64,000 nt of DNA from the sequence record NC_041878.1, one strand, 5' to 3'. A model generated the notes under the pieces. It worked only from the letters and a program-made list of their open reading frames with translations. It had not been told where the DNA came from and did not search any database. The translations under genes and the position numbers were made by a program. How positions within the stretch are numbered: the first letter of the stretch is position 1; each line of letters opens with the position of its first letter. Below, piece by piece: positions 1-64,000 of the stretch.

Positions 1-33
1 GGACAACGCATTTAAATTTATTCGGAGTTTGTA

Positions 34-336
34 ATGAAAGGTTTTGTTGTTTCGGTTATTCTTGCTGCTGCTTTTACTTGGGGAATTACTGCAATTATTG
101 GTTCAGTAAAGAGTACTGAGCATCAGAACGTTTATTATAATGTCGGACGAGTTGTATCGTTAGGTCAATGCAAAGATGGTACTTGTTCATATGGATATAC
201 AGATATGAACAATGAATTAAAATATGCAACTCTTAGTAGGCCAGTTAGCTTAGGCCAATTGGTCTATCAAGAGTGCTGGTACGAAGAAGCACAAGGGAAC
301 CAGTGCTACGTAGATTATACTCCCAGCAAAAACTAG
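34..336 (+). CDS. hypothetical membrane-anchored/secreted protein
   Basis: 100-aa ORF with GGAG RBS, N-terminal hydrophobic helix and four Cys. Confidence 0.7.
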   Translation: MKGFVVSVILAAAFTWGITAIIGSVKSTEHQNVYYNVGRVVSLGQCKDGTCSYGYTDMNNELKYATLSRPVSLGQLVYQECWYEEAQGNQCYVDYTPSKN

Positions 337-406
337 CAGTATTGCGGAGCATTAAATACTGTTAGGAAAACAAACGTGTTATACACACAAACAAAAAAGG
401 ATGTTT

Positions 407-1846
407 ATGAAAAAATATGTTCTTGACACAAACGTGATTCTTGGTGATCCTAATGCAGTCCTAGCATTTGAAGGAGCACATGTAATTCTTCCGTTTAAAG
501 TACTTGAAGAATTAGATTCCATAAAGAGTCGCAAAGTTGACATTAGTAGAGATGCACGTGTTGCTATTCGCAATATTAGTACAATTCTAGAGAATGCAAC
601 TCACGAAGAAATTTCTACTACTGGTGTTGAAATTTCAAAAACCCATCCACACATCAAAGGTGATACTCGTCTTTTTGTTCTAACTATTGAAGAACTAACA
701 GCAATTCATCATTTGGCAAATCCAGATCTTGGTGCACCAATTGTTGATGCTAAACTAGAAACTTTAATGAAAAGTACTGTACCGGATGATGAAATCATTC
801 TAGTTGCAAAACTATCTCAGTCAGTACTCGTAACTCGTGATATTAATATGCGTATTAAAGCACTAGCATATGGTGTTGAAGTACAAGATTACCGTCATGA
901 TATTACTATTGAAGATTCAGATTTGATTCATACTGGTCATCATCCAATTGAGGGTGATTTTTGGGAACACGCTGGAGACACTGTATATTCCAACCAGGAA
1001 GGTCAAAAACTAATTCAAATGATTCCTGAAGAAGTAATTAAACCATTCTTACCAGAAAATCTATGCATCGGTGATTATATCTATGATGAAGCAGATGGTC
1101 TGTTTGTGTTTGAAGGTTATATTTCACTTCTTGATGCTGATGATGACCGTGATTATTTGGGCTTCAGTGACGTAGGTCAGTCTAAAGCACTATCACGTAA
1201 AGTATGGGATATTAAAGCCAAGAACATTCAACAAGCGATGGCAATTAATAGTATCATGGACAAAGACGTACACATTACAGTACTTCTAGGTTCAGCAGGT
1301 ACAGGTAAAACTCTAATTACCGTTGCTACAGCACTTGAGCTAGTACTAGAGAAAAGAAAATATGATCGTATTATCTTCTCTAAAACTCAAGACTCACAAT
1401 TCGAAGAAATTGGTTTCTTACCAGGTTCTGAAATGGAAAAAGTAATGCCATTCTGTGGTGCTGCAATTGATGCCCTAGAATATCTACACAAAGATGATGC
1501 TAACCCACAAGGTTCAATTGAAGAAATTATGAAACGTAACATCTTCCAATTTAAAGCATTGAACTTTGTTCGTGGTCGTAGTTTCATTAACACAATTCTA
1601 ATTGTTGATGAATTCCAAAACATTACTCCTGCACAGGCGAAGACAATTCTAACTCGTGCTGGTGAGAACTGTAAAGTTATTATTATGGGTAACTTATCTC
1701 AGATCGATAACAAGTTCATCAGTCCAACCAACTCAGGTTTGACTTATGTTACTGAGAAGTTTAAAGATTGGGAAGGTTGCCGCATTATTGAACTAGAAGG
1801 TGTTGTTCGTTCACCACTAGCTGCATTCGCAGAAGAAAATCTATAA
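407..1846 (+). CDS. phoH: PhoH-family ATPase with N-terminal PIN domain
   Basis: N-terminal YVLDTNV PIN motif; Walker A GSAGTGKT; RGRSF and IVDEFQN PhoH motifs; start moved to ATG 407 (GGA RBS). Confidence 0.9.
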   Translation: MKKYVLDTNVILGDPNAVLAFEGAHVILPFKVLEELDSIKSRKVDISRDARVAIRNISTILENATHEEISTTGVEISKTHPHIKGDTRLFVLTIEELTAIHHLANPDLGAPIVDAKLETLMKSTVPDDEIILVAKLSQSVLVTRDINMRIKALAYGVEVQDYRHDITIEDSDLIHTGHHPIEGDFWEHAGDTVYSNQEGQKLIQMIPEEVIKPFLPENLCIGDYIYDEADGLFVFEGYISLLDADDDRDYLGFSDVGQSKALSRKVWDIKAKNIQQAMAINSIMDKDVHITVLLGSAGTGKTLITVATALELVLEKRKYDRIIFSKTQDSQFEEIGFLPGSEMEKVMPFCGAAIDALEYLHKDDANPQGSIEEIMKRNIFQFKALNFVRGRSFINTILIVDEFQNITPAQAKTILTRAGENCKVIIMGNLSQIDNKFISPTNSGLTYVTEKFKDWEGCRIIELEGVVRSPLAAFAEENL

Positions 1847-1855
1847 CAAACTTTT

Positions 1856-1880
1856 GGGGATACTTAGGTATCCCCTTTTT
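1856..1880 (+). terminator. intrinsic terminator
   Basis: GGGGATAC-TTAG-GTATCCCC followed by T5. Confidence 0.85.
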
Positions 1881-1893
1881 AATTGGATAATGT

Positions 1894-2076
1894 ATGAAAA
1901 TTTCATTCCATATTGAAGCTGACCCACAAGTAGGTGATGGTGAAGCAATCTTTTATAAACTGATTAAAGTACGCCAGTACTGGATTTTTAAATTCAAGAC
2001 TCAAATAGCTTATGGTCTTGAAAAAGAAATGCAAACTTTAGCAAATAATCTTACTAAAATTTATGGAACACCATAA
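1894..2076 (+). CDS. hypothetical protein
   Basis: 60-aa ORF with GGA RBS. Confidence 0.6.
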   Translation: MKISFHIEADPQVGDGEAIFYKLIKVRQYWIFKFKTQIAYGLEKEMQTLANNLTKIYGTP

Positions 2077-2092
2077 TTTTTTATGGTATAAT
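2064..2092 (+). promoter_or_regulatory. TGAAAC-class promoter (variant TGGAAC)
   Basis: TGGAAC-N17-TATAAT with extended TG; matches four other sites in the window. Confidence 0.65.
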
Positions 2093-2125
2093 GTACATAT
2101 TAATCGACAAATTGGCATTCATTTC

Positions 2126-2236
2126 TGGCCTTCTTGATTATAAACAACATAAATAGTTACATAATAATAAAAATATTTTTGACTCCATGTTGTTTATATT
2201 TCATTCTTTTTAAGGCCACGCAATGTGGCCTTTTTT
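2126..2236 (+). promoter_or_regulatory. putative attenuator leader (antiterminator/terminator)
   Basis: TGGCCTT (2126-2132) is complementary to AAGGCCA (2212-2218), the 5' arm of terminator AAGGCCAC-GCAAT-GTGGCCTT-T4; nested perfect 12-bp inverted repeat 2139-2150/2187-2198. Confidence 0.55.
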
Positions 2237-2250
2237 ATTGGAAAAATAAA

Positions 2251-2943
2251 ATGAACGACGAAAAAATGTTAGTAGTCAGTAAAATTTACGAATATTTCCA
2301 AGAGTTGGGTTTCCACAATATCGTCGTTTATGGCTCTTATATCGAGCAGATGCACGGTTTTGACGTGGTTCCGAACGATATTGATGTGACTATCATAATG
2401 GATGAAGAACCGCCTGAGAAGCGTCACAAGACGTTCTATTTGGGGTTCTGTGAACTACCTATTAACGTTGAATTCATGCATCGCAAATCATTTGAAGCTG
2501 AACTCAAATCAATGCAACCAAAGTACTTCATGTGTCTTAGTAACCCTGCTATTGCTAAAGATATTGATGTTGCCTTTATGAGTAAAGAACTTCATGAAGT
2601 ACGTTCATGTATCAGTTCCGTTTCATCGAAAGCCTTTGATAAAGGTAAAAAGAAACTTACTGTAGAAGATGATTATGATGAAGTACTTGGATTGAAAAAT
2701 ATATATCATGCTTTTAAATTCATCTATTACGCAAAATGGTTTTATTATCCTAATGCAAGTACTTCTAAAGAAGCAGATACATTGTACTTAAACGAAATCC
2801 ACAAAAACATATACGAAATTTACGAAAACAGTACCGGAACTCTTGACGAGCGATGCCAAACTGTGTTAAATTATGCGAAAGGCATGTATAACGCAGAAAT
2901 GACAGGCTTTCGAATTTTGTTTCCAAAACAGGTGAAAGAATGA
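2251..2943 (+). CDS. Pol-beta superfamily nucleotidyltransferase-like protein
   Basis: VYGS...NDID...V(E) motif near the N-terminus then a helical domain; start placed at ATG 2251 after the terminator. Confidence 0.6.
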   Translation: MNDEKMLVVSKIYEYFQELGFHNIVVYGSYIEQMHGFDVVPNDIDVTIIMDEEPPEKRHKTFYLGFCELPINVEFMHRKSFEAELKSMQPKYFMCLSNPAIAKDIDVAFMSKELHEVRSCISSVSSKAFDKGKKKLTVEDDYDEVLGLKNIYHAFKFIYYAKWFYYPNASTSKEADTLYLNEIHKNIYEIYENSTGTLDERCQTVLNYAKGMYNAEMTGFRILFPKQVKE

Positions 2944-3146
2944 CATTTTTTATAGTATTGGGTATGGTTGTATTGTTCGTCATTGGACTATTATTAATAG
3001 TCAGTAGTGTAGCGTCAGTAATGTTTATTGGTGCATTCTCTGGACGAGTGAGTTTTAGCGAATTTATTGTGGCATGTATTATGTTCGGTATAGGCGTAAT
3101 TGCATGGTACTTGGTGTTTTCAAATGTGTCTATTGGCATAGGATGA
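2940..3146 (+). CDS. small two-helix membrane protein
   Basis: 68 aa, almost wholly hydrophobic; ATGA overlap with upstream gene. Confidence 0.7.
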   Translation: MTFFIVLGMVVLFVIGLLLIVSSVASVMFIGAFSGRVSFSEFIVACIMFGIGVIAWYLVFSNVSIGIG

Positions 3147-3152
3147 TAATTA

Positions 3153-3302
3153 ATGGAAGTTCTTTTCGAATTACTGTTTGCACTAATTGAATGTCTTGTT
3201 GAAATGATGTGTATGGGTGCTAAAGGTCGCTGGATACTTCTTGTACTTCTGAGTATTGTAGCAGTTATCGGCTTTGGTGTGTGGACATATACTTATAAGT
3301 AA
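3153..3302 (+). CDS. small membrane protein (not in ORF track)
   Basis: 49-aa ORF MEVLFELLFALIECLVEMMCMGAKGRWILLVLLSIVAVIGFGVWTYTYK; GGA RBS. Confidence 0.6.
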   Translation: MEVLFELLFALIECLVEMMCMGAKGRWILLVLLSIVAVIGFGVWTYTYK

Positions 3303-3376
3303 GGAATAAAAATGAAAAAATTAACTAAAGGGCGTATGACTTTCTATTAAGGTACTTTAACTAATAGGAGGAACAT

Positions 3377-3922
3377 ATGTTCTTTGATCAAACTTTTAAA
3401 ATCTTCTTCGATAATGGAACCGTTGTTGAAACAGATGATCTTCTTTCATGGATTAAGCATAACTTTCCAGGCAGTGTAGAAGTTTTCTACTACCGCATGA
3501 AATGGGTTTGCAAATACGAGAAAGAAGCATTCTGGCAGTACGGTTACTATAACAAATGGGATACCAGTTTTTACGGCGAGGCATTTTATTTGTACACAAA
3601 GAACAACGTAATGGTTTCACCAGAGTTGTTCCGCAGTGAATACAAATCTAAAAACAATCGTGAATTCTGGAAACGTATTGAAAAACGCAATCGCGAATGG
3701 TTAAATCGTCCGTGGAGGCGTGGTCATAGTACTACTTATGATCGTAAAATGGAAACCATTGCAGAACGCCGTGCTGTTTCTGGTGTTGTAAAAGAAGAAG
3801 GTGAACCAGAATTTCGTGGTCGTCGTCGTAATCTTCCCAATCCGTGGGATGACATTATAGCACGTCGCAGTCTTTCATGGAAAGATTGTACTAAACGTAA
3901 ACGTCAACACAAAGGGAGCTAA
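3377..3922 (+). CDS. hypothetical phage protein, basic C-terminus
   Basis: AGGAGG RBS; C-terminal RRNLPNPWDD...SWK motif. Confidence 0.75.
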   Translation: MFFDQTFKIFFDNGTVVETDDLLSWIKHNFPGSVEVFYYRMKWVCKYEKEAFWQYGYYNKWDTSFYGEAFYLYTKNNVMVSPELFRSEYKSKNNREFWKRIEKRNREWLNRPWRRGHSTTYDRKMETIAERRAVSGVVKEEGEPEFRGRRRNLPNPWDDIIARRSLSWKDCTKRKRQHKGS

Positions 3923-3938
3923 GCTCCCTTTTCTTTTT
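3912..3938 (+). terminator. intrinsic terminator
   Basis: AAGGGAGC-TAA-GCTCCCTT plus T-rich tail; the stop codon forms the loop. Confidence 0.8.
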
Positions 3939-3948
3939 AGGATACTAA

Positions 3949-4791
3949 ATGAACTCTGAAAAACTAAGTCTAGCTCGTGAACTTCTTCTGCATATTGAAC
4001 CAGGGGAAGTAATTAGTACTCAAATCAATCATGTATATAATCAGCGTACTAATTATGATAAATTTCCAGGGGATGTAATTGCATGGCTTCATAACTCTAA
4101 ACTGCTAGTACTTGCAGATGTTATTTCAATTTCTCAAAATGCATCAATTGAAGTATTCAAAACTACAACTCTTGGTGAACAATTAGCCGAGTTTGCTAAT
4201 CTTGTAGATTGGTTCAATGAAGGTGTTTCTGGTGAAGAACAATTCTTAATTACTGGTTCAACTATTCATCGTGTGTTAGAACAATATAATGATTTAGAAG
4301 TAGAACCACTGGTAAAATTAGTCACAGCAGAAGAACAAGAAGCATATCAACATTATTATCGAATTGCTGCAATGAACGCTTTAAAGGGTCGTGTTGATAA
4401 TAAGTGCAAAGAGCCAGAAGATACTTTGAATATGGAAGATAGTTATGTTGTAGAAGTACTATCATCTGGTTTAGATAATATGTTTTGGTTAAGCAAATTT
4501 CTTGGCGATAAAGGTACAGATGAAACTCGTACCAATGATTATGTATTCAAGAAATGTATGGAAGAACTTGGTGAAATGGCACTGGAAGACCAAATTGCTA
4601 ATGGTCTGAGCTATAAAGATGCTGGTTCCGATGGCGTTGCTGGAGAAGCAGTTGATCTTGCAATTTGTGCGATGGATATGTTTGCATTGCAATTTCCTGG
4701 AAAATCGGATATGGAAATTCAATTTATGTTCTTAGAATATATGAATAAGAAATTACAAAAATGGCAACAAACTCTTAAACAAAGGATTTAA
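3949..4791 (+). CDS. protein with C-terminal MazG-like NTP pyrophosphohydrolase domain
   Basis: KCMEELGEMA...GEAVDLAICAMD acidic helix pattern of the MazG fold. Confidence 0.65.
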   Translation: MNSEKLSLARELLLHIEPGEVISTQINHVYNQRTNYDKFPGDVIAWLHNSKLLVLADVISISQNASIEVFKTTTLGEQLAEFANLVDWFNEGVSGEEQFLITGSTIHRVLEQYNDLEVEPLVKLVTAEEQEAYQHYYRIAAMNALKGRVDNKCKEPEDTLNMEDSYVVEVLSSGLDNMFWLSKFLGDKGTDETRTNDYVFKKCMEELGEMALEDQIANGLSYKDAGSDGVAGEAVDLAICAMDMFALQFPGKSDMEIQFMFLEYMNKKLQKWQQTLKQRI

Positions 4792-4792
4792 A

Positions 4793-5407
4793 ATGACAGA
4801 TCATGCAAAGACAAAAGCGTTAATGGACGTTATTGCAGAAATGAATAAACAAGATGCTAAATGGGGTGCTGACCGCAATCAACATCCTTTCTTGTGGCAA
4901 GTAATTTTAGGTGAAGAATTCGGTGAAGTTTGTCAAGCGATTCTTCATGATGAATTTGGTGGAGATCACGCTGGAACAGCACGAGAAGAATTGGTTCAAG
5001 TTGCTGCCGTAGCCTTGCAATTTATTGAGCAGTATGATAGACTTAACGAAGTTCAAAACAGCGAGACAAAAAATAAATTAGTAATTTTAGAATCTCCATT
5101 TGCAGCTACCAATGGATATACCGTGCAAGAGAATATTGAATATGCACGTAAATGTGTACGTCATTCTCTTTCATTAGGTGAAGCACCTATTGCGAGTCAT
5201 CTATTGTATACTCAGGATGGAATTCTTGATGACAATATTCCCGAAGAACGTCAATGGGGTATTGATGCAGGTTTAGCATGGAAAGAAGTTGCACACGGTT
5301 CTGTTGTTTATACTGATCGCGGTATTAGTAAAGGAATGGAATACGGTATCGCTGCTGCTATCGCTGCTGGCCTTACTGTTGAATATAGAAGTATTGAGGA
5401 AAAATAA
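4793..5407 (+). CDS. MazG-like domain fused to nucleoside 2-deoxyribosyltransferase-like domain
   Basis: LGEEFGEV...EELVQVAAVA MazG pattern; C-terminal VILESPF...PIASH...GISKGMEYGI Rossmann-like pattern. Confidence 0.6.
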   Translation: MTDHAKTKALMDVIAEMNKQDAKWGADRNQHPFLWQVILGEEFGEVCQAILHDEFGGDHAGTAREELVQVAAVALQFIEQYDRLNEVQNSETKNKLVILESPFAATNGYTVQENIEYARKCVRHSLSLGEAPIASHLLYTQDGILDDNIPEERQWGIDAGLAWKEVAHGSVVYTDRGISKGMEYGIAAAIAAGLTVEYRSIEEK

Positions 5408-5688
5408 TGAATATTCGTCCAGTGTATAATCACATCATTGCTAAGAAACATGTATATGAAGCAAAAAGTGCAGGTGGTATTTTACTAACTGCAAGTGGTG
5501 AAGATGAATCTACACATGCTGAAGTACTAGCAATTGGTCCAGCATTTAAATCCGATGTTAAAGTTGGTGATATTATCACTTATGAAGAAGGTGATAAACG
5601 AGTTCATTCTGAAAAGATTGATAATGAATATATTCTAATTATGCCTGAAGATTGCGTAATTGGTGTTGTTGAACAAAAATCAGAATAA
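5407..5688 (+). CDS. groES: GroES-like co-chaperonin
   Basis: IRPVYNHII, KSAGGILL mobile loop, EVLAIGP, VKVGD motifs. Confidence 0.85.
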   Translation: MNIRPVYNHIIAKKHVYEAKSAGGILLTASGEDESTHAEVLAIGPAFKSDVKVGDIITYEEGDKRVHSEKIDNEYILIMPEDCVIGVVEQKSE

Positions 5689-5697
5689 GGTAAAGAT

Positions 5698-6963
5698 ATG
5701 CATCCGGCATTAGTTGAATTACAAGAACGTGAATTAATCAATCAAAGTACTGATATTGAAGTACTGTCAAAACTACTTGACGAAGGTTCAGCAGTATATT
5801 GTGGTTTCGATCCTACTGCCGATTCTTTGCATATTGGTAGCTTACTACCACTGACTATCATGAACGTGTTTAAAAAACACGGCGTGAAAGTTATTGCACT
5901 TATTGGTGGTGCAACTGGTTCAATCGGTGATCCAAGCTTTAAATCTAATGAACGGCAAATGATGGATTGGGATACAATCGACCGCAATGTTGCTGGTGTT
6001 CATGCGGTAATTCGTGATGTTCTCGGTGAAGATGTTGAAATTGTCAACAATTATTCATGGTCTAAGGACATTAACATGCTTGATTTTTTACGTGATTACG
6101 GTAAATGTTTTACTGTTAATAACATGATTAATAAAGAATCAGTACGTTCTCGAATTGAACGAGATGACAAGGGTATTTCATTCACTGAATTTGCATACCA
6201 GATTCTTCAGGCAATGGATTTCGAACACTTATATGAAATGCGTAATTGTAAAATTCAAATTGGTGGTTCTGACCAATGGGGAAATATGATTGCAGGGATT
6301 GATTTGATTCACAAACTTCATGGTAATGATGCAGAATGTGGTGTTATTACAATTCCGCTGGTTACTAAAGCTGATGGTACTAAATTCGGTAAAACAGAAT
6401 CAGGTACTATCTGGTTAACAGAACAACGTACAACTCCGTACCATTTCTTCCAGTTCTGGCGTAATCTGGATGATGCTGAAATTCCAAAGTTGTACAAGTA
6501 CTTCAAACCATTTGGATTCAGTGTTGAAAGTATTGAATCAGAAATGAAAAATGGCGATCCAAATATCGTCAAATTACAATTTGCAATTGCTATGACAGTA
6601 CTGGTTCATGGTGATTATAAAGCAGATTTAGCACGTGATATTACTGACTTCTTACACGGTAAAAAAGAAATTACCGAAGAAGCAGTTGATATGATGATCA
6701 AGAGTGGATTTGAAGTTTCTGAAAGTACAGATAATCTTGAATTAGTTTCGTTGGTTGTCAGTACTGGATTAGCTGATTCCCGTAAAATGGCACGTGAGTT
6801 TATTAATAATGGTGCTGTAAAAATTAATGGTCGTAAAGTAAATGAGTTTTACGATACTGCAAATTGTGAATTTACAGAAGATGTAGATTTTGTAGATGCA
6901 AAACATTTTGTATTGCAGCGTGGTAAAAACACATATGTCGTTGTAAAAAATACAAGGCGTTAA
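5698..6963 (+). CDS. tyrS: tyrosyl-tRNA synthetase
   Basis: YCGFDPTADSLHIGS (HIGH), QIGGSDQWGN, KFGKT (KMSKS), C-terminal S4 domain. Confidence 0.97.
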   Translation: MHPALVELQERELINQSTDIEVLSKLLDEGSAVYCGFDPTADSLHIGSLLPLTIMNVFKKHGVKVIALIGGATGSIGDPSFKSNERQMMDWDTIDRNVAGVHAVIRDVLGEDVEIVNNYSWSKDINMLDFLRDYGKCFTVNNMINKESVRSRIERDDKGISFTEFAYQILQAMDFEHLYEMRNCKIQIGGSDQWGNMIAGIDLIHKLHGNDAECGVITIPLVTKADGTKFGKTESGTIWLTEQRTTPYHFFQFWRNLDDAEIPKLYKYFKPFGFSVESIESEMKNGDPNIVKLQFAIAMTVLVHGDYKADLARDITDFLHGKKEITEEAVDMMIKSGFEVSESTDNLELVSLVVSTGLADSRKMAREFINNGAVKINGRKVNEFYDTANCEFTEDVDFVDAKHFVLQRGKNTYVVVKNTRR

Positions 6964-6964
6964 T

Positions 6965-7171
6965 ATGAAGATTGTATACGCAATATTAATTGCATTACTT
7001 TTAACGTCATGTCGTACCGAAGACAAAGTTCAAAACATTGTACTGTACGGTAATAAAACACCTTACCCTGAAGTACTAAATGCTACTTTAAAATTAGATA
7101 ACAAAGAGTATTCTTGTACTAGTTTTGACGGAAAGCATGATCAACTTGTTTTCGTGTGTCGTAAGAAATAA
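6965..7171 (+). CDS. putative lipoprotein
   Basis: signal peptide with lipobox LLTS-C. Confidence 0.7.
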   Translation: MKIVYAILIALLLTSCRTEDKVQNIVLYGNKTPYPEVLNATLKLDNKEYSCTSFDGKHDQLVFVCRKK

Positions 7172-7176
7172 GACTT

Positions 7177-7295
7177 GAGAAATACAAAGCCGTGCATTCT
7201 GGCAAAAACCAGATTTAAGACCGTTTACGCTTCAACGCTAGTACTGGATACTCCCTACTCGTTAGACTACCAAATTCCAGGGCGTTGTATTTCTT
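7177..7295 (+). ncRNA. candidate structured intergenic RNA or leader
   Basis: closing stem AGAAATACAA/TTGTATTTCT; internal TCTGG/CCAGA hairpin; CAACGCT+CTGGA / TCCAG+GGCGTTG stem. Confidence 0.4.
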
Positions 7296-7316
7296 CTTAA
7301 TTGAGAGAGGAACAAT

Positions 7317-7958
7317 ATGAATATCGTAGAAAAGTACTACTGGATTACCCAACATCCAAAATACGTTCCGTTTGGTGATACGGCAATCATCGAAATTACC
7401 CCACATATGGTTTGTCCAGAAACAAATTGTATCGAAGATTTACAACTGTTGAATACGAAGCTCCGCTTTTGGGTTGAGTTGATGATTCCATTCTTCGATG
7501 AACAATTCAAACAACACTGTCATGCACATGATTACGAAGTTGATTGTGGTGGAGATACGTGGGAAGAAGCTGTAGAAAATCTGTACAAACTAGTACTGGA
7601 AAAGTACGGTGATTATACAGAAGAAGATATGGATAAGCACCGTGAAGAAGCAATGAAAGGTTTCGATTTAGAGAAATGGATTAAAACCGTAGATTCAATG
7701 GCGGCAGATAATCGAAAAACCGATGAAATTGTAATGCTACCAGATTATGAAATCGAACATATGAAACATGAAATCGAACATCTGGAAGTACTCGAAAAAG
7801 TACTGCAAAAGAAATTACAAGATGCATCATTAACAATGCAGGAATACAGTGATGTTCAATTGGAACTAACCTGTGTTGATCATGATTTATATGTAATGCG
7901 TGAAAGTGTTAAGCATGGATATGATGTAGAGAAGTACGGTCTAAGGAATGAAGATTGA
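7317..7958 (+). CDS. hypothetical protein
   Basis: GAGG RBS, 213 aa, acidic, C-terminal coiled coil. Confidence 0.8.
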   Translation: MNIVEKYYWITQHPKYVPFGDTAIIEITPHMVCPETNCIEDLQLLNTKLRFWVELMIPFFDEQFKQHCHAHDYEVDCGGDTWEEAVENLYKLVLEKYGDYTEEDMDKHREEAMKGFDLEKWIKTVDSMAADNRKTDEIVMLPDYEIEHMKHEIEHLEVLEKVLQKKLQDASLTMQEYSDVQLELTCVDHDLYVMRESVKHGYDVEKYGLRNED

Positions 7959-8313
7959 AAAACTGATCGGGATATTGCGTGAAATGCCCCAGCATCAGCA
8001 AGTGAAATGCACACGTAAGAAATACAAAATTATTGCTTGTGCATTAGATAGAAAAGGAAAAGTACTGGCGATGAGGACAAACGATTATGAATGTTCTCAT
8101 CCATTACAAAAACATTTCGCAGTACTTGTTGGAAAACCAGAAGCAATTTTTCTACATGCTGAAATCGCCACATTAATTGCCGCACGAAAAGAAGTTCATA
8201 AATTGCTGATAGCAAGGGTAGATAGAAATGGTAATCCACTATCAGCTAAACCTTGCCCTATTTGTGAAAAAGCAATAGAAGCCTTTGGAGTAAAAGAGAT
8301 TGAATATACCTAA
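7948..8313 (+). CDS. zinc-dependent cytidine/dCMP deaminase-like protein
   Basis: HAE and PCPIC zinc-binding motifs. Confidence 0.8.
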   Translation: MKIEKLIGILREMPQHQQVKCTRKKYKIIACALDRKGKVLAMRTNDYECSHPLQKHFAVLVGKPEAIFLHAEIATLIAARKEVHKLLIARVDRNGNPLSAKPCPICEKAIEAFGVKEIEYT

Positions 8314-8620
8314 TGAAGAATTTTTAGGTTCTATTATTAAGTACTATAATGGATTAAATTTCAAGAACAAATTCAATTTAAGTTCAGAAGAATACAAGTA
8401 CTTACGAAAGAAATATAAAGTTTATCGTTTAGTTCCACGTAATGAGCGTCTATGTTGGGTATGTGATAAACCAGGACTAAGTAAAAAATATCTAAGTTCA
8501 ACTATGTGTGATAAGTGCTACGATGCAAAAGTGAATAAGTACTATAAAAAGTATTATCATAGAATTATCACACCACAGCGTGTACCATTAATTTTCAATT
8601 TGAGGAACACCAATGCTTAA
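8300..8620 (+). CDS. hypothetical Zn-ribbon protein
   Basis: CWVC...CDKC. Confidence 0.6.
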   Translation: MNIPNEEFLGSIIKYYNGLNFKNKFNLSSEEYKYLRKKYKVYRLVPRNERLCWVCDKPGLSKKYLSSTMCDKCYDAKVNKYYKKYYHRIITPQRVPLIFNLRNTNA

Positions 8621-9239
8621 TCAAAATCAGATTGATGAAATTATCAATCGTTATCCTCACGAAACAGTTGCATTCATTAGTGATTATCTAGGCATCAGTC
8701 GAACTACAGTTCAACGTATAGCAAATAATATGAATCTTGTTCGATTACATTTAAACAGTCGCAATCCTAGTATTGAGTTTTTAGCATCATATTATTCGAT
8801 TGATATTTCAGTACTGAAAGAAATTGAAAAAATGGCAGTGTATCGAAAACCATTTCCAGGTACATTACCTGATGCATTAAAGAAAACATTATGGCGAAAA
8901 TTTGGTAAACCAATGACAGAGCATCAATGGAATTCAATAAGCGAATTAACATTAGATGACATACGCCATATAATGATCTATTTCCCATCTCTAACTAATT
9001 CGGCATTAGCAAAAGATTTAAAAATAGACAGAAGTTTAGTTTTGAAAGTTGGAAAACTTTATGATCTAGAGAAACTTCCAAGAGAAGAAATGTTTTGTGA
9101 TAAATGCCGTGTTGAGCATTTACCACCTAGAGAATATAAATCTGGTAATGTATGTAAAAAATGTTGGACAGAACGTATGTCAGAATATCAGTACATTTAT
9201 TATCCAGCTAAACAGGAAGAAAAAAGAAATGCTAAGTAA
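8613..9239 (+). CDS. putative HTH DNA-binding protein with C-terminal Zn ribbon
   Basis: two HTH-like segments (ISDYLGISRTTVQR; LAKDLKIDRSLV) and CDKC...CKKC. Confidence 0.6.
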   Translation: MLNQNQIDEIINRYPHETVAFISDYLGISRTTVQRIANNMNLVRLHLNSRNPSIEFLASYYSIDISVLKEIEKMAVYRKPFPGTLPDALKKTLWRKFGKPMTEHQWNSISELTLDDIRHIMIYFPSLTNSALAKDLKIDRSLVLKVGKLYDLEKLPREEMFCDKCRVEHLPPREYKSGNVCKKCWTERMSEYQYIYYPAKQEEKRNAK

Positions 9240-9486
9240 ACCCTTACAAGACATTATTGATATTTTAAAGAATGGTGGAGAGTCAGATGCTTATATTGAC
9301 ACAGTAACCTTCTTATTCAATCGTATGTTAGAAGATAAAGAAAATGGAACGTTTGAGAGGGATAAGTACATTGAACCTGCTCTTTCTATTCATGTCCGTT
9401 TACGCAATAGACATAAAGAAGATTTTAATGGCTCTCTATTATCATGGTACAGAAGATTCATTGAATTATACGAGGAAAAGAAATGA
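9229..9486 (+). CDS. hypothetical protein
   Basis: ORF coupled to neighbours; start placed at ATG 9229. Confidence 0.65.
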   Translation: MLSKPLQDIIDILKNGGESDAYIDTVTFLFNRMLEDKENGTFERDKYIEPALSIHVRLRNRHKEDFNGSLLSWYRRFIELYEEKK

Positions 9487-9683
9487 GCGAGCCAAAACTT
9501 CATGTAATTGACAAGGAAACCGCAGATATACTTATCAAACGTTCTCTTGACAAAATTCGTGCAGCCCAATTTCAAAAATCGTTACGTGATTTTGAAAATG
9601 AAGTAATTCCATTCTTAGATTCAGTTTCTGAACTGGCAAAAAAGTTTGGAGAAACAAAGAATGACTGGAAGAATAATTATTAA
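9483..9683 (+). CDS. hypothetical protein
   Basis: GAGG RBS, ATGA overlap. Confidence 0.65.
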   Translation: MSEPKLHVIDKETADILIKRSLDKIRAAQFQKSLRDFENEVIPFLDSVSELAKKFGETKNDWKNNY

Positions 9684-9695
9684 CAAGGAAGATAT

Positions 9696-10247
9696 ATGAA
9701 TACTATTATTGTAAATTTAGTGGGCGGGCCATGTTGTGGAAAAAGTACTACAGCAGCAGGTCTATTTGCAAAAATGAAATTGCATAGTAAGCAGAAAGTG
9801 GAAATTGTAACTGAAGTAATCAAAGATTACGTGTACGATGAAAACAAAATGGCGATGCAAGATCAAGTACTAATTACTGCGAACCAAAATCACCGCCTAT
9901 TCCGTTTAAATGGAAAGGTGGATTTTGTTGTATCTGATGCTTCATTATTAAATGGTATTGTCTATAACGAATTTTACGATGATGCAAATAATATCAGTTC
10001 AATTATTGCACATAATTTATATCATCAATATGAAAATGAAGTTTTTTTACTTCCACGTAAGCCAGAATATGATCAATATGGTCGTACTCAAACACTAGAG
10101 GAAGCAAAAGAAATCGACCGATTGTTCGTTGAAAATCTTGATGCATTAAAAATACCTTACATTGATATGCGTCAATATACCCATGAAGAAATGCCTGAAC
10201 GTATTTTAGAAGTACTTTCTGCAAAATATGGGTTCGAAACTCACTAA
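9696..10247 (+). CDS. AAA_28/NadR-like P-loop kinase
   Basis: NLVGGPCCGKST Walker A; GRTQTLEEA motif. Confidence 0.8.
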   Translation: MNTIIVNLVGGPCCGKSTTAAGLFAKMKLHSKQKVEIVTEVIKDYVYDENKMAMQDQVLITANQNHRLFRLNGKVDFVVSDASLLNGIVYNEFYDDANNISSIIAHNLYHQYENEVFLLPRKPEYDQYGRTQTLEEAKEIDRLFVENLDALKIPYIDMRQYTHEEMPERILEVLSAKYGFETH

Positions 10248-10275
10248 AAATGAGTTGAACAAACGTTAATCAAAG

Positions 10276-10323
10276 TACTAAAATCTTGATCTAGATCAAT
10301 ACAAATACCCCTGTATATGGGGT
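10276..10323. promoter_or_regulatory. possible tandem NrdR boxes
   Basis: 16-mers at 10276 (TACTAAAATCTTGATC) and 10308 (CCCCTGTATATGGGGT), 32 bp apart, each missing one key position of the acaCwAtATaTwGtgt consensus. Confidence 0.35.
10286..10299. promoter_or_regulatory. FNR-box-like palindrome upstream of nrdD
   Basis: TTGATCTAGATCAA is a perfect TTGAT-N4-ATCAA, about 42-45 bp upstream of the predicted start defined by TATTAT/TATAAT at 10323-10331. Confidence 0.7.
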
Positions 10324-10379
10324 ATTATAATTTTTAAGTTCGTAAATAAATTCACCTAAAATTAGACATGGAGAGTCGT

Positions 10380-12215
10380 ATGAATAGCGATAGATTGTAC
10401 AGTGATATTAACCAGTTTTTGAACCAAAGCAACAAAGATTTACTGAATGAGAATGCCAATAAAGATGCCAAAATTGTTAATACGCATCGTGATTTATTAG
10501 CAGGTATCCTATCTAAGCATTTTGCCGAAGATATTATTTCAGAAGATTTGATGCAATGGCATAAAAATGGTTATGGTCACATACACGATCTGGATTATTT
10601 TATAAGTCCACTAACTAATTGCTGTTTAGTGAATTACAGGGATATGTTAGAGAATGGATTTAAAATTGGGAATGCACAAGTTGGCACTCCTAATAGTATC
10701 GGAGTTGCAAGTACTGTCCTAACACAAATAGTACTGGCAGTTTCAGCAAGTCAATACGGTGGTCAAACACTTGCACATATTGACTTTGGATTAGAACCAT
10801 ATGTTCAGAAGTCCTACAACAAGCTCCTAGAGCAGCAGAAGGAATTTGACCTACCGGATGAGTACGTTGAAAAAACCCTTCAGAAAGAGGTCTACGACGC
10901 TATGCAAGCGTTATTGTACCAAGTAAACACCATCACTTCCAGCAATGGTCAAACGCCGTTTGTCACTATTACTATGGGATTGAATACTTCAAAATTCGGT
11001 AAAATGATTACGGATTCGTACTTAAAAGTACACGAAAAAGGTTTAGGTGTTGACGGCACTACACCAGTATTTCCTAAAGTTGTGTTCTTCCTAGAAGATG
11101 GCGTGAACATGAAAGAAGAAGATCCTAATTATGATTTGAAAGTGCAGGCAATGCGTACATCAGCTAAACGCATCTATCCTGATTTCGTTTCTGTACCATT
11201 GAATAAGAAAGTAACTGGAAGTACTTCTATTGCAGTTTCTCCTATGGGTTGTCGTTCGTTTTTAGGCAAATGGGAAGATGATGGTATTGAAAAATATGAT
11301 GGTCGATTTAATCTTGGAGTTGTATCAATTAACCTACCACTACTTGCGTTAGAGTCTAAATCTGATGGTGAATTCTTCGGAAAATTAGACTATCACATGT
11401 CAATGGCATATAGAGCACAAATGAATCGTGTTGAACGTTTAAAAAATATGAAAGCTCGTCAAAACCCAACTATGTTTATGGAAGGTGCTATTGCTAGATT
11501 GAAAGCTGATGATACCATTGAAGGTTTATTTTATGATGGTTATGCAAGTATCAGTATTGGGTATGTTGGATTAGCTGAATGTTCTGAAATCATGTTAGGA
11601 CAACTAAGCAAAGACTATTGTAAATCTATCTTGCATTATATGAAATATAAATGTGAGCAATTTAAAGAAGAAAGTAATATAGCATTTAGTTTATATGGAA
11701 CACCAGCAGAAAGTCTATGCTATAAATTTGCACGAGCAATTGAAGAAAAACATCCTAATATTCTAAAACGTGACTTTATTACAAATTCATTCCACCAACC
11801 AGTTTGGGTTGAATCATCACAATTTAAGAAGTTTGATTATGAAGAAAGTTTTGCTTATCTAAGTAATGGTGGAAATATTAGCTATGTAGAGACTCCAAAT
11901 CTTTCAAATAATCTCAAAGCATTGGAAACTCTTATTGACTATGCGTATGATAGAATTCCATATTTTGGGATTAACCAACCAGTAGATAAGTGTTATAAAT
12001 GTGATTTTGAAGGTGAGTTCGCAGTTGATAAAATTGGATTCCATTGTCCACAGTGTGATAATCGCGAAGAAGGAACTATGTCAGTTATCCGTCGAGTATC
12101 AGGATATTTGAGTGCACCTAATAGCAGACCTTTTAATACTGGAAAACAACAAGAAGTTATTCAGAGAATAAAACATGAAGAAGAAAAAGACACAACGAAA
12201 AGAGAGAACGACTGA
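10380..12215 (+). CDS. nrdD: anaerobic ribonucleoside-triphosphate reductase (class III), no ATP-cone
   Basis: HIHDLD, TNCC, PMGCR, CYKC...CPQC zinc site, RRVSGY glycyl-radical motif. Confidence 0.95.
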   Translation: MNSDRLYSDINQFLNQSNKDLLNENANKDAKIVNTHRDLLAGILSKHFAEDIISEDLMQWHKNGYGHIHDLDYFISPLTNCCLVNYRDMLENGFKIGNAQVGTPNSIGVASTVLTQIVLAVSASQYGGQTLAHIDFGLEPYVQKSYNKLLEQQKEFDLPDEYVEKTLQKEVYDAMQALLYQVNTITSSNGQTPFVTITMGLNTSKFGKMITDSYLKVHEKGLGVDGTTPVFPKVVFFLEDGVNMKEEDPNYDLKVQAMRTSAKRIYPDFVSVPLNKKVTGSTSIAVSPMGCRSFLGKWEDDGIEKYDGRFNLGVVSINLPLLALESKSDGEFFGKLDYHMSMAYRAQMNRVERLKNMKARQNPTMFMEGAIARLKADDTIEGLFYDGYASISIGYVGLAECSEIMLGQLSKDYCKSILHYMKYKCEQFKEESNIAFSLYGTPAESLCYKFARAIEEKHPNILKRDFITNSFHQPVWVESSQFKKFDYEESFAYLSNGGNISYVETPNLSNNLKALETLIDYAYDRIPYFGINQPVDKCYKCDFEGEFAVDKIGFHCPQCDNREEGTMSVIRRVSGYLSAPNSRPFNTGKQQEVIQRIKHEEEKDTTKREND

Positions 12216-12621
12216 ATCCTCTTATCGTAGATGGATATTTGACGATCCTAGACCTGGAGAATCCAAGAAACGTGCTAAGACATTTCATCCTAAAGGAAAG
12301 AAAATGACGGTCGATAAGGCTTTCGATATTGTAGTACAAGGATTACTTAATGGTAAAGGGTTACACCCATCATCAAACGAAATTTGGTACGCTGAGAAAA
12401 TTGCAATAGAATGTAATCTACGAGTTGATACAGTTCGTCAAGTACTACACAGATTGAATCTTGAAGGTTGCTGTTCTAAACGGATTATCTGGTACAGTGC
12501 AGGTGGTCATTGGGGTGGGTGTATGCATACCCGCCTTGATTATATGGATCAAGTTGTAATGTGGGAAGCAAAACAGTACCATGTTTACATGGATAAACTT
12601 ACTGAAAAGTACGGGAAATAA
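12175..12621 (+). CDS. hypothetical protein with winged-helix-like segment
   Basis: YAEKIAIECNLRVDTVRQVLHRL HTH-like pattern. Confidence 0.6.
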   Translation: MKKKKTQRKERTTESSYRRWIFDDPRPGESKKRAKTFHPKGKKMTVDKAFDIVVQGLLNGKGLHPSSNEIWYAEKIAIECNLRVDTVRQVLHRLNLEGCCSKRIIWYSAGGHWGGCMHTRLDYMDQVVMWEAKQYHVYMDKLTEKYGK

Positions 12622-12627
12622 ACCAAT

Positions 12628-13074
12628 ATGATACACGATAAAGTTAATGTTAATTGGAATAATGTTTTCAAATCATCAGAACTGTTAGGCTATCTTCCAG
12701 TATTTGATGAAGATTTCAATGCTATTTCATATTATTCTTGTGAAAACTTACATCCAGATTCTGAATTCAAACGGGTAGTTCCATGTTATCATTATAATGT
12801 CAGTGATGATTGGCAGACAGATGTAGAAAGATTTTTTATGCAAGAAACATTACATAAAAAAGCACGAGAAGATCAAGTACTGCGACATGAAGTTTATCGT
12901 GATGATTACATTAAAAATTTCAATGAAAATAAATTTGTTGTTATTTTTGTTGGTTGTGATGATGGTGATAAGATTATGCGTTTTAAAGATCGTAATCATG
13001 CCATTGAATTTCTTGAAAGCATCTCATACTACGATGAAATTTATGATACAAATGAAATGCTTATGAACTATTAA
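12628..13074 (+). CDS. hypothetical protein
   Basis: 148-aa ORF in operon context. Confidence 0.7.
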   Translation: MIHDKVNVNWNNVFKSSELLGYLPVFDEDFNAISYYSCENLHPDSEFKRVVPCYHYNVSDDWQTDVERFFMQETLHKKAREDQVLRHEVYRDDYIKNFNENKFVVIFVGCDDGDKIMRFKDRNHAIEFLESISYYDEIYDTNEMLMNY

Positions 13075-13119
13075 AGGTATTATAATAGTTAAATAATTAT
13101 TTAATTTGGAGATTATATC

Positions 13120-13884
13120 ATGTTACCGTTCAGTCCTTTGATTGTTTATGGAAATAAAATAGCACCTTATCAGATATTATATGAAATGAAACAAACTGCT
13201 GCTACACAAACGTTAAGTTATACAATAACGGAAGATGTTAAAATTGTCCATGTTTGTATTGTAGGACATGGTGCGGCATCAGGTGGTGGTCTATCTTATA
13301 GAAACAATATACCAGTTCAAGTAGGAGATGTATTCACCATAAACTTCAGTGCTACTGGTGCAAATTCAGTTTATAAAAATGGTTCTGAACTAATATGTGT
13401 TGCGAATAGTGGATCACTGTGGTCAGGAAGCAGCAACATTGCCTATGGCGGTAATGGTGGTAAAAATGCTAACATTATTAATGATGGTGGTGGTAACGGT
13501 GGTACAGCCACACAAGGTGGTAGTCGAAATTCAATAAAAGTACTTGGTGGTGCTGGTGGATATTCAGGTTCTGGTGGTAATGGTGATTTAGGATCAACTC
13601 AAAAGAATTGGTACGGTGCACCAGATCCAAATTCAGGTGCGGGGGCTGGGGGTGTACGTAGATTTTCATCATCTGGCGGTCAGGCACTTGGCGGGAATGT
13701 TGGTCTTCGTGGAAAAACAAATACTCCTACAGGAAGCTCATCTGCATCAGCAGATGTTACATATAATGGTGAAAATGGTTCTGTATCAGGAGGCATTCTT
13801 TGTGGTGGTGGTGTAAACTCAACGACTTCAAATTTCAATGCAGGAGTAGTTATACAAACTGGTAAAAATAGTGAATACAAATGA
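13120..13884 (+). CDS. glycine-rich, probably virion-associated protein
   Basis: GGAG RBS, many GGxGG motifs, TAAATA at 13090. Confidence 0.7.
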   Translation: MLPFSPLIVYGNKIAPYQILYEMKQTAATQTLSYTITEDVKIVHVCIVGHGAASGGGLSYRNNIPVQVGDVFTINFSATGANSVYKNGSELICVANSGSLWSGSSNIAYGGNGGKNANIINDGGGNGGTATQGGSRNSIKVLGGAGGYSGSGGNGDLGSTQKNWYGAPDPNSGAGAGGVRRFSSSGGQALGGNVGLRGKTNTPTGSSSASADVTYNGENGSVSGGILCGGGVNSTTSNFNAGVVIQTGKNSEYK

Positions 13885-14354
13885 ATTATCAAACAATAGT
13901 CAAAGATGACTTAGTAAATGGAACTGGTGTTAGAGTCAGTTTATATGTATCTGGATGTAGTCATGGATGCGATGGTTGTTTTAATGAATCAGCGTGGGAT
14001 TACAGATCAGGTACACCATTTTGTGAAGAACAAATCAATATTATTCGTACTGAATTATCTAAGTCATATGTTGAAGGATTAACACTACTTGGTGGTGATC
14101 CTCTTATGCCTAAGAATATCAGTACTGTTATTGAATTATGCAAAATGGTGAAAGAAGAATTTCCTAATAAAAATATTTGGTGCTGGACAGGATATACATT
14201 AGAAGAAGTGCAAGAGAATCATGCTCATGATATTTTGCAATACGTTGATGTACTAGTTGATGGGAAGTTTGTAGAAGAATTAAAGAATCTAAAACTCCCA
14301 TTCAGAGGTTCAGAAAACCAGAGAGTACTGTTTAAGGGTAAAGATTATGACTGA
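13881..14354 (+). CDS. nrdG: anaerobic RNR activating enzyme (radical SAM)
   Basis: NGTGVRVSLYVSGCSHGCDGCFN (CxxxCxxC), GLTLLGGDP, FRGSENQR. Confidence 0.95.
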   Translation: MNYQTIVKDDLVNGTGVRVSLYVSGCSHGCDGCFNESAWDYRSGTPFCEEQINIIRTELSKSYVEGLTLLGGDPLMPKNISTVIELCKMVKEEFPNKNIWCWTGYTLEEVQENHAHDILQYVDVLVDGKFVEELKNLKLPFRGSENQRVLFKGKDYD

Positions 14355-14523
14355 CAAAGTTATATATGAAAAGAAATTCAATGGGAATGGAATTGAAGAC
14401 TTAGACCCATTTGATATTCTGTACAGTGATGATATTGTCACTGATGCATTTGGGGATGCACACGGTACATTCACTGTCACTGTAACATATACTCCACCAG
14501 AATACGATGTTGATGAAGAATAA
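14347..14523 (+). CDS. small acidic hypothetical protein (not in ORF track)
   Basis: 58-aa ORF MTDKVIYEKKFNGNG...PEYDVDEE overlapping the nrdG stop, ending just before a terminator. Confidence 0.6.
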   Translation: MTDKVIYEKKFNGNGIEDLDPFDILYSDDIVTDAFGDAHGTFTVTVTYTPPEYDVDEE

Positions 14524-14546
14524 GCACCTGCAAGGGTGCTTTTTTT
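14522..14546 (+). terminator. intrinsic terminator
   Basis: AAGCACCT-GCAA-GGGTGCTT plus T run. Confidence 0.85.
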
Positions 14547-14558
14547 GTTTATACCCCC

Positions 14559-14566
14559 AATAAATA
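14559..14566 (+). promoter_or_regulatory. T4-type late promoter
   Basis: AATAAATA between the terminator and the structural gene cluster. Confidence 0.6.
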
Positions 14567-14601
14567 CAACAATGATTATCTAAATTTTATAGGGATAGAT
14601 T

Positions 14602-17310
14602 ATGGCAAAACAAGTAAAAGGTACGTTGGATGTAGCCCGATACGCCACTTCTCAAGGACGAAATCTTGCACGGTCAGTGAGTGATTTGAACTTTGATACA
14701 AATGGTAATTTGGTCATTGATGCGTACACGACTGAAGAATTCAACAAAATTATTAGTGTACTACCAATTTCACACTATGGTTCATTTAACTACTTACCTG
14801 CGGGTGTGTATGGTTCATATGAAGGTGCGAGTGATGTTCCTGGTTATCGTTATCGTAAAATATTTGTAGAAGATAGCGGTACATTAACAATTCTACGTTC
14901 AGGCACTAACGGTGCTAAGCGTGGATTGTATTATTCATTTTTGGATAATATATTAACGACAACAAACTTAAACACAGCTATTAACACTAATAAAGAGTAC
15001 AAGCCAGGATATTTTGGTAGTTCTTATACTGCTAAAATGGCGTATGCCAGTGATGCTAGAATATGTGCAGGTATTGCACTTAATGCGTCAGGTGATGCAT
15101 ATACATTTATTTCATGGATGAATAATACATTAAACGATACCCAACACGTAGGTTCAATTGTACCAGCAAGTACTATACAACCTAATGGTGGAACAATGCG
15201 TTTCGTAATGACAGGAAATACTGAGATTTACTTCTTCAATGAAGTCAGTAATGGTAATGAATTGGTAATTGAATTACGTTCTGTTCCAATTTCTCAAGTC
15301 CGTGCATCTGCTACAACTTTAACTGTAACTGAATATGCCAACTGGACAACAAATGGTTTTTATGGTGAAGCTATCGCCAACCGAAATATAGTACTTAACA
15401 AGATGAAATTTAGTTCTAATGCTGCCGATAAACCATATATGTTAACTCCATCAACAACTACAAGCACTGAACCATATATGACAGGTGTGGATTTGTATGC
15501 TGCACAAAATGCTTCTGGTACAATTCGATTGCGTGTTGTTGGAGATGCGTGGTGTACAACTGTGTCAAGAAATACACGACCTAAACATAGCTATAGTTTT
15601 TTACTAAACCCTAGTACTAAAGTGGCTACATTAGAAGCCGGAAATACAGCCCCATTAACAATTACAGATCCTGGTTCTGGCACTGCATTAAACGTTGCTG
15701 GAAATACTTATACAGCAGACCCTATATTAACATATAATGGAAATAGAGTAAACCAAATAATGGGATATTACTATTTTGATAATGGAACCATTATCGCAAT
15801 TGCTACTGAAAACTTAGGAAGTGCTCCGACAAAAATTGAACGTGCTCAATATCCAAATGCAACTTCAATTTTTGATACATTACAAGTTCGTAATCATACA
15901 AGTACCAACTGGATTACTGGTTCAATGAATACTGCATTTGGTTCACCAGTAGGTTCTGAAGTTATGAGTTTTGAATGGCTACCTAATAATAGATACAAGG
16001 TTGGTTCAACGATTACTGGAAATGTTTTCAGACAATCTGTTAATCAATATAAACCAAATCCAACATATACATTTGGATCAGTATCTATGGGTACAATCAA
16101 AGGATTTGAACCAACTACAAACCGTTATGCAACAGCATGGAATGTTAACTATAACATTTTCATTAACTACATAAATGGTACGAATGTTACTACTAATGGT
16201 GGAATTTTCATTGAAAATATTCGTCAAAGTACTGCTGTAAGTTATAATGAAGATATGATTGGTACAGGTTCAATGAGTATTAACAATACTCTTTTAACAA
16301 ACTTAAAAAACCAACAACTGGCTAATGCAACATATCCAGTCGATACTTCGAATACGTCAGTACTTACACTATTTGTTCCACAACAAACAGACTGTCCTGC
16401 ATTTGCATTAATTAGTGGAGTTACTACATCATTAACAAACTATCTAAAAATTGTTGAAGTAAATGTTAACACCAGAACTGGTGCTATTACCACATTAACT
16501 TTCAAGAGACTTGTATATGAAGGTGCTGGTGATTATGGTGGAATAGCTTCACCTGCAACTTATGGTATAACTTATGCTTCAGTTGGTATTTCAATTTATG
16601 ACGCTGGTACATTTTATGTCATAGGTGGTGCTGACCCATATATCTATAAAACACAAGGTGACACTAATAGTGTTACATGGAGAGCAAAGGTAACTAAAAG
16701 TACTGGTCAAATAGATCATTTCGAAGTTATGGGTAGATACCAAACACATACACCAAGTGATACACAATTACCTTATGCAGTTCCTGGGGTGGGATTCGGT
16801 TATATTGATTTCGAAAGAAACGCTGCTGATGACCGTGTTCGTATTATTTTCCAACCTACCGGAACAACATTAGCACAATATAATGCATGGGCTGCTGTAG
16901 GAAGTCCAATTCTACTAGCATCACAGGATGTGGCTCAAGGATTTATTATATACTTCACTGAAAATACTTCAGTACTGTTGAGTGGTAAATCATTTACCAT
17001 GCCAATTCAAAACATAAACTTAGCAAACGTTAAGGCAAACCCTGCTAACAGCACATTCCACATTTATGTAACTATGGAAGAAGGTCTTGCCAAGTACTTA
17101 GCTACTGAACAGGTTATTGCAGAAACTGGTACAACAGCGTATAATACATTCTGGATTGGAACTGTAACTACAAATGCTAACCAAATAGAAACAATTAATA
17201 TTTTTAAACGCAGCCGATTAGATGTATTTGGTGCATCACTAGAAGCAGCAGGTTCTTCATTCCCTGTGAGTTATGGATTACCATCTGCAAGCGGTATTAT
17301 TAACTGGTAA
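14602..17310 (+). CDS. large virion structural/fibre-like protein, paralogue 1
   Basis: 902 aa, Thr/Ser/Asn/Gly-rich; shares N- and C-terminal blocks with the next two genes. Confidence 0.75.
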   Translation: MAKQVKGTLDVARYATSQGRNLARSVSDLNFDTNGNLVIDAYTTEEFNKIISVLPISHYGSFNYLPAGVYGSYEGASDVPGYRYRKIFVEDSGTLTILRSGTNGAKRGLYYSFLDNILTTTNLNTAINTNKEYKPGYFGSSYTAKMAYASDARICAGIALNASGDAYTFISWMNNTLNDTQHVGSIVPASTIQPNGGTMRFVMTGNTEIYFFNEVSNGNELVIELRSVPISQVRASATTLTVTEYANWTTNGFYGEAIANRNIVLNKMKFSSNAADKPYMLTPSTTTSTEPYMTGVDLYAAQNASGTIRLRVVGDAWCTTVSRNTRPKHSYSFLLNPSTKVATLEAGNTAPLTITDPGSGTALNVAGNTYTADPILTYNGNRVNQIMGYYYFDNGTIIAIATENLGSAPTKIERAQYPNATSIFDTLQVRNHTSTNWITGSMNTAFGSPVGSEVMSFEWLPNNRYKVGSTITGNVFRQSVNQYKPNPTYTFGSVSMGTIKGFEPTTNRYATAWNVNYNIFINYINGTNVTTNGGIFIENIRQSTAVSYNEDMIGTGSMSINNTLLTNLKNQQLANATYPVDTSNTSVLTLFVPQQTDCPAFALISGVTTSLTNYLKIVEVNVNTRTGAITTLTFKRLVYEGAGDYGGIASPATYGITYASVGISIYDAGTFYVIGGADPYIYKTQGDTNSVTWRAKVTKSTGQIDHFEVMGRYQTHTPSDTQLPYAVPGVGFGYIDFERNAADDRVRIIFQPTGTTLAQYNAWAAVGSPILLASQDVAQGFIIYFTENTSVLLSGKSFTMPIQNINLANVKANPANSTFHIYVTMEEGLAKYLATEQVIAETGTTAYNTFWIGTVTTNANQIETINIFKRSRLDVFGASLEAAGSSFPVSYGLPSASGIINW

Positions 17311-17319
17311 GGAAATCAA

Positions 17320-20070
17320 ATGGCTTATACAATTAAAGGCGATATTCAAGCTACTAGAATAGTAGTTCAAGGAAAAACTGTGGGTGCTGGCATCAGCACC
17401 ACTGATAACAGTATTGTTTATACTGCCGACACGTCAGGTCATCTAGATCTGCCAATTCCTTCTGCATCTGATATAGATTATGTACTAAATCAATTTCCAT
17501 TATCTCAATATGGAGCAATTAATAATAATCCTATCGGTGTTAGCGGAACGTTTGATGGTGGTAGTACTATAGCATATTATTCCAGTATGCCAGTATTATT
17601 GGAAAATGATGGTACGTTAGCATTCTTACGCCCTGGTTCAAACGGGGCAACCATCAACTATTATTATACGTATATTAATACACCAGAAACAAGCACAAAG
17701 CCAAATACTACAATTCAAAAGTATTATACTGGTTCAAGTAAGAATATTATTTTTTATGATTCATATACAAAAGACACGCTAATATATGAAGATATTGATA
17801 ATCATGTAATTCATTTAGTATTAACAAATGGAACTTTACAAAAAAGCTATCACAAAGAAGTAAGTTTTAATAGAACTATTCTTCCATATAATATTATGAG
17901 TGCGTTAAAAGTTGATTCATATGTGTATATTTTTGCATTATATAATCCATCATTTAACTACAACAATCCTATATCTATTAATAATATATCTAACGTTGAA
18001 GCTCAATTTGTTGTATATAGAGTTCCAGTATCACAAATTGAGTCAGGTGGAACTATCAGTAGTATAGAGCAAGTATCTGGAATTAGTGGCACAAATATGT
18101 ACGGAACTGCTGTTACTGATTCAAACGCAATAAAAATTGCTGATACATGGTGCAGTACAAATGAATCGGGAACGCAATCATTTATAAAATATCCTGGTGG
18201 ATTGGGAATCGCAGTATCTCCGATCACATACTCAATTAACGGAGCTGCTAAAGCATATTTCGATGGTACAAATATTATTTTTTCATATTATACTAACTGT
18301 ACATCTACGAATTCATCTGCACGACAAGATACTATGTATGGGTTTACTATTACATTCAATCCATCATCAAAGGCTTATAGTACAGATTTGAGCAATGTTC
18401 CATTAACCGTTTCTGGTGGGTCAACTGGAACCTTAGTTTGGAACAATCCATACTCAATAAATTCAAATAAAATATACGGCACTGGAAACGCAATTTCTGA
18501 TGGTAATTCTAGTTCATGGTATATTAGTGAATCGGGTATACAATATGCAGTGAAAGAAAAATATGTACTTCAAGATTTTTATATGGTAACTCGATGCTCG
18601 ATAAACGGATTTACAAATAAAGCTGATGCATATAAAATACGTAATAGAAGTTTAACATTAACATCTAGTACTAAAGTTCCTGGTGATTATGCTTCTCGTG
18701 TTGGTGATCAATTAACAGGTGGTTGTCCAATTAGTAGTACGCGGATTATGTTCACTGGTACGGGTTCATATCAGGGAGTTAGCTATAATAAGTACAGTCG
18801 TGGGATTGCTGATATTGGTACGGCACATACATACACATACAATTCTCTTGATAGGGGAACTATCGTTGGATATGCACCACAAAATTATCGAGTTCCTTTT
18901 GGTGATACTAATGAATCTTTAACACGTTCAAAGATTTCTTTATGTGATGCGGCAGGGAACGTAAATGCATATGGTTGTGCATTTATAGAAAATAGTGGTC
19001 TTAGTGCTGGTTTTAAATTAAATCCAAACACTCTTTCCTATGACACTACTATCAGTATATCTAACACTACGTTAGTTAACTTAAAAAATTCTATACTTGC
19101 AAATGCAGGAATAACAAATCCAGCCGATGCAAAAATTGGATTATATTATGTTCCAGATAGCTCTTATTGTAAAAGTATTGCTACCGTTGCAGTATATAAT
19201 GGTTCTGGATTAGGTGGGAGATATTTATTTGCAACGGTAGATTGTACTTTATCTGGAACAGTAGTTAATACTGCAACGCTTAATACTGTGTTTGTCAACA
19301 ATCCATATACAAATATGCAGAGTATTAATATTGATTCTAATGAAATATTTGCAAAATCAGGACTGTCATGCGTTAAGTATGCAGATTTTACATATATAGC
19401 TATTAGTGGTCTTTTAACATATCGTGTTCCTGGAGATTCTAACGAATTATCATGTGCTGGTGTAGTTGATGGCAATACAGTTTCTAATGCTATCGTATCT
19501 GCAAGCTACCATGTTAAGGGAAATAGTTCTTCAGCTAGAGAATACAGTTATATTCCGAACTTAGGTTTTGGTTTTTATCTTTATGGAAATACCGACAAAG
19601 GAACTAAGTTGATATTCAAAAACTGTGGTAATACATTAGCACAATTTAACTCAAACATTGTATCTGGTACTGGAACTGATGTTGTTATTTTAGCACAAGA
19701 TATTCCTCAAGGATTTTATATATACTTTACTGAAACTACTCCATTGTTTATAAGTGGGCAATATTTCGATGTGCCTATTTCGGTAATTAGTTTGGATCAA
19801 GTTACTGCATCCCCAGGAAACAAATCTTATTTTATATACATACAATTAGTACTAGGCACTCCACGATATGTTGCAAGCTTGACTGAACTTCCTGAAAGTT
19901 CTACTACCATGTTTATTGGTACAGCTACGACTGATGGAACAAAAGTATCTTCATTAAATATTAAGAAGGTTTCACGTTTCGATGTGTACAGACCAAGCTT
20001 AACACAAATCGGTTCTGCATTCCCTGTAAGTTCGGGTAACCCAACACAGAGCGGAACTATTGGATGGTAA
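17320..20070 (+). CDS. large virion structural/fibre-like protein, paralogue 2
   Basis: 916 aa; LENDGTLAFLRPGSNG and LAQDIPQGFYIYFTE blocks. Confidence 0.75.
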   Translation: MAYTIKGDIQATRIVVQGKTVGAGISTTDNSIVYTADTSGHLDLPIPSASDIDYVLNQFPLSQYGAINNNPIGVSGTFDGGSTIAYYSSMPVLLENDGTLAFLRPGSNGATINYYYTYINTPETSTKPNTTIQKYYTGSSKNIIFYDSYTKDTLIYEDIDNHVIHLVLTNGTLQKSYHKEVSFNRTILPYNIMSALKVDSYVYIFALYNPSFNYNNPISINNISNVEAQFVVYRVPVSQIESGGTISSIEQVSGISGTNMYGTAVTDSNAIKIADTWCSTNESGTQSFIKYPGGLGIAVSPITYSINGAAKAYFDGTNIIFSYYTNCTSTNSSARQDTMYGFTITFNPSSKAYSTDLSNVPLTVSGGSTGTLVWNNPYSINSNKIYGTGNAISDGNSSSWYISESGIQYAVKEKYVLQDFYMVTRCSINGFTNKADAYKIRNRSLTLTSSTKVPGDYASRVGDQLTGGCPISSTRIMFTGTGSYQGVSYNKYSRGIADIGTAHTYTYNSLDRGTIVGYAPQNYRVPFGDTNESLTRSKISLCDAAGNVNAYGCAFIENSGLSAGFKLNPNTLSYDTTISISNTTLVNLKNSILANAGITNPADAKIGLYYVPDSSYCKSIATVAVYNGSGLGGRYLFATVDCTLSGTVVNTATLNTVFVNNPYTNMQSINIDSNEIFAKSGLSCVKYADFTYIAISGLLTYRVPGDSNELSCAGVVDGNTVSNAIVSASYHVKGNSSSAREYSYIPNLGFGFYLYGNTDKGTKLIFKNCGNTLAQFNSNIVSGTGTDVVILAQDIPQGFYIYFTETTPLFISGQYFDVPISVISLDQVTASPGNKSYFIYIQLVLGTPRYVASLTELPESSTTMFIGTATTDGTKVSSLNIKKVSRFDVYRPSLTQIGSAFPVSSGNPTQSGTIGW

Positions 20071-20082
20071 AAGGAATTTTAA

Positions 20083-22833
20083 ATGTCTAAAAAAATCATA
20101 GGTGATATGAGCGTTCAGAGGAACGCTCAATCAAATGGTAGAAACACAATTCGTGATGTTAATAATATAGCCGCTGATGTTAACGGTAATATTAATCTAC
20201 CATATTATAACAAAGAATACATCAATAAAGTAATGTCAACAATCCCACTATCTCGTATTGGAACAATGGATTACCTACCAATGAATATAAATGGTTCATT
20301 TGAAGGTTCTAGTAACTATATTGGGAAAGGGGTATATCCTATTTTATTAGAGAATGATGGTACATTGGTTTATCTTCGTCCGGGTACAAACGGAAGTACA
20401 TTTGGATATTATTATTGCTATGTTTCTAATGCAAGAACCGTACTTAACTTAGCTCCAGTTGTGACTAATGAAAAATTTACACCAACAAATTTTACATCAT
20501 CACACACCTTAGACTCTTTCATAAGTACAGATGCTTCTGAATTATTAATGATGCGTACAAATGATGGAACAAACGATACTTATACATTATCATTAACTAA
20601 CGGAACGATGAATAGCGTTGCACATCAGAATTTAGAGTTCCCAGCAAGCACAATAACTGGTACTGATCCACAATATGCAATGGTTGTTGATAATTTAATT
20701 TATATATTTTGTTTAGATGGATATAGTAACACTAGTGAAATGGCTATATCAGTATACACTTTACCAAAAAATAATATCATATCTGGAACCTTTACTGCAT
20801 TGACTAAGGTAACAGGATTCAGTGGAGTGAATTTATTTGGTACTAGCATCAGTGCTTCTCCAAATATAAAATTAGCTCCTATGTATTTTAGTAATACACC
20901 ATCAGATAATTCATTGTATTGCGTACCAACTGGTAATGTATATAGAGGGTTCTCTTCATTTTGGGGAAATAATGAAGGTACACTTCATGCTGAACGAAAT
21001 GATAGATTAATACGAATTGCATTTGTCCATGCAGCAGAAGCGACAACACAGCAATCAAACACACGTTCGTTGTCGGCAATAAGCTTAGTACTGGACACCA
21101 GCAACAAAAAATATACACTAGACAATACAAATACGGGTCAGGTTACAATAACAACCAATCCCACTACTGGTGCAATAACCTGGAATAATCCGTACTCCGC
21201 TAATATGGAAAATTACTCTGGTCTTTCAGTAAATGGTTCACTAAACCGTGTACCAACTTACGCGACAACTTCAGATGGTGTTCAGTTCACATCTACTGCA
21301 AGACATGATTCATCACCAGAACACTATATAAGCAGATGTAAAATTAATAATTTTGTTTCACGATATAATGCCTGGAACGTTACTACTCGTTCAGTAAATT
21401 CGATGTTGCTTAATATTGTAAATCCAGTGTTTGGTTCTGTAATTGGTGAGAACTTGATTCACCCAACAATTATCTCAAGTTCTAAAATATTAATGCATTG
21501 CAGTGGTACATATAATAATAATATCACAGATTATAACACAAACGTTTATACAACATTATCTGGAAATCCTGATTATGTTTATAAATCAGTATCTACAGGT
21601 GGCACAATAAATGGATTTAAACCAAGTGAAGAACGTGTCATTTTAAATAATCCAGACTATAGATATACTGGTTGTGTAACTATTATGAATCAAGATGGAA
21701 GTACTAAAGTGTATGGTTCATCATTTGTTCAAGATATTAATAAATTCTCTGCGTTAGAGATGAACCAGAATGATTTTTCATACTCTCAACAGATTACGAT
21801 GAATAATACATTACTTAATAATTTAAAACAAGATGTAATGGATTCAGTTACGTTACCGTATCCTGTACTACAAAGTTATATCGTTTTATATTATGTACCA
21901 GATAACTCTTACTCAAAAAGTTATGCTGTTGTTACTATGTTATTTGACGCACCTACTGGTACTGCTAACTCATATCACATACTGTCAGAAGTTGATGTTA
22001 CATTAAGTTCGAATTCTGTTACTGCGTACAATATTTTATCTAGTTACTTAATTAACCGAAATATTGTTGCAAGATCTATTAATACAGGTTTAATTGAACG
22101 TATGGGTGGTATGATAATTGCTAAATATCAAGAATTTACATACGTTGGAATTCCGACACTATTTGCAGTGAATACATCGGCGGGTAATTTCTCATCTTTA
22201 ATTTGTAAAGTTGATAATAGTACTAAAATGATTAAATCTACTCCAAAAATGATTTCAACTGCTTATAACTCAAGCACTGCAAATTCATATCAAGTCGGGG
22301 TAATTCCAAAGTTAGGTTTTGGATTATTTGAAAATGGTGCAATTACAGATATAAAAACCAAACTAGTATTCAAAAACTATGGAACAACAGAAGCACAATT
22401 TGATGCTATGGTGGCGAATCCGGCAAGCAATCCTCTGTCTAGAATAGTTATTGCTGCTCAAGATGTTGCGGAAGGATTTATTATATATTTCACACAACGT
22501 GTTCCTGCTTTTATACAAGGGAATTATTTTGAAATGCCAATAACATCCATTAATTTGAATGATATTACTTCTAATCCATCCAATAAAACTTTTTACTTGT
22601 ATATTACGATTGTAGAAGGTGAGGCGGTATATCAGATTAGTGAGTCGTTGCTTTCTGAAGAATTATATCGTGTATATATTGGTACTATAGTTACTGGTCA
22701 ATCGGCAATTACATCTATCAGTACTGAGAAAGTTACAAGGTTCTTGAACTATAGAACAAGCACGACTAAGCGTGGTTCTGCAATTCCTACGAGTACTGGC
22801 GTACCGTCAGGTACAGGCACTCGTTGGCATTAA
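20083..22833 (+). CDS. large virion structural/fibre-like protein, paralogue 3
   Basis: 916 aa; LENDGTLVYLRPGTNG and AAQDVAEGFIIYFTQ blocks. Confidence 0.75.
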   Translation: MSKKIIGDMSVQRNAQSNGRNTIRDVNNIAADVNGNINLPYYNKEYINKVMSTIPLSRIGTMDYLPMNINGSFEGSSNYIGKGVYPILLENDGTLVYLRPGTNGSTFGYYYCYVSNARTVLNLAPVVTNEKFTPTNFTSSHTLDSFISTDASELLMMRTNDGTNDTYTLSLTNGTMNSVAHQNLEFPASTITGTDPQYAMVVDNLIYIFCLDGYSNTSEMAISVYTLPKNNIISGTFTALTKVTGFSGVNLFGTSISASPNIKLAPMYFSNTPSDNSLYCVPTGNVYRGFSSFWGNNEGTLHAERNDRLIRIAFVHAAEATTQQSNTRSLSAISLVLDTSNKKYTLDNTNTGQVTITTNPTTGAITWNNPYSANMENYSGLSVNGSLNRVPTYATTSDGVQFTSTARHDSSPEHYISRCKINNFVSRYNAWNVTTRSVNSMLLNIVNPVFGSVIGENLIHPTIISSSKILMHCSGTYNNNITDYNTNVYTTLSGNPDYVYKSVSTGGTINGFKPSEERVILNNPDYRYTGCVTIMNQDGSTKVYGSSFVQDINKFSALEMNQNDFSYSQQITMNNTLLNNLKQDVMDSVTLPYPVLQSYIVLYYVPDNSYSKSYAVVTMLFDAPTGTANSYHILSEVDVTLSSNSVTAYNILSSYLINRNIVARSINTGLIERMGGMIIAKYQEFTYVGIPTLFAVNTSAGNFSSLICKVDNSTKMIKSTPKMISTAYNSSTANSYQVGVIPKLGFGLFENGAITDIKTKLVFKNYGTTEAQFDAMVANPASNPLSRIVIAAQDVAEGFIIYFTQRVPAFIQGNYFEMPITSINLNDITSNPSNKTFYLYITIVEGEAVYQISESLLSEELYRVYIGTIVTGQSAITSISTEKVTRFLNYRTSTTKRGSAIPTSTGVPSGTGTRWH

Positions 22834-22836
22834 TTT

Positions 22837-22861
22837 AAAGCGGTCACTTGACCGCTTTTTT
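22837..22861 (+). terminator. intrinsic terminator
   Basis: AAAGCGGTC-ACTT-GACCGCTTT plus T run. Confidence 0.85.
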
Positions 22862-22920
22862 CTTTTGTGTTACACTCTTTTCAGCGTTAAAAAAATAGAA
22901 AAATAATTTTAAAAAAGCCC

Positions 22921-22949
22921 TTGACATGAGGGCTTTTTGTGTGTATTAT
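22921..22949 (+). promoter_or_regulatory. sigma70-type promoter with -35 in the loop of a palindrome
   Basis: TTGACA-N17-TATTAT; AAAAAGCCCT/AGGGCTTTTT inverted repeat 22912-22938 flanks the -35. Confidence 0.7.
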
Positions 22950-22965
22950 TAACAGGAATTAAGTT

Positions 22966-23526
22966 ATGGGCTATCAACCAAAGCCGAATAAGAAAAATAA
23001 AGAAGTTAATATGATTTTTGTAAGTGAGAAAGCTAAGGAACTAGCGAAGGAAATTGGCTATCACAAACATATCCTTCTTCTACGAAAAAGTGCAGGTAAA
23101 CTCCGACAATACATGGATTGTTTTGTAACAACACAATATCCAGCCGGAAGACTTATTGAAATCAAATATCATTTTAGTCAATGTCGTCCAGAAGTACTTG
23201 CTATTATGGAAGCAATGGCTAAAGATCCAAAACGATTTGAATTTGAAAGTTCAGATACCAATCGTAAAGTTTTTGTTGATACAATTCATGGTACTCGTTT
23301 TCAGTACTACGATTTTAGCTCTAACCGTTCCAGAGTACTGCCTAAACTTTATATTAATGGCAGAGAATTTCTTACTAAAATAGAATTGGATTGTATTGCA
23401 TCTGTTATTAACTCTATGGATGTTATGCGACAAAATGAATATAAACTACAAGAAGAACTAAAGGCATTAGAGGAACAGGAAAATGTTTTCCAAATTTATC
23501 AAAGTGAAAAGCTGTCATCCCGATAA
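22966..23526 (+). CDS. hypothetical protein, LLRK paralogue family member A
   Basis: LLLRKS...IEIKYHFSQCRP...MAKDPKRF. Confidence 0.75.
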   Translation: MGYQPKPNKKNKEVNMIFVSEKAKELAKEIGYHKHILLLRKSAGKLRQYMDCFVTTQYPAGRLIEIKYHFSQCRPEVLAIMEAMAKDPKRFEFESSDTNRKVFVDTIHGTRFQYYDFSSNRSRVLPKLYINGREFLTKIELDCIASVINSMDVMRQNEYKLQEELKALEEQENVFQIYQSEKLSSR

Positions 23527-23752
23527 ACTTTATGAAGTACTTTTAGATCGTCATTTTAAAGAATCATATCATTCTTTATCTAAAGTTGTACTGCATCATA
23601 CCATGACACATCGTGACGGTAAGATCGTAGTATCTCTTGAATTTCGCTTCATCGATAAGATTGTATTTTCAAATGCACATGTCTTTATCGATCAAGATTA
23701 TGGTTCTATTAACGTTTTTAATATTGACAAAATTACGGAGTACATGAAATGA
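23483..23752 (+). CDS. hypothetical protein
   Basis: 89-aa ORF, ATGA overlap with the next gene. Confidence 0.6.
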   Translation: MFSKFIKVKSCHPDKLYEVLLDRHFKESYHSLSKVVLHHTMTHRDGKIVVSLEFRFIDKIVFSNAHVFIDQDYGSINVFNIDKITEYMK

Positions 23753-24528
23753 AGCTTGGCGACCGCATTAAAACTTATGAAAAACTAGAAACTTCGGATC
23801 GCTTTATGCCGATGCTACCCATCTATGCTCGTATTGATGGACGTTCATTTAGTAAATTCACAAAAGGTATGACTAAACCTTACGACAGCACACTTAGTCG
23901 TATCATGATGGAAGTTACAAAGTATCTGGTTGAAGAAACTGGTGCATGTATTGGTTATACACAAAGTGACGAAATCAGTCTTGTATTCTTCCAAAAATCA
24001 ATGGAAAGCGATGTTTTCTTTAGCGGGAAGAAACAAAAGATGGTATCAGTACTTGCAGGTCTTGCAACTGCAAAATTTGTAGAACTTGCACTGAAGTTCT
24101 ATCCTGATGAATGTGCTAAACGTCTTCCGGTATTTGACTGTCGTGTATTCCAGGTTCCTTCTAAAGTAGAAGCTGTGAATTGTTTTGTGTGGCGTTCACA
24201 GGATGCAGTACGTAACAGTATTCAGATGGCAGGACGTGCAGTGTTCTCACATTCTGAACTTGACCGTAAAAATCAAAGTAATATCCTTGATATGCTACTT
24301 AATGAAAAGGGTATTAACTGGAACGATTACCCAAAATTCTTTAAAGAAGGTACATTCTGGCAACGACAGAACTATGAAAAGATTGTTGAAGGTGTACCAG
24401 TAATTCGTTCAAAAGTAGATGAAGTACTTGTTGGAATCAAATTCGAAGATCTAAGTACTGATGAAAAAGTTAAACTTATCTTTGGGGATGAAGATGTTAT
24501 TCAAAAAGAAAACGAACAAGCGGCATGA
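23749..24528 (+). CDS. thg1: tRNA(His) guanylyltransferase / Thg1-like protein
   Basis: ARIDGRSFSKF, YTQSDEIS, FSGKKQK, FDCRVF, WRSQDAVRNS, INWNDYP...KEG motifs. Confidence 0.92.
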   Translation: MKLGDRIKTYEKLETSDRFMPMLPIYARIDGRSFSKFTKGMTKPYDSTLSRIMMEVTKYLVEETGACIGYTQSDEISLVFFQKSMESDVFFSGKKQKMVSVLAGLATAKFVELALKFYPDECAKRLPVFDCRVFQVPSKVEAVNCFVWRSQDAVRNSIQMAGRAVFSHSELDRKNQSNILDMLLNEKGINWNDYPKFFKEGTFWQRQNYEKIVEGVPVIRSKVDEVLVGIKFEDLSTDEKVKLIFGDEDVIQKENEQAA

Positions 24529-25000
24529 AGATGAACCATTTCTGATTGCTCATGTTCTTCGTGGTTCAGGGAGTGTTAGCTCCCTTTTACATTTCATCAG
24601 TACACATCCTGGTGGTGCTGATGCTGCACGAAAGGACATTATCAAAATTAAGTACTGGTATTCTAAATGTTCTCCAGTTGTTCAGAATATTGTGCGGAAG
24701 ATGGTAAAAGATTTCCAGAAATTTGATGTTGAAGAAGATCAATGGCGTGGTGTATTCGATGATATTACTCAACATTTCATTATAAAAGATACTGATACAC
24801 GTTTGGTATTCAGGGTTGATAGTTCTTCTTGTAAGATTGAGATTGCAGGTGGTAATGACCTATCAAAAGACCCACATGATTGGACATTGTTTTTGTACGC
24901 AACACGTTCAGTACTGTATATTAAAAACAATATTGATGAAATGCGTAAATCACAAGCAAATGAACGTACTAAACAAAATTATGTGGAAGCTTATAAGTAA
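24461..25000 (+). CDS. hypothetical protein, LLRK paralogue family member B
   Basis: VLRGS...IKIKYWYSKCSP...MVKDFQKF; start uncertain (24488 or 24494 possible). Confidence 0.65.
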   Translation: MKKLNLSLGMKMLFKKKTNKRHEDEPFLIAHVLRGSGSVSSLLHFISTHPGGADAARKDIIKIKYWYSKCSPVVQNIVRKMVKDFQKFDVEEDQWRGVFDDITQHFIIKDTDTRLVFRVDSSSCKIEIAGGNDLSKDPHDWTLFLYATRSVLYIKNNIDEMRKSQANERTKQNYVEAYK

Positions 25001-25302
25001 TGGAATATATAACACCAGTACTTGTAAATCGACATAAAGGTGAGTTTGATATTTACATCGGGCGTGGAACGATATGGGGAAATCCACACCCAATCGATCC
25101 AGGTCAAGGAATTTCAAGGCAAATTTCCATAGAAATGTATCGAGAGCACTTGTACAACTGTCTGGAAGATGGTACAATAACCGTTAAGGACGTTCTTTCA
25201 CTTTCTGGAAAACGTATAGGTTGCTCTTGTGCACCGTTGCCTTGTCACGGTGATATAATTATTGAAGTGTTCAACACCGTTGTTGAAATGCTTGACGAAT
25301 GA
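25000..25302 (+). CDS. DUF4326-family protein
   Basis: DIYIGRGTIWGNP...LSGKRIGCSCAPLPCHGD. Confidence 0.85.
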   Translation: MEYITPVLVNRHKGEFDIYIGRGTIWGNPHPIDPGQGISRQISIEMYREHLYNCLEDGTITVKDVLSLSGKRIGCSCAPLPCHGDIIIEVFNTVVEMLDE

Positions 25303-25309
25303 GGTTCAA

Positions 25310-25789
25310 ATGAAAAAGTCTGATATGTTGTTTGCACTTCTACGTAAAAGTGCAGTACTGAAAGATTGCGTTAAAAATAATAATGATCGTACATTTCTTA
25401 TTAATTTAAAATATCAATACGCAAAACTTCAACCAACATTACGTAATATGATTCGTACTATGGCTACCGATATTGATCGTTTCAATATGGAACATGGTAC
25501 TGAACAAGCGGTTGTTGCAGTACTGAACAACTATCATAATAGTGGTAATGAACGTCCAGAAACAGGTGCAGGTCATCCAGTACTGGTAGATACTGTTACT
25601 GAAAATCGCTTCGTTATCATGCGTAACACTATTGTTGTGAACAACGTAGTAGTTTTTAAAGAAGAAGATCATCAGGCATTTATTGTTGCATTTGGTTGTT
25701 TAGCTCGTGCAAAAGAACGACAAGAAAAAATCATTCGTGATAATGCAGAAGAACAACGTCGCCTGAACATTTTGTCGGAGTTTTTATGA
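25310..25789 (+). CDS. hypothetical protein, LLRK paralogue family member C
   Basis: GAGG RBS; LLRKS...INLKYQYAKLQP...MATDIDRF. Confidence 0.75.
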   Translation: MKKSDMLFALLRKSAVLKDCVKNNNDRTFLINLKYQYAKLQPTLRNMIRTMATDIDRFNMEHGTEQAVVAVLNNYHNSGNERPETGAGHPVLVDTVTENRFVIMRNTIVVNNVVVFKEEDHQAFIVAFGCLARAKERQEKIIRDNAEEQRRLNILSEFL

Positions 25790-26418
25790 GTTGGAACCGT
25801 ACAACAATGACTTTCTTATTATTAAGAAAAAACACAAAGCTCTTGAACGAATATATCTCTAAGGGTCATGATGCTGAAGTACGTAGCCAACGCAGGGAAT
25901 ATATTATTAGCTTAAAGCAAGAATTAGCTGCTTTGCCACCTGAACGATATAATTTAATTAAAACCGTAGCAACTGAAATTGATCGCTTTATCATAAAAGA
26001 TATAACTAAAAATTATGTTCCTTATGATGAAAAAGATTATCATGTTATGCAACACATTATTCAAGGTACTAATATTGTACTACGAGAAGAAGTAGTTCAT
26101 CATTATATGATGCCTCGTATGTGGTTGGATACATCAGAAAAAGCAAAAAATACAATGCGAGGACAACCACCATCTGAAGATCCGTGGATTTTGTATGATA
26201 AAATTCATAACATTCACTTTTTGATTTACGATGAGAAAACTGTTGTTGATAAAGTAGATTTGTTTACAGGTCGTGAACATGGTTGGTTTATTGGTATCTT
26301 CAAAGCACTTCAAGAAATGAAAGAAGCTGAAGAAGAAATTATGAAACAGCAACGTGTTTTAGAAGAACTTCGTAAAGAAGAACGACGCAAAGCAGGTATA
26401 CTTTCAAAATATTCATAA
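25786..26418 (+). CDS. hypothetical protein, LLRK paralogue family member D
   Basis: LLLRKN...ISLKQELAALPP...VATEIDRF; C-terminal coiled coil. Confidence 0.75.
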   Translation: MSWNRTTMTFLLLRKNTKLLNEYISKGHDAEVRSQRREYIISLKQELAALPPERYNLIKTVATEIDRFIIKDITKNYVPYDEKDYHVMQHIIQGTNIVLREEVVHHYMMPRMWLDTSEKAKNTMRGQPPSEDPWILYDKIHNIHFLIYDEKTVVDKVDLFTGREHGWFIGIFKALQEMKEAEEEIMKQQRVLEELRKEERRKAGILSKYS

Positions 26419-26426
26419 GGATATAA

Positions 26427-27287
26427 ATGGATTACACTGGTAAATTTACGCACCAGAAGTTGGAATTTGATACTGGTACAGTCATCGTTATTAATGGTGA
26501 TTGTGTCGAAGTACTGAAAGAATTAAATGAATTGGGATTTAAGTTCAATACTGCAATAACTTCCCCTCCATATGCTGAACAACGTAAAGATGTATACGAC
26601 AGTATATCTCCAGACGATTTTCCAGAATGGTACACCAATGTCAGTACTGATATAATGAATGTCATTCGTGATGATGGCTCATACTTCTTTAATATCAAAG
26701 AACATGTAGATAAAGGTAAGAGAGATACTTACGTTTATCGAACAATTATTGATATGTCAGAGAAGTTTAACTGGAGTGATGAATACATTTGGAATAAAAC
26801 TAACCCGTTCCCAACTGGTGCAAAAACACGATTGAAGGATGGATTTGAACGAATCTATCAATTCAATCACACAACAAAATATAAATTCTTTCCAGATGAA
26901 GTGAAAGTACCTAGTACTTCAAAGTATTTGGAAAGTGAGAAGAAACGTAAGAATAAAGGTGAACATAACGTTACTAATGGTTCTTCAATGAACATGGCTA
27001 AACGTATTGCTGAAGATATGGTTCGCCCAAGTAATGTTATAACTTGCAGTACTAGTAATTTGAACATTGGTCATCCTGCGGTTTTCCCCATCGATATTCC
27101 AAATTTCTATATTAAACTCAGTACTGAAGAAAATGACTGGATTCTAGATCCATTTGGTGGTTCTGGAACTACTGCGTTAAGTGCTATTCAAAATAATCGA
27201 AATTGTTTAATTATTGAGAAATCTGAACAGTACTATCAACTAATCATAGAAAGACTATTACAATATGGTCGGGAGAATTATGTATGA
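26427..27287 (+). CDS. orphan beta-class DNA methyltransferase (N4-cytosine or N6-adenine)
   Basis: motif IV TSPPY precedes HPAVFP and motif I LDPFGGSGTT; no adjacent restriction endonuclease. Confidence 0.9.
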   Translation: MDYTGKFTHQKLEFDTGTVIVINGDCVEVLKELNELGFKFNTAITSPPYAEQRKDVYDSISPDDFPEWYTNVSTDIMNVIRDDGSYFFNIKEHVDKGKRDTYVYRTIIDMSEKFNWSDEYIWNKTNPFPTGAKTRLKDGFERIYQFNHTTKYKFFPDEVKVPSTSKYLESEKKRKNKGEHNVTNGSSMNMAKRIAEDMVRPSNVITCSTSNLNIGHPAVFPIDIPNFYIKLSTEENDWILDPFGGSGTTALSAIQNNRNCLIIEKSEQYYQLIIERLLQYGRENYV

Positions 27288-27619
27288 AACCATCACGTGA
27301 AGATATAATTCGTTCAGTCAATGAACAACGTAAAGAATTTTCAGACAGGATGAATGAAGAAGCAAAAGGTATGGTAGTTTATGACTTAACTACACAGGAA
27401 GGACGTGATCGTTTCTTGGTAGATAATTCACACATATTATTACCAACTGAATTAGAACCAGTACTTGCCAAGATTCACACTGTTGGTGAACTTGGCAATT
27501 CATCATGGTACGAAGTAGTTTATCATAACGGTACTGAATGGTGCTGTTATGCAGGTTCCGACACATTTAAGGACGGTGAGCATGTTCTACGTTGGAAGTA
27601 CTGCAAAGACATTTTATAA
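27284..27619 (+). CDS. hypothetical protein
   Basis: 111-aa ORF in operon context. Confidence 0.7.
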   Translation: MKPSREDIIRSVNEQRKEFSDRMNEEAKGMVVYDLTTQEGRDRFLVDNSHILLPTELEPVLAKIHTVGELGNSSWYEVVYHNGTEWCCYAGSDTFKDGEHVLRWKYCKDIL

Positions 27620-27627
27620 GGAAGATA

Positions 27628-28878
27628 ATGAGCGATAATCATCTAGACAATCTAATTGTAAGACACCTAGCGGGGTCACAAGCATACGGTACAAGTACAC
27701 CAACATCTGATACTGATTTTCGCGGTATCTTCATGGCAGATAAAGAGTTTATTCTAACACCATTCTTTACTGTAAATGAAGTTTCTGACGTTTCAGAAGA
27801 AGATACAAAGTACTACGAACTTAACAACTACATGAAACTCTATCTTGACGCTAACCCAAATATTTTAGAATCACTATGGGTTGATGAGTCAGATATTGTA
27901 TTCAGTACTGAACTATATGAACATCTACGTGGTTCACGTTCTGAACTTCTATCTTCTAAGATTGCGTTTACATACACTGGCTATGCACATAACCAAGCAA
28001 AACGTATGAAAAACCATCATAGTTGGATGGATAAAGAACGTACTGGCGTTCGTATGCTACAGGAAATTTTTAACGACTATCCATGTCAGCAAACTATTGA
28101 CTGGATTGGTGATAACTTCCCTGACTACATCTTTAATCTACTAGATGTAGAACGTGGTCGTGGTCTGTACATTAAAACTATTCTCGCAATTAACTTCGAG
28201 AAATATATGAGAAATGCATCTCTACAGATGCTAAGTACTCAACCACTAAAACAATATCACTTTATTAAACTAGTTCATAACTATTTTGATTATCAAGTAC
28301 TGGATCGTGATTTCAATATCCTAAACTTTAATCATGGTTATCAACTTGTTCCTTATGGTGATAACACATTTGGTCTAGTGATCAAAGAAGGTAGTAGAGT
28401 TTTAAACGATGATGGTAGTATTCACCGCATTGACACTTCAAATCTGACTCTTGAAGAAGTTAAAGAGCAGCCAAAGATGATTGTCAAATTCAACAAAGAT
28501 GAATATGAAAAAAGTTCTGATAACAGAAACAACTATCATAGTTGGAAAAAGAATCGTAACGAAGCACGTTCTGCACTTGAACAAGCTAATGGGTATGACA
28601 CCAAACATGCGATGCATGTTGTCCGTCTTCTACGTACAGCAGAAGAAGCACTAACTACAGGTGAAGTTCTGGTTAAACGGCCTGATGCTGAAGAACTTCT
28701 GTCTATTCGTAATGGTGCATGGACATTTGATGAAATGATGGAGTACTGGACAGATCGTGATCAGTATATCCGTGAAGTACTTTATAAACAAACAGAATTA
28801 CCTAAAACTCCGAACATTCATGCAGCAGCTAAGCTACTAATTGAACTTCGTGAAATGCAATGGTACGGGAGCAAATAA
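27628..28878 (+). CDS. nucleotidyltransferase (Nuc-transf / T4 NrdC.11-like)
   Basis: GSQAYGTSTPTSDTDFRG, ANPNILE, YDTKHAMHVVRLL, EELLSIRNG. Confidence 0.85.
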   Translation: MSDNHLDNLIVRHLAGSQAYGTSTPTSDTDFRGIFMADKEFILTPFFTVNEVSDVSEEDTKYYELNNYMKLYLDANPNILESLWVDESDIVFSTELYEHLRGSRSELLSSKIAFTYTGYAHNQAKRMKNHHSWMDKERTGVRMLQEIFNDYPCQQTIDWIGDNFPDYIFNLLDVERGRGLYIKTILAINFEKYMRNASLQMLSTQPLKQYHFIKLVHNYFDYQVLDRDFNILNFNHGYQLVPYGDNTFGLVIKEGSRVLNDDGSIHRIDTSNLTLEEVKEQPKMIVKFNKDEYEKSSDNRNNYHSWKKNRNEARSALEQANGYDTKHAMHVVRLLRTAEEALTTGEVLVKRPDAEELLSIRNGAWTFDEMMEYWTDRDQYIREVLYKQTELPKTPNIHAAAKLLIELREMQWYGSK

Positions 28879-29294
28879 TGACTTTTCTAGAACAATTTAA
28901 AACTGCACGTGAAGTATATCTATCTCTAATCAACGAACATGGTGCAGATATTATGCGTGAAATCGTTAAAGAGATCGGGATTAATCATCCAGGTCTAACT
29001 ACTGGTATGATCATTGGGTATACACCAGAATGGAACGATGGTGAAGCATGTGAGCACAGTACTGATGTTCAGATTTCCTATCTTGATGAAGACCATGTAA
29101 TGCAATTTATGGAACTTGAAGAAGACCATGAATTTAATAACGTATCAAGGGAAGAAGGTCGCATTATTGAACGTGAGCTTGATCTTGTTGACGTTATTCT
29201 ACAAGAAATTTACGGTACTAACTATAAGTTTGCATTTACCATCATTGATGGCAACATTACAATTAAACACGAAGAATACTACTGCGGGTACTAA
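28878..29294 (+). CDS. hypothetical protein, GYTP-NDG paralogue 1
   Basis: GYTPEWNDGEACEH...HEEYYCGY. Confidence 0.75.
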   Translation: MTFLEQFKTAREVYLSLINEHGADIMREIVKEIGINHPGLTTGMIIGYTPEWNDGEACEHSTDVQISYLDEDHVMQFMELEEDHEFNNVSREEGRIIERELDLVDVILQEIYGTNYKFAFTIIDGNITIKHEEYYCGY

Positions 29295-29297
29295 TAA

Positions 29298-29801
29298 ATG
29301 ACAAATCTAGAAACTTTCATTCAACTAAAATCTGAAGTTACACGCACAACAATTGAACTATATGAATTTATTCGTGATAAGAAAAAAGACTTAATTTTAG
29401 ATATTGCTAAGGAACTTAAATCTATTTCTGGAATGAATAAAGTAATCGTGAAAGGTTATACTCCAGGATTTAATGATGGTGATGCATGTACCCATAGTAG
29501 TGAAGTGTATTACAACAAACGTTATGATTTTAGTGAAATCGCAGAATATGGTATATATGGTCTAGCAGAATTTCTTGGTGCACCCGAAGAATTTGTAGAC
29601 GAAGAAGATGAGCTTTATAATTGGGATGAAATCAACAACGTTAATACATATGATGATGCTGATGAAGATAAAGTTAAAGAGCTTATTTCACTACTCGATG
29701 ACCTAATTGAGACAACTTATTATACTGATTATATTGTTTACATCGATCTAACTACAGATGAACCAACAATTACTCATGAAGATTACGATTGTGGATATTA
29801 A
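29298..29801 (+). CDS. hypothetical protein, GYTP-NDG paralogue 2
   Basis: GYTPGFNDGDACTH...HEDYDCGY. Confidence 0.75.
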   Translation: MTNLETFIQLKSEVTRTTIELYEFIRDKKKDLILDIAKELKSISGMNKVIVKGYTPGFNDGDACTHSSEVYYNKRYDFSEIAEYGIYGLAEFLGAPEEFVDEEDELYNWDEINNVNTYDDADEDKVKELISLLDDLIETTYYTDYIVYIDLTTDEPTITHEDYDCGY

Positions 29802-30360
29802 TACTCTAAATCCAGTTGGAAGTATTGAACTAAATCTTTTTACTTGGGAGGTTCCAGAGAACCTTCCAGTACAAGAATTTAAATACGCTTCACCAAAAAA
29901 AGTACTTGACAGCATCCCACCAGAAATGGCACAATTAGTGCAAAGAATGATTGACGAAATTAAAAAATATGATTCTCGCTCAATCGTTGTTGATTATCGT
30001 GTTCGGGAATTAGATTCTGGTGACAGTGGTTCGCAAATTTATGGGTATCATCTGGATTGTACAAATGATATACATGATGATTTTGAACCTGAAACCCATG
30101 TTATCTTTGGTACTGTACAGGGTACAAGTTTTGTAATGAACCCAATTAATAGTATTGGATACAATACTGTTGAGGATGTTTTGCGTAATGAAGTACTGGT
30201 TGAACATGTAGCAGCCACCAATACTGCACATAAGTACACAAGTAAGGTACTTCATAATTGTCCACTAATTGAAAAACCATGCCAGCGGTTACTAATTCGT
30301 GTTACTGCTGGATTTAAAGAAAGGATCGAACATGTCAAATCTTCAAAATGTGAAGCGTGA
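29758..30360 (+). CDS. putative 2OG-Fe(II) dioxygenase-like protein
   Basis: YHLD (HxD) ... LHNCP ... RLLIRV pattern; start uncertain. Confidence 0.55.
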   Translation: MNQQLLMKITIVDINTLNPVGSIELNLFTWEVPENLPVQEFKYASPKKVLDSIPPEMAQLVQRMIDEIKKYDSRSIVVDYRVRELDSGDSGSQIYGYHLDCTNDIHDDFEPETHVIFGTVQGTSFVMNPINSIGYNTVEDVLRNEVLVEHVAATNTAHKYTSKVLHNCPLIEKPCQRLLIRVTAGFKERIEHVKSSKCEA

Positions 30361-30748
30361 TATTTCCGCAGCTTATTTTAGTACTAACAACACTGCTGAA
30401 CGTTACGATATTCTTCACGAAATTTTAGATCACATTGATGAATTGCGTAAAACTACTTTACAACAAATCGCGAGCGGAAGTTTTGAACTTGTACAAAAAG
30501 ATGATGCACTTTCTAAAATTCATCAAATTTTGTCAATAAGTTCATCTATGCACATGGATTCAGTGAAAGCAGTAGTTCATGCTGATTCTAAAGTATCTCA
30601 CGTTTTCACAGAATTAAATTTAGATTCACTTGATTACGTAGAATTTATCATGGAAGTTGAAGAACAATTTGATGTTGAGATTTCCGATTATGATGCTGAA
30701 CAATTTGATACAATTAATGATATTATTCGTATCGTCACCAGCAAATAA
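30332..30748 (+). CDS. acyl carrier protein-like domain with N-terminal extension
   Basis: ELNLDSLDYVEFIMEVEEQFDVEISDYDAE aligns by eye to E. coli AcpP [30 protein letters not shown]; DSL serine intact. Confidence 0.85.
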   Translation: MSNLQNVKRDISAAYFSTNNTAERYDILHEILDHIDELRKTTLQQIASGSFELVQKDDALSKIHQILSISSSMHMDSVKAVVHADSKVSHVFTELNLDSLDYVEFIMEVEEQFDVEISDYDAEQFDTINDIIRIVTSK

Positions 30749-30754
30749 TTCATG

Positions 30755-30779
30755 AAACCCGTCATAAATGGCGGGTTTT
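30755..30779 (+). terminator. putative intrinsic terminator
   Basis: AAACCCGTCA-TAAA-TGGCGGGTTT-T. Confidence 0.65.
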
Positions 30780-30820
30780 CTATTAAATATGGTATATACC
30801 TAGCTTCAGAGGGAGTTACC

Positions 30821-31189
30821 ATGTGGAATTTTATTAAGTTAAACAAGCTACCAATAAGTATTGTTGCATTCTTTTTGTACACAGTACTAATGATTTTTGG
30901 TGGTTGGAAAGTACATACGTACTACGATGGCTATCAGGCCAATTTAGATCATAAAGTTGAATTAATTGTTAAAGACGGTATCAGTAATTATCAACGTGCT
31001 CAAGCTCAAGGTTTAGAAGACCAGAAAAATTTGCTTGAAGGTGCAAAGACTAATACCATAATTAAAGAAAAAACAATCCTACAGCAACCAATTTATTTGC
31101 AACAATGTATGGATCAAGCAGGTGTTGACCTATTGAATGAATACCGCAAAGAATCGGCTAATATTATCAATGGGAAGACTAAAAAATGA
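30821..31189 (+). CDS. i-spanin (Rz-like)
   Basis: GGGAG RBS, single N-terminal TM helix, helical body, C-terminal Cys; overlaps a lipoprotein gene; TAAATA at 30784. Confidence 0.75.
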   Translation: MWNFIKLNKLPISIVAFFLYTVLMIFGGWKVHTYYDGYQANLDHKVELIVKDGISNYQRAQAQGLEDQKNLLEGAKTNTIIKEKTILQQPIYLQQCMDQAGVDLLNEYRKESANIINGKTKK

Positions 31190-31500
31190 AAAAAATAAAA
31201 ATCTTTTTTGTTGCTATTCTTATTGCTTTCACTTTCGCAATTAGTGGTTGCAGTACTGTTCCAGTGAAAAATACGCCTATTATTGAACAACAATCATTAC
31301 TACAACTTTGTGGTACTGATACACCAATTCCTACCAATTTTGTTATAAATGAAAAAGGTGAAAAGGTGTATAATGGCAAGGAACTATACACTGTACTAAG
31401 AGATTGGCAAACATATTATAACCAATGTGCAGCGATGCATAACCAATTAGTACGTACTATTCTTGAACTTCAAGATATGAAAGACGTACCTAAAAAATAG
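31186..31500 (+). CDS. o-spanin (Rz1-like lipoprotein)
   Basis: lipobox ISG-C, Pro-containing body, extra Cys, ATGA overlap with i-spanin. Confidence 0.75.
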   Translation: MKKIKIFFVAILIAFTFAISGCSTVPVKNTPIIEQQSLLQLCGTDTPIPTNFVINEKGEKVYNGKELYTVLRDWQTYYNQCAAMHNQLVRTILELQDMKDVPKK

Positions 31501-31501
31501 C

Positions 31502-31963
31502 TTGATTTTGAGCTACATAATTGATATAATTAAGGAAATCGTGAGATTTCCTTTTTTCGTTTGGAGTTTTGTAATGCTTAAAGATTTAGAATTTTCCCAC
31601 CTGGAAGTTATTAGTGCAACTAAAAACATCAATGATCTGTACGACCAAAAAGATTTTAATATCACAATAACAATGGTGCGTGAAGAAGATTCTTTTGCAC
31701 ATTTAGAGGGCATTGAACGATTAATTCATGAAACTCGCCTACATGACGAAAAGAAATTTATTAAGTTAAGTTGTACGTATAGTACAAACGAAGATGGTCA
31801 GATTATTCTTCCTATTAAAATTGCGTACAATGGTGGTACTGAAAAGTATTCTGTTCGTGCTTATTATGATCACGACCTTGAACCAAGTATTTTTGAAGAT
31901 ATTAACTTTGTAGAGAACTTTTTTGATCGTTCTCCTAATGATTTAAAACGTGTGTTTATGTAA
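31502..31963 (+). CDS. hypothetical protein
   Basis: ORF present; true start probably downstream of the TTG. Confidence 0.6.
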   Translation: MILSYIIDIIKEIVRFPFFVWSFVMLKDLEFSHLEVISATKNINDLYDQKDFNITITMVREEDSFAHLEGIERLIHETRLHDEKKFIKLSCTYSTNEDGQIILPIKIAYNGGTEKYSVRAYYDHDLEPSIFEDINFVENFFDRSPNDLKRVFM

Positions 31964-31973
31964 GGATTAAATA

Positions 31974-32228
31974 ATGGATGATGTATATTACCGTATCATT
32001 CGCACAAGCGAAGATGATACACTACTAACCGTTGTGTGTATGCAATGGTTTGATGAACATGATTATGATAAAGATCGTTTCCTATGTGAAAAGGGTACAC
32101 GTAATCGTTTATCATTCAGTACTGAAGACGAAGCTATTGAGTTCTTGAATGTTAATATTAAATTGGAAAATATTGATCCAGAATATCGTAGGCAAACACA
32201 AAAGTACAATGACAATTTCTACAAATAA
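31974..32228 (+). CDS. hypothetical protein
   Basis: AAGGA RBS, 84 aa. Confidence 0.7.
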   Translation: MDDVYYRIIRTSEDDTLLTVVCMQWFDEHDYDKDRFLCEKGTRNRLSFSTEDEAIEFLNVNIKLENIDPEYRRQTQKYNDNFYK

Positions 32229-32229
32229 A

Positions 32230-32258
32230 TGAAACGTTTTTGAATTTTGTGGTATAAT
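32230..32258 (+). promoter_or_regulatory. TGAAAC-class promoter
   Basis: TGAAAC-N17-TATAAT with TGTGG extension. Confidence 0.75.
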
Positions 32259-32263
32259 GTAGG

Positions 32264-32735
32264 GGAAGACACTAAAAGCGTCTTCTCTTGTTTAAAACTC
32301 TGATTGATCCAGATATGGAATAGTTGAAACCTGCACTGATGAAAATGTAATTGGTGAGATGAGTAGTTCAATCAGTACGAGTGCAATATATTTTACCCGT
32401 TAGGAATCGGCATAGTTTGTACCGACCACGGCAATGCGGCACTTTAAATGCGTCCTTGACATGAACGCACTAGATAGGCATTAGAGGCATACTCACCTGT
32501 TAAAAGGGAGATATTCTACGGAATATCAATAGTATTTGTTGCTGAATTAGCAAGTACTATATGCGAAGGAATGTGAAATCTTCGACCGTTGTATGCGACT
32601 GTAGTAACTGGAAACCGGACAACCCGCCAGTGTTTACTACAAATTTTAGACAATATAGATCCGTCCAAAATTTGAGTAAAATCTACAAATTCAGAGGTAA
32701 GACTACCACCGTCAGATATATTCTGACTTTTTTTT
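32264..32735 (+). ncRNA. candidate ~470-nt structured non-coding RNA of unknown class
   Basis: bounded by a promoter and a terminator; at least six hairpins; no ORF with a credible RBS. Confidence 0.6.
32711..32735 (+). terminator. intrinsic terminator
   Basis: GTCAGA-TATAT-TCTGAC followed by T8. Confidence 0.8.
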
Positions 32736-32889
32736 CGTTCCCCTTTCGTGGGGGGATGCAAATGGATCAACAAACCCCGTCAGTATAACAGTATTGAACG
32801 TATTAAATATAAGTACTTCGAATTGAGTTTCATTGTACAAACGTCAGTGCAGTACAATAAACGAAATTCTTGGCTAACGGAGTTAGACA

Positions 32890-33255
32890 ATGAACCTATC
32901 AGAAAACAAGTATTTCTACGATGTAATGAGTAGATACTTCCTAATTTTAATTGAGATGAATTTGTACCAGTACAGATTCAATAGAATTTTTCTTAATGAA
33001 CACAATGATGATAAATCTCTTGGTATTTTTGAAGCTATGAAAGAATTAGCTGAGCTAGGAGAAAAAGTCGTTTGTGTTAATTTCGATCCCAATTTTCCTG
33101 TACAAGAAATAGAAAATCTATCATTCATTGATAGTAAACTTTACGGATTCCACCAAGAAGACTGTGATTTTCTTTTTGTGTACGGGCATTTGAATTTCAA
33201 AATAATTAGCAATATCAGTCGTGACTACAATCCAAAGTTTATTTTCCACTGCTAA
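32890..33255 (+). CDS. hypothetical protein
   Basis: GGAG RBS, 121 aa. Confidence 0.65.
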   Translation: MNLSENKYFYDVMSRYFLILIEMNLYQYRFNRIFLNEHNDDKSLGIFEAMKELAELGEKVVCVNFDPNFPVQEIENLSFIDSKLYGFHQEDCDFLFVYGHLNFKIISNISRDYNPKFIFHC

Positions 33256-33286
33256 ATACGGTATCTAAACTAAGGAGTTAGCGATT

Positions 33287-33727
33287 ATGAGCGAACATTT
33301 TGATCCTAATGACATACGTAGTATGATGGATTATGTAGAAATTACTGACGATACTCACGAAGATATTTTAATTAAATTCGTAGAGAACAGTATTTTTCTA
33401 GAATCACAAGCACATCACTGGCATTTACAGTGTATGTACTATTCTAAACATATGGAACTTGATGAGTTCTATAAAGGACTACCAGAATATGTCGATGATT
33501 TTATCGAAGGTATGATGGCTGAACGTGGTCCAATATTCAGTACTGGAAGTTCTTATGTATTCCAACCACTAGAAGAAGCAATTCCAGTACTTGAAGAATA
33601 TGTACAGCATTGCAACAAGATTCATGAAATCTTAGACAGTATTGGAGAATATGGTTCAGTTAACAAGCTTGAAGATATTATAAGTTTTGTTGACAGTATA
33701 CTATACAAATTGAAAGTACTACAATAA
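33287..33727 (+). CDS. Dps/ferritin-like protein
   Basis: QAHHWH...HMELDEFY...DDFIE ferritin-like helix pattern; TAAATA at 33253. Confidence 0.7.
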   Translation: MSEHFDPNDIRSMMDYVEITDDTHEDILIKFVENSIFLESQAHHWHLQCMYYSKHMELDEFYKGLPEYVDDFIEGMMAERGPIFSTGSSYVFQPLEEAIPVLEEYVQHCNKIHEILDSIGEYGSVNKLEDIISFVDSILYKLKVLQ

Positions 33728-33731
33728 TAAT

Positions 33732-33758
33732 AAGGACACCTAGCGTGTCCTTTTCTTT
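33732..33758 (+). terminator. intrinsic terminator
   Basis: AAGGACAC-CTAGC-GTGTCCTT plus T-rich tail. Confidence 0.75.
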
Positions 33759-33770
33759 TATGGAAATTAT

Positions 33771-34202
33771 ATGAAAAAACTATATAGATTTGAAGTTGAC
33801 TACGGTAGAAGCGGTAATTTAAGTGGGCTATTTGTAAGTACTGATGAAGATTTAGATTTGCTTAATGACACCACGATTTACTTCGGTGAAGTACTTGGTA
33901 AACATTCTGAAGTTTGGATTGATAACTTCCAATGGCAAGAATATTGTACCGTTGTAAGTGATGATTCAGAAAAAATTGACTGGTTAGTTGATATTTTGGG
34001 ATATTCATTAAGTGGTTTTAATCCTGAAGATTATTATGAGTACTATGATTCTGACGAATATCAAGATGGTTTTGATAGTACTCCAGAAGATGACTGTCCA
34101 TATGAATTGGATGGTGAACGTGCACGTTGGTTCAAGGGATTGCATGATCGTTTGATTCATAATGCAGAATGTGTAGAAGATGAGGAAGAAAGTGAAGATT
34201 AA
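33771..34202 (+). CDS. acidic hypothetical protein
   Basis: 143 aa; DYGRSG...GLF and YFGEVLGKHSEV blocks. Confidence 0.7.
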   Translation: MKKLYRFEVDYGRSGNLSGLFVSTDEDLDLLNDTTIYFGEVLGKHSEVWIDNFQWQEYCTVVSDDSEKIDWLVDILGYSLSGFNPEDYYEYYDSDEYQDGFDSTPEDDCPYELDGERARWFKGLHDRLIHNAECVEDEEESED

Positions 34203-34695
34203 AGATGGATTTTTATTCTTTTGGGTAAATGAAGATTATATGTCTAACTGGTACAAATCTGAGTTTGTACTTCATGGCTTGACGTTTAACTGTGCTGAAC
34301 AGTACATGATGTACTCTAAAGCAATGGTGTTTGATGATACATATCATGCACAAAAAATTATGGAAACAAAATCTCAATCTAAGCAAAAAGGTTATGGTCG
34401 TAAGGTACGAAACTATAATGATGATGTTTGGAGTGAAGTACGAGTAGAAGTTGTGTATGATGCACTAATGGCTAAGTTCAGGCAGAATGATGATATTCGT
34501 GAACAGCTTCTAAGTACTGGTGATTTACACTTAGTAGAGGCATCACCATATGATCAGATTTGGGGAATTGGTATGGATGAAGATGATCCTGATGCCACGA
34601 ATCCTGAAAAATGGGATGGTGATAATCTCTTAGGCGAAGTGCTTATGGTAGTACGTGAACACTTGAGGAAAGAATATGAAAGTAACAATTCGTAA
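34180..34695 (+). CDS. NADAR (YbiA-like) ADP-ribosyl glycohydrolase
   Basis: SNWY, AEQYMM..KA, GRKV, AKF.QN, LVEASPYDQIWGIG, GDNLLG. Confidence 0.92.
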   Translation: MRKKVKIKDGFLFFWVNEDYMSNWYKSEFVLHGLTFNCAEQYMMYSKAMVFDDTYHAQKIMETKSQSKQKGYGRKVRNYNDDVWSEVRVEVVYDALMAKFRQNDDIREQLLSTGDLHLVEASPYDQIWGIGMDEDDPDATNPEKWDGDNLLGEVLMVVREHLRKEYESNNS

Positions 34696-34963
34696 AATTG
34701 TTTATGTAGATGAACAAGTAGACTTGCTTGATTTTCTTGATAGTCATGACTGTGTACCAGAGTTTATTGACTTATCTAATCCCTATTATGGTGAAGGTTA
34801 CAATTTTCCTGGATACCCAACTGAAAATTTTATTATGGTTCATCAAGAATCATATGATGGTGGATTACATGAACTAGGATATATTCTTTGTGAAAAAGAA
34901 CCACCTTGCTTAAAAACATATATTAAGGAACATATCACAGAGTTTGTTCCATTTGAAGAATAA
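34676..34963 (+). CDS. hypothetical protein
   Basis: 95-aa ORF in operon context. Confidence 0.65.
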   Translation: MKVTIRKIVYVDEQVDLLDFLDSHDCVPEFIDLSNPYYGEGYNFPGYPTENFIMVHQESYDGGLHELGYILCEKEPPCLKTYIKEHITEFVPFEE

Positions 34964-34975
34964 AAAGGATTTTTA

Positions 34976-35545
34976 ATGGCTAAATTGTATTACAAATTTA
35001 GTTCCATGAATGCGGGTAAAAGTACTAACCTACTTCAAATTGCATTTAACTACAAGGAACGTGGTTATAACACATTAATTTTTACATCTGCACTTGATGA
35101 TCGTTACGGTACTGGTAAGGTGACTTCCAGAATTGGAATAGATGCAGATGCAATTATAATTCCTAAAGACGATTTAACAGTACTGAACGGGTCAAGAAAC
35201 TCCTTGATTTCGAATCAAATTGCTGCTATATTTGTTGATGAATGTCAGTTCTTATCTAAGGAACAAGTTGACATTTTAGGTGAGATTGTTGACGAATACG
35301 ATATTCCAGTGTTCTGCTACGGAATCAGGACTGATTTTGAGTCTAATTTGTTTAGTGGTTCACAACGCCTATTCGAAATAGCGGATAGTATAGAAGAATT
35401 GAGAAACATCTGTCAGTGCGGAAAGAAAGCAATTTTTAATGCTAGATTGGTTGATAGCACCGAACAAGTGCTGATTGGTGGTAATGATGTTTATCAAAGT
35501 ATGTGTAGACGTTGTTATCGTAAATTTATTCAACAAAAACCTTGA
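34976..35545 (+). CDS. tdk: thymidine kinase
   Basis: MNAGKST, FVDECQF, YGIRTDF, CQCG...CRRC, IGGNDVY. Confidence 0.95.
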   Translation: MAKLYYKFSSMNAGKSTNLLQIAFNYKERGYNTLIFTSALDDRYGTGKVTSRIGIDADAIIIPKDDLTVLNGSRNSLISNQIAAIFVDECQFLSKEQVDILGEIVDEYDIPVFCYGIRTDFESNLFSGSQRLFEIADSIEELRNICQCGKKAIFNARLVDSTEQVLIGGNDVYQSMCRRCYRKFIQQKP

Positions 35546-35571
35546 CATAGAATACAATGGGCTGATATAAT
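35542..35571 (+). promoter_or_regulatory. sigma70-type promoter with -10 in a hairpin loop
   Basis: TTGACA-N18-TATAAT with extended TG; ATGGGCTGA/TCAGTCCAT arms flank the -10. Confidence 0.7.
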
Positions 35572-35598
35572 CAGTCCATATTTTTATGGGAGAACGAT

Positions 35599-36108
35599 AT
35601 GGCAACTGCAATGTTGTGTATTCAAATTTTAAGTATATTTTGGTTCTTAGCTGGGCTTGCAAATAATGGATACATGGGTATTCGTATGCAACGTCGAATA
35701 AAGTTTTTACTTCGAACTACTGACAAAGATAGTAGTTCAATGATAATTCGAATTATCGAACGATACAATAATGGTGAATTCACTGTACAGAAAAGTAAGT
35801 ACAATGACAATTTACTATTCACTAAAGTCATTGGTGAAGGTGCGTTAAGTTACGATACTCAACGTATGTATGTTCAAGTAGATGAACCATTAGATAAATG
35901 TTTTGGATGGGTATCTGATGAACCAATTCACGTTGTACATTATAAACAGAATTTCAAAGACCTTTGTAATGGACGTGGAGCAATTTCATTTGAGGCATGG
36001 TCAATGCTCATGGAATTACGTTCTAAGTTAAATGAAGATTCTGAAAAACCTGTTCGTCATGGTTTCTTCAAACGTAAACATAAAAACGAGGAAGTACATT
36101 TATCATGA
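35599..36108 (+). CDS. membrane-anchored hypothetical protein
   Basis: GGGAG RBS, N-terminal hydrophobic helix. Confidence 0.7.
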   Translation: MATAMLCIQILSIFWFLAGLANNGYMGIRMQRRIKFLLRTTDKDSSSMIIRIIERYNNGEFTVQKSKYNDNLLFTKVIGEGALSYDTQRMYVQVDEPLDKCFGWVSDEPIHVVHYKQNFKDLCNGRGAISFEAWSMLMELRSKLNEDSEKPVRHGFFKRKHKNEEVHLS

Positions 36109-36713
36109 TTCTTGACATTATTGCAGTACTTGTATCTCAATTTGGAATTACTGGTTTGTCAATTTTAGCATATCATCGTTTTATAAAACCAACTAAACCG
36201 ATTGATAAAAATGAACAAGAAACTTTACCGGCTCTTACTATTACACAATCATATAAGGCAGGTGAGTTAACACCATCGGAAACACTTGGCTTGGTTGTTC
36301 AGGAAATTGATGAACCTGTTGAAACAATTACTGCTGAAGAACATCTTAAACGATTAATCAAAATGTATCCACATGCAGCAAAAGATTATGAAAAATATCA
36401 TGCAGATAAGCGACTGAATAATCGGGCAGACCGTTATATTTTACGCATGATACTTGCTGTTGAAGCAGGTGAAATGAGTGTGAAGAAAACTTCACACCAT
36501 ATGGAATTTAGTAATGGCGATACTATTTGGACAAGTAATGCTTACTATGGTTATGGGAATCTCGATCACTCACCAGACAATCCACATTGTAAATTCGCAA
36601 GTGGTGAAGCACGTGTAAGTTTATACACATTTATGCGTATTGTTCATTTAGATGAAACAGAATTTGAACCAATTTTACGATTAAAAAATAAAACAATTAA
36701 GGTAGTAGCATGA
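36105..36713 (+). CDS. membrane-anchored hypothetical protein
   Basis: N-terminal TM helix, ATGA overlap. Confidence 0.7.
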   Translation: MILDIIAVLVSQFGITGLSILAYHRFIKPTKPIDKNEQETLPALTITQSYKAGELTPSETLGLVVQEIDEPVETITAEEHLKRLIKMYPHAAKDYEKYHADKRLNNRADRYILRMILAVEAGEMSVKKTSHHMEFSNGDTIWTSNAYYGYGNLDHSPDNPHCKFASGEARVSLYTFMRIVHLDETEFEPILRLKNKTIKVVA

Positions 36714-37069
36714 CTCAAGAACATTCATTTTATAAAGAAGTTGCTCGTTGCAAAACTTCTTATGTAACAATTCACATGGCAGGTGATTACGATACTGCGG
36801 TAACTTGTGCACGTAACTTCACATTCGAAGAAGGTGCTTGTTATCAACTTTCTCAATGTGACTATGTTTACACTGGTGGTAAAGAAGCTGGGATTACTGC
36901 TCGTGTTATTTGTTATCCACGCTTCCCTAAAACTGATGAACAGTTGATGGATGAAGCAACTCGCTTTGCATATATGTTGGCTGAAGCTTTATGTCAGAAA
37001 AGTTTCTCTATTGAAAGTTCAAACGAAACAATCTACTTCCAAAGTAATAAACCACTACACGGAAAATAA
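36710..37069 (+). CDS. hypothetical phage protein (YPRFP motif)
   Basis: YVYTGG.E.G...YPRFP. Confidence 0.7.
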   Translation: MTQEHSFYKEVARCKTSYVTIHMAGDYDTAVTCARNFTFEEGACYQLSQCDYVYTGGKEAGITARVICYPRFPKTDEQLMDEATRFAYMLAEALCQKSFSIESSNETIYFQSNKPLHGK

Positions 37070-37070
37070 T

Positions 37071-37205
37071 ATGAAAAATGCAATGATAGTACTAGCTGGT
37101 GTTCTGCTATGTGGTGTTGGTGCAATAGGTTACTTCAAAGATTTAAATCTTTGGGGTTTATGGGTAATTGCAGGGATTATCATAATCACTACACAGGTTG
37201 ATTAA
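37071..37205 (+). CDS. small membrane protein
   Basis: 44 aa, two hydrophobic segments; start reassigned to ATG 37071. Confidence 0.6.
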   Translation: MKNAMIVLAGVLLCGVGAIGYFKDLNLWGLWVIAGIIIITTQVD

Positions 37206-37206
37206 T

Positions 37207-37806
37207 ATGACAGCACGAAATAAAGTTATTAATAATCCACCAGAGCCTCATATTATCGAGCCATACAAGCCAGGTAATACAGTTGTTGGTGAAACATATG
37301 AAAACAGCAAAGAAATTTCAAAAGGACTATTTGCTATTTCAACTTATGTTGATTATAAAAACAAAAAAGGTGAACTAATTGAAGGATACCTTTTGCGTGT
37401 AAGGTATGTAGAAACTGCTAACCGTTTACCAAATACCTCAGACCTTTTGAACATGCCTATCGCAAAACTTGATTTCTATCTACAGAATGATACTTTTTAC
37501 GATAAGGCATTTCTAGAGAATATGGTTAAACCAGTACTGAACCGTAAAATCAAAGAAGCATACCGTGTTCATAAATCATGGTCTAAATGCTTATTGAATC
37601 CAGTACTTCGTAAGATCCAATTCTGGACTGATAAACCATTTGTAATTGCTTCTAAAATTACAGATAACCATGAGTTCATTCGTTATACTGCGAAACGTAT
37701 GAAACTTGTTAGTACTGAACAGATTAATCCACGCAAAGAAACTTATCAATATAAGTTCCGTGGCTGCTGGTTTAAAACTCTACAGTGTTTCTTCTTTGGT
37801 GAGTAA
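37207..37806 (+). CDS. hypothetical protein
   Basis: basic ~200-aa ORF. Confidence 0.7.
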   Translation: MTARNKVINNPPEPHIIEPYKPGNTVVGETYENSKEISKGLFAISTYVDYKNKKGELIEGYLLRVRYVETANRLPNTSDLLNMPIAKLDFYLQNDTFYDKAFLENMVKPVLNRKIKEAYRVHKSWSKCLLNPVLRKIQFWTDKPFVIASKITDNHEFIRYTAKRMKLVSTEQINPRKETYQYKFRGCWFKTLQCFFFGE

Positions 37807-37807
37807 A

Positions 37808-38128
37808 ATGGAACATGAATATACTGGTGAATTAAAACCGTGTCCATTTTGTGGACACTCACCATTACGTTATAATTTGATTGATAGTCTTCACCCAACT
37901 GGTATGCATTGGTTTAAATGTCCATCATTGGATGAACGATGGTTCGGTGAAGATATTGACTATGTACATTCCCATCAGAATCCTTTGCAATTGGTACTTG
38001 AACGTGAAATTACTGAACAGGGGAAGTACTGGCAATTTAGTTGCCTTGAAACCGAAGGTGGTTGCGGTGCAACACTTACTGGAACATCATGTGAAGATGT
38101 AATGAAAAAATGGAATACTAGGGTTTAA
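37808..38128 (+). CDS. Lar-family (restriction alleviation-like) Zn-ribbon protein
   Basis: ELKPCPFCG...C....GGCGA...KWNTR. Confidence 0.75.
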   Translation: MEHEYTGELKPCPFCGHSPLRYNLIDSLHPTGMHWFKCPSLDERWFGEDIDYVHSHQNPLQLVLEREITEQGKYWQFSCLETEGGCGATLTGTSCEDVMKKWNTRV

Positions 38129-38130
38129 TC

Positions 38131-38679
38131 ATGAATATCAGTACTTTTATTGAAGAAGCATACAAAACTGTAATTGAAGAATACCGTAAAACATTTAAAC
38201 ATCGTGCATCTTGTACAGATGAACGTACATGGATTATGGCTGAATATCCTCATTTGGTGCGGGATAGTAATATCAACCCGATCCTGTACGACATGAATGT
38301 GAATTCTTATGAATCCCCATTAGCTACCGGCATTTGTATGCCAGTAGCATTATTTGTCAAATCGTATATGAAAGATGTACACGATGTTGATGTAGAAATG
38401 GTTGGATTGTGGGAAGGTCATACATTCTGTCATTGCATTATAAAATACAAAGATAAGTATCACGATGCATTTTGGCCTGAAGGCACTAATGATGCTTCTA
38501 AAATACTTTTTGCTGATGAATGTGTTCATGGTGATGTTGAACGTATCATTAATTTGTATCGTTCTCATGAAGGTGCTGGTTTCCTTAAAACACATTTGTT
38601 TGATGCAGTCAAATCCCGACTGTACACAGAGCATGATAAAGACCAAAATTTTGTTCAAAATTTAGAACAAATTGCTTGA
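38131..38679 (+). CDS. hypothetical protein with possible papain-like Cys-His-Asp triad
   Basis: TGICMPVA...CHCII...YHDA. Confidence 0.5.
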   Translation: MNISTFIEEAYKTVIEEYRKTFKHRASCTDERTWIMAEYPHLVRDSNINPILYDMNVNSYESPLATGICMPVALFVKSYMKDVHDVDVEMVGLWEGHTFCHCIIKYKDKYHDAFWPEGTNDASKILFADECVHGDVERIINLYRSHEGAGFLKTHLFDAVKSRLYTEHDKDQNFVQNLEQIA

Positions 38680-38704
38680 CATGGCAGTGAGTATCATATA
38701 TCAT
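38676..38704 (+). promoter_or_regulatory. sigma70-type promoter
   Basis: TTGACA-N17-TATCAT upstream of the RNA ligase gene. Confidence 0.6.
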
Positions 38705-38738
38705 GCTCGAAATTAAACGAAACAAGAGAAAAATAAAA

Positions 38739-39995
38739 ATGACTGAATTAGTAACTGAAGGACGTAAACTGGTCACCATTCGTAAAGTTAATGCAGTTGA
38801 CCCAATTGAAAATGCAGACGCTATTGAAGTAGCAACTGTAGATGGTTGGCAGGTTGTAATTAAAAAAGGTGAATTTACCCCGACTAATTACTGTGTATTT
38901 TTTGAAATTGATTCTTTCTTACCTGCTGATAATCCTCTTTTTGGATTCCTTATTCGTAATGGAACTAAAAAAGATGAAGCTGGTGTAGAACGTATTCGTT
39001 TACGTTCTGTTAAACTTCGTGGTCAGATCTCCCAGGGACTTGCACTACCAATTGATATTATCAATATGGATACTGTTAATTCTCTGGCTGATGCAATGAA
39101 CATTAAAGAATCAGACGGTGTAGAACGTTTCTTTAAAGTACTTCGTACTCTTGAAGAAACTCGCGATGGTATTGAAAACTTTTTAAATGTCACTAAGTAC
39201 GAACGTCCTGATGAACGCAATGGCGGTACTGGTGCAGGTAAAGCTAAGGTTGCTGGGAACTTCCCAATCGTAGTACCGAAAACTGACGAAGATCGTATTC
39301 AGAATGTATTTGGTAAATTCAAACAGACTATGCAGGGTGTTCCGTTCCGTAAGTCTCTTAAACTGGATGGTTCTAGTCAGACTATTGCATTCTTCAACAA
39401 TCCAGACTTCTTTGTTGATAAAGTAGACGACGAAGTTGTTCAGTGGGATGAAGAATCTCAGGAATTGAAAGTAATTGAAGTTAAACCTTATCCGTTCCAG
39501 TGGGAAACTTGTCAGGTAGTTGTATGTTCTCGTAATCTGGCACTGAAGTTTGATGAAAATGCATCATTCTGGAAAGCAGCATTGAAAGATGATATTCCTG
39601 CACGACTGAAGAAGTACTGTGAAGATCATGATCGTCAGCTTGCATTGCAGGGGGAATGCATCGGACCTGGTATTCAGGGAAACCGTGAACAATTAGAAGA
39701 ACATGAATTCTATTGTTTCCGTATTTGGGATGTTGATAATCAAAACTTCCTTGATGATGCTGATTTTCTTGAAGTAACGAGTATTCTTGGTATTAAGATT
39801 GTACCACAAGGTGAAATTGTAAATTTCTTTGATGTATATGATACCATCAAAGATGCACTTAACAGTGCAGAACATGCAAGTATGGTTCATCCAATTGCAG
39901 AAGGTGATGTGTGGAAGAGTACTGTTAAAGTAAATGGACAAACTATTCACTTTAAAGTGATCAATAATGAATATCTATTAAAGTCAGAGAATTAA
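38739..39995 (+). CDS. ATP-dependent RNA ligase (DRB0094/Rnl2-like family)
   Basis: N-terminal OB-like domain (ADAIEVA, FEIDS, LRGQISQGL); motif I KLDGSS, QGE, EG.V.K, FKVIN. Confidence 0.88.
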   Translation: MTELVTEGRKLVTIRKVNAVDPIENADAIEVATVDGWQVVIKKGEFTPTNYCVFFEIDSFLPADNPLFGFLIRNGTKKDEAGVERIRLRSVKLRGQISQGLALPIDIINMDTVNSLADAMNIKESDGVERFFKVLRTLEETRDGIENFLNVTKYERPDERNGGTGAGKAKVAGNFPIVVPKTDEDRIQNVFGKFKQTMQGVPFRKSLKLDGSSQTIAFFNNPDFFVDKVDDEVVQWDEESQELKVIEVKPYPFQWETCQVVVCSRNLALKFDENASFWKAALKDDIPARLKKYCEDHDRQLALQGECIGPGIQGNREQLEEHEFYCFRIWDVDNQNFLDDADFLEVTSILGIKIVPQGEIVNFFDVYDTIKDALNSAEHASMVHPIAEGDVWKSTVKVNGQTIHFKVINNEYLLKSEN

Positions 39996-39997
39996 GA

Positions 39998-40606
39998 TTG
40001 TATAAAATTTGTGGAGTCGGTATCAATGATGCCGACTATAAAGTAACTTTTTATAATAATGATGGAAAAAGAAGCCACTGTCCTTTTTATAGACGATGGT
40101 CGAGTATGATAAATCGGTGTTATAATGGTAAATTTTCATCTTATAATAATTCAGAAGTTTGTGAAGAATGGTTAACTTTTTCTAACTTTAAAGCATGGAT
40201 GGAAACACAAGATTGGGAAAACAAAGAATTAGATAAAGATTTAATGTTTCCTAATAATCAAATTTATTGTCCTGATAAATGTTTATTTGTTCCTAAAGAA
40301 TTAAATTCTTTATTTGTGGATAGTAAATCCAATCGTGGTGATTATGCAATTGGTGTGTCCTTCGAAAAACGAAGAAATAAATTTGAGTCATATATTTCAC
40401 TTAATAATAAGAAAAAACATCTTGGATATTATCCAGATGAATATAGTGCACATTTTCAGTGGCAAATACATAAATTAAATTTGCTAGAAAATAGTTTATC
40501 GTTGTTTTCGGATCAAATATATTTGTCTATTATAAATTTAAGAATTGAAAAATTAAAAAATGATATGGAAAACTCAATTATAACTGAATCATTACATCAT
40601 TTTTGA
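39998..40606 (+). mobile_element. free-standing HNH-type homing endonuclease with AP2-like C-terminus
   Basis: GVGINDA, WSSMINRCY, VCEEWLTFSNF, LDKD, GVSF...KHLGYY. Confidence 0.8.
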
Positions 40607-40613
40607 AAATAAA

Positions 40614-40642
40614 TGAAACGCCACAAAAAAATGTGGTATAAT
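40614..40642 (+). promoter_or_regulatory. TGAAAC-class promoter
   Basis: TGAAAC-N17-TATAAT; followed by a leader hairpin at 40648-40682. Confidence 0.75.
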
Positions 40643-40736
40643 CATAGCATTAGAGGAAGTGCTGGGGAGCACAACTTCAATGAGTTTAAGAAGTGAGTCA
40701 ACAAAAAATTAATCCATTTCTGAAAAGGAAACAAAT

Positions 40737-42251
40737 ATGTCAGCATTTAAAAACGCAGTAAACAACGTAAACACAACCGCAGCAAATAACCGTTCTACAA
40801 CCGCTAATGGTGGTGCATCTCTAAAGAGTACCCTAAACCCATTGGTTGATCTGTTCTTCATGATCGGTTCTCTACGTAACAAAGATCTTGGTGCGTACAA
40901 AGCTCAATTTGACGCAGCATATGCAGCTAATTCAACATTAGCATTGCAGATGATTCTTTGGGCACGTGATATTCGTGGCGGTGCTGGTGAACGTAATACA
41001 CCACGTGAACTTTTAAAGTACTTGGAAGTTAAACATCCAGAAGATGTTTTGCGTGTGATTCCAGTACTTGCAGAATTCGGTCGTTGGGATGATCTTTTGA
41101 TCTTCAAAACTGCTGCTGCTAAGTCTGTGGCTTACGCTGCAATCGCAGAAGCACTACAAGCAGGAAATGGCCTTTGTGCAAAATGGATGCCACGCATCTA
41201 TAAGTTCAAAAAGAACGCACAAGGTGTTGTTGACATGAATACCACGGCTAACAAAAACCGTGCACATAACAACAAGATTGCTCGTGAAATCATGTCTGTG
41301 ATGAACATCAACGAGCGTACTTATCGTAAGCTACTTTCATCTTTGAGCAACACTGTTGAACAGAAGATGTGTGCTAACGAATGGGATGAAATCGAATACG
41401 GCAAGCTTCCATCAGTTGCAAGTTCTCGTTATCTACCAGCATTCATGAAACGTGATGAAAATCGCTATCGTGAGTACTTAGCTTCTCTTGAAAAAGGTGA
41501 AGCGAAAGTTAACGCTGGTGCATTGTTCCCATACGATGTAACTCGCAAGTTGAACACCACTGCACAAGCAACTACTCTTGCAGTAGCACAGTGGAATGAG
41601 TTGAAAAACTTTATGGGTGAAAACACCGCAGTACCAATGGTGGATACCTCTGGTTCCATGACTTGTCGTGCTGGTGATAGCGGTCTGTCTTGTATGGATA
41701 TTGCTATCTCTCTTGGTCTGTACATTGCAGATAAACAAGAAGGTGCGTTCAAAGACTTGTTCTTGAACTTTAGTACTCGTCCTCAGATTTTCGAACTGAA
41801 GGGTAATAACATTGCAGAGAAGCATCGCGATCTGTTCCGTTATACTGACAGTCGTTATTGGGGTGGCAGCACCAACATTGAAGCAGCTTTCCAGGAAGTT
41901 CTTCGTGTTGCAGTTGCACAGCAGGTTCCTGCTGACCAAATGCCAAAGAACTTAATTGTTCTTAGCGATATGGAGTTCAACGCATCAACTTCTGGAGCAT
42001 GGAATACCACTGCGTACAATAAAGCGAAAGCTGACTTTGCACGTGCTGGATATGAATTGCCAGTAGTTGTGTTCTGGAACTTAAACGCACGTGCGGGTAA
42101 CAACCCTGTGAAGTTCGACCAGAACAATGTAGCAATGGTAAGTGGTTTTAGTCCAACCGTACTAGAAGCAATTCTAAGTGGTGAGGATGTAGATCCAGTA
42201 CAGGTTATGCTACGTGCAATCGATACTCCACGTTATCGTGTACTAGGTTAA
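40737..42251 (+). CDS. DUF2828 / TROVE-like helical domain plus vWA domain protein
   Basis: WARDIRGGAGER, EFGRWDDL, CAKWMPR, YRKLLS, VEQKMC; MIDAS VDTSGSM and LSDMEF; FWNL. Confidence 0.85.
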   Translation: MSAFKNAVNNVNTTAANNRSTTANGGASLKSTLNPLVDLFFMIGSLRNKDLGAYKAQFDAAYAANSTLALQMILWARDIRGGAGERNTPRELLKYLEVKHPEDVLRVIPVLAEFGRWDDLLIFKTAAAKSVAYAAIAEALQAGNGLCAKWMPRIYKFKKNAQGVVDMNTTANKNRAHNNKIAREIMSVMNINERTYRKLLSSLSNTVEQKMCANEWDEIEYGKLPSVASSRYLPAFMKRDENRYREYLASLEKGEAKVNAGALFPYDVTRKLNTTAQATTLAVAQWNELKNFMGENTAVPMVDTSGSMTCRAGDSGLSCMDIAISLGLYIADKQEGAFKDLFLNFSTRPQIFELKGNNIAEKHRDLFRYTDSRYWGGSTNIEAAFQEVLRVAVAQQVPADQMPKNLIVLSDMEFNASTSGAWNTTAYNKAKADFARAGYELPVVVFWNLNARAGNNPVKFDQNNVAMVSGFSPTVLEAILSGEDVDPVQVMLRAIDTPRYRVLG

Positions 42252-42258
42252 TACCTAC

Positions 42259-42285
42259 AAAAGCCTCACTCCGGTGGGGCTTTTT
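42259..42285 (+). terminator. intrinsic terminator
   Basis: AAAAGCCTCAC-TCCG-GTGGGGCTTTT-T. Confidence 0.85.
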
Positions 42286-42303
42286 CATTTAAAAGGAACT
42301 TAT

Positions 42304-42444
42304 ATGAAGAATATTAGAAATCACTTCTTAGGACTTGTGATGATGTATAAAACATCGTTTGCAGTCAATCCCATTATTACAACTGTAGGAACTATTGTAG
42401 CATCTGCATTTGTATTATCTTTAGCTAAAATCTTTGGTTTATAA
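42304..42444 (+). CDS. small membrane protein (not in ORF track)
   Basis: 46-aa ORF MKNIRNHFLGLV...LAKIFGL; AAGGA RBS. Confidence 0.55.
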   Translation: MKNIRNHFLGLVMMYKTSFAVNPIITTVGTIVASAFVLSLAKIFGL

Positions 42445-42473
42445 TTGACATTACAATGTAGATGTGCTATTAT
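42445..42473 (+). promoter_or_regulatory. sigma70-type promoter
   Basis: TTGACA-N17-TATTAT with extended TG. Confidence 0.7.
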
Positions 42474-42497
42474 AAATTATAATAATAGAGGTGCATC

Positions 42498-42920
42498 GTG
42501 TCTGAGTATATTGAATTGGAAGGGTATATAGAATATGACCCTGACCGAAAGGAAATGAAAAGACGCACTCAGTATTGGTGTGTTTTACAGTTACCAAATG
42601 ATTTGGTTCGATATTATCAGTACTTTGTGCGTAAAGAAAAACATATTGAACTTGAAATGCCAGCGTGGGGTGCTCACTCCAGTATTATTCGTGGCGAAAA
42701 ACCAGATGATGAACATATTCACTTATGGAAAAAGTATCATCGGAAAAAAGTAAAGATTCGTTTTAAACCTGAGATTGTTGAGGTTAAAGACCGAAAGAAA
42801 GAAGGTAGTTTTTATATTATCAACTTTGAATCTCCTGAATTAACTGAAATTCGTCGTGAGTTAGGTTTGCCGGTTTATTCTGAGTTCCATATTACAATCG
42901 GGCGAACTTATTATGACTGA
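42498..42920 (+). CDS. 2H phosphoesterase superfamily protein
   Basis: two Hx(S/T) motifs, AHSSI and FHITI; GAGG RBS, GTG start. Confidence 0.7.
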   Translation: MSEYIELEGYIEYDPDRKEMKRRTQYWCVLQLPNDLVRYYQYFVRKEKHIELEMPAWGAHSSIIRGEKPDDEHIHLWKKYHRKKVKIRFKPEIVEVKDRKKEGSFYIINFESPELTEIRRELGLPVYSEFHITIGRTYYD

Positions 42921-43488
42921 AAATAAGTATAAAATTTTAGATTTAAAAAATGGACAATATGTTGAGATTATTACTGCTAACGGTGAAGTTGTTAATAGTC
43001 CTTTTGGTAAGATATTCCCAACATATGGTCATGCACTTTCATATCTTTACGAATGTCAGAAAATTAGTATTAACAACCAGAGATTTTTCAGATTAGATAG
43101 ATTTCAGGTTGAAGAACTAAAATTGATGAGAATCGGTTCTCTCACAGTGAATGAAACTATTCAAGGTGAAATAATGTCCGATCCTGATTCGGATGAAAAG
43201 ATTGGCTGGTTAAAATCTATACTGAAACAATCAGTACTTGATGGTTTTAACACCATGCAATCAGACTTTTTAAATTTTGTCTTGACATATGATAAATATG
43301 AACCTATAATGTCAGAAATAGTGCCGCCTCATATAATACAATGTATTGATGAGTTTAAAACGGTAGGAATTTTAAGCTGTGATCTTGACCTTTTGGGGTC
43401 AGTTTCCTTGACAGCAAGCGAGAAACAGCATAAAATGTTTGACATTGACGGCTTGTTCAAGCGAAGAACAGAAAAAGCTTCGAAGTAG
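42913..43488 (+). CDS. hypothetical protein
   Basis: 191-aa ORF coupled to the upstream gene. Confidence 0.65.
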   Translation: MTENKYKILDLKNGQYVEIITANGEVVNSPFGKIFPTYGHALSYLYECQKISINNQRFFRLDRFQVEELKLMRIGSLTVNETIQGEIMSDPDSDEKIGWLKSILKQSVLDGFNTMQSDFLNFVLTYDKYEPIMSEIVPPHIIQCIDEFKTVGILSCDLDLLGSVSLTASEKQHKMFDIDGLFKRRTEKASK

Positions 43489-43550
43489 TATTCGTACTAT
43501 TGTAGAAAGTCCAAAATGCGACTTTGTGCAAAATAAGGTCGCACTTATCA

Positions 43551-43599
43551 TCTTCCTTATTTTGTATTAGTTGCGAAACAAAATATGTAATAAGGAGGA
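43551..43599 (+). promoter_or_regulatory. RBS-sequestering hairpin of the lysozyme gene
   Basis: TCTTCCTTATT (43551-43561) pairs with AATAAGGAGGA (43589-43599), which contains the SD. Confidence 0.6.
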
Positions 43600-43602
43600 A
43601 TT

Positions 43603-44538
43603 TTGTATAAAGCGATACAAGAACTCAAGACTCGTGCTGGATTGAAATATATCTTAGTAGGTTTTCTGTTGCTTGCCGCTGCATTTGGATTAGGTTTTAT
43701 CTCACATGATCGTACTACATCATTAGTCTCACAAGAGGCAGTAGTACAACAAGAACCACAAATTACAATTCAAAAGCAACCGCCAGTTATTGTTCAGATA
43801 GAGCCTGAAGAAGAAACTGTTAGCAGAAAGCAATACAAAGTACTAAGTGGTGATAGTCTATGGACTATTGCGAACCGTATTAAACCACAAAATGTAGAAG
43901 TTAAAGAGTACGTAAAAGTACTTAAAGTGGTTAATCAGGATGCTGGAATGCATCCAGGTACAATGTTTGAAATTCCGAGTGCAGACGATTTGAAAGAAGT
44001 TATGTTACCTGACGTATTAATTCATTTTGACATTACCGATGAAACAGTAATTAATCATCTCAAGAAAGCAGAAGGAACAAGTGAATCCCAAGCTGTATTA
44101 AAACGGCGTTTACTTGGCGGTAAAGTTGGCCCATCTTTCAAAAATGGGAAGTTCTATCCGTACCGTGACAGTACTGGTCATTTCACGATTGGTTATGGTC
44201 ACTATCTCGGAAAGAGCGAAAAAGATGCTGTAAAATATCGCAATGGAATTAGCAAACGGCAAGCACATAATTTGTTGCTAAGTGATATGGAACGTACAAT
44301 GAACGATTTTGTTTTATTGTTACAACGTAAACGAGCAGTAGATTTAACCGTTGACCAACAGCGTATACTTTATGAAATGGCTTATACTATGGGCTGCGAT
44401 AAATTAGCGAAGTTTAATAAACTTTGGAAAAGCGTAGAAAATAGTAATGCACATAAATTCAAAAAAGAAATCAAAAACTCATTATGGTATAACCAGGTTG
44501 GTTCCAACCGTGTTGACTTATTATTGAGTAGTCTTTGA
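43603..44538 (+). CDS. membrane-anchored LysM + T4-lysozyme-like (GH24) muramidase
   Basis: N-terminal TM helix; YKVLSGDSLWTIA LysM; KAEG...YRDSTGHFTIGYGH catalytic pattern; SLWYNQV; TTG start with AAGGAGG. Confidence 0.85.
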   Translation: MYKAIQELKTRAGLKYILVGFLLLAAAFGLGFISHDRTTSLVSQEAVVQQEPQITIQKQPPVIVQIEPEEETVSRKQYKVLSGDSLWTIANRIKPQNVEVKEYVKVLKVVNQDAGMHPGTMFEIPSADDLKEVMLPDVLIHFDITDETVINHLKKAEGTSESQAVLKRRLLGGKVGPSFKNGKFYPYRDSTGHFTIGYGHYLGKSEKDAVKYRNGISKRQAHNLLLSDMERTMNDFVLLLQRKRAVDLTVDQQRILYEMAYTMGCDKLAKFNKLWKSVENSNAHKFKKEIKNSLWYNQVGSNRVDLLLSSL

Positions 44539-44560
44539 TTGGTACACTAAGGAGTACTTT

Positions 44561-44899
44561 ATGATCCATCATGAAATTGTTTATAATGATAACATCTCTG
44601 TGTCAGAAGAATTAGAATTCCACACCTTTGACGCTTTCGATAAACTTGAGAAATTTATCGGGAACGATAACGTAGATTTCCGTACTACATATTCAAAAGA
44701 AGGCAATTCTTTTAAAGTTCATTCACACGGTGTTCATAACGGTGTGCAATTTGATGCACATGCAGTAGATGATGATGTGTATAAAGGTGTCGATCTCACG
44801 GTTGCTAAGTTGGAAGCACAACTTCGCAAAGAGAAAGGTAAACGTACTAATATTAATCGTGATATTGACGTTGTTTCTGAAGAAGAATCTGAAGAATAA
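44561..44899 (+). CDS. ribosome hibernation factor HPF/RaiA (S30AE) homologue
   Basis: DDVYKGVDLTVAKLEAQLRKEK matches the HPF C-terminal helix pattern DMYAAIDL..DKLERQLRK. Confidence 0.8.
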   Translation: MIHHEIVYNDNISVSEELEFHTFDAFDKLEKFIGNDNVDFRTTYSKEGNSFKVHSHGVHNGVQFDAHAVDDDVYKGVDLTVAKLEAQLRKEKGKRTNINRDIDVVSEEESEE

Positions 44900-44902
44900 A
44901 CC

Positions 44903-44931
44903 TTGACAGTACGATAAAAAAGTGCTACATT
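44903..44931 (+). promoter_or_regulatory. sigma70-type promoter overlapping a terminator
   Basis: TTGACA-N17-TACATT with extended TG. Confidence 0.65.
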
Positions 44932-44934
44932 AAT

Positions 44935-44964
44935 AGGACAGGCAGCGATGCTCTGTCCTTTTTT
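44935..44964 (+). terminator. intrinsic terminator
   Basis: AGGACAG-GCA-GCGA-TGC-T-CTGTCCT plus T run. Confidence 0.7.
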
Positions 44965-44982
44965 ATTTTAAGGTAGATTTAA

Positions 44983-45384
44983 ATGGCAATTTACATTAAC
45001 GATGTAAAAATAGAAAACGATGCATACGGTCATGGGCGTTTTAGAATTGAATATAAAGATAAAGCTGTAGTAGTTGAACGTTATCATTTTAATCATTTGT
45101 ATGATACGTTAGACCATCGTCAAATGTACAATTTTATAGTACGCGAATTCTTCAATGAGAAACCTGATATGATGTATGATGAATATTTCGGCACTGATTC
45201 ATATGATGTGGATCGTGAAACTGAGCGTCTTAAAAAATTAAAAATAGAACAATTCGAACGTGGTATTCGTGGCGAAAAAGGTAAAGAACAAAAGCCAACT
45301 CCAAAACAAGTTAATGATAGAAAGCGTACATCGACTTTTTGGGGTATGTTGATACAACAGGATATTATCGATGGAATTTCATGA
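44983..45384 (+). CDS. hypothetical protein, FW-motif member 1
   Basis: ends STFWGMLIQQDIIDGIS. Confidence 0.7.
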   Translation: MAIYINDVKIENDAYGHGRFRIEYKDKAVVVERYHFNHLYDTLDHRQMYNFIVREFFNEKPDMMYDEYFGTDSYDVDRETERLKKLKIEQFERGIRGEKGKEQKPTPKQVNDRKRTSTFWGMLIQQDIIDGIS

Positions 45385-45514
45385 ATTAGAAGATGCTATA
45401 AGATGGCACATCAACTACATAACTACTGTAGTGAAACCTGATTATGTAATCAAATTGAATGAATCATTTTGGGGTTCATTGTTAGTTGAGGATTTCATTG
45501 ATGCAAACAATTGA
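45371..45514 (+). CDS. small protein, FW-motif member 2 (not in ORF track)
   Basis: 47 aa, MEFHELEDAIRW...ESFWGSLLVEDFIDANN. Confidence 0.6.
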   Translation: MEFHELEDAIRWHINYITTVVKPDYVIKLNESFWGSLLVEDFIDANN

Positions 45515-45716
45515 TAAAATGTTTGAGTACGATTTTGGGATTGATTATTCTGACACTCGTAGCTCAGCACAAGAAATTGCAAGACAACTACGTGCTGTTC
45601 GTGAGAACCGTAGTCGTGAACGACATAATGAAGTACTAATCGATGTACATCAAAAAGAACAAAGTTTTTGGTACTCTCTTATTAAAGAAGATATTATGAA
45701 TAAGGTAGAAAAATGA
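45486..45716 (+). CDS. small protein, FW-motif member 3
   Basis: ends QSFWYSLIKEDIMNKVEK; true start probably a downstream ATG. Confidence 0.65.
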   Translation: MRISLMQTIDKMFEYDFGIDYSDTRSSAQEIARQLRAVRENRSRERHNEVLIDVHQKEQSFWYSLIKEDIMNKVEK

Positions 45717-46828
45717 AAAAATACATTGTTGGTGGTTTCGTTCGCGATAAACTGTTGGGTTTACAGCCAAAAGATAAAGATTATGTACTGGTTGGTGCTA
45801 AATCAAAAGATATTACGTATCTTGAAAGTATTGGTTACAAACAAGTCGGTGCAGATTTTCCAGTATATCTATCACCTGAAGGTGATGAATACGCTCTGGC
45901 TCGCATCGAACGTAAAACTGGTACTGGTTATGATGGCTTTACGGTAGAAACCCAGGGTGTTACTTTGGAGCAGGATCTATTCCGACGCGATTTAACGATT
46001 AATGCGATTGCATGGGACCCAATTACCAAAACACATGTTGATCCATATAATGGTAAAGAAGATTTGAATAATAAAGTACTGAAACATGTATCTGATGCAT
46101 TTAAAGAAGACCCACTTCGTGTTCTGCGTCTTGCACGTTTTGCTGCCCGTTATTCTGATTTTAAAGTACATCCAAGTACTGACGCTATGGTTCGTAAAAT
46201 GGTAGCTGATGGTGAAATCAATCATTTGACCAAAGAGCGTGTTTATGTAGAATTTGAAAAAGCATTCTCAGAGAAGACGCCAAGTATTTTCTTGAAATAC
46301 TTAAAAGATATTGGTGCATTATCAGTACTTTTGCCTACATTCAATTGTACTGCAAAAGATCTGGAGCTTATTGACCAGATCGTAAATACATGCTCTGAAC
46401 AATATCGTGATGAGTTTATTTGGACGGTGATTCTATCTAACAGTACTGCGAATAGTGAGTACATCGTTGGTGGAATTAAATTACCTGCACGTATGGTGAA
46501 ATTCAGCAATTTCATCAAAAAACATGCTGAACGTTTAATTAAATTCAGGAAGCAAAAACCTGAAGATATGGTTGAACTGTTCACGTCAATGAATATCAAA
46601 AACAATGGTGGTGAAGAATTCCTTTATAAAGTAACTGAATACTTCATTGTTCGTCGTGAAATGGATAATGAGCTTGAGGATTTAATTGTCAAGGTATTTG
46701 ATCGTTTTACTGATGCACCGATTGGTAACATTGAAGAAATGGTAAAAACTGGCAAACTCAAATCGTCAGAGATCCGTAATTATATTAAGAACATTCAAAA
46801 CATTGAAGTTAAAAAGATGTTCGTATAA
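45713..46828 (+). CDS. cca: class II tRNA nucleotidyltransferase (CCA-adding), no HD domain
   Basis: VGGFVRD...KDKD, DFPV, EYALAR, DLFRRDLTINA, EDPLRVLRLARF. Confidence 0.93.
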   Translation: MKKYIVGGFVRDKLLGLQPKDKDYVLVGAKSKDITYLESIGYKQVGADFPVYLSPEGDEYALARIERKTGTGYDGFTVETQGVTLEQDLFRRDLTINAIAWDPITKTHVDPYNGKEDLNNKVLKHVSDAFKEDPLRVLRLARFAARYSDFKVHPSTDAMVRKMVADGEINHLTKERVYVEFEKAFSEKTPSIFLKYLKDIGALSVLLPTFNCTAKDLELIDQIVNTCSEQYRDEFIWTVILSNSTANSEYIVGGIKLPARMVKFSNFIKKHAERLIKFRKQKPEDMVELFTSMNIKNNGGEEFLYKVTEYFIVRREMDNELEDLIVKVFDRFTDAPIGNIEEMVKTGKLKSSEIRNYIKNIQNIEVKKMFV

Positions 46829-46831
46829 TTA

Positions 46832-46860
46832 TGAAACAGCTTTAAAAATTATGGTATAGT
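46832..46860 (+). promoter_or_regulatory. TGAAAC-class promoter
   Basis: TGAAAC-N17-TATAGT with extended TG. Confidence 0.65.
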
Positions 46861-46893
46861 ATAGGTATCTGATAATTTTAGTGAGAAATTCAT

Positions 46894-47316
46894 ATGCGTT
46901 ATACATGTGGGATAATTTTTTACCGCGACGGTCAGATACTTATAGGTCATACAACTGGTCAAACTCATTGGGATCTTCCGAAAGGAAAAACCGAAGAAGG
47001 TGAAACCTACAAAGAAGCAGCAGTTCGTGAATGTTATGAAGAAACAGGATACGAAATATCTGAAGACGACCTTCTCTTTATAGGGGAGGTCGCTTATCGT
47101 AAGGGAAAGCGTTTAGTACTATTCTTTTACACGGCTCCAGATAAACCTGATGTTGAACAGTTAGAATGCCTTAGTACATATACGAACCGTTATGGTCAAG
47201 AAAAACCAGAACTAGATAAGTTTATGTATATTGACGTGGAAGATTGTCAGTACTACCTAACTGAACGTATGTGTAATAGTATAATTAAGGCTGTCACACA
47301 ATTCATGGAAAAATAA
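46894..47316 (+). CDS. Nudix hydrolase
   Basis: Nudix box PKGKTEEGETYKEAAVRECYEETG. Confidence 0.92.
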   Translation: MRYTCGIIFYRDGQILIGHTTGQTHWDLPKGKTEEGETYKEAAVRECYEETGYEISEDDLLFIGEVAYRKGKRLVLFFYTAPDKPDVEQLECLSTYTNRYGQEKPELDKFMYIDVEDCQYYLTERMCNSIIKAVTQFMEK

Positions 47317-47341
47317 AATATAAACATAATAAGGGAATATT

Positions 47342-47578
47342 ATGAACGTAAAAATGTATGGTCGTGCACAAGGATGTAAGTTTTGTGATCGTGCTAAGCT
47401 CATTTGTGAAATGAATGGGTTTGATTTAGAATTTATTGATATGGAAGCACAAGGTCTAAGTGCTGCTGATTTAGCAGAAATCGTCGGTGAACCAGTACGA
47501 ACAGTACCGCAAATTTTCGTAGATGAACAGTACATTGGAGGATGTGATAAGTTTGAAGCTTTTCTAAAAGGAGAATAA
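47342..47578 (+). CDS. glutaredoxin
   Basis: CKFC active site; TVPQIFV; YIGG. Confidence 0.9.
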   Translation: MNVKMYGRAQGCKFCDRAKLICEMNGFDLEFIDMEAQGLSAADLAEIVGEPVRTVPQIFVDEQYIGGCDKFEAFLKGE

Positions 47579-47579
47579 T

Positions 47580-47993
47580 ATGAGTCTATATAAGACCATT
47601 CAAACGGAAAGACAAAATGCACTCGGTAATAATCGAGTCAAGTATAGCCTATTTGGTGTAATTATTGCTGAAGTACAACGTAAAACAACTTCTGCTGATG
47701 TAGAAGATTCTGTAGTTATTCAAATTATCAAGAAACTACTAGAGAGTGTTAATGAAACTCTAGCAGTTGCTAGTACTGAACAACCAGAATTAGAAGAAGA
47801 AAAAGTACTTCTCACCAATCTCCTACCTAAGCAACTATCAAACGATGAACTACTTGCTATTATGCAAGCAGCAATCGCTGCCGATCCAGCAATGGCAGAG
47901 AAAAAGAATATGTTCCCTTACCTAAAAGCTAACTATGATGGTCAGTATAATGGTAAAGATGCAAATACTCTATTCAGTCAGTTAGGTGCATAA
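47580..47993 (+). CDS. GatB/YqeY-domain protein
   Basis: EEEKVLLTNLLPKQLSNDEL; LKANYDGQYNGK. Confidence 0.8.
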   Translation: MSLYKTIQTERQNALGNNRVKYSLFGVIIAEVQRKTTSADVEDSVVIQIIKKLLESVNETLAVASTEQPELEEEKVLLTNLLPKQLSNDELLAIMQAAIAADPAMAEKKNMFPYLKANYDGQYNGKDANTLFSQLGA

Positions 47994-47995
47994 AA

Positions 47996-48340
47996 ATGAA
48001 AAGACAGGATTCGTCAGATATTAATGCGTATATTCTTGATGAAGATACTCATTATAAAGTCAACAAGTCTCACTTTACTTTAGGTGAACGTAATATTCGT
48101 GATATGCATCAGCGTCATCAGGAACGTTTGAAGAAAGTACAAGAGCTTGCTAAACAGTTAGGTGTAGAATATGAACCATGTTTGCCAAGTGCAAATGAAG
48201 TAATTACTCACACTGAATTAGTCCAAAAGTATTATCAAAACAAAGAGTTATACGATTCTGTTTTGGAAAAAGTACTTTCGGTGTGTACACCAGAAGAAGT
48301 TTTAAAATATATCGATGAGCAATTGAATAGCCCTAAATAA
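47996..48340 (+). CDS. hypothetical protein
   Basis: 114-aa ORF in operon context. Confidence 0.65.
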   Translation: MKRQDSSDINAYILDEDTHYKVNKSHFTLGERNIRDMHQRHQERLKKVQELAKQLGVEYEPCLPSANEVITHTELVQKYYQNKELYDSVLEKVLSVCTPEEVLKYIDEQLNSPK

Positions 48341-48342
48341 TA

Positions 48343-48630
48343 TTGAAGGAAAAGAATTCCTTCAGATTACAATTTGGGAGAGAAATTATGCTTAGTTTCC
48401 GTGAAAAATTAGCCAAAGGCATTTTTGAAAGCGTTAAATCAACAGTAAACATTCCTAAGAAATCTGCTTTCTTAGGTACGATTACCGAAGATGGGTATTG
48501 CGACTATGAAGTACCCGAAGACACATGGTACTTATTGAAAGATAATAAACGCGGCACAAGACTTCACCAAAGTAATATTGCAAGAAAACATCGTAAAGAG
48601 ACAAAACGAATCCGTTTCGGATTAGAATAA
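48343..48630 (+). CDS. basic hypothetical protein
   Basis: start uncertain (TTG 48343 or a downstream ATG); TAAATA at 48334. Confidence 0.55.
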   Translation: MKEKNSFRLQFGREIMLSFREKLAKGIFESVKSTVNIPKKSAFLGTITEDGYCDYEVPEDTWYLLKDNKRGTRLHQSNIARKHRKETKRIRFGLE

Positions 48631-48633
48631 TTC

Positions 48634-48660
48634 AAAGGGCATCTTAGGATGCCCTTTTTT
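48634..48660 (+). terminator. intrinsic terminator
   Basis: AAAGGGCATC-TTAG-GATGCCCTTT plus T run. Confidence 0.85.
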
Positions 48661-48674
48661 CAATTGAGGAAACT

Positions 48675-49175
48675 ATGATTAATTATTTTTATGGTAATCT
48701 ATTCGAACTAGTACTGAACCAGCAACAACGCTGGGAACAAGATGTACATTTCATCATTCACGGTTGTAATGCACAGGGTCGTATGGGTTCTGGATTTGCC
48801 AAAGAACTACGTTCACGTTTCCCAAATGCATATGATGATTATATTGCAGCATATGAAGCTGGAAATAATCGTCTTAAACTTGGAACAGTTGTATATCATG
48901 CGGCTGAAACTGACCTGATTATTGCGAACGCCATTACCCAAGAATTCTATGGATATGATGGTGCTAAATATGTCAGCTATGATGCAATTGATGATGTTTT
49001 CAAAGAACTGAATCATACTGCTTCATTATTAAAAACTGTTTCAGGGAAAGAAGAAGTACATTTCCATTTCCCTAAAATCGGATCTGCTTTAGGTGGTGGT
49101 GATTGGGATGTTATTGAATCAATTATCAATCATCGTGTAACTGAAGCAACAAAAAATTTATATGAACTGAAATAA
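48675..49175 (+). CDS. macrodomain (Appr-1''-p processing / T4 Tk.4-like) protein
   Basis: IIHGCNAQGRMGSGFA; FPKIGSALGGGDW. Confidence 0.9.
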   Translation: MINYFYGNLFELVLNQQQRWEQDVHFIIHGCNAQGRMGSGFAKELRSRFPNAYDDYIAAYEAGNNRLKLGTVVYHAAETDLIIANAITQEFYGYDGAKYVSYDAIDDVFKELNHTASLLKTVSGKEEVHFHFPKIGSALGGGDWDVIESIINHRVTEATKNLYELK

Positions 49176-49201
49176 ACAACAACAACACAAGGATGTGTAA
49201 A

Positions 49202-49531
49202 ATGGCTCAGATTAAAGAAGCAAGTAACGTAAAACTAATTTTTCTAAATGGTATTGGACCAATCATTGCAACTATCCAAAGCGATGTTACTGATGCTATC
49301 GTTGTACGTAACCCATGTCAGTTCGGCCTAGATGAGCAAAACGAACTAACTATTCGTGATTATCTAGAAGGTATTAGTAATCCAGAAGAAGATGTTATTT
49401 TCATGAAGTACAACATCGTATCTGTAACTACTCCTGTAGCTGAAATTGCTGCTGCGTATGTAAGTGCATTAGAAGCACTCGAAGATAACAGTCCAAAACT
49501 ATTTGTACCAGACCAAAAAATCATTCTATAA
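49202..49531 (+). CDS. hypothetical protein (possible Sm-like fold)
   Basis: short beta-rich ORF ending LFVPDQKIIL. Confidence 0.6.
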   Translation: MAQIKEASNVKLIFLNGIGPIIATIQSDVTDAIVVRNPCQFGLDEQNELTIRDYLEGISNPEEDVIFMKYNIVSVTTPVAEIAAAYVSALEALEDNSPKLFVPDQKIIL

Positions 49532-49540
49532 AGGTAACAC

Positions 49541-49903
49541 ATGAGTGTAAGTCAAGCAATAGTGGTTGTTAAAGGACAATCACCTATGGATTTAGTACGT
49601 ATGGCAACACGTGCAGGAATGGAAATTATGTATCAGTTTGATCCATCACGTTCTGCATATGCAGGTGTAGCTGAACATAAGCAATTTGCAGCGGATTTCA
49701 CCGAATGGGCTGAAACTGGATACGAGCAAAATCTATATATTGCTGAAGATTCAGATATGTTGGTTGAAATCGAACTATTTTGTAACATGGAAGGTGCACC
49801 AACAAACTTCATCGATGGAGAATCAGAAACATTAATTCTCGTAATTGGTCCATTTGATTCTGACAGAATTAAGTACTTCACTCAGAACTGTACAAAGATT
49901 TAA
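49541..49903 (+). CDS. divergent Pth2-like (peptidyl-tRNA hydrolase fold) protein
   Basis: QAIVVVK start, W..TG.EQNLYIAEDSDML, LVIGP...IKYFT end resemble Pth2; catalytic KGK..AQ..HA and DAG.T motifs absent. Confidence 0.45.
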   Translation: MSVSQAIVVVKGQSPMDLVRMATRAGMEIMYQFDPSRSAYAGVAEHKQFAADFTEWAETGYEQNLYIAEDSDMLVEIELFCNMEGAPTNFIDGESETLILVIGPFDSDRIKYFTQNCTKI

Positions 49904-49909
49904 AGATGA

Positions 49910-49944
49910 ACCCCTAAATATGATATACAAACATGTTTAGGGGT
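49910..49944 (+). promoter_or_regulatory. late promoter within an RBS-sequestering hairpin
   Basis: ACCCCTAAATA pairs with TGTTTAGGGGT; TAAATA at 49915-49920. Confidence 0.65.
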
Positions 49945-49950
49945 ATTTTT

Positions 49951-50736
49951 ATGTCTTATAATTACGCTGGTAATCCAGATTCTCCACAGTACGATCACCG
50001 TGAAGAAATGAAACGTGTTATTACTGTTATGCTTGGTGCGGGTGCAGTTGAAGTTGAAATAACTGATGAACAATTAGAAGTCTGTATCGATAATGCTGTT
50101 GCAAACTATCGTGCATGGGCGGCTGCTTCAAAAGAAGAAGCATTTCTACATATGAAATTCTATGAGTCTGATTCAGTATATGAACTTCCTACTGAAGTTG
50201 AAATCGTGAAAAGAATCTATCGTCGTGGTAACGGTGTAGTTTCTGGTTCAGGGGCAACTGTTGATCCATTCTCACTTGCTTATAGTAATACATATCTATT
50301 AAGTGCGGTACGTGGAAGTACAGGCGGTGGTCTTTTAACATATGACCTATATCATCAATTTGATGAAACTGTTGGTCGTCTATTTGGTCGTGAAATTATG
50401 TTCCTATGGAACTCTGTGACCAAAAAACTAACATTAGAACGTGATATTCGTGGTGAAGAAGAAGTACTTCTACACGTATTCCATAATAAACCAGAACCTA
50501 TTTTGTTCAAGACTCAAAGTACTTATCCGTGGTTACGTGATTGGGCTTTATCTGAAGCAATGATGATTCTAGGCCGTAACCGTTCTAAATTTGCTACCCT
50601 ACCAGGGCCGCAAGGATCATTCTCAATGGATGGTGCAGACTTACTTCAAAATGCTATCCGTATGCAACAAGAATTGCGTGACAGATTACGTAAGTATGAA
50701 GATGGTAGTAACCCATTAGGCTTCATTATTGGCTAA
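49951..50736 (+). CDS. neck / head-completion protein (T4 gp13-like)
   Basis: LGAGAVEVEITDEQL...ID.A; WLRDWA; GRNRSKF...PGPQG...DG pattern. Confidence 0.8.
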   Translation: MSYNYAGNPDSPQYDHREEMKRVITVMLGAGAVEVEITDEQLEVCIDNAVANYRAWAAASKEEAFLHMKFYESDSVYELPTEVEIVKRIYRRGNGVVSGSGATVDPFSLAYSNTYLLSAVRGSTGGGLLTYDLYHQFDETVGRLFGREIMFLWNSVTKKLTLERDIRGEEEVLLHVFHNKPEPILFKTQSTYPWLRDWALSEAMMILGRNRSKFATLPGPQGSFSMDGADLLQNAIRMQQELRDRLRKYEDGSNPLGFIIG

Positions 50737-50744
50737 TATAAATA
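50737..50744 (+). promoter_or_regulatory. T4-type late promoter
   Basis: perfect TATAAATA at the base of hairpin 50744-50770. Confidence 0.65.
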
Positions 50745-50773
50745 CACCATAATAGAGATTATTGTGGTGTGTT

Positions 50774-51028
50774 ATGAAATATCAAGCATTTTTGGGTACT
50801 GATGAATTCACCTATAGTGGTGAGATTACAGAACTATATAAGAGAATTGAAGCATTTGTTGAAAGTACTGCTGAAGGTAGTACCAGAACATGTGCGTTTG
50901 AAATTCTTAACGATGTTGTGGCAAATATTCCACATTTTTACGCTTCGGTTGAATTCCCAGCATGGGCTGAAGCACTATTTTTAATTCAATTTTATGAATA
51001 TAGTTGGGAACTTTTGGAAGAATCTTAA
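50774..51028 (+). CDS. hypothetical protein
   Basis: 84 aa from ATG 50774. Confidence 0.6.
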   Translation: MKYQAFLGTDEFTYSGEITELYKRIEAFVESTAEGSTRTCAFEILNDVVANIPHFYASVEFPAWAEALFLIQFYEYSWELLEES

Positions 51029-51066
51029 TAGGGTTCTTCCTTTTTTCGTTTAAAGGAAATATAAAC

Positions 51067-51708
51067 ATGGAACGTAAATTAATTGCAATTAATGGAACTA
51101 TTGGTTCTGGAAAAGACACTTTTTCACAAGTATTCATTGACGAAGGTTATCATCGTGTATCATTTGCAGAAACTTTGAAAGATGCTGTAAGTGCTATATT
51201 TGGCTGGGATCGTGAAATGCTAGAAGGAAGTACTAAAGAATCTCGTGAAATTCGTGAGCAGCCTGACGAATATTGGTCAGCTAAACTAGGTAGAACTGTA
51301 ACTCCACGCTGGGTACTTCAAAATTTTGGTACTGATGTATGTAGAAAGTACTTTCACGATAACATTTGGGTATTCAGTGCAGAAAATAAAATCAGAAATG
51401 CCGAACATGATAAAATCATTATTACTGATTGCCGCTTTCCAAATGAATTAAAAATGATTCGTGAAAATAATGGAATCATAATTGAAGTACAACGCAATCT
51501 ACCTGTGTGGTATTGGGATGCATATAAGCATAATCAGCTTATTGCTGCTGGGGAACAACCTGCAATCCCACTAGAATTACGATATAATATCCATTCATCT
51601 GAATACGGTTGGGTAGGTTTGAATTATCCAGACTTCATTGTTGAGAATAATTCTACCATTGAAGATTTGCATAAACAAGCTTATACAATTTTATCACAAA
51701 TTGGCTGA
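51067..51708 (+). CDS. deoxynucleoside monophosphate kinase (T4 gp1-like)
   Basis: INGTIGSGKDT, SFAETLKD, TPRWVLQNFGTD, ITDCRFPNE. Confidence 0.9.
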   Translation: MERKLIAINGTIGSGKDTFSQVFIDEGYHRVSFAETLKDAVSAIFGWDREMLEGSTKESREIREQPDEYWSAKLGRTVTPRWVLQNFGTDVCRKYFHDNIWVFSAENKIRNAEHDKIIITDCRFPNELKMIRENNGIIIEVQRNLPVWYWDAYKHNQLIAAGEQPAIPLELRYNIHSSEYGWVGLNYPDFIVENNSTIEDLHKQAYTILSQIG

Positions 51709-51730
51709 TATATTAGTTTACATACATAAG

Positions 51731-51798
51731 ATTTAATCCTCTAATAAATAACATTATACGAATATTCGAATAAACCCAAAATTTTTGGAGGATTAAAT
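51731..51798 (+). promoter_or_regulatory. late promoter within a 15-bp RBS-sequestering hairpin
   Basis: ATTTAATCCTCTAAA (51731-51745) pairs with TTTGGAGGATTAAAT (51784-51798); TAAATA at 51742-51747. Confidence 0.7.
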
Positions 51799-54451
51799 GG
51801 CTGATTTACTATCACCTGGTGTAAGTGTAACAGTTACCGATGAAACTATTAGTTCTACTAGTGGTGCAGGAACAGTACCTTTGTTTGTTATCGCTACTGC
51901 TCAAGACAAACTTGTTACTGGAAGTACTGCAATTGCTACTGGTACTACTAAAGCAAATGCTGGTCAACTAAAACTAATTACATCACAAAGAAATGCTCTT
52001 GAAACTTACGGATCACCTATTTTCCAAGAAAGTAATGGTTCTGTAATTCAAGGCGACGAACTTAACGAATATGGTCTACATGCATTATATAGTTACATGG
52101 GTATTGCTAACCGTGCTTATGTAGTTCGTGCTGATATTGACCTAGCACAATTGGCTCCATCAGGAGTAGCACCAACTGGTCCAGTTACCAATGGTACACT
52201 ATGGTTAGATACAAGTGCAACACAAATCGAAGCGTATGTTTCGAAGATTGCAAACCCACAAAGTTTTTATGATTGGGCTTTAAAAAGCGTTACAATCGTA
52301 AGCGAAGAAGATATTGATGATGTTGATACTTCTGGACTAAATGTTGATGATTTAGTACTACGTCATATTCCTAGTACTGGTCAAATGCTAATGTACAAAT
52401 ATGAAGCTGTTGGTTTAGTTCAGGTAGAAACTTATCTATCACCAATCAACAAAGTTCCAACTGGTAATACTGTCGAAAAAGGTAACATCTGGATTCGTGA
52501 TGGTTATACTAAGAACGGTTCTAACTACTTCGGTACACGTTTTGTTATTAAGCGTTATGCTTCTCTAACTTCCGTATGGTCTGAAGTGAATGTATGGACT
52601 GGTAATAGTTTCTATGAAATTGAAGCAAAATCTGGTCGATTTGACAACACCTACTTTGGTGCACTATTTGATGAAGATAGTAAGAGTTTTTCTCTTTATA
52701 CTAAAGCTGGCTCAATCGCGTCTATCAGTGCACCTGCTACCCCAATTGGTCAAAGTTCTTCATCTCAAGCAACTGCAATCGGCAACCTAACATTCAAATA
52801 CTTGAATAAGTCAGTAACTGTTGTTGGCGTTAAAGTGAATGATATTATCAACACTGCAACTCTAATTGCAAACCTAAACCAAAATGCAGAATTAATTAAT
52901 GCAGGTTTTACATTTACTGGTACTAATTCACTAGTTGTAACAAACAAAAATGGTTATAGTTTCCAAGTTTCTGCAAGTGGACAACAAATCTTCACTCCTA
53001 ATGAACTAGCTAAACTAACTGTTGATAGCAATAACTATGCTCTAGTTAACGTGAACAACCTACGTGTTTCTGCAAGTACTCCAACTGCTAAAGCAGCAAA
53101 CGGAACATACTGGTATAACTTCAGTAACTCTGATTCATTAACTGTTACTCTATATACAGCTAATGTTAGTACTGAAACATGGGATCTAGTAGATGCAGCG
53201 ACTAATCAGTACGTTCAACTTGACGAACCAGCAGCAGACCGTGATTTTTGGGTTCAACCACTATCACAAGGTGTTGATGGATATGTGTTCTATCGTAACG
53301 TAAGTGGTTCATGGGTTAAACTAGACAACACTGACCAAAGTACTTTAAATGGTATGATATTCGATGACTTTACTACTGGTGATGTTCCAAGTGCTGAATT
53401 GTATCAAAATGGAATGCTTGCAGTTGACTTAGGTACAACTGAGGGTGTTGTTAAAGTAATGAAAGACGGTGTATGGACTGTAGCAAGTGGTGTTGCATTA
53501 GATGGTGCTGGCCTATTTGGTCGTGCTGCACAACGTAATATCATTGTTGAAGCTTTAGCGGCTGTTGTTGTAGGTAACGAAGATATTCGTGCTGAAAGCG
53601 TAGACTTTAACCTAATGTGTGTTCCAGGATACTTCGAACTAATTGATGAACTAGTGACACTAAACACTGATCGTAAAGAAACTGCATTCATCGTAACTGA
53701 TGTTCCTGCACGTTTAGCACCAAGTGCAACCGATGTTCAAGCATGGGCGACCAATGCTAACAACGCTGCAAGTAATGGTGATGACGGTCGTATCACATCT
53801 TATGCATATGCTGCACAGTATATGGGATGGTGTCTAAGTACTAACGTTGATGGTTCTGAAATTGCAGTTCCAGGAAGTACTATTGCAATGCGTACCTATG
53901 CTTACAGCGATAGCGTAAGTTATGTATGGTATCCACCAGCAGGTACACAACGTGGAGTCGTTACTAACGCTACTTCTGTAGGTTACATTAATGACGAAGG
54001 TGAATATGCTCCAGTAGTATATAATCAAGGTCAACGTGACACAATGTACGTTAACAAGATTAACCCAATTGCAATGCGTCCTAATCGTGGTCTATTGGTA
54101 TATGGTGATAAAACTCTAGCTCCAGACGATACTTCTGCTCTAAGCCGTGTAAACGTTGCTCGTCTAGTAGTTTATATTCGTCGTCAACTAGAAATTCTAG
54201 CTGAACCATTCCTATTCCGTTTGAATACTGCAAGTACTCGTCAAGAGTTTACTTCAGTGGTTAACAACTTCTTAGCTGAAATTGTTCAACTAAATGGTTT
54301 ATATGACTTCCTAGTAGTTTGTGATGAATCAAATAACACCACAACTCGTATTGACCGTAACGAACTATGGATGGATATTGCACTTGTACCAACTCGTTCA
54401 ATTAACTTCATCTATATTCCAATCCGTTTGGAAAATAGTTTAACTAACTAA
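51797..54451 (+). CDS. tail sheath protein (gp18-like)
   Basis: SPGVSV start; WYPPAG..RG, NKINPI, YGDKTL, RVNVARL, DFLVVCDESNN, IDRNEL. Confidence 0.95.
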   Translation: MADLLSPGVSVTVTDETISSTSGAGTVPLFVIATAQDKLVTGSTAIATGTTKANAGQLKLITSQRNALETYGSPIFQESNGSVIQGDELNEYGLHALYSYMGIANRAYVVRADIDLAQLAPSGVAPTGPVTNGTLWLDTSATQIEAYVSKIANPQSFYDWALKSVTIVSEEDIDDVDTSGLNVDDLVLRHIPSTGQMLMYKYEAVGLVQVETYLSPINKVPTGNTVEKGNIWIRDGYTKNGSNYFGTRFVIKRYASLTSVWSEVNVWTGNSFYEIEAKSGRFDNTYFGALFDEDSKSFSLYTKAGSIASISAPATPIGQSSSSQATAIGNLTFKYLNKSVTVVGVKVNDIINTATLIANLNQNAELINAGFTFTGTNSLVVTNKNGYSFQVSASGQQIFTPNELAKLTVDSNNYALVNVNNLRVSASTPTAKAANGTYWYNFSNSDSLTVTLYTANVSTETWDLVDAATNQYVQLDEPAADRDFWVQPLSQGVDGYVFYRNVSGSWVKLDNTDQSTLNGMIFDDFTTGDVPSAELYQNGMLAVDLGTTEGVVKVMKDGVWTVASGVALDGAGLFGRAAQRNIIVEALAAVVVGNEDIRAESVDFNLMCVPGYFELIDELVTLNTDRKETAFIVTDVPARLAPSATDVQAWATNANNAASNGDDGRITSYAYAAQYMGWCLSTNVDGSEIAVPGSTIAMRTYAYSDSVSYVWYPPAGTQRGVVTNATSVGYINDEGEYAPVVYNQGQRDTMYVNKINPIAMRPNRGLLVYGDKTLAPDDTSALSRVNVARLVVYIRRQLEILAEPFLFRLNTASTRQEFTSVVNNFLAEIVQLNGLYDFLVVCDESNNTTTRIDRNELWMDIALVPTRSINFIYIPIRLENSLTN

Positions 54452-54452
54452 T

Positions 54453-54479
54453 AAAAAGGAGCCATATGGCTCCTTTTTT
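54453..54479 (+). terminator. intrinsic terminator
   Basis: AAAAAGGAGCC-ATAT-GGCTCCTTTTT-T. Confidence 0.85.
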
Positions 54480-54513
54480 GTTTTCTACAAAGGTGTTCCA
54501 GAGTATAAAAGTT

Positions 54514-54521
54514 TATAAATA
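54514..54521 (+). promoter_or_regulatory. T4-type late promoter
   Basis: perfect TATAAATA upstream of the tube gene. Confidence 0.7.
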
Positions 54522-54557
54522 CATTAAAGATATTCCTTAAATTTTGGGAGATTAATA

Positions 54558-55247
54558 ATGGCAAATTTACTGGATAAATATGGTGTTGTTATTCCTGGTG
54601 CAAGCCGTGCACCAATGAAACAGCCTAAGCCAAAGTACCGTTTTCGTGTAGTTTTCTTCGGATTCGGAAATACTGAGGATGGCAACTATATTACATTGGA
54701 TACAAATACCGTTGGTACACCAAGCGTAGAGCACGAAAATATAACTGTTCATAGTTATAACAGTTCTGCACACTACAAAGGCAAATATACATGGAACACA
54801 ATTGAAGTAGCATTCCGCGATTCAGTAGGTAACATGTCATTGAAAGCTTTATGGAACCAAATGCGTAAAGAGTTTAACTACTACTCACAAGAATCTCGTA
54901 CTACTGGTTCTCAGTACAAATTCGAAATGTGGATTCAAGCATTAGACGGCTCTAATAGCGAAAATACCACAAACCTATTCGAAGGTACTTTACATACTTG
55001 GATCTGTCAAGGTTGTTTCATTACTGATTCTAACTTTGGTGATTGGGATTACTCAAGTTCAGAAGCACAAGTTATTACCATGACAATTCAACCTGATGGT
55101 TGTGTGCTAGTTGGACCAGAAGGTCAAGCTCTTGGTGATGAAGTTACTGGTAACGGTACTCCAGAGAACGCAGTTTCTATCACAACAAGTCCTACTGCAA
55201 TTGATGCTGGAACTCTACCTGATTCCAACTTCTACGAAGGACAATAA
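54558..55247 (+). CDS. tail tube protein (gp19-like)
   Basis: follows the sheath gene; PKPKYRFRV, GKYTWNTIEVAFRD, W.CQGCF, DYSSS pattern. Confidence 0.8.
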   Translation: MANLLDKYGVVIPGASRAPMKQPKPKYRFRVVFFGFGNTEDGNYITLDTNTVGTPSVEHENITVHSYNSSAHYKGKYTWNTIEVAFRDSVGNMSLKALWNQMRKEFNYYSQESRTTGSQYKFEMWIQALDGSNSENTTNLFEGTLHTWICQGCFITDSNFGDWDYSSSEAQVITMTIQPDGCVLVGPEGQALGDEVTGNGTPENAVSITTSPTAIDAGTLPDSNFYEGQ

Positions 55248-55257
55248 TATTACTAAT

Positions 55258-55283
55258 GCCCTGGACTTGTCTAGGGCTTTTTT
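55258..55283 (+). terminator. intrinsic terminator
   Basis: GCCCTGGAC-TT-GTCTAGGGC plus T6; TAAATA follows at 55289. Confidence 0.75.
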
Positions 55284-55330
55284 ATTGCTAAATATAATAT
55301 ACATTCCATATTAAATAGGGGAAAATATAA

Positions 55331-56107
55331 ATGGCAAATAATATGATGGATAAGTATGGTGTTCCTCTGCCAAGTGGTCGTAATAGAACTATGAGTCAAC
55401 CGAAAGTTAAGCATAAGTTTCGTGTTGTTGTATATAATTTCGGTACTGATATTGATGAAAAAGATTATGTCGCACTAGAAGTTGAAGAAGTTGACCGCCC
55501 AAGCATTTCTTTTGAAACCCATCAACTATATCAATTTGCAACGAATACATCTTATGTAGGACGTTGGGATTGGAAGCCAATTACTTTAACAATTCGTGAT
55601 GCTGTGAATAATAAAGCTGCAAAATCTATTATTCGCCAGCTTCAAAAACAACTAGATTTCCAAAGACGTATCTCTGCGAAATCTGAACAAACATTTGCTG
55701 GATATAAATTCAGGATGATGATTGAAACAACTGGTGGTGCAAACCCTGATGATTCATTAACGAATTTAGGACGTGATACCGCTATTGATGCTGCAACCGC
55801 AATTACTAATAATGCTGGATTAGTCAATGCTATCGATGATTTTGTTGGTGGTAATGGATATAACGCTGTAAGTACTATCGACCGTTGGGTATGCTATGGT
55901 TGCATCATTACTGATATTGAGTGGGATTCATTAGATTATGGTTCTTCTCAGTACTTAACTATTAAGTTAACTATTAAGCCTGATAACTGTGTTCAATACG
56001 ATATGATTGAAGAAATGTATTCAGACAGAATTAGCTCATTACTACCAGATAGTGTTGACAATGCTCTAGATATTGTTGATAAAATCTTTGGTGGTGCAAC
56101 ATTATAA
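55331..56107 (+). CDS. tail tube-like protein, paralogue 2
   Basis: PKVKHKFRV, GRWDWKPITLTIRD, W.CYGC, DYGSS. Confidence 0.75.
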   Translation: MANNMMDKYGVPLPSGRNRTMSQPKVKHKFRVVVYNFGTDIDEKDYVALEVEEVDRPSISFETHQLYQFATNTSYVGRWDWKPITLTIRDAVNNKAAKSIIRQLQKQLDFQRRISAKSEQTFAGYKFRMMIETTGGANPDDSLTNLGRDTAIDAATAITNNAGLVNAIDDFVGGNGYNAVSTIDRWVCYGCIITDIEWDSLDYGSSQYLTIKLTIKPDNCVQYDMIEEMYSDRISSLLPDSVDNALDIVDKIFGGATL

Positions 56108-56117
56108 GGAGTACTAA

Positions 56118-57670
<1,553 letters not shown>

Positions 57671-57671
57671 T

Positions 57672-58235
57672 ATGAAAGCTAAACGTGGAGTCGAAGAAGC
57701 ATTAGGCTTACCAAATTCTGATGAATTAAAAAAGATACTCGGTGATGATTACGAAGAAGATGATTATTACGATGACGAAGATGATGAAAGTACTGAAATC
57801 ACAGGACTTGAAATCGAAGAAGCTCGTCGTTCAATGAATCAACTAAAAGAATATCGTGAACAATTAAAAGATATTCCTGATATTACTAATCGTAAATCAC
57901 ACTTGGACAGATTAGCGAAAATGGCTGAAGATAAGTTTGAAGATATTTTTGACCGTGCTTTTAATTGCGAAGATAGGTTTGCATCAGAAATGATTAATGC
58001 TGCAAATGCTATGTTGAAAATTGCTTTAGATGCTCATTCTAAAGTAATTGACTCTGATATTAAATTAATTGATATGCAGATTAAGAAAGATAAGATGGAA
58101 ATCGAACTCAATCAGAAACCTAAAAATCAACAAGCACTTGTTGACAATTCCGACCCTAATGCTATAGAAGGTGAGAAGGTGGTAGCAGTCAAATCTCGAA
58201 ATGAGCTACTAGCTTCTCTTAAACGAGATAAATAA
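57672..58235 (+). CDS. hypothetical helical protein with acidic N-terminus
   Basis: 187 aa, coiled-coil character. Confidence 0.75.
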   Translation: MKAKRGVEEALGLPNSDELKKILGDDYEEDDYYDDEDDESTEITGLEIEEARRSMNQLKEYREQLKDIPDITNRKSHLDRLAKMAEDKFEDIFDRAFNCEDRFASEMINAANAMLKIALDAHSKVIDSDIKLIDMQIKKDKMEIELNQKPKNQQALVDNSDPNAIEGEKVVAVKSRNELLASLKRDK

Positions 58236-58262
58236 AATAAAATACTGTGACTCGGAGTTAAC

Positions 58263-58808
58263 ATGAACAAATTACAGAAAATTTTAACAGAACTTACTCC
58301 AGAATATTCATATCGTGTAAAATTTGCGTGTGAGCCAAGCTCCGAAGAATTACATAAAGTCGTTGCTAGGCTTACAGATCGTTATGATGCTTTTGAAGTT
58401 GGTCCATTAAAGAAAACTATTTTCCAAGACCGTCCTATTGATTTTTATAATCTAGATTGTGGCGAAATTTGGATGTTCGATTTTAAATGTAAGCGTGGCG
58501 TACAGCCTCAAGTACTACTATTTGAAATTGGAAGTCTATTGCAATGGTCTGAAGCGTTAATTCATGTACGTAATAATTTAGAACCATATCAGGAAGAAAT
58601 TGCTGATTCTGAAGACGACATTGAATTTGATGAATACGAACCACGTCTTTTAGACCCTGAATACAAAGAAGTTCCTGAAGTAAATGCTGAAGAACTTGGT
58701 GGTCAAGGTCGTGCTGATACAGCAGTTAAAGATGCAATTGACGATTATAAAAAAGGTAAAACACCATATGCAGAATATATGTCTGCTGGATTTGGTAAGA
58801 AGGGGTAA
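58263..58808 (+). CDS. hypothetical protein (probable late gene)
   Basis: GGAG RBS; TAAATA at 58229. Confidence 0.75.
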   Translation: MNKLQKILTELTPEYSYRVKFACEPSSEELHKVVARLTDRYDAFEVGPLKKTIFQDRPIDFYNLDCGEIWMFDFKCKRGVQPQVLLFEIGSLLQWSEALIHVRNNLEPYQEEIADSEDDIEFDEYEPRLLDPEYKEVPEVNAEELGGQGRADTAVKDAIDDYKKGKTPYAEYMSAGFGKKG

Positions 58809-58810
58809 TC

Positions 58811-59371
58811 ATGAGTCTTTTAGAAGAAATGTTTGATGGTGCAAAAGAACCGTTAAACGAAAGACCTTATGGTCGTACACAATCAGCAATTGATTCGGCA
58901 AAAGGTAAAGTAAAAGGTATGTTTGGTTCAGGACAAGTTGAGCAAGGTGCACAAGAAACTGGACAAATGGCAAACCAATTGTGGGCTGATTTCAAACGTT
59001 ATATCGGTAGAAAATATGGTTCACATCCACAGGCAGTTTCTTACGATGATGTTGCAGCATTTTTTAAAGGAAATAAACTTGATACATCTTTCTTAGGAAA
59101 TAATCCGCGTCGTTCATTCAGTACTAAAGATGTAGGTAATGCATTACTTCAAGCTGCTCAAAAACTTAATACTGATTATTCAAATGAACCAGATGAAGAA
59201 GAACAAAAACCTCAAGATCAAAATCAAGGTCAACCAAAACCAGAAGACCAACAAGGTTCTAGTCAAGGTCAAGGCCAACCATCACAATCTTCAGGTGGAG
59301 CAGCTTTACCAGACCGTCTTTCATCATTGAGTGCGTCAGATAGAGCAAAACTACTAAAACTAATTTCTTAA
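58811..59371 (+). CDS. hypothetical protein with Gln/Ser-rich linker
   Basis: 186 aa in the late cluster. Confidence 0.75.
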   Translation: MSLLEEMFDGAKEPLNERPYGRTQSAIDSAKGKVKGMFGSGQVEQGAQETGQMANQLWADFKRYIGRKYGSHPQAVSYDDVAAFFKGNKLDTSFLGNNPRRSFSTKDVGNALLQAAQKLNTDYSNEPDEEEQKPQDQNQGQPKPEDQQGSSQGQGQPSQSSGGAALPDRLSSLSASDRAKLLKLIS

Positions 59372-59383
59372 TAGGAGAAGAAT

Positions 59384-60820
59384 ATGTTTAAATCACTAGA
59401 TAATAACAGTTCGATTCCAAATAATTATGTATACACTTCAAACAAAGGTACAGAATATATGTACCTTGATGGTTCTTGGCTAAATTGTGAAACTATGAGT
59501 ACTGTTGCTAGTACTCATAATTTCAAAATGAATCAATCAGCTATTAGACAAATTGCAGAACACAACCAATCAAATACTTTGCAAATTGGTAAGAAATATA
59601 TCATTAATGAGTCAGAATATGTTTATGTTGGTCGTAATAACTTCACACTTCAAGGAAGTTTACTAACAGAGAATATTAATTCACGTGTTAAAATGCTTCT
59701 CGAAGCTGGTGATAGTTCTCGATTCAAAAACATTAAATTAGGTAGTACTGAAAATATTGAAATTCCTGACAAGTTTAATATGGATGGCTATACCTATAAT
59801 AAAGAAAAAGGTCAGTGGTGGGGAAAAAACCGTCGAGATGATGGTCAAATGTATACTGGATATGTTACTGATAAACAAATGAGTGATGAACTTACTTCAG
59901 ATGCAATCGAACGTATTCAACATTATAATAAAACTGATCCATATCCTGTTGGAACAACGGTAGATTACGATGGTAAAACTGCTGTTTGGAATGGTGATAA
60001 ATTTATCGTTCCTGGTCGTGGTGAATTTCCAGATGGATTCACTACTGCGTTTAATGACTATTTTGAAACAGAATACAAACCAAGTCAAGGTAAGAACGAA
60101 GATACTAAACAAGAAGATTCAAGTACTGGATCAAGCTCTAATAATTCGAATGCTTCTGGTGCTTCCAACAATGCAAATTCAGAATCAAGTACTGAAATTC
60201 CTAATGGATATGTTTATACTTCTGGTAAGAATAAAAGTTATTATAAGAAAAATGGTCAATGGTTCTCTGCTGACACCAAAAAACCAATCAATAGTTCTTC
60301 TGCTGTTCCATTGGAACGTGCTGCAAAAGCTGCTATTGACAAACATAATGCTACCGCAGCAGTAAAAATTGGTGACACCTTCAAATCGAAGAAAGGAATC
60401 ACTTATAAGTATGTTGGTGGAACACGTTTCATTTCGGACAATGGTAAATTACTTCCTAAAGATACTGCACAAACTGTTCTAAACAACTTGTGGAAACAAG
60501 CTGATGAACGAAAGGCACAAGACCAACAAAGTAATCAAGATGAGCAACCAGTGCAAGATACTGCTCAGAATGATCAACAAGGTTCACCTGCTCCAGCACC
60601 ACAACCTGAATCTGACCCATCACAAAATGATAATCCATCTCAAGGTAATGAACCGTTAAAAGGACTTGCAGATCAGATTAAGTCTAATCCAGAAGCACGT
60701 AGAATTATAGTACTTCTAAGTCGTGGTGATGATTTGTCATTGTTGGCTGCGGATATACTTCTTTCTGGACAGCAAAAGGAAGTTGCACAGATTCTAAATT
60801 CATTAAATAATGAAGAATAA
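59384..60820 (+). CDS. hypothetical protein with three internal repeat domains
   Basis: IPNNYVYTSNK / IPDKFNMDGY / IPNGYVYTSGK units with S/N/Q-rich linkers. Confidence 0.75.
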   Translation: MFKSLDNNSSIPNNYVYTSNKGTEYMYLDGSWLNCETMSTVASTHNFKMNQSAIRQIAEHNQSNTLQIGKKYIINESEYVYVGRNNFTLQGSLLTENINSRVKMLLEAGDSSRFKNIKLGSTENIEIPDKFNMDGYTYNKEKGQWWGKNRRDDGQMYTGYVTDKQMSDELTSDAIERIQHYNKTDPYPVGTTVDYDGKTAVWNGDKFIVPGRGEFPDGFTTAFNDYFETEYKPSQGKNEDTKQEDSSTGSSSNNSNASGASNNANSESSTEIPNGYVYTSGKNKSYYKKNGQWFSADTKKPINSSSAVPLERAAKAAIDKHNATAAVKIGDTFKSKKGITYKYVGGTRFISDNGKLLPKDTAQTVLNNLWKQADERKAQDQQSNQDEQPVQDTAQNDQQGSPAPAPQPESDPSQNDNPSQGNEPLKGLADQIKSNPEARRIIVLLSRGDDLSLLAADILLSGQQKEVAQILNSLNNEE

Positions 60821-60831
60821 TTGAAAAGGAA

Positions 60832-61767
60832 TTGATTATGAAAAAACAAATTAATGAGGCATCAGTTCGTATCGATGTTCAAGGTTTAGAATCGAATGAT
60901 CTTGAAACTCTATCACGTATGCTTGCACTTGCTGGTCAAGCAGAGAATAAAGGTCCACAAATGGGTGGAATGACTTCTGTTCCTGCAATTGCTCCGCTAG
61001 ATTTAGATAGCATGGGTGGCGAAGATGAAACTCAACCTATTATGAGTCCTGATATGGCTCCTAGTGCTGATGATATGTCAGGTGCTGGGGCTGACGCTCT
61101 AGGCTCAGCAGTCAGCGATTTAGCTGGCTCAGTCACCGATTTCGGTGCAGATTCACTTGACGGCGGCATGGATGATGGTGTACAATCGATGGAAGTCGGT
61201 AGTGAACCTGAATTCGGCTCTGAAGATTTAGATGTGGCTGGCGACGATGATTTTGATATGGATCGTATGTCCTCACTAGCTGGTATTCACGAAAGTCAAG
61301 ATATTGATGAATCTGATGACGTTGCTGATGATTCAGAAGACGAAGCTGACGATGAAGACCAATCTGTTTCAGAAAGTCTCCTACCAGATTTATCTCTTGA
61401 TGAAGATTCTGTAGCTACAGAAGCCGATGCACAAAAAGAATTTGGTCCATTCCGTACTGAATTCGAATGTGTTCAAGATGGACAAAAACAAACTAATGGA
61501 TTCGAAGGCGATAACTTCATTGTAATTCCTAAAGGAAATGCTTTCTATTGGAAACGTACAATGCAAGAAGAAGTTCAAAATGATCCTGAACCTGAATTTT
61601 ATGATGACGAAGGTATTCGTAATTCCCGTCATGCTTATAAAGGAAAACAACCTGGTACTGCATTAGGTGACAATCCACTCGTTCATGAAAATGAAGATGA
61701 TGAATCTGTAGATTCTATCTTTGAATCAATTAACGAGAAATATAAAAAATTCATGGAGGGTCTATAA
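60832..61767 (+). CDS. highly acidic protein (possible scaffold/internal head protein)
   Basis: D/E-rich low-complexity sequence. Confidence 0.7.
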   Translation: MIMKKQINEASVRIDVQGLESNDLETLSRMLALAGQAENKGPQMGGMTSVPAIAPLDLDSMGGEDETQPIMSPDMAPSADDMSGAGADALGSAVSDLAGSVTDFGADSLDGGMDDGVQSMEVGSEPEFGSEDLDVAGDDDFDMDRMSSLAGIHESQDIDESDDVADDSEDEADDEDQSVSESLLPDLSLDEDSVATEADAQKEFGPFRTEFECVQDGQKQTNGFEGDNFIVIPKGNAFYWKRTMQEEVQNDPEPEFYDDEGIRNSRHAYKGKQPGTALGDNPLVHENEDDESVDSIFESINEKYKKFMEGL

Positions 61768-62177
61768 TGAGTAACCTAAGAAAACTAATGGAATCTATTG
61801 ACGATATTTACGAAGCAGATGATGAGTCAATGGAACAAGAAACTGAACAATCTGCACCAGATCTTTTAAAAGAAATTATTGGTTCTCTTAAAGAGCTTTC
61901 TGGTATGATTGCTGATGGTTCAGTACAAGATTTGAGTACACTAACATCTGACCTAAAAAATATCTCTGCATCTCTACAAGAACTAGTTGGTTCTGATGGT
62001 GATGATTTTGAATTTGATGCAGGTGAAGAAGAAGATTCTGAGGAACCTGAAGAAGAATTAGAAGAAGAATATGGTGCTGAAGGTATGGGGCCATCTTTTG
62101 ATGCAGACGGTACGCAAAACTATGAGAATCCACAAGGTTCATCATATCCTGAACAGAAAGGTTTTGTGGGAATCTAA
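61767..62177 (+). CDS. acidic hypothetical protein
   Basis: GGAGG RBS, 136 aa. Confidence 0.7.
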   Translation: MSNLRKLMESIDDIYEADDESMEQETEQSAPDLLKEIIGSLKELSGMIADGSVQDLSTLTSDLKNISASLQELVGSDGDDFEFDAGEEEDSEEPEEELEEEYGAEGMGPSFDADGTQNYENPQGSSYPEQKGFVGI

Positions 62178-62180
62178 CTT

Positions 62181-62555
62181 ATGATACCAAAAACCAACAG
62201 TACTGAATATCAATACCAGGTTTTAAAATCCATCAGAGAAGTTCATGAATTCGATTCTGAACTCTCTGATAAAATGATTTTAATGTCTATTTTTGATAAT
62301 TACAGAACTGGTGGTGGTCTAAGATTGAGTGAGTTGGGGTATCAAATTTGTAACGACAATTCTTTATACGAGTTTCTACCAGTACCGATTAAAAAATCGG
62401 ATCGCAATTCAAACGTTTATACATCATTAGACCGAATTTGCACCACTCCATACTATGTTCGTGGAGATACTTTGTACTTATCAGATGATTTAGTAATCGC
62501 ACAACTTACGTTTTGTTGCGATGACTTTGCTAAATTGTTTGCTGCATTTTTGTGA
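62181..62555 (+). CDS. hypothetical protein
   Basis: 124-aa ORF. Confidence 0.7.
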   Translation: MIPKTNSTEYQYQVLKSIREVHEFDSELSDKMILMSIFDNYRTGGGLRLSELGYQICNDNSLYEFLPVPIKKSDRNSNVYTSLDRICTTPYYVRGDTLYLSDDLVIAQLTFCCDDFAKLFAAFL

Positions 62556-62581
62556 AACGTCTAAAAAAATTGTGGTATAAT
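62553..62581 (+). promoter_or_regulatory. TGAAAC-class promoter
   Basis: TGAAAC-N17-TATAAT with TGTGG extension. Confidence 0.75.
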
Positions 62582-62610
62582 AGCATTGTTAATAGATAAA
62601 TGGATACATT

Positions 62611-62642
62611 AAAAGCACTGAAAACTCAGTGCTTTTCTTTTT
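62611..62642 (+). terminator. terminator-like hairpin
   Basis: AAAAGCACTGA-AAAC-TCAGTGCTTTT plus CTTTTT. Confidence 0.75.
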
Positions 62643-62692
62643 ATCAAATGGATTTGAGTAGTTCAATTATAACTAAGGTGTAAAAGAGAAGT

Positions 62693-64000
62693 ATGAGTGA
62701 CGCAATCAAAGAAGTACCAACAAATATTCTAAGCTATGATCTAAAACCTGCTCAAGTTGTAGAAGCAATGTCTGTGGCTGATGAAGTACATGATAGCTTA
62801 ATGATTTGGGGTTCTCCTGGTATCGGTAAATCCGCAATCGCATTGCAATATGCAAATGAAAATTATCCTCTCCTAAAAAATAATAAAGGCAAACTACATT
62901 ATCTTCTTCAACGTGCCGAAGATCCAGAAGATACATTAGTTACCATGCAAGATTATCATGATTTTAAAGATTCACTATTAGATCAAGAAACAAACTTTAT
63001 TGATTTTCGTTTATCACAAATCGAACCATCAGATCTTCGTGGTATTCCAATTCCAGTAAAAATGTATTATGATGCAAATGGAAAACAAATCCGTGAATCC
63101 GAAATTAGTCTCCACCCTGACTATGTTGAAGAAACTGGAGTTGTATGGGCTTCACCAAGTATTCTCAAATTACCTAAAGATTGGAAAGGCGTAATTCTGT
63201 TTGACGAAATCAACTCTGCAATGCCAATTGTTCAGGCAGCATCTTATCAGTTGATTCTAGATCGCCGTGTTGGTGAACTAGTACTACCAGAAAACGCACT
63301 AATTCTTGCAGCAGGTAACCGTGAAACTGATGGTGGTGTAACGTTTAGTCTAGCAACCCCACTTCGTGACCGCATGACTCACATTGAAATGATTCCAGAT
63401 TATAATGATTGGATTGAAAATTATGCAATTCCAAATATGCTAAATCCTGGTACGATTGCATTTATCAAACAAACTGGTTCGCGTCTATTCAATACACTAA
63501 GTCCTAAAGACCCAAGTCATTCCGGTGGTTCATCACCTCGTTCATGGACACGTGTATCAGATATTGAAAATGTTCGTAAACGTAAAAATACTTCTTCAGC
63601 AGTTTATAAAGCACTAATTGCTGGACGTGTGGGAAGTACTGCTGGTATTGAATATACTACTTATATTGAAAATATGGCTTCACTACCTGATGTGATGGAT
63701 ATTCTAGAAGGTACTGTTACTGATTTTGGTGAACATAAACAAGAAGTTTCAAAAAACTACTTTATTACAATCAGTCTTACACAAAAAATTATCGAATTTG
63801 GTCGTGCTCGTAATGAACGTAAAGAAGTTCCAGATGAAGATTGGGCTAGGTATGTTACTAACTTTATCAAGTTCATTGATAAAGAATTTTCTAAAGACCA
63901 AACCGAACTGATCATTTACTCAATTCGTACAATTACTGATGCTGAAATAAATATCACCTATAATGATGTTCCTGCATTCAAAGACTTTGTACGTAAGTAC
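62693..64000 (+). CDS. MoxR/AAA_5-like ATPase, truncated by the window end (not in ORF track)
   Basis: translated by hand: MSDAIKEV...IWGSPGIGKS (Walker A), DFRLSQIEPSDLRGIP, VILFDEIN (Walker B), AAGNR, PRSW. Confidence 0.85.
   Translation, partial: MSDAIKEVPTNILSYDLKPAQVVEAMSVADEVHDSLMIWGSPGIGKSAIALQYANENYPLLKNNKGKLHYLLQRAEDPEDTLVTMQDYHDFKDSLLDQETNFIDFRLSQIEPSDLRGIPIPVKMYYDANGKQIRESEISLHPDYVEETGVVWASPSILKLPKDWKGVILFDEINSAMPIVQAASYQLILDRRVGELVLPENALILAAGNRETDGGVTFSLATPLRDRMTHIEMIPDYNDWIENYAIPNMLNPGTIAFIKQTGSRLFNTLSPKDPSHSGGSSPRSWTRVSDIENVRKRKNTSSAVYKALIAGRVGSTAGIEYTTYIENMASLPDVMDILEGTVTDFGEHKQEVSKNYFITISLTQKIIEFGRARNERKEVPDEDWARYVTNFIKFIDKEFSKDQTELIIYSIRTITDAEINITYNDVPAFKDFVRKY

Follow-up and report, generated by a model that had tools for sequence, protein, structure and literature searches.

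The palindromic hexamer AGTACT is about 10 times more frequent than expected in the genome of Pectobacterium phage vB_PcaM_CBB (CBB), and our results support the conclusion that this enrichment is due neither to base composition nor to a codon pair but to selection or an active process that maintains the site. Tentatively, AGTACT may be a DNA-level recognition site of a putative dimeric phage protein, acting both as an early-promoter operator and as a genome-wide lattice. New in this analysis are a peak of site density in the terminal repeat, pairs of sites in promoters, and dyad-symmetric flanks; a literature search found no earlier description of the AGTACT excess.

Results

AGTACT is the most frequent hexamer in CBB

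We analyzed a window of 64,000 nucleotides (CBB bases 62001 to 126000; positions below are those of the window), in which 170 AGTACT sites are dispersed over positions 1 to 64000 (2.66 per kb). A sequence-only reading of this stretch had put the excess near ten-fold, which is borne out by this count against ∼18 expected. Dinucleotide-preserving shuffles of the window gave a mean of 17.8 sites (sd, 4.1; maximum, 30), and 0 of 100 reached 170. Expectations under Markov models of order 0, 1, and 2 were 21.5, 16.9, and 31.5 sites, respectively; orders 3 and 4 are uninformative because AGTACT itself inflates its own subwords. The site ranked first among all 4,096 hexamers in the window and was also the top hexamer across 350 kb of the CBB genome (1,072 sites versus ∼100 expected), over which sites are spread at about one per 330 bp. 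Spacing periodicity, a check that the same reading had proposed, was absent from the window, where spacing was near random (CV, 0.89). In a single Escherichia coli chromosome sample, AGTACT occurred at 0.07 per kb versus ∼3 per kb in phage DNA, a difference of ∼40 times. The same CBB genome contains zero copies of 28 palindromic hexamers, and GCGC is wholly absent as well.

Within the window, 162 sites lie in genes, divided among the three frames as 67, 71, and 24, and 6 are intergenic. The sites that the sequence-only reading had assigned to different frames were correctly placed (112, AGT-ACT; 499, xxA-GTA-CTx; 2522, xAG-TAC-Txx), and the two that it had called intergenic (7240 to 7245 and 10274 to 10279) are so. 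That reading had also named two comparisons on which its proposal hung, namely, shuffles that preserve codons or dipeptides and palindromes of the same composition. The excess survived both. A synonymous-codon shuffle, which keeps every protein and the codon usage of each gene, yielded 39.3 ± 5.1 sites versus 162 observed in coding DNA (z = 24); codon permutation yielded 22.6. The palindromes ACTAGT, TGATCA, and TCATGA occurred at or below expectation.

Nearly all genes of the window lie on one strand, and site density varied among them. Two of the earlier hand counts were exact: 34 sites in the first 10 kb and 9 in the tail sheath gene (51797 to 54451, plus strand; 3.4 per kb). A third, about 14 sites in an 8.2-kb “fibre cluster,” was slightly low, as these three paralogous genes of ∼900 codons each (14602 to 22833, plus strand) contain 16 sites (1.9 per kb). 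Site density in this trio is under the window average. The densest gene (phrog_5848; 33771 to 34202, plus strand) carries 9.3 sites per kb, and CBB_169, a remote Dps/mini-ferritin relative (DUF5856; 33287 to 33727, plus strand), carries 6.8. A 660-bp noncoding stretch upstream of CBB_169 holds two intergenic sites, a pair at 32553 and 32812 (32553 to 32817) that lies upstream of CBB_168/169. Another two intergenic copies (44553 to 44558 and 56110 to 56115) each overlap a Shine-Dalgarno sequence just 5′ of a start codon. Seven genes longer than 500 nucleotides have no AGTACT, among them the HNH endonuclease gene CBB_182 (39998 to 40606, plus strand; zero sites), which is probably a recent arrival.

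AGTACT fills many coding opportunities, and its flanking bases point to a symmetric reader

Where a protein sequence allows AGTACT, the phage often uses it. Ser-Thr dipeptides were written with AGTACT in 55% of cases (14% expected), Val-Leu dipeptides in 68% (21% expected), and [KQE]-Tyr-x tripeptides in 24 of 57 cases (a few per cent expected), giving an odds ratio of ∼7 to 8 per synonymous opportunity. Ser-Thr and Val-Leu dipeptides are themselves over-used by 1.3 to 1.45 times, even bending protein sequences to make room for AGTACT. After correction for codon position, flank preferences were dyad symmetric in all three frames. At position −1, C was enriched 1.7 to 2.7 times and G stood at 0.2 to 0.7 times; at position +1, G was enriched 1.4 to 2.5 times and C stood at 0.27 to 0.48 times. 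Further out, T at −4 and A at +4 were each enriched ∼1.2 to 1.35 times. These preferences recur in 10 relatives. Dyad-symmetric flanks in every frame point to a symmetric reader acting on duplex DNA.

Site density is conserved among enterobacterial RaK2-like phages

Between CBB and GAP32, 65% of sites were retained compared to 40% of phase-matched control hexamers, and where the amino acid is conserved, codons lying in sites were retained more often than identical codons outside them. Shuffles, opportunity use, CBB-GAP32 retention, and codon retention thus agree with the earlier proposal that the site is selected or actively generated. Turnover of sites is high, with many lineage-specific births, and many new sites derive from ancestors differing at two to five positions, so what is kept is density, not position. 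A low-divergence comparison of BF with pEa_SNUABM_49 provided three events only. AGTACT was enriched 6- to 12-fold in all enterobacterial RaK2-like genera sampled (6.9-fold in Kaldavass and 7.0-fold in Hallingskeid; 6- to 7-fold across A4, Munch, SD-1_S14, and Hallingskeid; K64-1 also enriched) and was not enriched in PA5oct, Atu_ph07, or T4-like phages.

AGTACT pairs occupy fixed positions in early promoters

Across the genome, AGTACT density peaks in the 22-kb terminal repeat, the home of early genes, where 6.6 kb of intergenic DNA contains 77 sites versus ∼2 expected. More than 15 CBB promoters of the sigma-70 type carry two AGTACT copies 20 to 22 bp apart, the first abutting the −35 element and the second immediately upstream of the −10 element, with a spacer that varies. 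Salmonella phage Munch, which belongs to a different genus, has the same layout at 12 promoters, and over both phages the distance is 20 to 23 bp; the apparent conservation of the two sites may be inflated if promoter cassettes spread by duplication. In both CBB and Munch, then, a palindrome lies at fixed places overlapping core promoter elements across a promoter set, as operators do. Of 2.9 million IMG/VR contigs, only 14 contain the composite pattern, and almost all of these are 348 to 378 kb long.

Overall density is 7.3 per kb at the left end, declines to ∼2 per kb in late and replication genes, and climbs once more in the early region on the right. Along that gradient, synonymous-opportunity use drops from 0.77 to between 0.5 and 0.6. 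Intergenic DNA carries 12 sites per kb in early regions versus 1.2 to 1.9 per kb in late regions, a ten-fold difference that is not what a uniform mutational drive would give.

Discussion

Among the three roles suggested by the sequence-only reading, a protein-binding lattice fits best, given the fixed early-promoter positions, the dyad-symmetric flanks in all frames, and the density gradient toward early regions. From these observations, together with the enrichment, its frame independence, the synonymous constraint, and the clade distribution, we infer that a protein binds AGTACT and that binding has an effect. A sequence-specific and probably dimeric protein that only enterobacterial RaK2-like jumbo phages have would read AGTACT on double-stranded DNA. 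At early promoters, two copies about two helical turns apart would form an operator geometry and switch the promoters off or on. About a thousand further copies would be held genome-wide by weak per-site selection, which would be why phage DNA stands at ∼3 sites per kb. The outcome would be a lattice for the reader protein, densest at early regions and at the genome end. A lattice of ∼1,000 sites would need an abundant protein, and we know of none for the RaK2-like clade. A search for binding-protein candidates with an annotated helix-turn-helix found just CBB_468 (HTH_37), which is confined to Mimasvirus.

The role that the sequence-only reading had put first, a methylation mark, fared poorly. 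On that account, AGTACT would be the target of a methyltransferase, from the phage or the host, and would be kept as an epigenetic or antirestriction signal. ScaI-type restriction-modification systems recognize the same hexamer, and phages normally purge restriction-type sites; AGTACT is instead the commonest hexamer in CBB, and methylation protection would allow it to go unpurged while the 28 other palindromic hexamers are absent. However, restriction protection accounts for tolerance of the site, not for a ten-fold excess. The window does encode a methyltransferase of the N4-cytosine type (CBB_157; 26427 to 27287, plus strand; beta class, motif IV SPPY; Pfam N6_N4_Mtase, 1.6e-36), whose nearest solved relative is M.PvuII (3.6e-20), whose gene carries 7 AGTACT per kb, and which corresponds to Kaldavass CDS0509. 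By tblastn, CBB_157 orthologues occur in Mimasvirus and Eneladusvirus only; half of the enriched clade, including Hallingskeid, A4, Munch, and SD-1_S14, is without one, and K64-1, outside these two genera, is likewise still enriched. We rejected CBB_157 as the cause of the enrichment, since the two do not co-occur across genomes. Moreover, for two enriched relatives, Kaldavass and Hallingskeid, a nanopore comparison of native with amplified DNA reported modified GATC and CCWGG, plus TGCAT in Kaldavass alone, and no modification of AGTACT (PMC11780129); by subtraction, the extra Kaldavass motif pairs with the extra methyltransferase. We therefore consider a methylation mark very unlikely.

The remaining alternatives each capture part of the data. 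Biased repair or mutational drive, akin to very-short-patch repair, could turn near matches into AGTACT and leave the motif itself functionless; a bias of this kind has also been proposed for HIP1 of cyanobacteria. It would suit an enrichment that is genome-wide and frame independent, the high turnover with many births limited to single lineages, and the lack of sites in probable recent arrivals such as the HNH endonuclease gene, and the terminal repeat, where recombination is needed in every cycle, would owe its peak to more heteroduplex formation. Selection and biased repair predict identical equilibrium statistics. We judge the repair or recombination role suggested earlier unlikely: no one-mismatch neighbor of AGTACT was clearly depleted (transition neighbors stood at 1.55 and 0.91 times expectation, and neighbors differing at outer positions were enriched 2- to 3.4-fold), and many births started two to five positions away. 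Annotations across 350 kb, in which about half of the genes have no assigned function, include no Vsr-like gene. Nor would a blind drive produce the early-to-late contrast in intergenic density or fixed, conserved promoter positions in two genera. These positions and the gradient are also left unexplained if AGTACT is the target of a DNA metabolism enzyme rather than of a regulator, for example, a primase start site on either strand, a topoisomerase II cleavage site, or a hot spot for nicking or recombination. A palindrome with dyad-symmetric flanks would suit an enzyme working on both strands, as would the near-random spread of about one site per 330 bp, and the phage genes include a primase, a helicase, topoisomerase II, and several nucleases. 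However, homologues of the replication proteins are present in T4-like phages, PA5oct, and Atu_ph07 without any enrichment, and motif-linked nicks were reported only in Rembedalsseter, another phage sequenced in the nanopore work, not in Kaldavass or Hallingskeid (PMC11780129), making such a target quite improbable. An RNA-level signal has very little probability. Here AGUACU would be a cleavage or binding site in transcripts, for instance for an endoribonuclease that makes early messages shorter lived. The coding density of sites in early regions is about twice that in late regions, and every site in the window is transcribed because nearly all genes share a strand. The flanks, however, are dyad symmetric in every frame, the best-positioned copies are located 5′ of the −10 element, where transcription from that promoter does not reach, and no Rfam family matched in the window. 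T4 RegB is the comparison for a signal of this kind.

Comparison with known systems places the proposed recognition site between several of them. The earlier likeness to HIP1 holds as a description: both are short, perfect palindromes far over expectation, in all frames and in noncoding DNA, conserved beyond the neutral level, and with an unsolved mechanism. HIP1, however, is an 8-mer of cellular genomes that has been linked to cognate methyltransferases, whereas AGTACT is a 6-mer of a virus clade that has fixed copies in early promoters, no methylation seen in two relatives, and no association with a cognate methyltransferase. SPO1 TF1 and phi29 p6 coat their own phage DNA in preference to host DNA and repress early transcription, and early promoters or genome ends hold strong sites for them. 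The gradient of AGTACT toward the terminal repeat and its promoter-embedded copies resemble this arrangement, but neither protein reads a hexamer: TF1 recognizes a modified base, and p6 recognizes the shape and supercoiling of DNA. Chi, DNA uptake sequences, and KOPS are likewise short words kept at high density that are read by a protein machine and mark self DNA. They are asymmetric and orientation biased, whereas AGTACT is its own reverse complement, without asymmetry or strand bias, and occurs in a phage and also inside promoters. Finally, the SBS of SlmA and the NBS of Noc are palindromes dispersed along a replicon that serve as nucleation points for a DNA-binding protein; each half of the 12-bp palindromic SBS has G at positions 1 and 5, T at position 2, and A at position 4, and SlmA requires the G and T at positions 1 and 2 (PMC3020112). 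The central six of these 12 bp are AGTACT. Nevertheless, 350 kb of phage DNA contained zero full SBS-like sites, SBS-type flanks were depleted about two-fold (21 and 14 versus 39 and 33 expected), and SlmA sites number tens per chromosome versus ∼1,000 AGTACT per phage genome. The flanks exclude host SlmA as the reader.

A further reading, which we regard as doubtful, is that AGTACT density is a sequence-encoded “self” label by which a phage factor tells phage from host DNA. The timing of early promoters would be set by this factor, which would also coat, protect, or spare the DNA of the phage. These jumbo phages are without the modified bases of T4-like relatives, and hexamer density, ∼40 times that in the single E. 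coli sample, could serve instead, in a genome from which almost all other restriction-type palindromes have been erased. If true, large phages would have, besides base modification and the phage nucleus, another means of setting their DNA apart.

The clade drops about half of the palindromic hexamers to zero, yet one palindrome is its commonest word. This implies a strong and conserved, if putative, AGTACT reader in a widespread group of Enterobacterales phages of 350 kb, and several of these phages are under consideration for biocontrol and therapy. AGTACT is a tractable viral counterpart of the unsolved HIP1 problem, and its link to early promoters offers a concrete entry to the temporal regulation of these phages.

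Excess of AGTACT in CBB DNA

The window is identical (100%) to record bases 62001 to 126000, plus strand, of Pectobacterium phage vB_PcaM_CBB (NC_041878.1/KU574722.1). Phage CBB, a 378-kb RaK2-like jumbo myovirus of the genus Mimasvirus with a terminal repeat of 22,456 bp, carries 170 AGTACT sites in the window, and AGTACT ranks first in frequency there among the 4,096 hexamers. Dinucleotide-preserving shuffles of the window gave 17.8 ± 4.1 sites (maximum, 30), and Markov models of orders 0 to 2 predict 17 to 32; orders 3 and 4 are an uninformative null, because AGTACT inflates its own pentamers. The window is 95% coding and contains 94 complete annotated genes, every one on the plus strand, with no tRNA genes found and no Rfam matches. 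Within these genes, 162 sites were observed, versus 39.3 ± 5.1 in shuffles that keep all protein sequences and per-gene codon usage and 22.6 under codon permutation. The palindromes of the same composition (ACTAGT, TGATCA, and TCATGA) were at or below expectation. Across record positions 1 to 350000, AGTACT is again the top hexamer (1,072 sites versus ~100 expected). The sequence-only reading, which had named a codon- and dipeptide-preserving shuffle and these same palindromes as tests of the enrichment, counted 34 sites within the opening 10 kb of the window and ~9 in the sheath gene. The enrichment survives both tests, recounting returned 34 and 9 sites, and the reading frames quoted for individual sites were right; for the fiber cluster of three large paralogous genes, recounting gave 16 sites in place of ~14.

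This excess occurs in a genome from which many other palindromes have been purged. Of the 64 palindromic hexamers, 28 never occur in record positions 1 to 350000 and another occurs just once (for these together, 1 copy observed versus ~806 expected), and GCGC is likewise missing (0 versus ~293 expected). Zero copies were found for 31 palindromic hexamers in the window, and relatives lack 25 to 31 of them per chunk of 20 to 47 kb. AGTACT is thus the lone exception under extreme palindrome avoidance.

Coding sequences and flanking bases

Where the protein permits AGTACT, the motif is used about half of the time. Ser-Thr is encoded AGT-ACT in 55% of cases (14% expected) and Val-Leu is encoded GTA-CTN in 68% (21% expected), with a codon ending in A preceding 71 of the 91 Val-Leu pairs so written; [KQE]-Tyr-[FLSYCW] carries the motif in 24 of 57 cases, versus a few per cent expected. 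The odds ratios for motif use are ~7 to 8 in each frame. Together with the synonymous and codon-permutation shuffles, these per-dipeptide counts rule out a codon-pair or composition artifact. In addition, Ser-Thr and Val-Leu are over-represented 1.3 to 1.45 times relative to the reverse orders, and therefore the protein sequence is also bent toward AGTACT.

Spacing between sites was near random (CV 0.89; P = 0.07). Neither regular spacing nor helical periodicity of intragenic sites was seen, the sole peak being that of promoter pairs at 21 bp, and there was no position bias along genes besides a dip in the final 60 nt. Seven window genes longer than 500 nt, including those at 39998 to 40606, 54558 to 55247, and 60838 to 61767, lack the motif. 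An HNH endonuclease gene and a structural gene with no GAP32 counterpart are among these motif-free genes, which is what one would predict of recently acquired DNA that has yet to gain AGTACT. Density is also under average (1.1 to 2 per kb) in CBB_147 to CBB_149 (window 14602 to 22833), three tandem paralogous genes of ~900 codons each; two carry annotations as structural proteins, and the annotation of the GAP32 homologues notes similarity to a Pseudomonas phage EL protein.

After correction for codon-position composition, the bases flanking AGTACT were dyad symmetric and alike in all three frames. At −1, C is enriched 1.7 to 2.7 times and G occurs at 0.2 to 0.7 times expectation; at +1, G is enriched 1.4 to 2.5 times and C falls to 0.27 to 0.48 times; T at −4 and A at +4 show ~1.2- to 1.35-fold enrichment. 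Ten relatives share these preferences (G at −1, 5 to 10%; T at −4, 37 to 50%). These flanks describe a symmetric footprint of ~14 bp recognized on duplex DNA.

Evolution of AGTACT sites

Between CBB and GAP32 (83% identity in aligned DNA), 93 of 142 aligned AGTACT sites were kept (65%), versus 40% of control hexamers matched by codon phase, and an excess over controls was seen in 7 of the 7 relatives compared. Codon retention, compared only at positions with a conserved amino acid, was higher within AGTACT sites than elsewhere for ACT (83% versus 64%), GTA (82% versus 62%), TAC (84% versus 54%), and CT- (96% versus 77%). Among CBB, GAP32, and BF, 44 sites are common to all three, with 30, 26, and 43 unique to each, respectively. 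Many of the lineage-specific sites align to sequences with 2 to 5 differing positions. The divergence of this trio is too high for gains and losses to be read as single steps. Turnover of AGTACT is high, and it is density that is kept, not position. The less divergent trio of BF, pEa_SNUABM_49, and Yen9-04 yielded three AGTACT events, too few to tell selection from biased repair.

AGTACT pairs at early promoters

AGTACT density follows a gradient along the genome. It starts at 7.3 per kb over the initial 10 kb of the record, stays at 4 to 5.6 per kb up to 50 kb, drops to ~2 per kb across the late and replication genes (120 to 250 kb), and recovers to 3 to 4.3 per kb in the early region on the right. 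Of the 143 sites within the terminal repeat, 77 are intergenic (11.6 per kb), versus ~2 intergenic sites expected in total. Nowhere in the genome are sites denser than in the 500 bp at record 201 to 700, which contain ten and adjoin the left end. A further five sites fall within 350 bp at record 22011 to 22355, just inside the right boundary of the repeat, such that clusters adjoin both of its boundaries.

More than 15 intergenic AGTACT pairs in CBB share one architecture. After an A-rich stretch, the first AGTACT directly adjoins the −35 hexamer; the second, in most cases with a G before it, lies past a spacer of variable length and is separated from the −10 hexamer by a single base. Start-to-start distances within pairs are 20 to 22 bp (21 in most cases), and a hand count in one promoter put 17 bp between the −35 and −10 hexamers. 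The sigma-70 consensus used for comparison was that printed in the GAP32 annotation and the CBB paper. The latter predicted RpoD-like promoters with a UP-like element and is silent on AGTACT, as are a jumbo-phage survey (PMC7824862) and the RaK2 paper; no prior description of the enrichment was found in the literature searched. The Salmonella phage Munch, which belongs to another genus, has the same promoter architecture, with 12 pairs in its first 22 kb, where AGTACT density is 5.9 per kb versus 2.0 per kb in the late region. Among 2.9 million IMG/VR contigs, only 14 contain the composite promoter pattern, and almost all of these are 348 to 378 kb long. The link to promoters is new and lies outside the window, which contains no dual-AGTACT promoter. 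Of the six intergenic sites in the window, the two at 44553 and 56110 overlap a Shine-Dalgarno sequence, in each case that of the gene that follows, and carry G at −1, a flank otherwise avoided.

Distribution among phages

We computed observed/expected ratios for AGTACT in other phages on syntenic chunks of 20 to 47 kb. The ratio was 8.8 to 11.9 in GAP32, 8.8 to 12.3 in BF, 6.9 in Kaldavass, 8.8 in fHe-Yen9-04, 7.0 in Hallingskeid, 6.8 and 6.6 in the Asteriusvirus phages A4 and SD-1_S14, 6.3 in Munch, and 8.5 in K64-1 (Alcyoneusvirus). Values were 0.2 in Pseudomonas phage PA5oct, 0.3 in Agrobacterium phage Atu_ph07, and 0.9 in a Tequatrovirus, and the T4-like Cronobacter phage Cronuts had 0 sites. 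One 41-kb piece of the E. coli chromosome, on which the phage-host contrast rests, had 3 sites (0.07 per kb). We conclude that AGTACT enrichment is a trait of the enterobacterial RaK2-like clade, not of the hosts as such nor of T4 relatives generally. In small samples, other palindromes were frequent elsewhere: GATATC in Cronuts (25 copies in 24 kb; 4 fold), CTGCAG in PA5oct (12 copies in 21 kb; 5.6 fold), CAGCTG in a Tequatrovirus (3.2 fold), and GATATC in Hallingskeid and A4 (2.3 fold), yet GATATC is nearly absent from CBB. Lineage-specific favored palindromes may be a wider phenomenon among T4-related lineages.

Methyltransferase and candidate binding proteins

CBB_157 (window 26427 to 27287, plus strand) encodes a beta-class methyltransferase with an SPPY motif; its nearest relative of solved structure is M.PvuII, an N4-cytosine enzyme. 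Orthologues occur only in Mimasvirus and Eneladusvirus, so CBB_157 cannot explain the enrichment in other genera. Kaldavass has an orthologue (CDS0509, L022:421-1281), one of three methyltransferases listed there, and Hallingskeid has none. Native-versus-amplified nanopore sequencing of these two AGTACT-enriched phages found modification only at GATC and CCWGG, plus TGCAT in Kaldavass alone (PMC11780129). On its phyletic distribution and this published methylome, CBB_157 was rejected as the cause of the enrichment; both also speak against the earlier suggestion that AGTACT is a methylation mark. By subtraction of Hallingskeid from Kaldavass, a CBB_157-type enzyme probably makes the reported, hitherto unexplained TGCAT mark, which fits the observation that ATGCAT is not purged from CBB.

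The host nucleoid occlusion protein SlmA binds a 12-bp palindrome centered on AGTACT, with G and T required at positions 1 and 2 (PMC3020112). SlmA was ruled out as the binder because the full site is absent from CBB, where SlmA-type flanks are even ~2-fold under-represented around AGTACT. CBB_468, an annotated helix-turn-helix protein, was ruled out as a clade-wide binder because it is confined to Mimasvirus. CBB_169 (window 33287 to 33727, plus strand; DUF5856; phrog_858, "starvation-inducible transcriptional regulator") is distantly related to Dps/mini-ferritin proteins and weakly matches several Dps and Dlp chains of solved structure. It is conserved throughout the clade, is not specific to it, and lies behind a 660-bp noncoding stretch.

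Interpretation

A repair process biased toward AGTACT could generate the motif and, at equilibrium, would be statistically indistinguishable from selection. However, one-mismatch neighbors of AGTACT were not depleted, those mismatched at outer positions being enriched 2- to 3.4-fold, and no signature of very-short-patch repair was seen. Intergenic density is also 10-fold higher in early than in late regions, and the positions of AGTACT at promoters are conserved. These observations count against biased repair, which keeps a modest probability. Readings in which AGTACT is the target of an enzyme, a methylation mark, or a signal in RNA are less likely; for methylation, the distribution of CBB_157 and the relatives' methylome are the evidence against.

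Among known systems, HIP1 resembles AGTACT as an iterated palindrome, but its association with methyltransferases fails for AGTACT. In mechanism, the closest likenesses would be to SPO1 TF1 and phi29 p6, two genome-coating phage proteins that also repress early promoters, or to the scattered palindromic nucleation sites of SlmA and Noc. The enrichment, its independence of reading frame, the constraint on sites, the symmetric flanks, the geometry at promoters, the density gradient, and the restriction to one clade are all observed in the sequences; the existence of an AGTACT-binding protein and an effect of its binding are inferred. Our leading interpretation, tentative and falling somewhat short of an even chance, is that AGTACT is a DNA-level recognition site for a putative dimeric, clade-specific protein. 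At early promoters, the paired sites would serve as a two-site operator; genome-wide, weak selection per site would maintain AGTACT as a lattice.

Follow-up and report, generated by a model that had tools for sequence, protein, structure and literature searches.

The window analysed here, a stretch of 64,000 nucleotides from record NC_041878.1, comes from the Pectobacterium jumbo phage vB_PcaM_CBB (CBB). Between the annotated genes CBB_167 and CBB_168 lies an intergenic gap of 661 bp (window 32229–32889), in agreement with the gap of about 660 bp that had been singled out as the largest; all other internal gaps, measured by coverage with ORFs of at least 75 aa, are 290 bp or shorter. The plus strand holds 78 of the 84 window ORFs of at least 100 aa, and all parts of the element described below lie on it. 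Where a promoter had been predicted at the start of the gap, we found the sequence TGAAACGTTTTTGAATTTTGTGGTATAAT (32230–32258), a phage promoter of the TGAAACG class with the arrangement TGAAACG-N13-TGTGGTATAAT and an extended –10. Three promoters of this class occur in the window against 0.04 expected, and the same arrangement is present in all five CBB paralogues of the element. The class was already described in the CBB genome paper, where it was found upstream of DNA-synthesis genes (PMC5259590). The internal ORFs of the gap, whose translation would have counted against an RNA gene, are not conserved: both carry frameshifts and stops in orthologues, and substitutions in the region show no 3-base periodicity. 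Because its two ORFs are broken in this way, the gap is regarded as non-coding.

Covariation had been proposed as a check, and it proved strong. In an alignment of 53 non-redundant homologues, the 56 pairs of 12 helices were 99.2% canonical, with 646 compensatory cells and 36 covarying pairs, compared to 30–41% canonical pairs and 22–79 compensatory cells in slid controls. Stacked covarying runs were antiparallel in 10 cases and parallel in 1. G.U pairs outnumbered A.C pairs by 153 to 3, and the plus strand is therefore the folding strand. RNAalifold found the helices independently, in the 3' half with a covariation term larger than the folding term, and folding of the single sequence gave z = –3.5, with 0 of 100 shuffles folding equally well. 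The invariant sequence blocks are located mainly in junctions and loops, not in the covarying helices. Most stems that had been read by eye from the single sequence, namely AGGGGAAGAC/GTCTTCTC, CTGATTGA/TCAATCAG, TCCA/TGGA, GATATTC/GAATATC, ATAGTAT..TTGCT/AGCAA..GTACTAT, CTGG/CCAG and AAATTTTAGAC/GTCCAAAATTT, show compensatory changes in homologues. The composite stem TGTAGTAACTGG/..TTACTACA held in part: its CTGG/CCAG segment stands, but TGTAG covaries with CTACA at 32683–32687 rather than with 32637–32641. Four further candidate pairings, GAUGA/UCAUC, AACCCGC/GYGGG (the latter in the 3' element), C-run/AAGGGAG and GACUAUC/GAUAGAC, were without covariation support.

The body of the RNA begins with a 5' terminal hairpin, H0 (32261–32289), in which A-type orthologues show the compensatory changes GGGGAAGAC/GUCUUCUC, GGUGAAGA/UCUUCACC and CAUGAAGA/UCUUCAUA. 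H0 is optional, being present in the A- and D-type clades and missing from CBB's own D-locus copy. It is followed by a three-way-junction domain (32300–32375) recovered by RNAalifold, which comprises H1 (32300–07/32368–75; 0–3 broken of 42, with 12–16 double changes), the hairpin H1a (32308–19; 13–26 double changes per pair) and H1b (32334–40/32350–56; 9–18 double changes per pair), with a conserved H1b loop, GAAAAYGUA, and a conserved junction, AGAUGAG.AG. The next domain is a first pseudoknot supported by covariation (32381–32481). Its helix H3 (32381–84/32439–42) occurs as GUGC/GCAC, GAGC/GCUC, CAGC/GCUG or UAGC/GCUA; H2 (32397–400/32428–31) encloses a swappable hairpin, H2a (32404–26); and Hx (32434–36/32479–81), which crosses H3, occurs as AUG/CAU, AAG/CUU, AUC/GAU or AUA/UAU. 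The hairpin H4 (32449–53/32465–69) accounts for 111 compensatory cells and is followed by the invariant junction GAUAG (32473–77).

Downstream of the first pseudoknot, the alignments and consensus place the short helix H5 (32484–86/32492–94), the invariant AAGGGAG (32504–10) and the hairpin H7 (32529–60), whose loop is CUGAAUU (32542–48). Between the latter two lies the hairpin H6 (32510–27), where GAUAUUC/GAAUAUC is replaced by GUCUC/GAGAC. A second covarying region (32563–32631) contains the hairpin H8 (32564–68/32580–84), the invariant CGACCGUUG, a second pseudoknot and the invariant AACCCGC. In this pseudoknot H11 (32588–92/32619–23; GUUGU/ACAAC, GUUGC/GCAAC or GUUAC/GUAAC) crosses H9 (32607–11/32627–31; ACUGG/CCAGU, GGAAG/CUUCC, GAGAG/CUUUC or GAUGG/CCAUC), the latter with 0 broken of 43. 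The alignments also delimit a peripheral hairpin with the loop AAUAUAGAUCC (32641–32673), which stands after H9 here and before H7 in B-, D- and E-type copies; it appears to be a relocated module, i.e., a natural permutation. The 3' strands of two long-range helices found by RNAalifold follow (32683–32694): CUACA pairs with UGUAG (32683–87/32600–04), and AAUUCAG pairs over 7 bp with the H7 loop (32688–94/32542–48). None of these 12 pairs is broken among 43, 9 of them have 13–27 double changes, and the two helices contribute 146 and 84 compensatory cells. Two pairs of helices thus cross as pseudoknots, and two helices are long-range. The family RNA has a compact, multiply knotted fold in which a three-way junction is combined with both pseudoknots and with a hairpin loop paired to the 3' tail over 7 bp.

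The first of two tail motifs, ACUAYCA..GUCAG (32702–32715), varies in parallel with a second copy further 3'. It includes the ACCA at 32705–32708 that had been put forward as a possible 3' end; the ACCA is present here, but it is not a conserved CCA end, because most paralogues have AUCA instead. The predicted T8 terminator was found at 32711–32735 as the hairpin GTCAGATATATTCTGAC followed by T8; a 6-bp stem with 3 G-C pairs and a U-run has the make-up of an intrinsic terminator. Its position is kept in the A, C and E copies, while the B and D copies have no terminator there. The strongest sequence conservation of the family lies past this point, in a 3' element (32738–32790) that holds the majority of the columns invariant across 41 copies, and continues more weakly to about 32889. 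The element consists, in order, of a C-run/G6 hairpin (32740–55), the block GGGGGGAUG.AA.UG..UCAACAAA, tail motif 2 (32770–83) and an A/U-rich UAUAA, and its invariant pattern past the T8 is CCCC/GGGGGGAUG...ACAAA.C..GUCAG. The predicted G/C hairpin after the terminator is thus real and falls within the family's most conserved block. Motif scans with the 3' element returned family loci almost exclusively, with one chance match (L044), and GGGGGATG was found once in the window. The distance separating these twin tail motifs varies by about 45 nt, and the terminal G of their GUCAR end is not strict, some copies reading GUCAAU. In the 3' element the sequence is conserved and covariation is absent; it could therefore act as DNA. 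A less conserved trailer common to the A, C and E copies (32791–32889) extends to the start of CBB_168 and contains GAAUUGAGUU, a hairpin with a ACGUCAGUG loop, AAAUUCUU and the hairpin CUAAC-GGA-GUUAG (32874–86), which overlies a Shine-Dalgarno sequence. The original prediction of about 470 nt with its own terminator therefore holds only in part: given the conservation past the terminator and the B and D copies that lack one, the functional unit probably measures about 530–700 nt, or there are two products.

The CBB genome carries five paralogous copies of this element, all on the plus strand and 52–84 kb apart, the 52-kb interval running across the genome ends; there are no further copies inside the 64-kb window, the other four lying outside it. 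Mimasvirus and Eneladusvirus genomes have the same five loci each, and Asteriusvirus and Munch-like phages have 2–4 copies. In total, 62–72 phage records gave matches, from Rak2-like jumbo phages of Enterobacterales only, with Xanthomonas given as the host in two records. The orthologous clades of the paralogues each span several genera, and the loci are syntenic across genera; the gene in the window is thus one of five old paralogues, each of which has stayed at its locus in several phage genera. The original prediction had missed three points: the pseudoknots with the long-range helices, the conservation past the terminator and the four other genome copies. At four of the five CBB loci the copy lies ahead of a plus-strand gene array. 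The E copy is a plus-strand unit between minus-strand genes in CBB and in 121Q. It adjoins recombination endonuclease and endonuclease VII genes; no plus-strand gene comes after its trailer, and a bidirectional terminator stands about 250 nt past the copy. BLASTP and Pfam comparisons of the neighbouring genes revealed no protein common to the copies. A metagenome scan returned close relatives only, and a loose-pattern scan of bacterial genomes gave 120 chance matches, 0 of them with other family motifs; absence of the family from bacteria is weakly supported, because the scan pattern was too loose.

Comparison with Rfam 15, which had been proposed as a check, produced no credible match. The whole window was searched at gathering score, and four sub-regions and seven other members were searched in E-value mode (E up to 10, pieces of 851, 231 and 301 nt); all listed matches had E of at least 0.4 and were far under the family thresholds. 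ARAGORN found no tRNA or tmRNA in the 64-kb window or in seven other family loci. For tmRNA, standard or permuted, neither ARAGORN nor Rfam gave anything, and AUCA replaces ACCA in most paralogues. Bacterial RNase P RNA, in which CR-I and CR-V build the P4 pseudoknot, was rejected: there was no Rfam match, and short motifs that we take to be RNase P-like (AGAUGA.U, GUGCAA..A.AAACC and ACAACCCG) are present in the family in a different order and with different pairing. Presumed likenesses to hammerhead, box C/D, boxA/ops, RNase P and tmRNA were not borne out by the tools. Bacterial Y RNAs are about 100 nt long, have a Ro-binding stem and a tRNA-like module, and are encoded beside the Ro/TROVE gene. 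The family RNA is five times larger and has no Rfam match to them, and membership was rejected. A partnership with the TROVE-like protein (DUF2828/DUF7788), which the original prediction had raised, is not favoured by the locus layout: the gene (window 40737–42251) lies 8 kb from the RNA locus, and the other four copies sit among unrelated neighbours. No description of the family was found in the literature, the supplementary lists of PMC10690425 lying outside the search. Strong covariation, the lack of a conserved ORF, the element's own promoter and the lack of a credible Rfam or ARAGORN match together make the proposed new phage lncRNA outside known families well supported.

ROOL, GOLLD and OLE belong to the large 'ornate' RNAs of bacteria and phages that have no assigned biochemical function, and ROOL and GOLLD form homo-oligomers assembled via contacts of the loop-to-distal-strand type (PMC12286853). 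Membership of the family RNA in any of these classes was rejected, as it does not match their covariance models. It resembles them in its size class of about 0.5–0.8 kb, in phage carriage (ROOL and GOLLD), in having many strongly covarying helices with invariant loops and junctions, and in having no linked protein gene. By analogy, its 7-bp loop-tail helix could be intermolecular rather than intramolecular. Unlike them, the family has no nearby tRNA genes (ARAGORN, 64-kb window), occurs as three to five diverged paralogues per genome at fixed loci, carries a conserved post-terminator element with twin direct-repeat motifs, and was found only in Rak2-like jumbo phages of Enterobacterales, apart from the two records that give Xanthomonas as host. 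In PA5oct, a relative of the Rak2-like phages, RNA-seq defined the untranslated lncRNAs ncRNA001–004 of 236–619 nt (PMC7318152). Like the E copy, ncRNA004 is a plus-strand unit between minus-strand genes, and the PA5oct ncRNAs demonstrate that such loci can be strongly transcribed (PMC7318152). Homology to ncRNA001–004 was not detected by nhmmer (E up to 10), and 0 of the family's invariant motifs occur in them.

We consider it slightly better than an even chance that window 32230 to about 32790, possibly to about 32889, is an RNA gene whose large non-coding product functions by virtue of its fold. Its own promoter, the E copy between minus-strand genes and the lack of a common neighbouring protein support a stand-alone gene. 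The RNA would accumulate as a stable RNA or RNP particle capped by the 5' hairpin and the terminator hairpin. It would not be an mRNA leader and would act in trans, either alone, as an oligomer or with a protein, by analogy with ROOL and GOLLD. The twin ..YC(A)NNGUCAR motifs and the G6 element may be read by a sequence-specific factor or may mark processing sites.

Among the alternatives, it is unlikely, but deserves most weight, that the element is a cis-acting operon leader, in which the nascent folded RNA, together with the hairpin and the ACAAA-rich 3' element, would modify the transcribing RNA polymerase or control the terminator (processive antitermination or attenuation, as in HK022 put, EAR or nut/boxA-type leaders) and thereby license the downstream plus-strand arrays. 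Each copy directly follows its promoter, and the loci are co-oriented, syntenic, and in four of five cases ahead of such an array, on the strand that carries most ORFs. Three copies have the terminator after the body and ahead of the conserved 3' element; those at B and D, which lack it, continue straight towards the next gene, and their RNAs would therefore run on towards downstream genes in a leader-like manner. For five fixed, dispersed, co-oriented copies, a job in cis at each place fits better than pure dosage. The put/EAR arrangement of promoter-proximal RNA, terminators and co-directional operon is found at the A and C loci, in the B and D arrays without the terminator, and not at the E locus, where a copy without any downstream co-directional gene argues against a leader. 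Known antitermination RNAs measure 70–120 nt, whereas the family RNA, at about 450 nt and with five long-range helices, is four to six times larger than put/EAR or nut/boxA, with which it shares the order of promoter-proximal structured RNA, terminator (three copies) and long co-directional arrays. No homology to the Rfam antitermination models (put/EAR) was detected, and the likeness to what we take to be boxA is confined to CUC..AACAA, with the U-run absent, which counts against a leader.

It is quite improbable that the element is a replication-origin pre-primer, in which a structured RNA made from a middle-type promoter would form a lasting RNA-DNA hybrid (R-loop), nucleated by its G6 run close to the 3' element, and this hybrid would prime leading-strand synthesis; five copies would mean five origins. 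Models for such origin transcripts are ColE1 RNA II, T4 ori(uvsY) and ori(34), and mitochondrial CSB II. As in ColE1 RNA II and the T4 origins, downstream of a promoter lies an untranslated, structured transcript of roughly 0.5 kb with a G-run beside the presumed 3' end, and T4 likewise has several origins per genome. Five dispersed, co-oriented copies, a promoter class known from DNA-synthesis genes (PMC5259590), the invariant G6/C-run beside a terminator-like site, the nuclease genes beside the E copy and the twin direct repeats as possible protein sites on DNA all point in this direction. Against it, cumulative GC skew passes the element without inflection (a test of little power in a T4-like phage), an AT-rich unwinding block with iterons is missing, the variable spacing of the twin motifs fits phased DNA binding poorly, and no homology to ColE1 RNA II or the T4 origins was seen. 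The tertiary fold with its invariant junctions is far more elaborate than in those systems and superfluous for a primer.

We give similarly little credence to a self-processing ribozyme with a group-I-like core, reached by descent or by convergence, which would act on the twin ...GUCAR sites by cleavage or ligation and thereby define the 3' end, or excise or circularise the intervening segment. The order H3(5')-H2 domain-Hx(5')-H3(3')-H4-Hx(3') corresponds to P3-P4/P6-P7-P3'-P8-P7', with crossing helices that enclose a P8-like hairpin as well as a small P4-like domain; this P3/P7-like order has covariation support, but its counterpart of P4-P6 consists of one 4-bp helix and a hairpin, and such a topology also occurs outside group I. 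Further points in favour of a ribozyme are the A-rich strand at the J3/4 position, the purine-rich conserved AGAUAG junction that precedes the 3' side of the P7-like helix and resembles what we take to be the group I J8/7 consensus, the invariant junctions, which are typical of catalytic RNAs, and the parallel changes in the twin motifs, as expected of two substrates with a common reader. However, neither group I (RF00028), GIR1 nor any other Rfam ribozyme model matched at gathering score or at E up to 10, including 230–300 nt pieces and the seven other members. The region lies between complete genes and interrupts no gene or exon; there is no P1 or internal guide complementary to the twin motifs, and the terminal purine is A in some members. 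Group I has nothing that corresponds to the second pseudoknot or to the other two long-range helices. That the element is no RNA at all, but an unannotated protein-coding region or a dispersed DNA repeat or mobile-element remnant, is extremely improbable: small ORFs are annotated at family loci in the GenBank records of fHe-Yen9-03/04, Kaldavass, Hallingskeid and fENko-Kae01, and part of one UE-S1 copy is labelled 'repeat_region', but these ORFs vary from record to record, are disrupted in orthologues and are spurious, the covariation is strand-specific and preserves helices rather than codons, and the copies are orthologous at fixed loci, not recently mobile.

Few natural RNAs reach this size and structural complexity; repeatedly, such RNAs have proved to be ribozymes, cores of ribonucleoproteins or, in recent cases, RNA-only cages. 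Returning to a large RNA working through its structure, we regard as speculative and rather unlikely the further idea that the RNA forms a new class of its own, large, catalytic or self-assembling and specific to Rak2-like jumbo phages, with each paralogue acting at or from its own locus. Examples would be self-processing at the twin GUCAR motifs, with release or circularisation of the G6 segment, or a multi-RNA particle for replication or expression of the 350-kb genome. To our knowledge, no multi-copy layout with fixed loci has been reported for ROOL, GOLLD or OLE. The layout, the peripheral hairpin that has changed place and the parallel variation of the twin motifs offer experimental handles, and the phages are cultivable, with 121Q, PBECO4 and EJP2 infecting laboratory Escherichia coli. 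With its exceptionally clean comparative support, the family would be a useful addition to Rfam.

In the region of the gap, the window matches Pectobacterium phage vB_PcaM_CBB (KU574722.1; CBB) at 100% identity; CBB is a Rak2-like jumbo myovirus of the genus Mimasvirus with a genome of 378 kb, and positions in the window are record positions minus 62000. The gap separates two small hypothetical plus-strand genes, CBB_167 (31974-32228) and CBB_168 (32890-33255). The promoter and T8 terminator claimed in the original prediction were both found, the former as TGAAACG-N13-TGTGGTATAAT on the plus strand at 32230-32258, the latter as a hairpin with T8 at 32711-32735. Promoters of this type occur three times in the window against 0.04 expected, on the plus strand every time; they belong to the 'divergent RpoD-like' class (-35 TGAAACG) of the CBB genome paper, where it is reported to lie mostly upstream of DNA-synthesis genes (PMC5259590). 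The third, at 62553-62581, is followed up to the window end by ~1 kb with no complete ORF of at least 75 aa, which is probably an ORF running off that end. The 530-nt stretch out-folds 100 of 100 dinucleotide shuffles (z = -3.5). Small ORFs, differing between records, are annotated over the element in several GenBank entries. Because the local ORFs of the copy in this gap, copy A (75 aa plus, 85 aa minus), are broken in almost every orthologue by frameshifts and stop codons, and because variable columns are spread evenly over the codon phases (46/45/49), the gap is non-coding. Immediately 5' of the AUG of CBB_168, a hairpin CUAAC-GGA-GUUAG (32874-32886), kept in orthologues at the copy A locus, encloses the GGAG Shine-Dalgarno and may control translation of that gene.

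BLASTN with copy A matched the gap in Mimasvirus and Eneladusvirus phages at 83-90% identity (GAP32, XbC2, Kaldavass, BF, pEa_SNUABM and fHe-Yen9-03/04), its central part in Asteriusvirus and Munch-like phages at ~76%, and five places within CBB itself. IMG/VR motif scans and BLASTN with each type defined five paralogous CBB elements, all on the plus strand, at record positions 32269-32879 (D), 94229-94889 (A), 174367-174964 (E), 258084-258698 (C) and 336241-336855 (B); each has a TGAAACG-type promoter and fills a gene-free gap of ~650-790 bp. The same five loci are occupied in GAP32, XbC2, Kaldavass, BF, the SNUABM phages and fHe-Yen9. Between 2 and 4 places were seen in phages of the Asteriusvirus and Munch-like groups, and 62-72 phage records match the family in total. 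A metagenome scan returned nothing beyond close relatives, and in a single scan of bacterial genomes, with a pattern that was too loose, 0 of 120 matches had other family motifs. In a maximum-likelihood tree, the 53 non-redundant copies cluster by locus type across genera, and the duplications are therefore old. The D-locus copy of CBB (L291:2501-3111) falls inside the B clade and has B's loop-tail helix sequence, AUUGUAU/AUACAAU, which suggests gene conversion between the CBB B and D loci, whose distance, counted over the genome ends, is ~52 kb. Hairpin H2a (32404-32426) has two unrelated forms, short GGCAUAGUUUGUACC and long GUACUAGCAGUC...UAAGACUACG, whose distribution cuts across the paralogue clades; together with the placement of the D-locus copy, this points to exchange between paralogues.

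The copies were aligned to a profile HMM, every column pair was scanned, and stacked runs with compensatory change were retained. Over 53 sequences, 12 helices (56 pairs) are 99.2% canonical; both sides have changed in 646 cells, and 36 of the pairs covary. With the 3' partner shifted along by 1-3 columns, pairing fell to 30-41% canonical and such cells to 22-79. Runs with at least two covarying pairs numbered 10 in the antiparallel scan and 1 in the parallel scan used as its control. Covariation, proposed as a check with the original prediction, is thus strong among the homologues. G.U cells far exceed A.C cells (153 vs 3), which identifies the folding strand as plus. RNAalifold independently found the 5' domain, with double changes in 17 of 27 pairs, and also the 3' half, for which covariation (-8.4) outweighs the folding term (-6.0).

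An optional 5' hairpin, H0, precedes a three-way junction H1/H1a/H1b with conserved loop GAAAAYGUA and junction AGAUGAG.AG. Pseudoknot 1 consists of H3 (32381-84/32439-42) and the crossing helix Hx (32434-36/32479-81), with H2/H2a inside, hairpin H4 between and an invariant GAUAG 5' of the Hx 3' strand; H5, an invariant AAGGGAG, and H6, H7 and H8 follow. Pseudoknot 2, in which H9 (32607-11/32627-31) runs across H11 (32588-92/32619-23), lies among two invariant strings, CGACCGUUG and AACCCGC. Two long-range helices, joining UGUAG (32600-04) to CUACA (32683-87) and the H7 loop CUGAAUU (32542-48) to AAUUCAG (32688-94), are unbroken in all 43 sequences, and individual pairs in them show as many as 27 double changes. 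A hairpin module with loop AAUAUAGAUCC stands after H9 in A- and C-type copies, whereas the B, D and E types carry it before H7, a natural rearrangement.

The never-varying columns of the family cluster 3' of the T8 run. There, a 3' element (32738-32783) comprises a C-run/G6 hairpin and then GGGGGGAUG.AA.UG..UCAACAAA.C..GUCAR; no covariation was found in it across the aligned copies, and in copies B and D no terminator separates it from the body. Its end motif, ACAAA-Y-C-NN-GUCAR, and the tail motif 5' of the terminator, ACUA-Y-CA-NN-GUCAR, are direct repeats that vary in parallel: Y matches between the twins in 52/52 copies (U in 28, C in 24) and has switched several times independently on the tree; the last N also matches in 52/52, and the first N in 40/52. 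No guide complementary to the twins was found within the RNA body. We read them as two sites for one putative sequence-specific reader, which might be a protein, a processing activity or a DNA-acting factor. Weaker conservation reaches the start of the next gene, and is seen also in the E copy, where no co-directional gene follows.

At gathering scores, Rfam 15 gave no match to the element, and in E-value mode copy A and seven other members gave chance-level matches only; the predicted RNA is real and richer than first described, and matches no catalogued family. A weak hit to CRISPR-DR26 (32309-32330, minus strand, 19.6 bits, E = 0.4-1.5) lies antisense to H1a and was judged to be chance. ARAGORN found no tRNA or tmRNA, and motif-level likenesses to RNase P, tmRNA, hammerhead, box C/D, boxA and ops were unsupported by the tools. 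Topologically, the helix order H3-H2-Hx-H3'-H4-Hx' is that of the group I P3/P7 core, with an A-rich junction and an AGAUAG junction reminiscent of J3/4 and J8/7; unlike a group I intron, however, the element has no model match, interrupted gene, guide sequence or strictly conserved terminal G. Four ncRNAs have been defined by RNA-seq in the related phage PA5oct (PMC7318152). The element has no detectable homology to any of them, but the 619-nt lncRNA ncRNA004 (L293:617-1235 in the retrieved PA5oct locus) is, like the E copy, a plus-strand unit with minus-strand genes on either side, and may be an analogous element in a related phage lineage. A literature search found no publication describing the RNA family.

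No neighbouring protein is common to the five copies. RNA-repair-type surroundings occur at copy A only (1/5), with an RlaP nucleotidyltransferase (27592-28878), an RNA ligase carrying a PHA02142 OB domain (38703-39995) and a DUF2828/DUF7788 protein (40737-42251) that has its own TGAAACG promoter (40614-40642); the last is presumably the 'TROVE-like' protein first proposed as a possible RNA partner. In both CBB and 121Q, the E copy is a plus-strand element flanked by minus-strand genes and adjoins endonuclease VII. Elsewhere, the window encodes a PIN-PhoH fusion protein (401-1846), a phage tyrosyl-tRNA synthetase (5698-6963) and an anaerobic ribonucleotide reductase, NrdD (10368-12215). Three tandem paralogous ORFs of 902-916 aa (14602-22833; repeat spacing ~2750 bp, DNA blocks 64-83% identical) had no Pfam match and may encode fibre or 'hair' proteins of this whiskered phage.

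The element encodes a non-coding RNA on the plus strand that has its own promoter and a conserved fold with multiple knots, and three to five old paralogues of it occupy fixed loci. We lean towards a stable RNA or RNP particle that would act through its fold, in analogy to ROOL and GOLLD, because selection preserves the fold and the invariant junctions, because one copy stands free, antisense to its neighbours, and because hairpins cap both ends of copy A. The fixed, co-oriented and dispersed loci, the copies without a terminator and the conserved element past the terminator would also suit a role in cis; of the two such roles, that of an operon leader or antitermination RNA is unlikely, and that of a replication-origin pre-primer distinctly improbable. 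Across the element, cumulative GC skew climbs steadily and shows no inflection. A self-processing ribozyme, which overlaps with the stable-particle reading, is given little credence. Large, structured and without a match among catalogued families, the element is a strong candidate for a new class of phage RNA.
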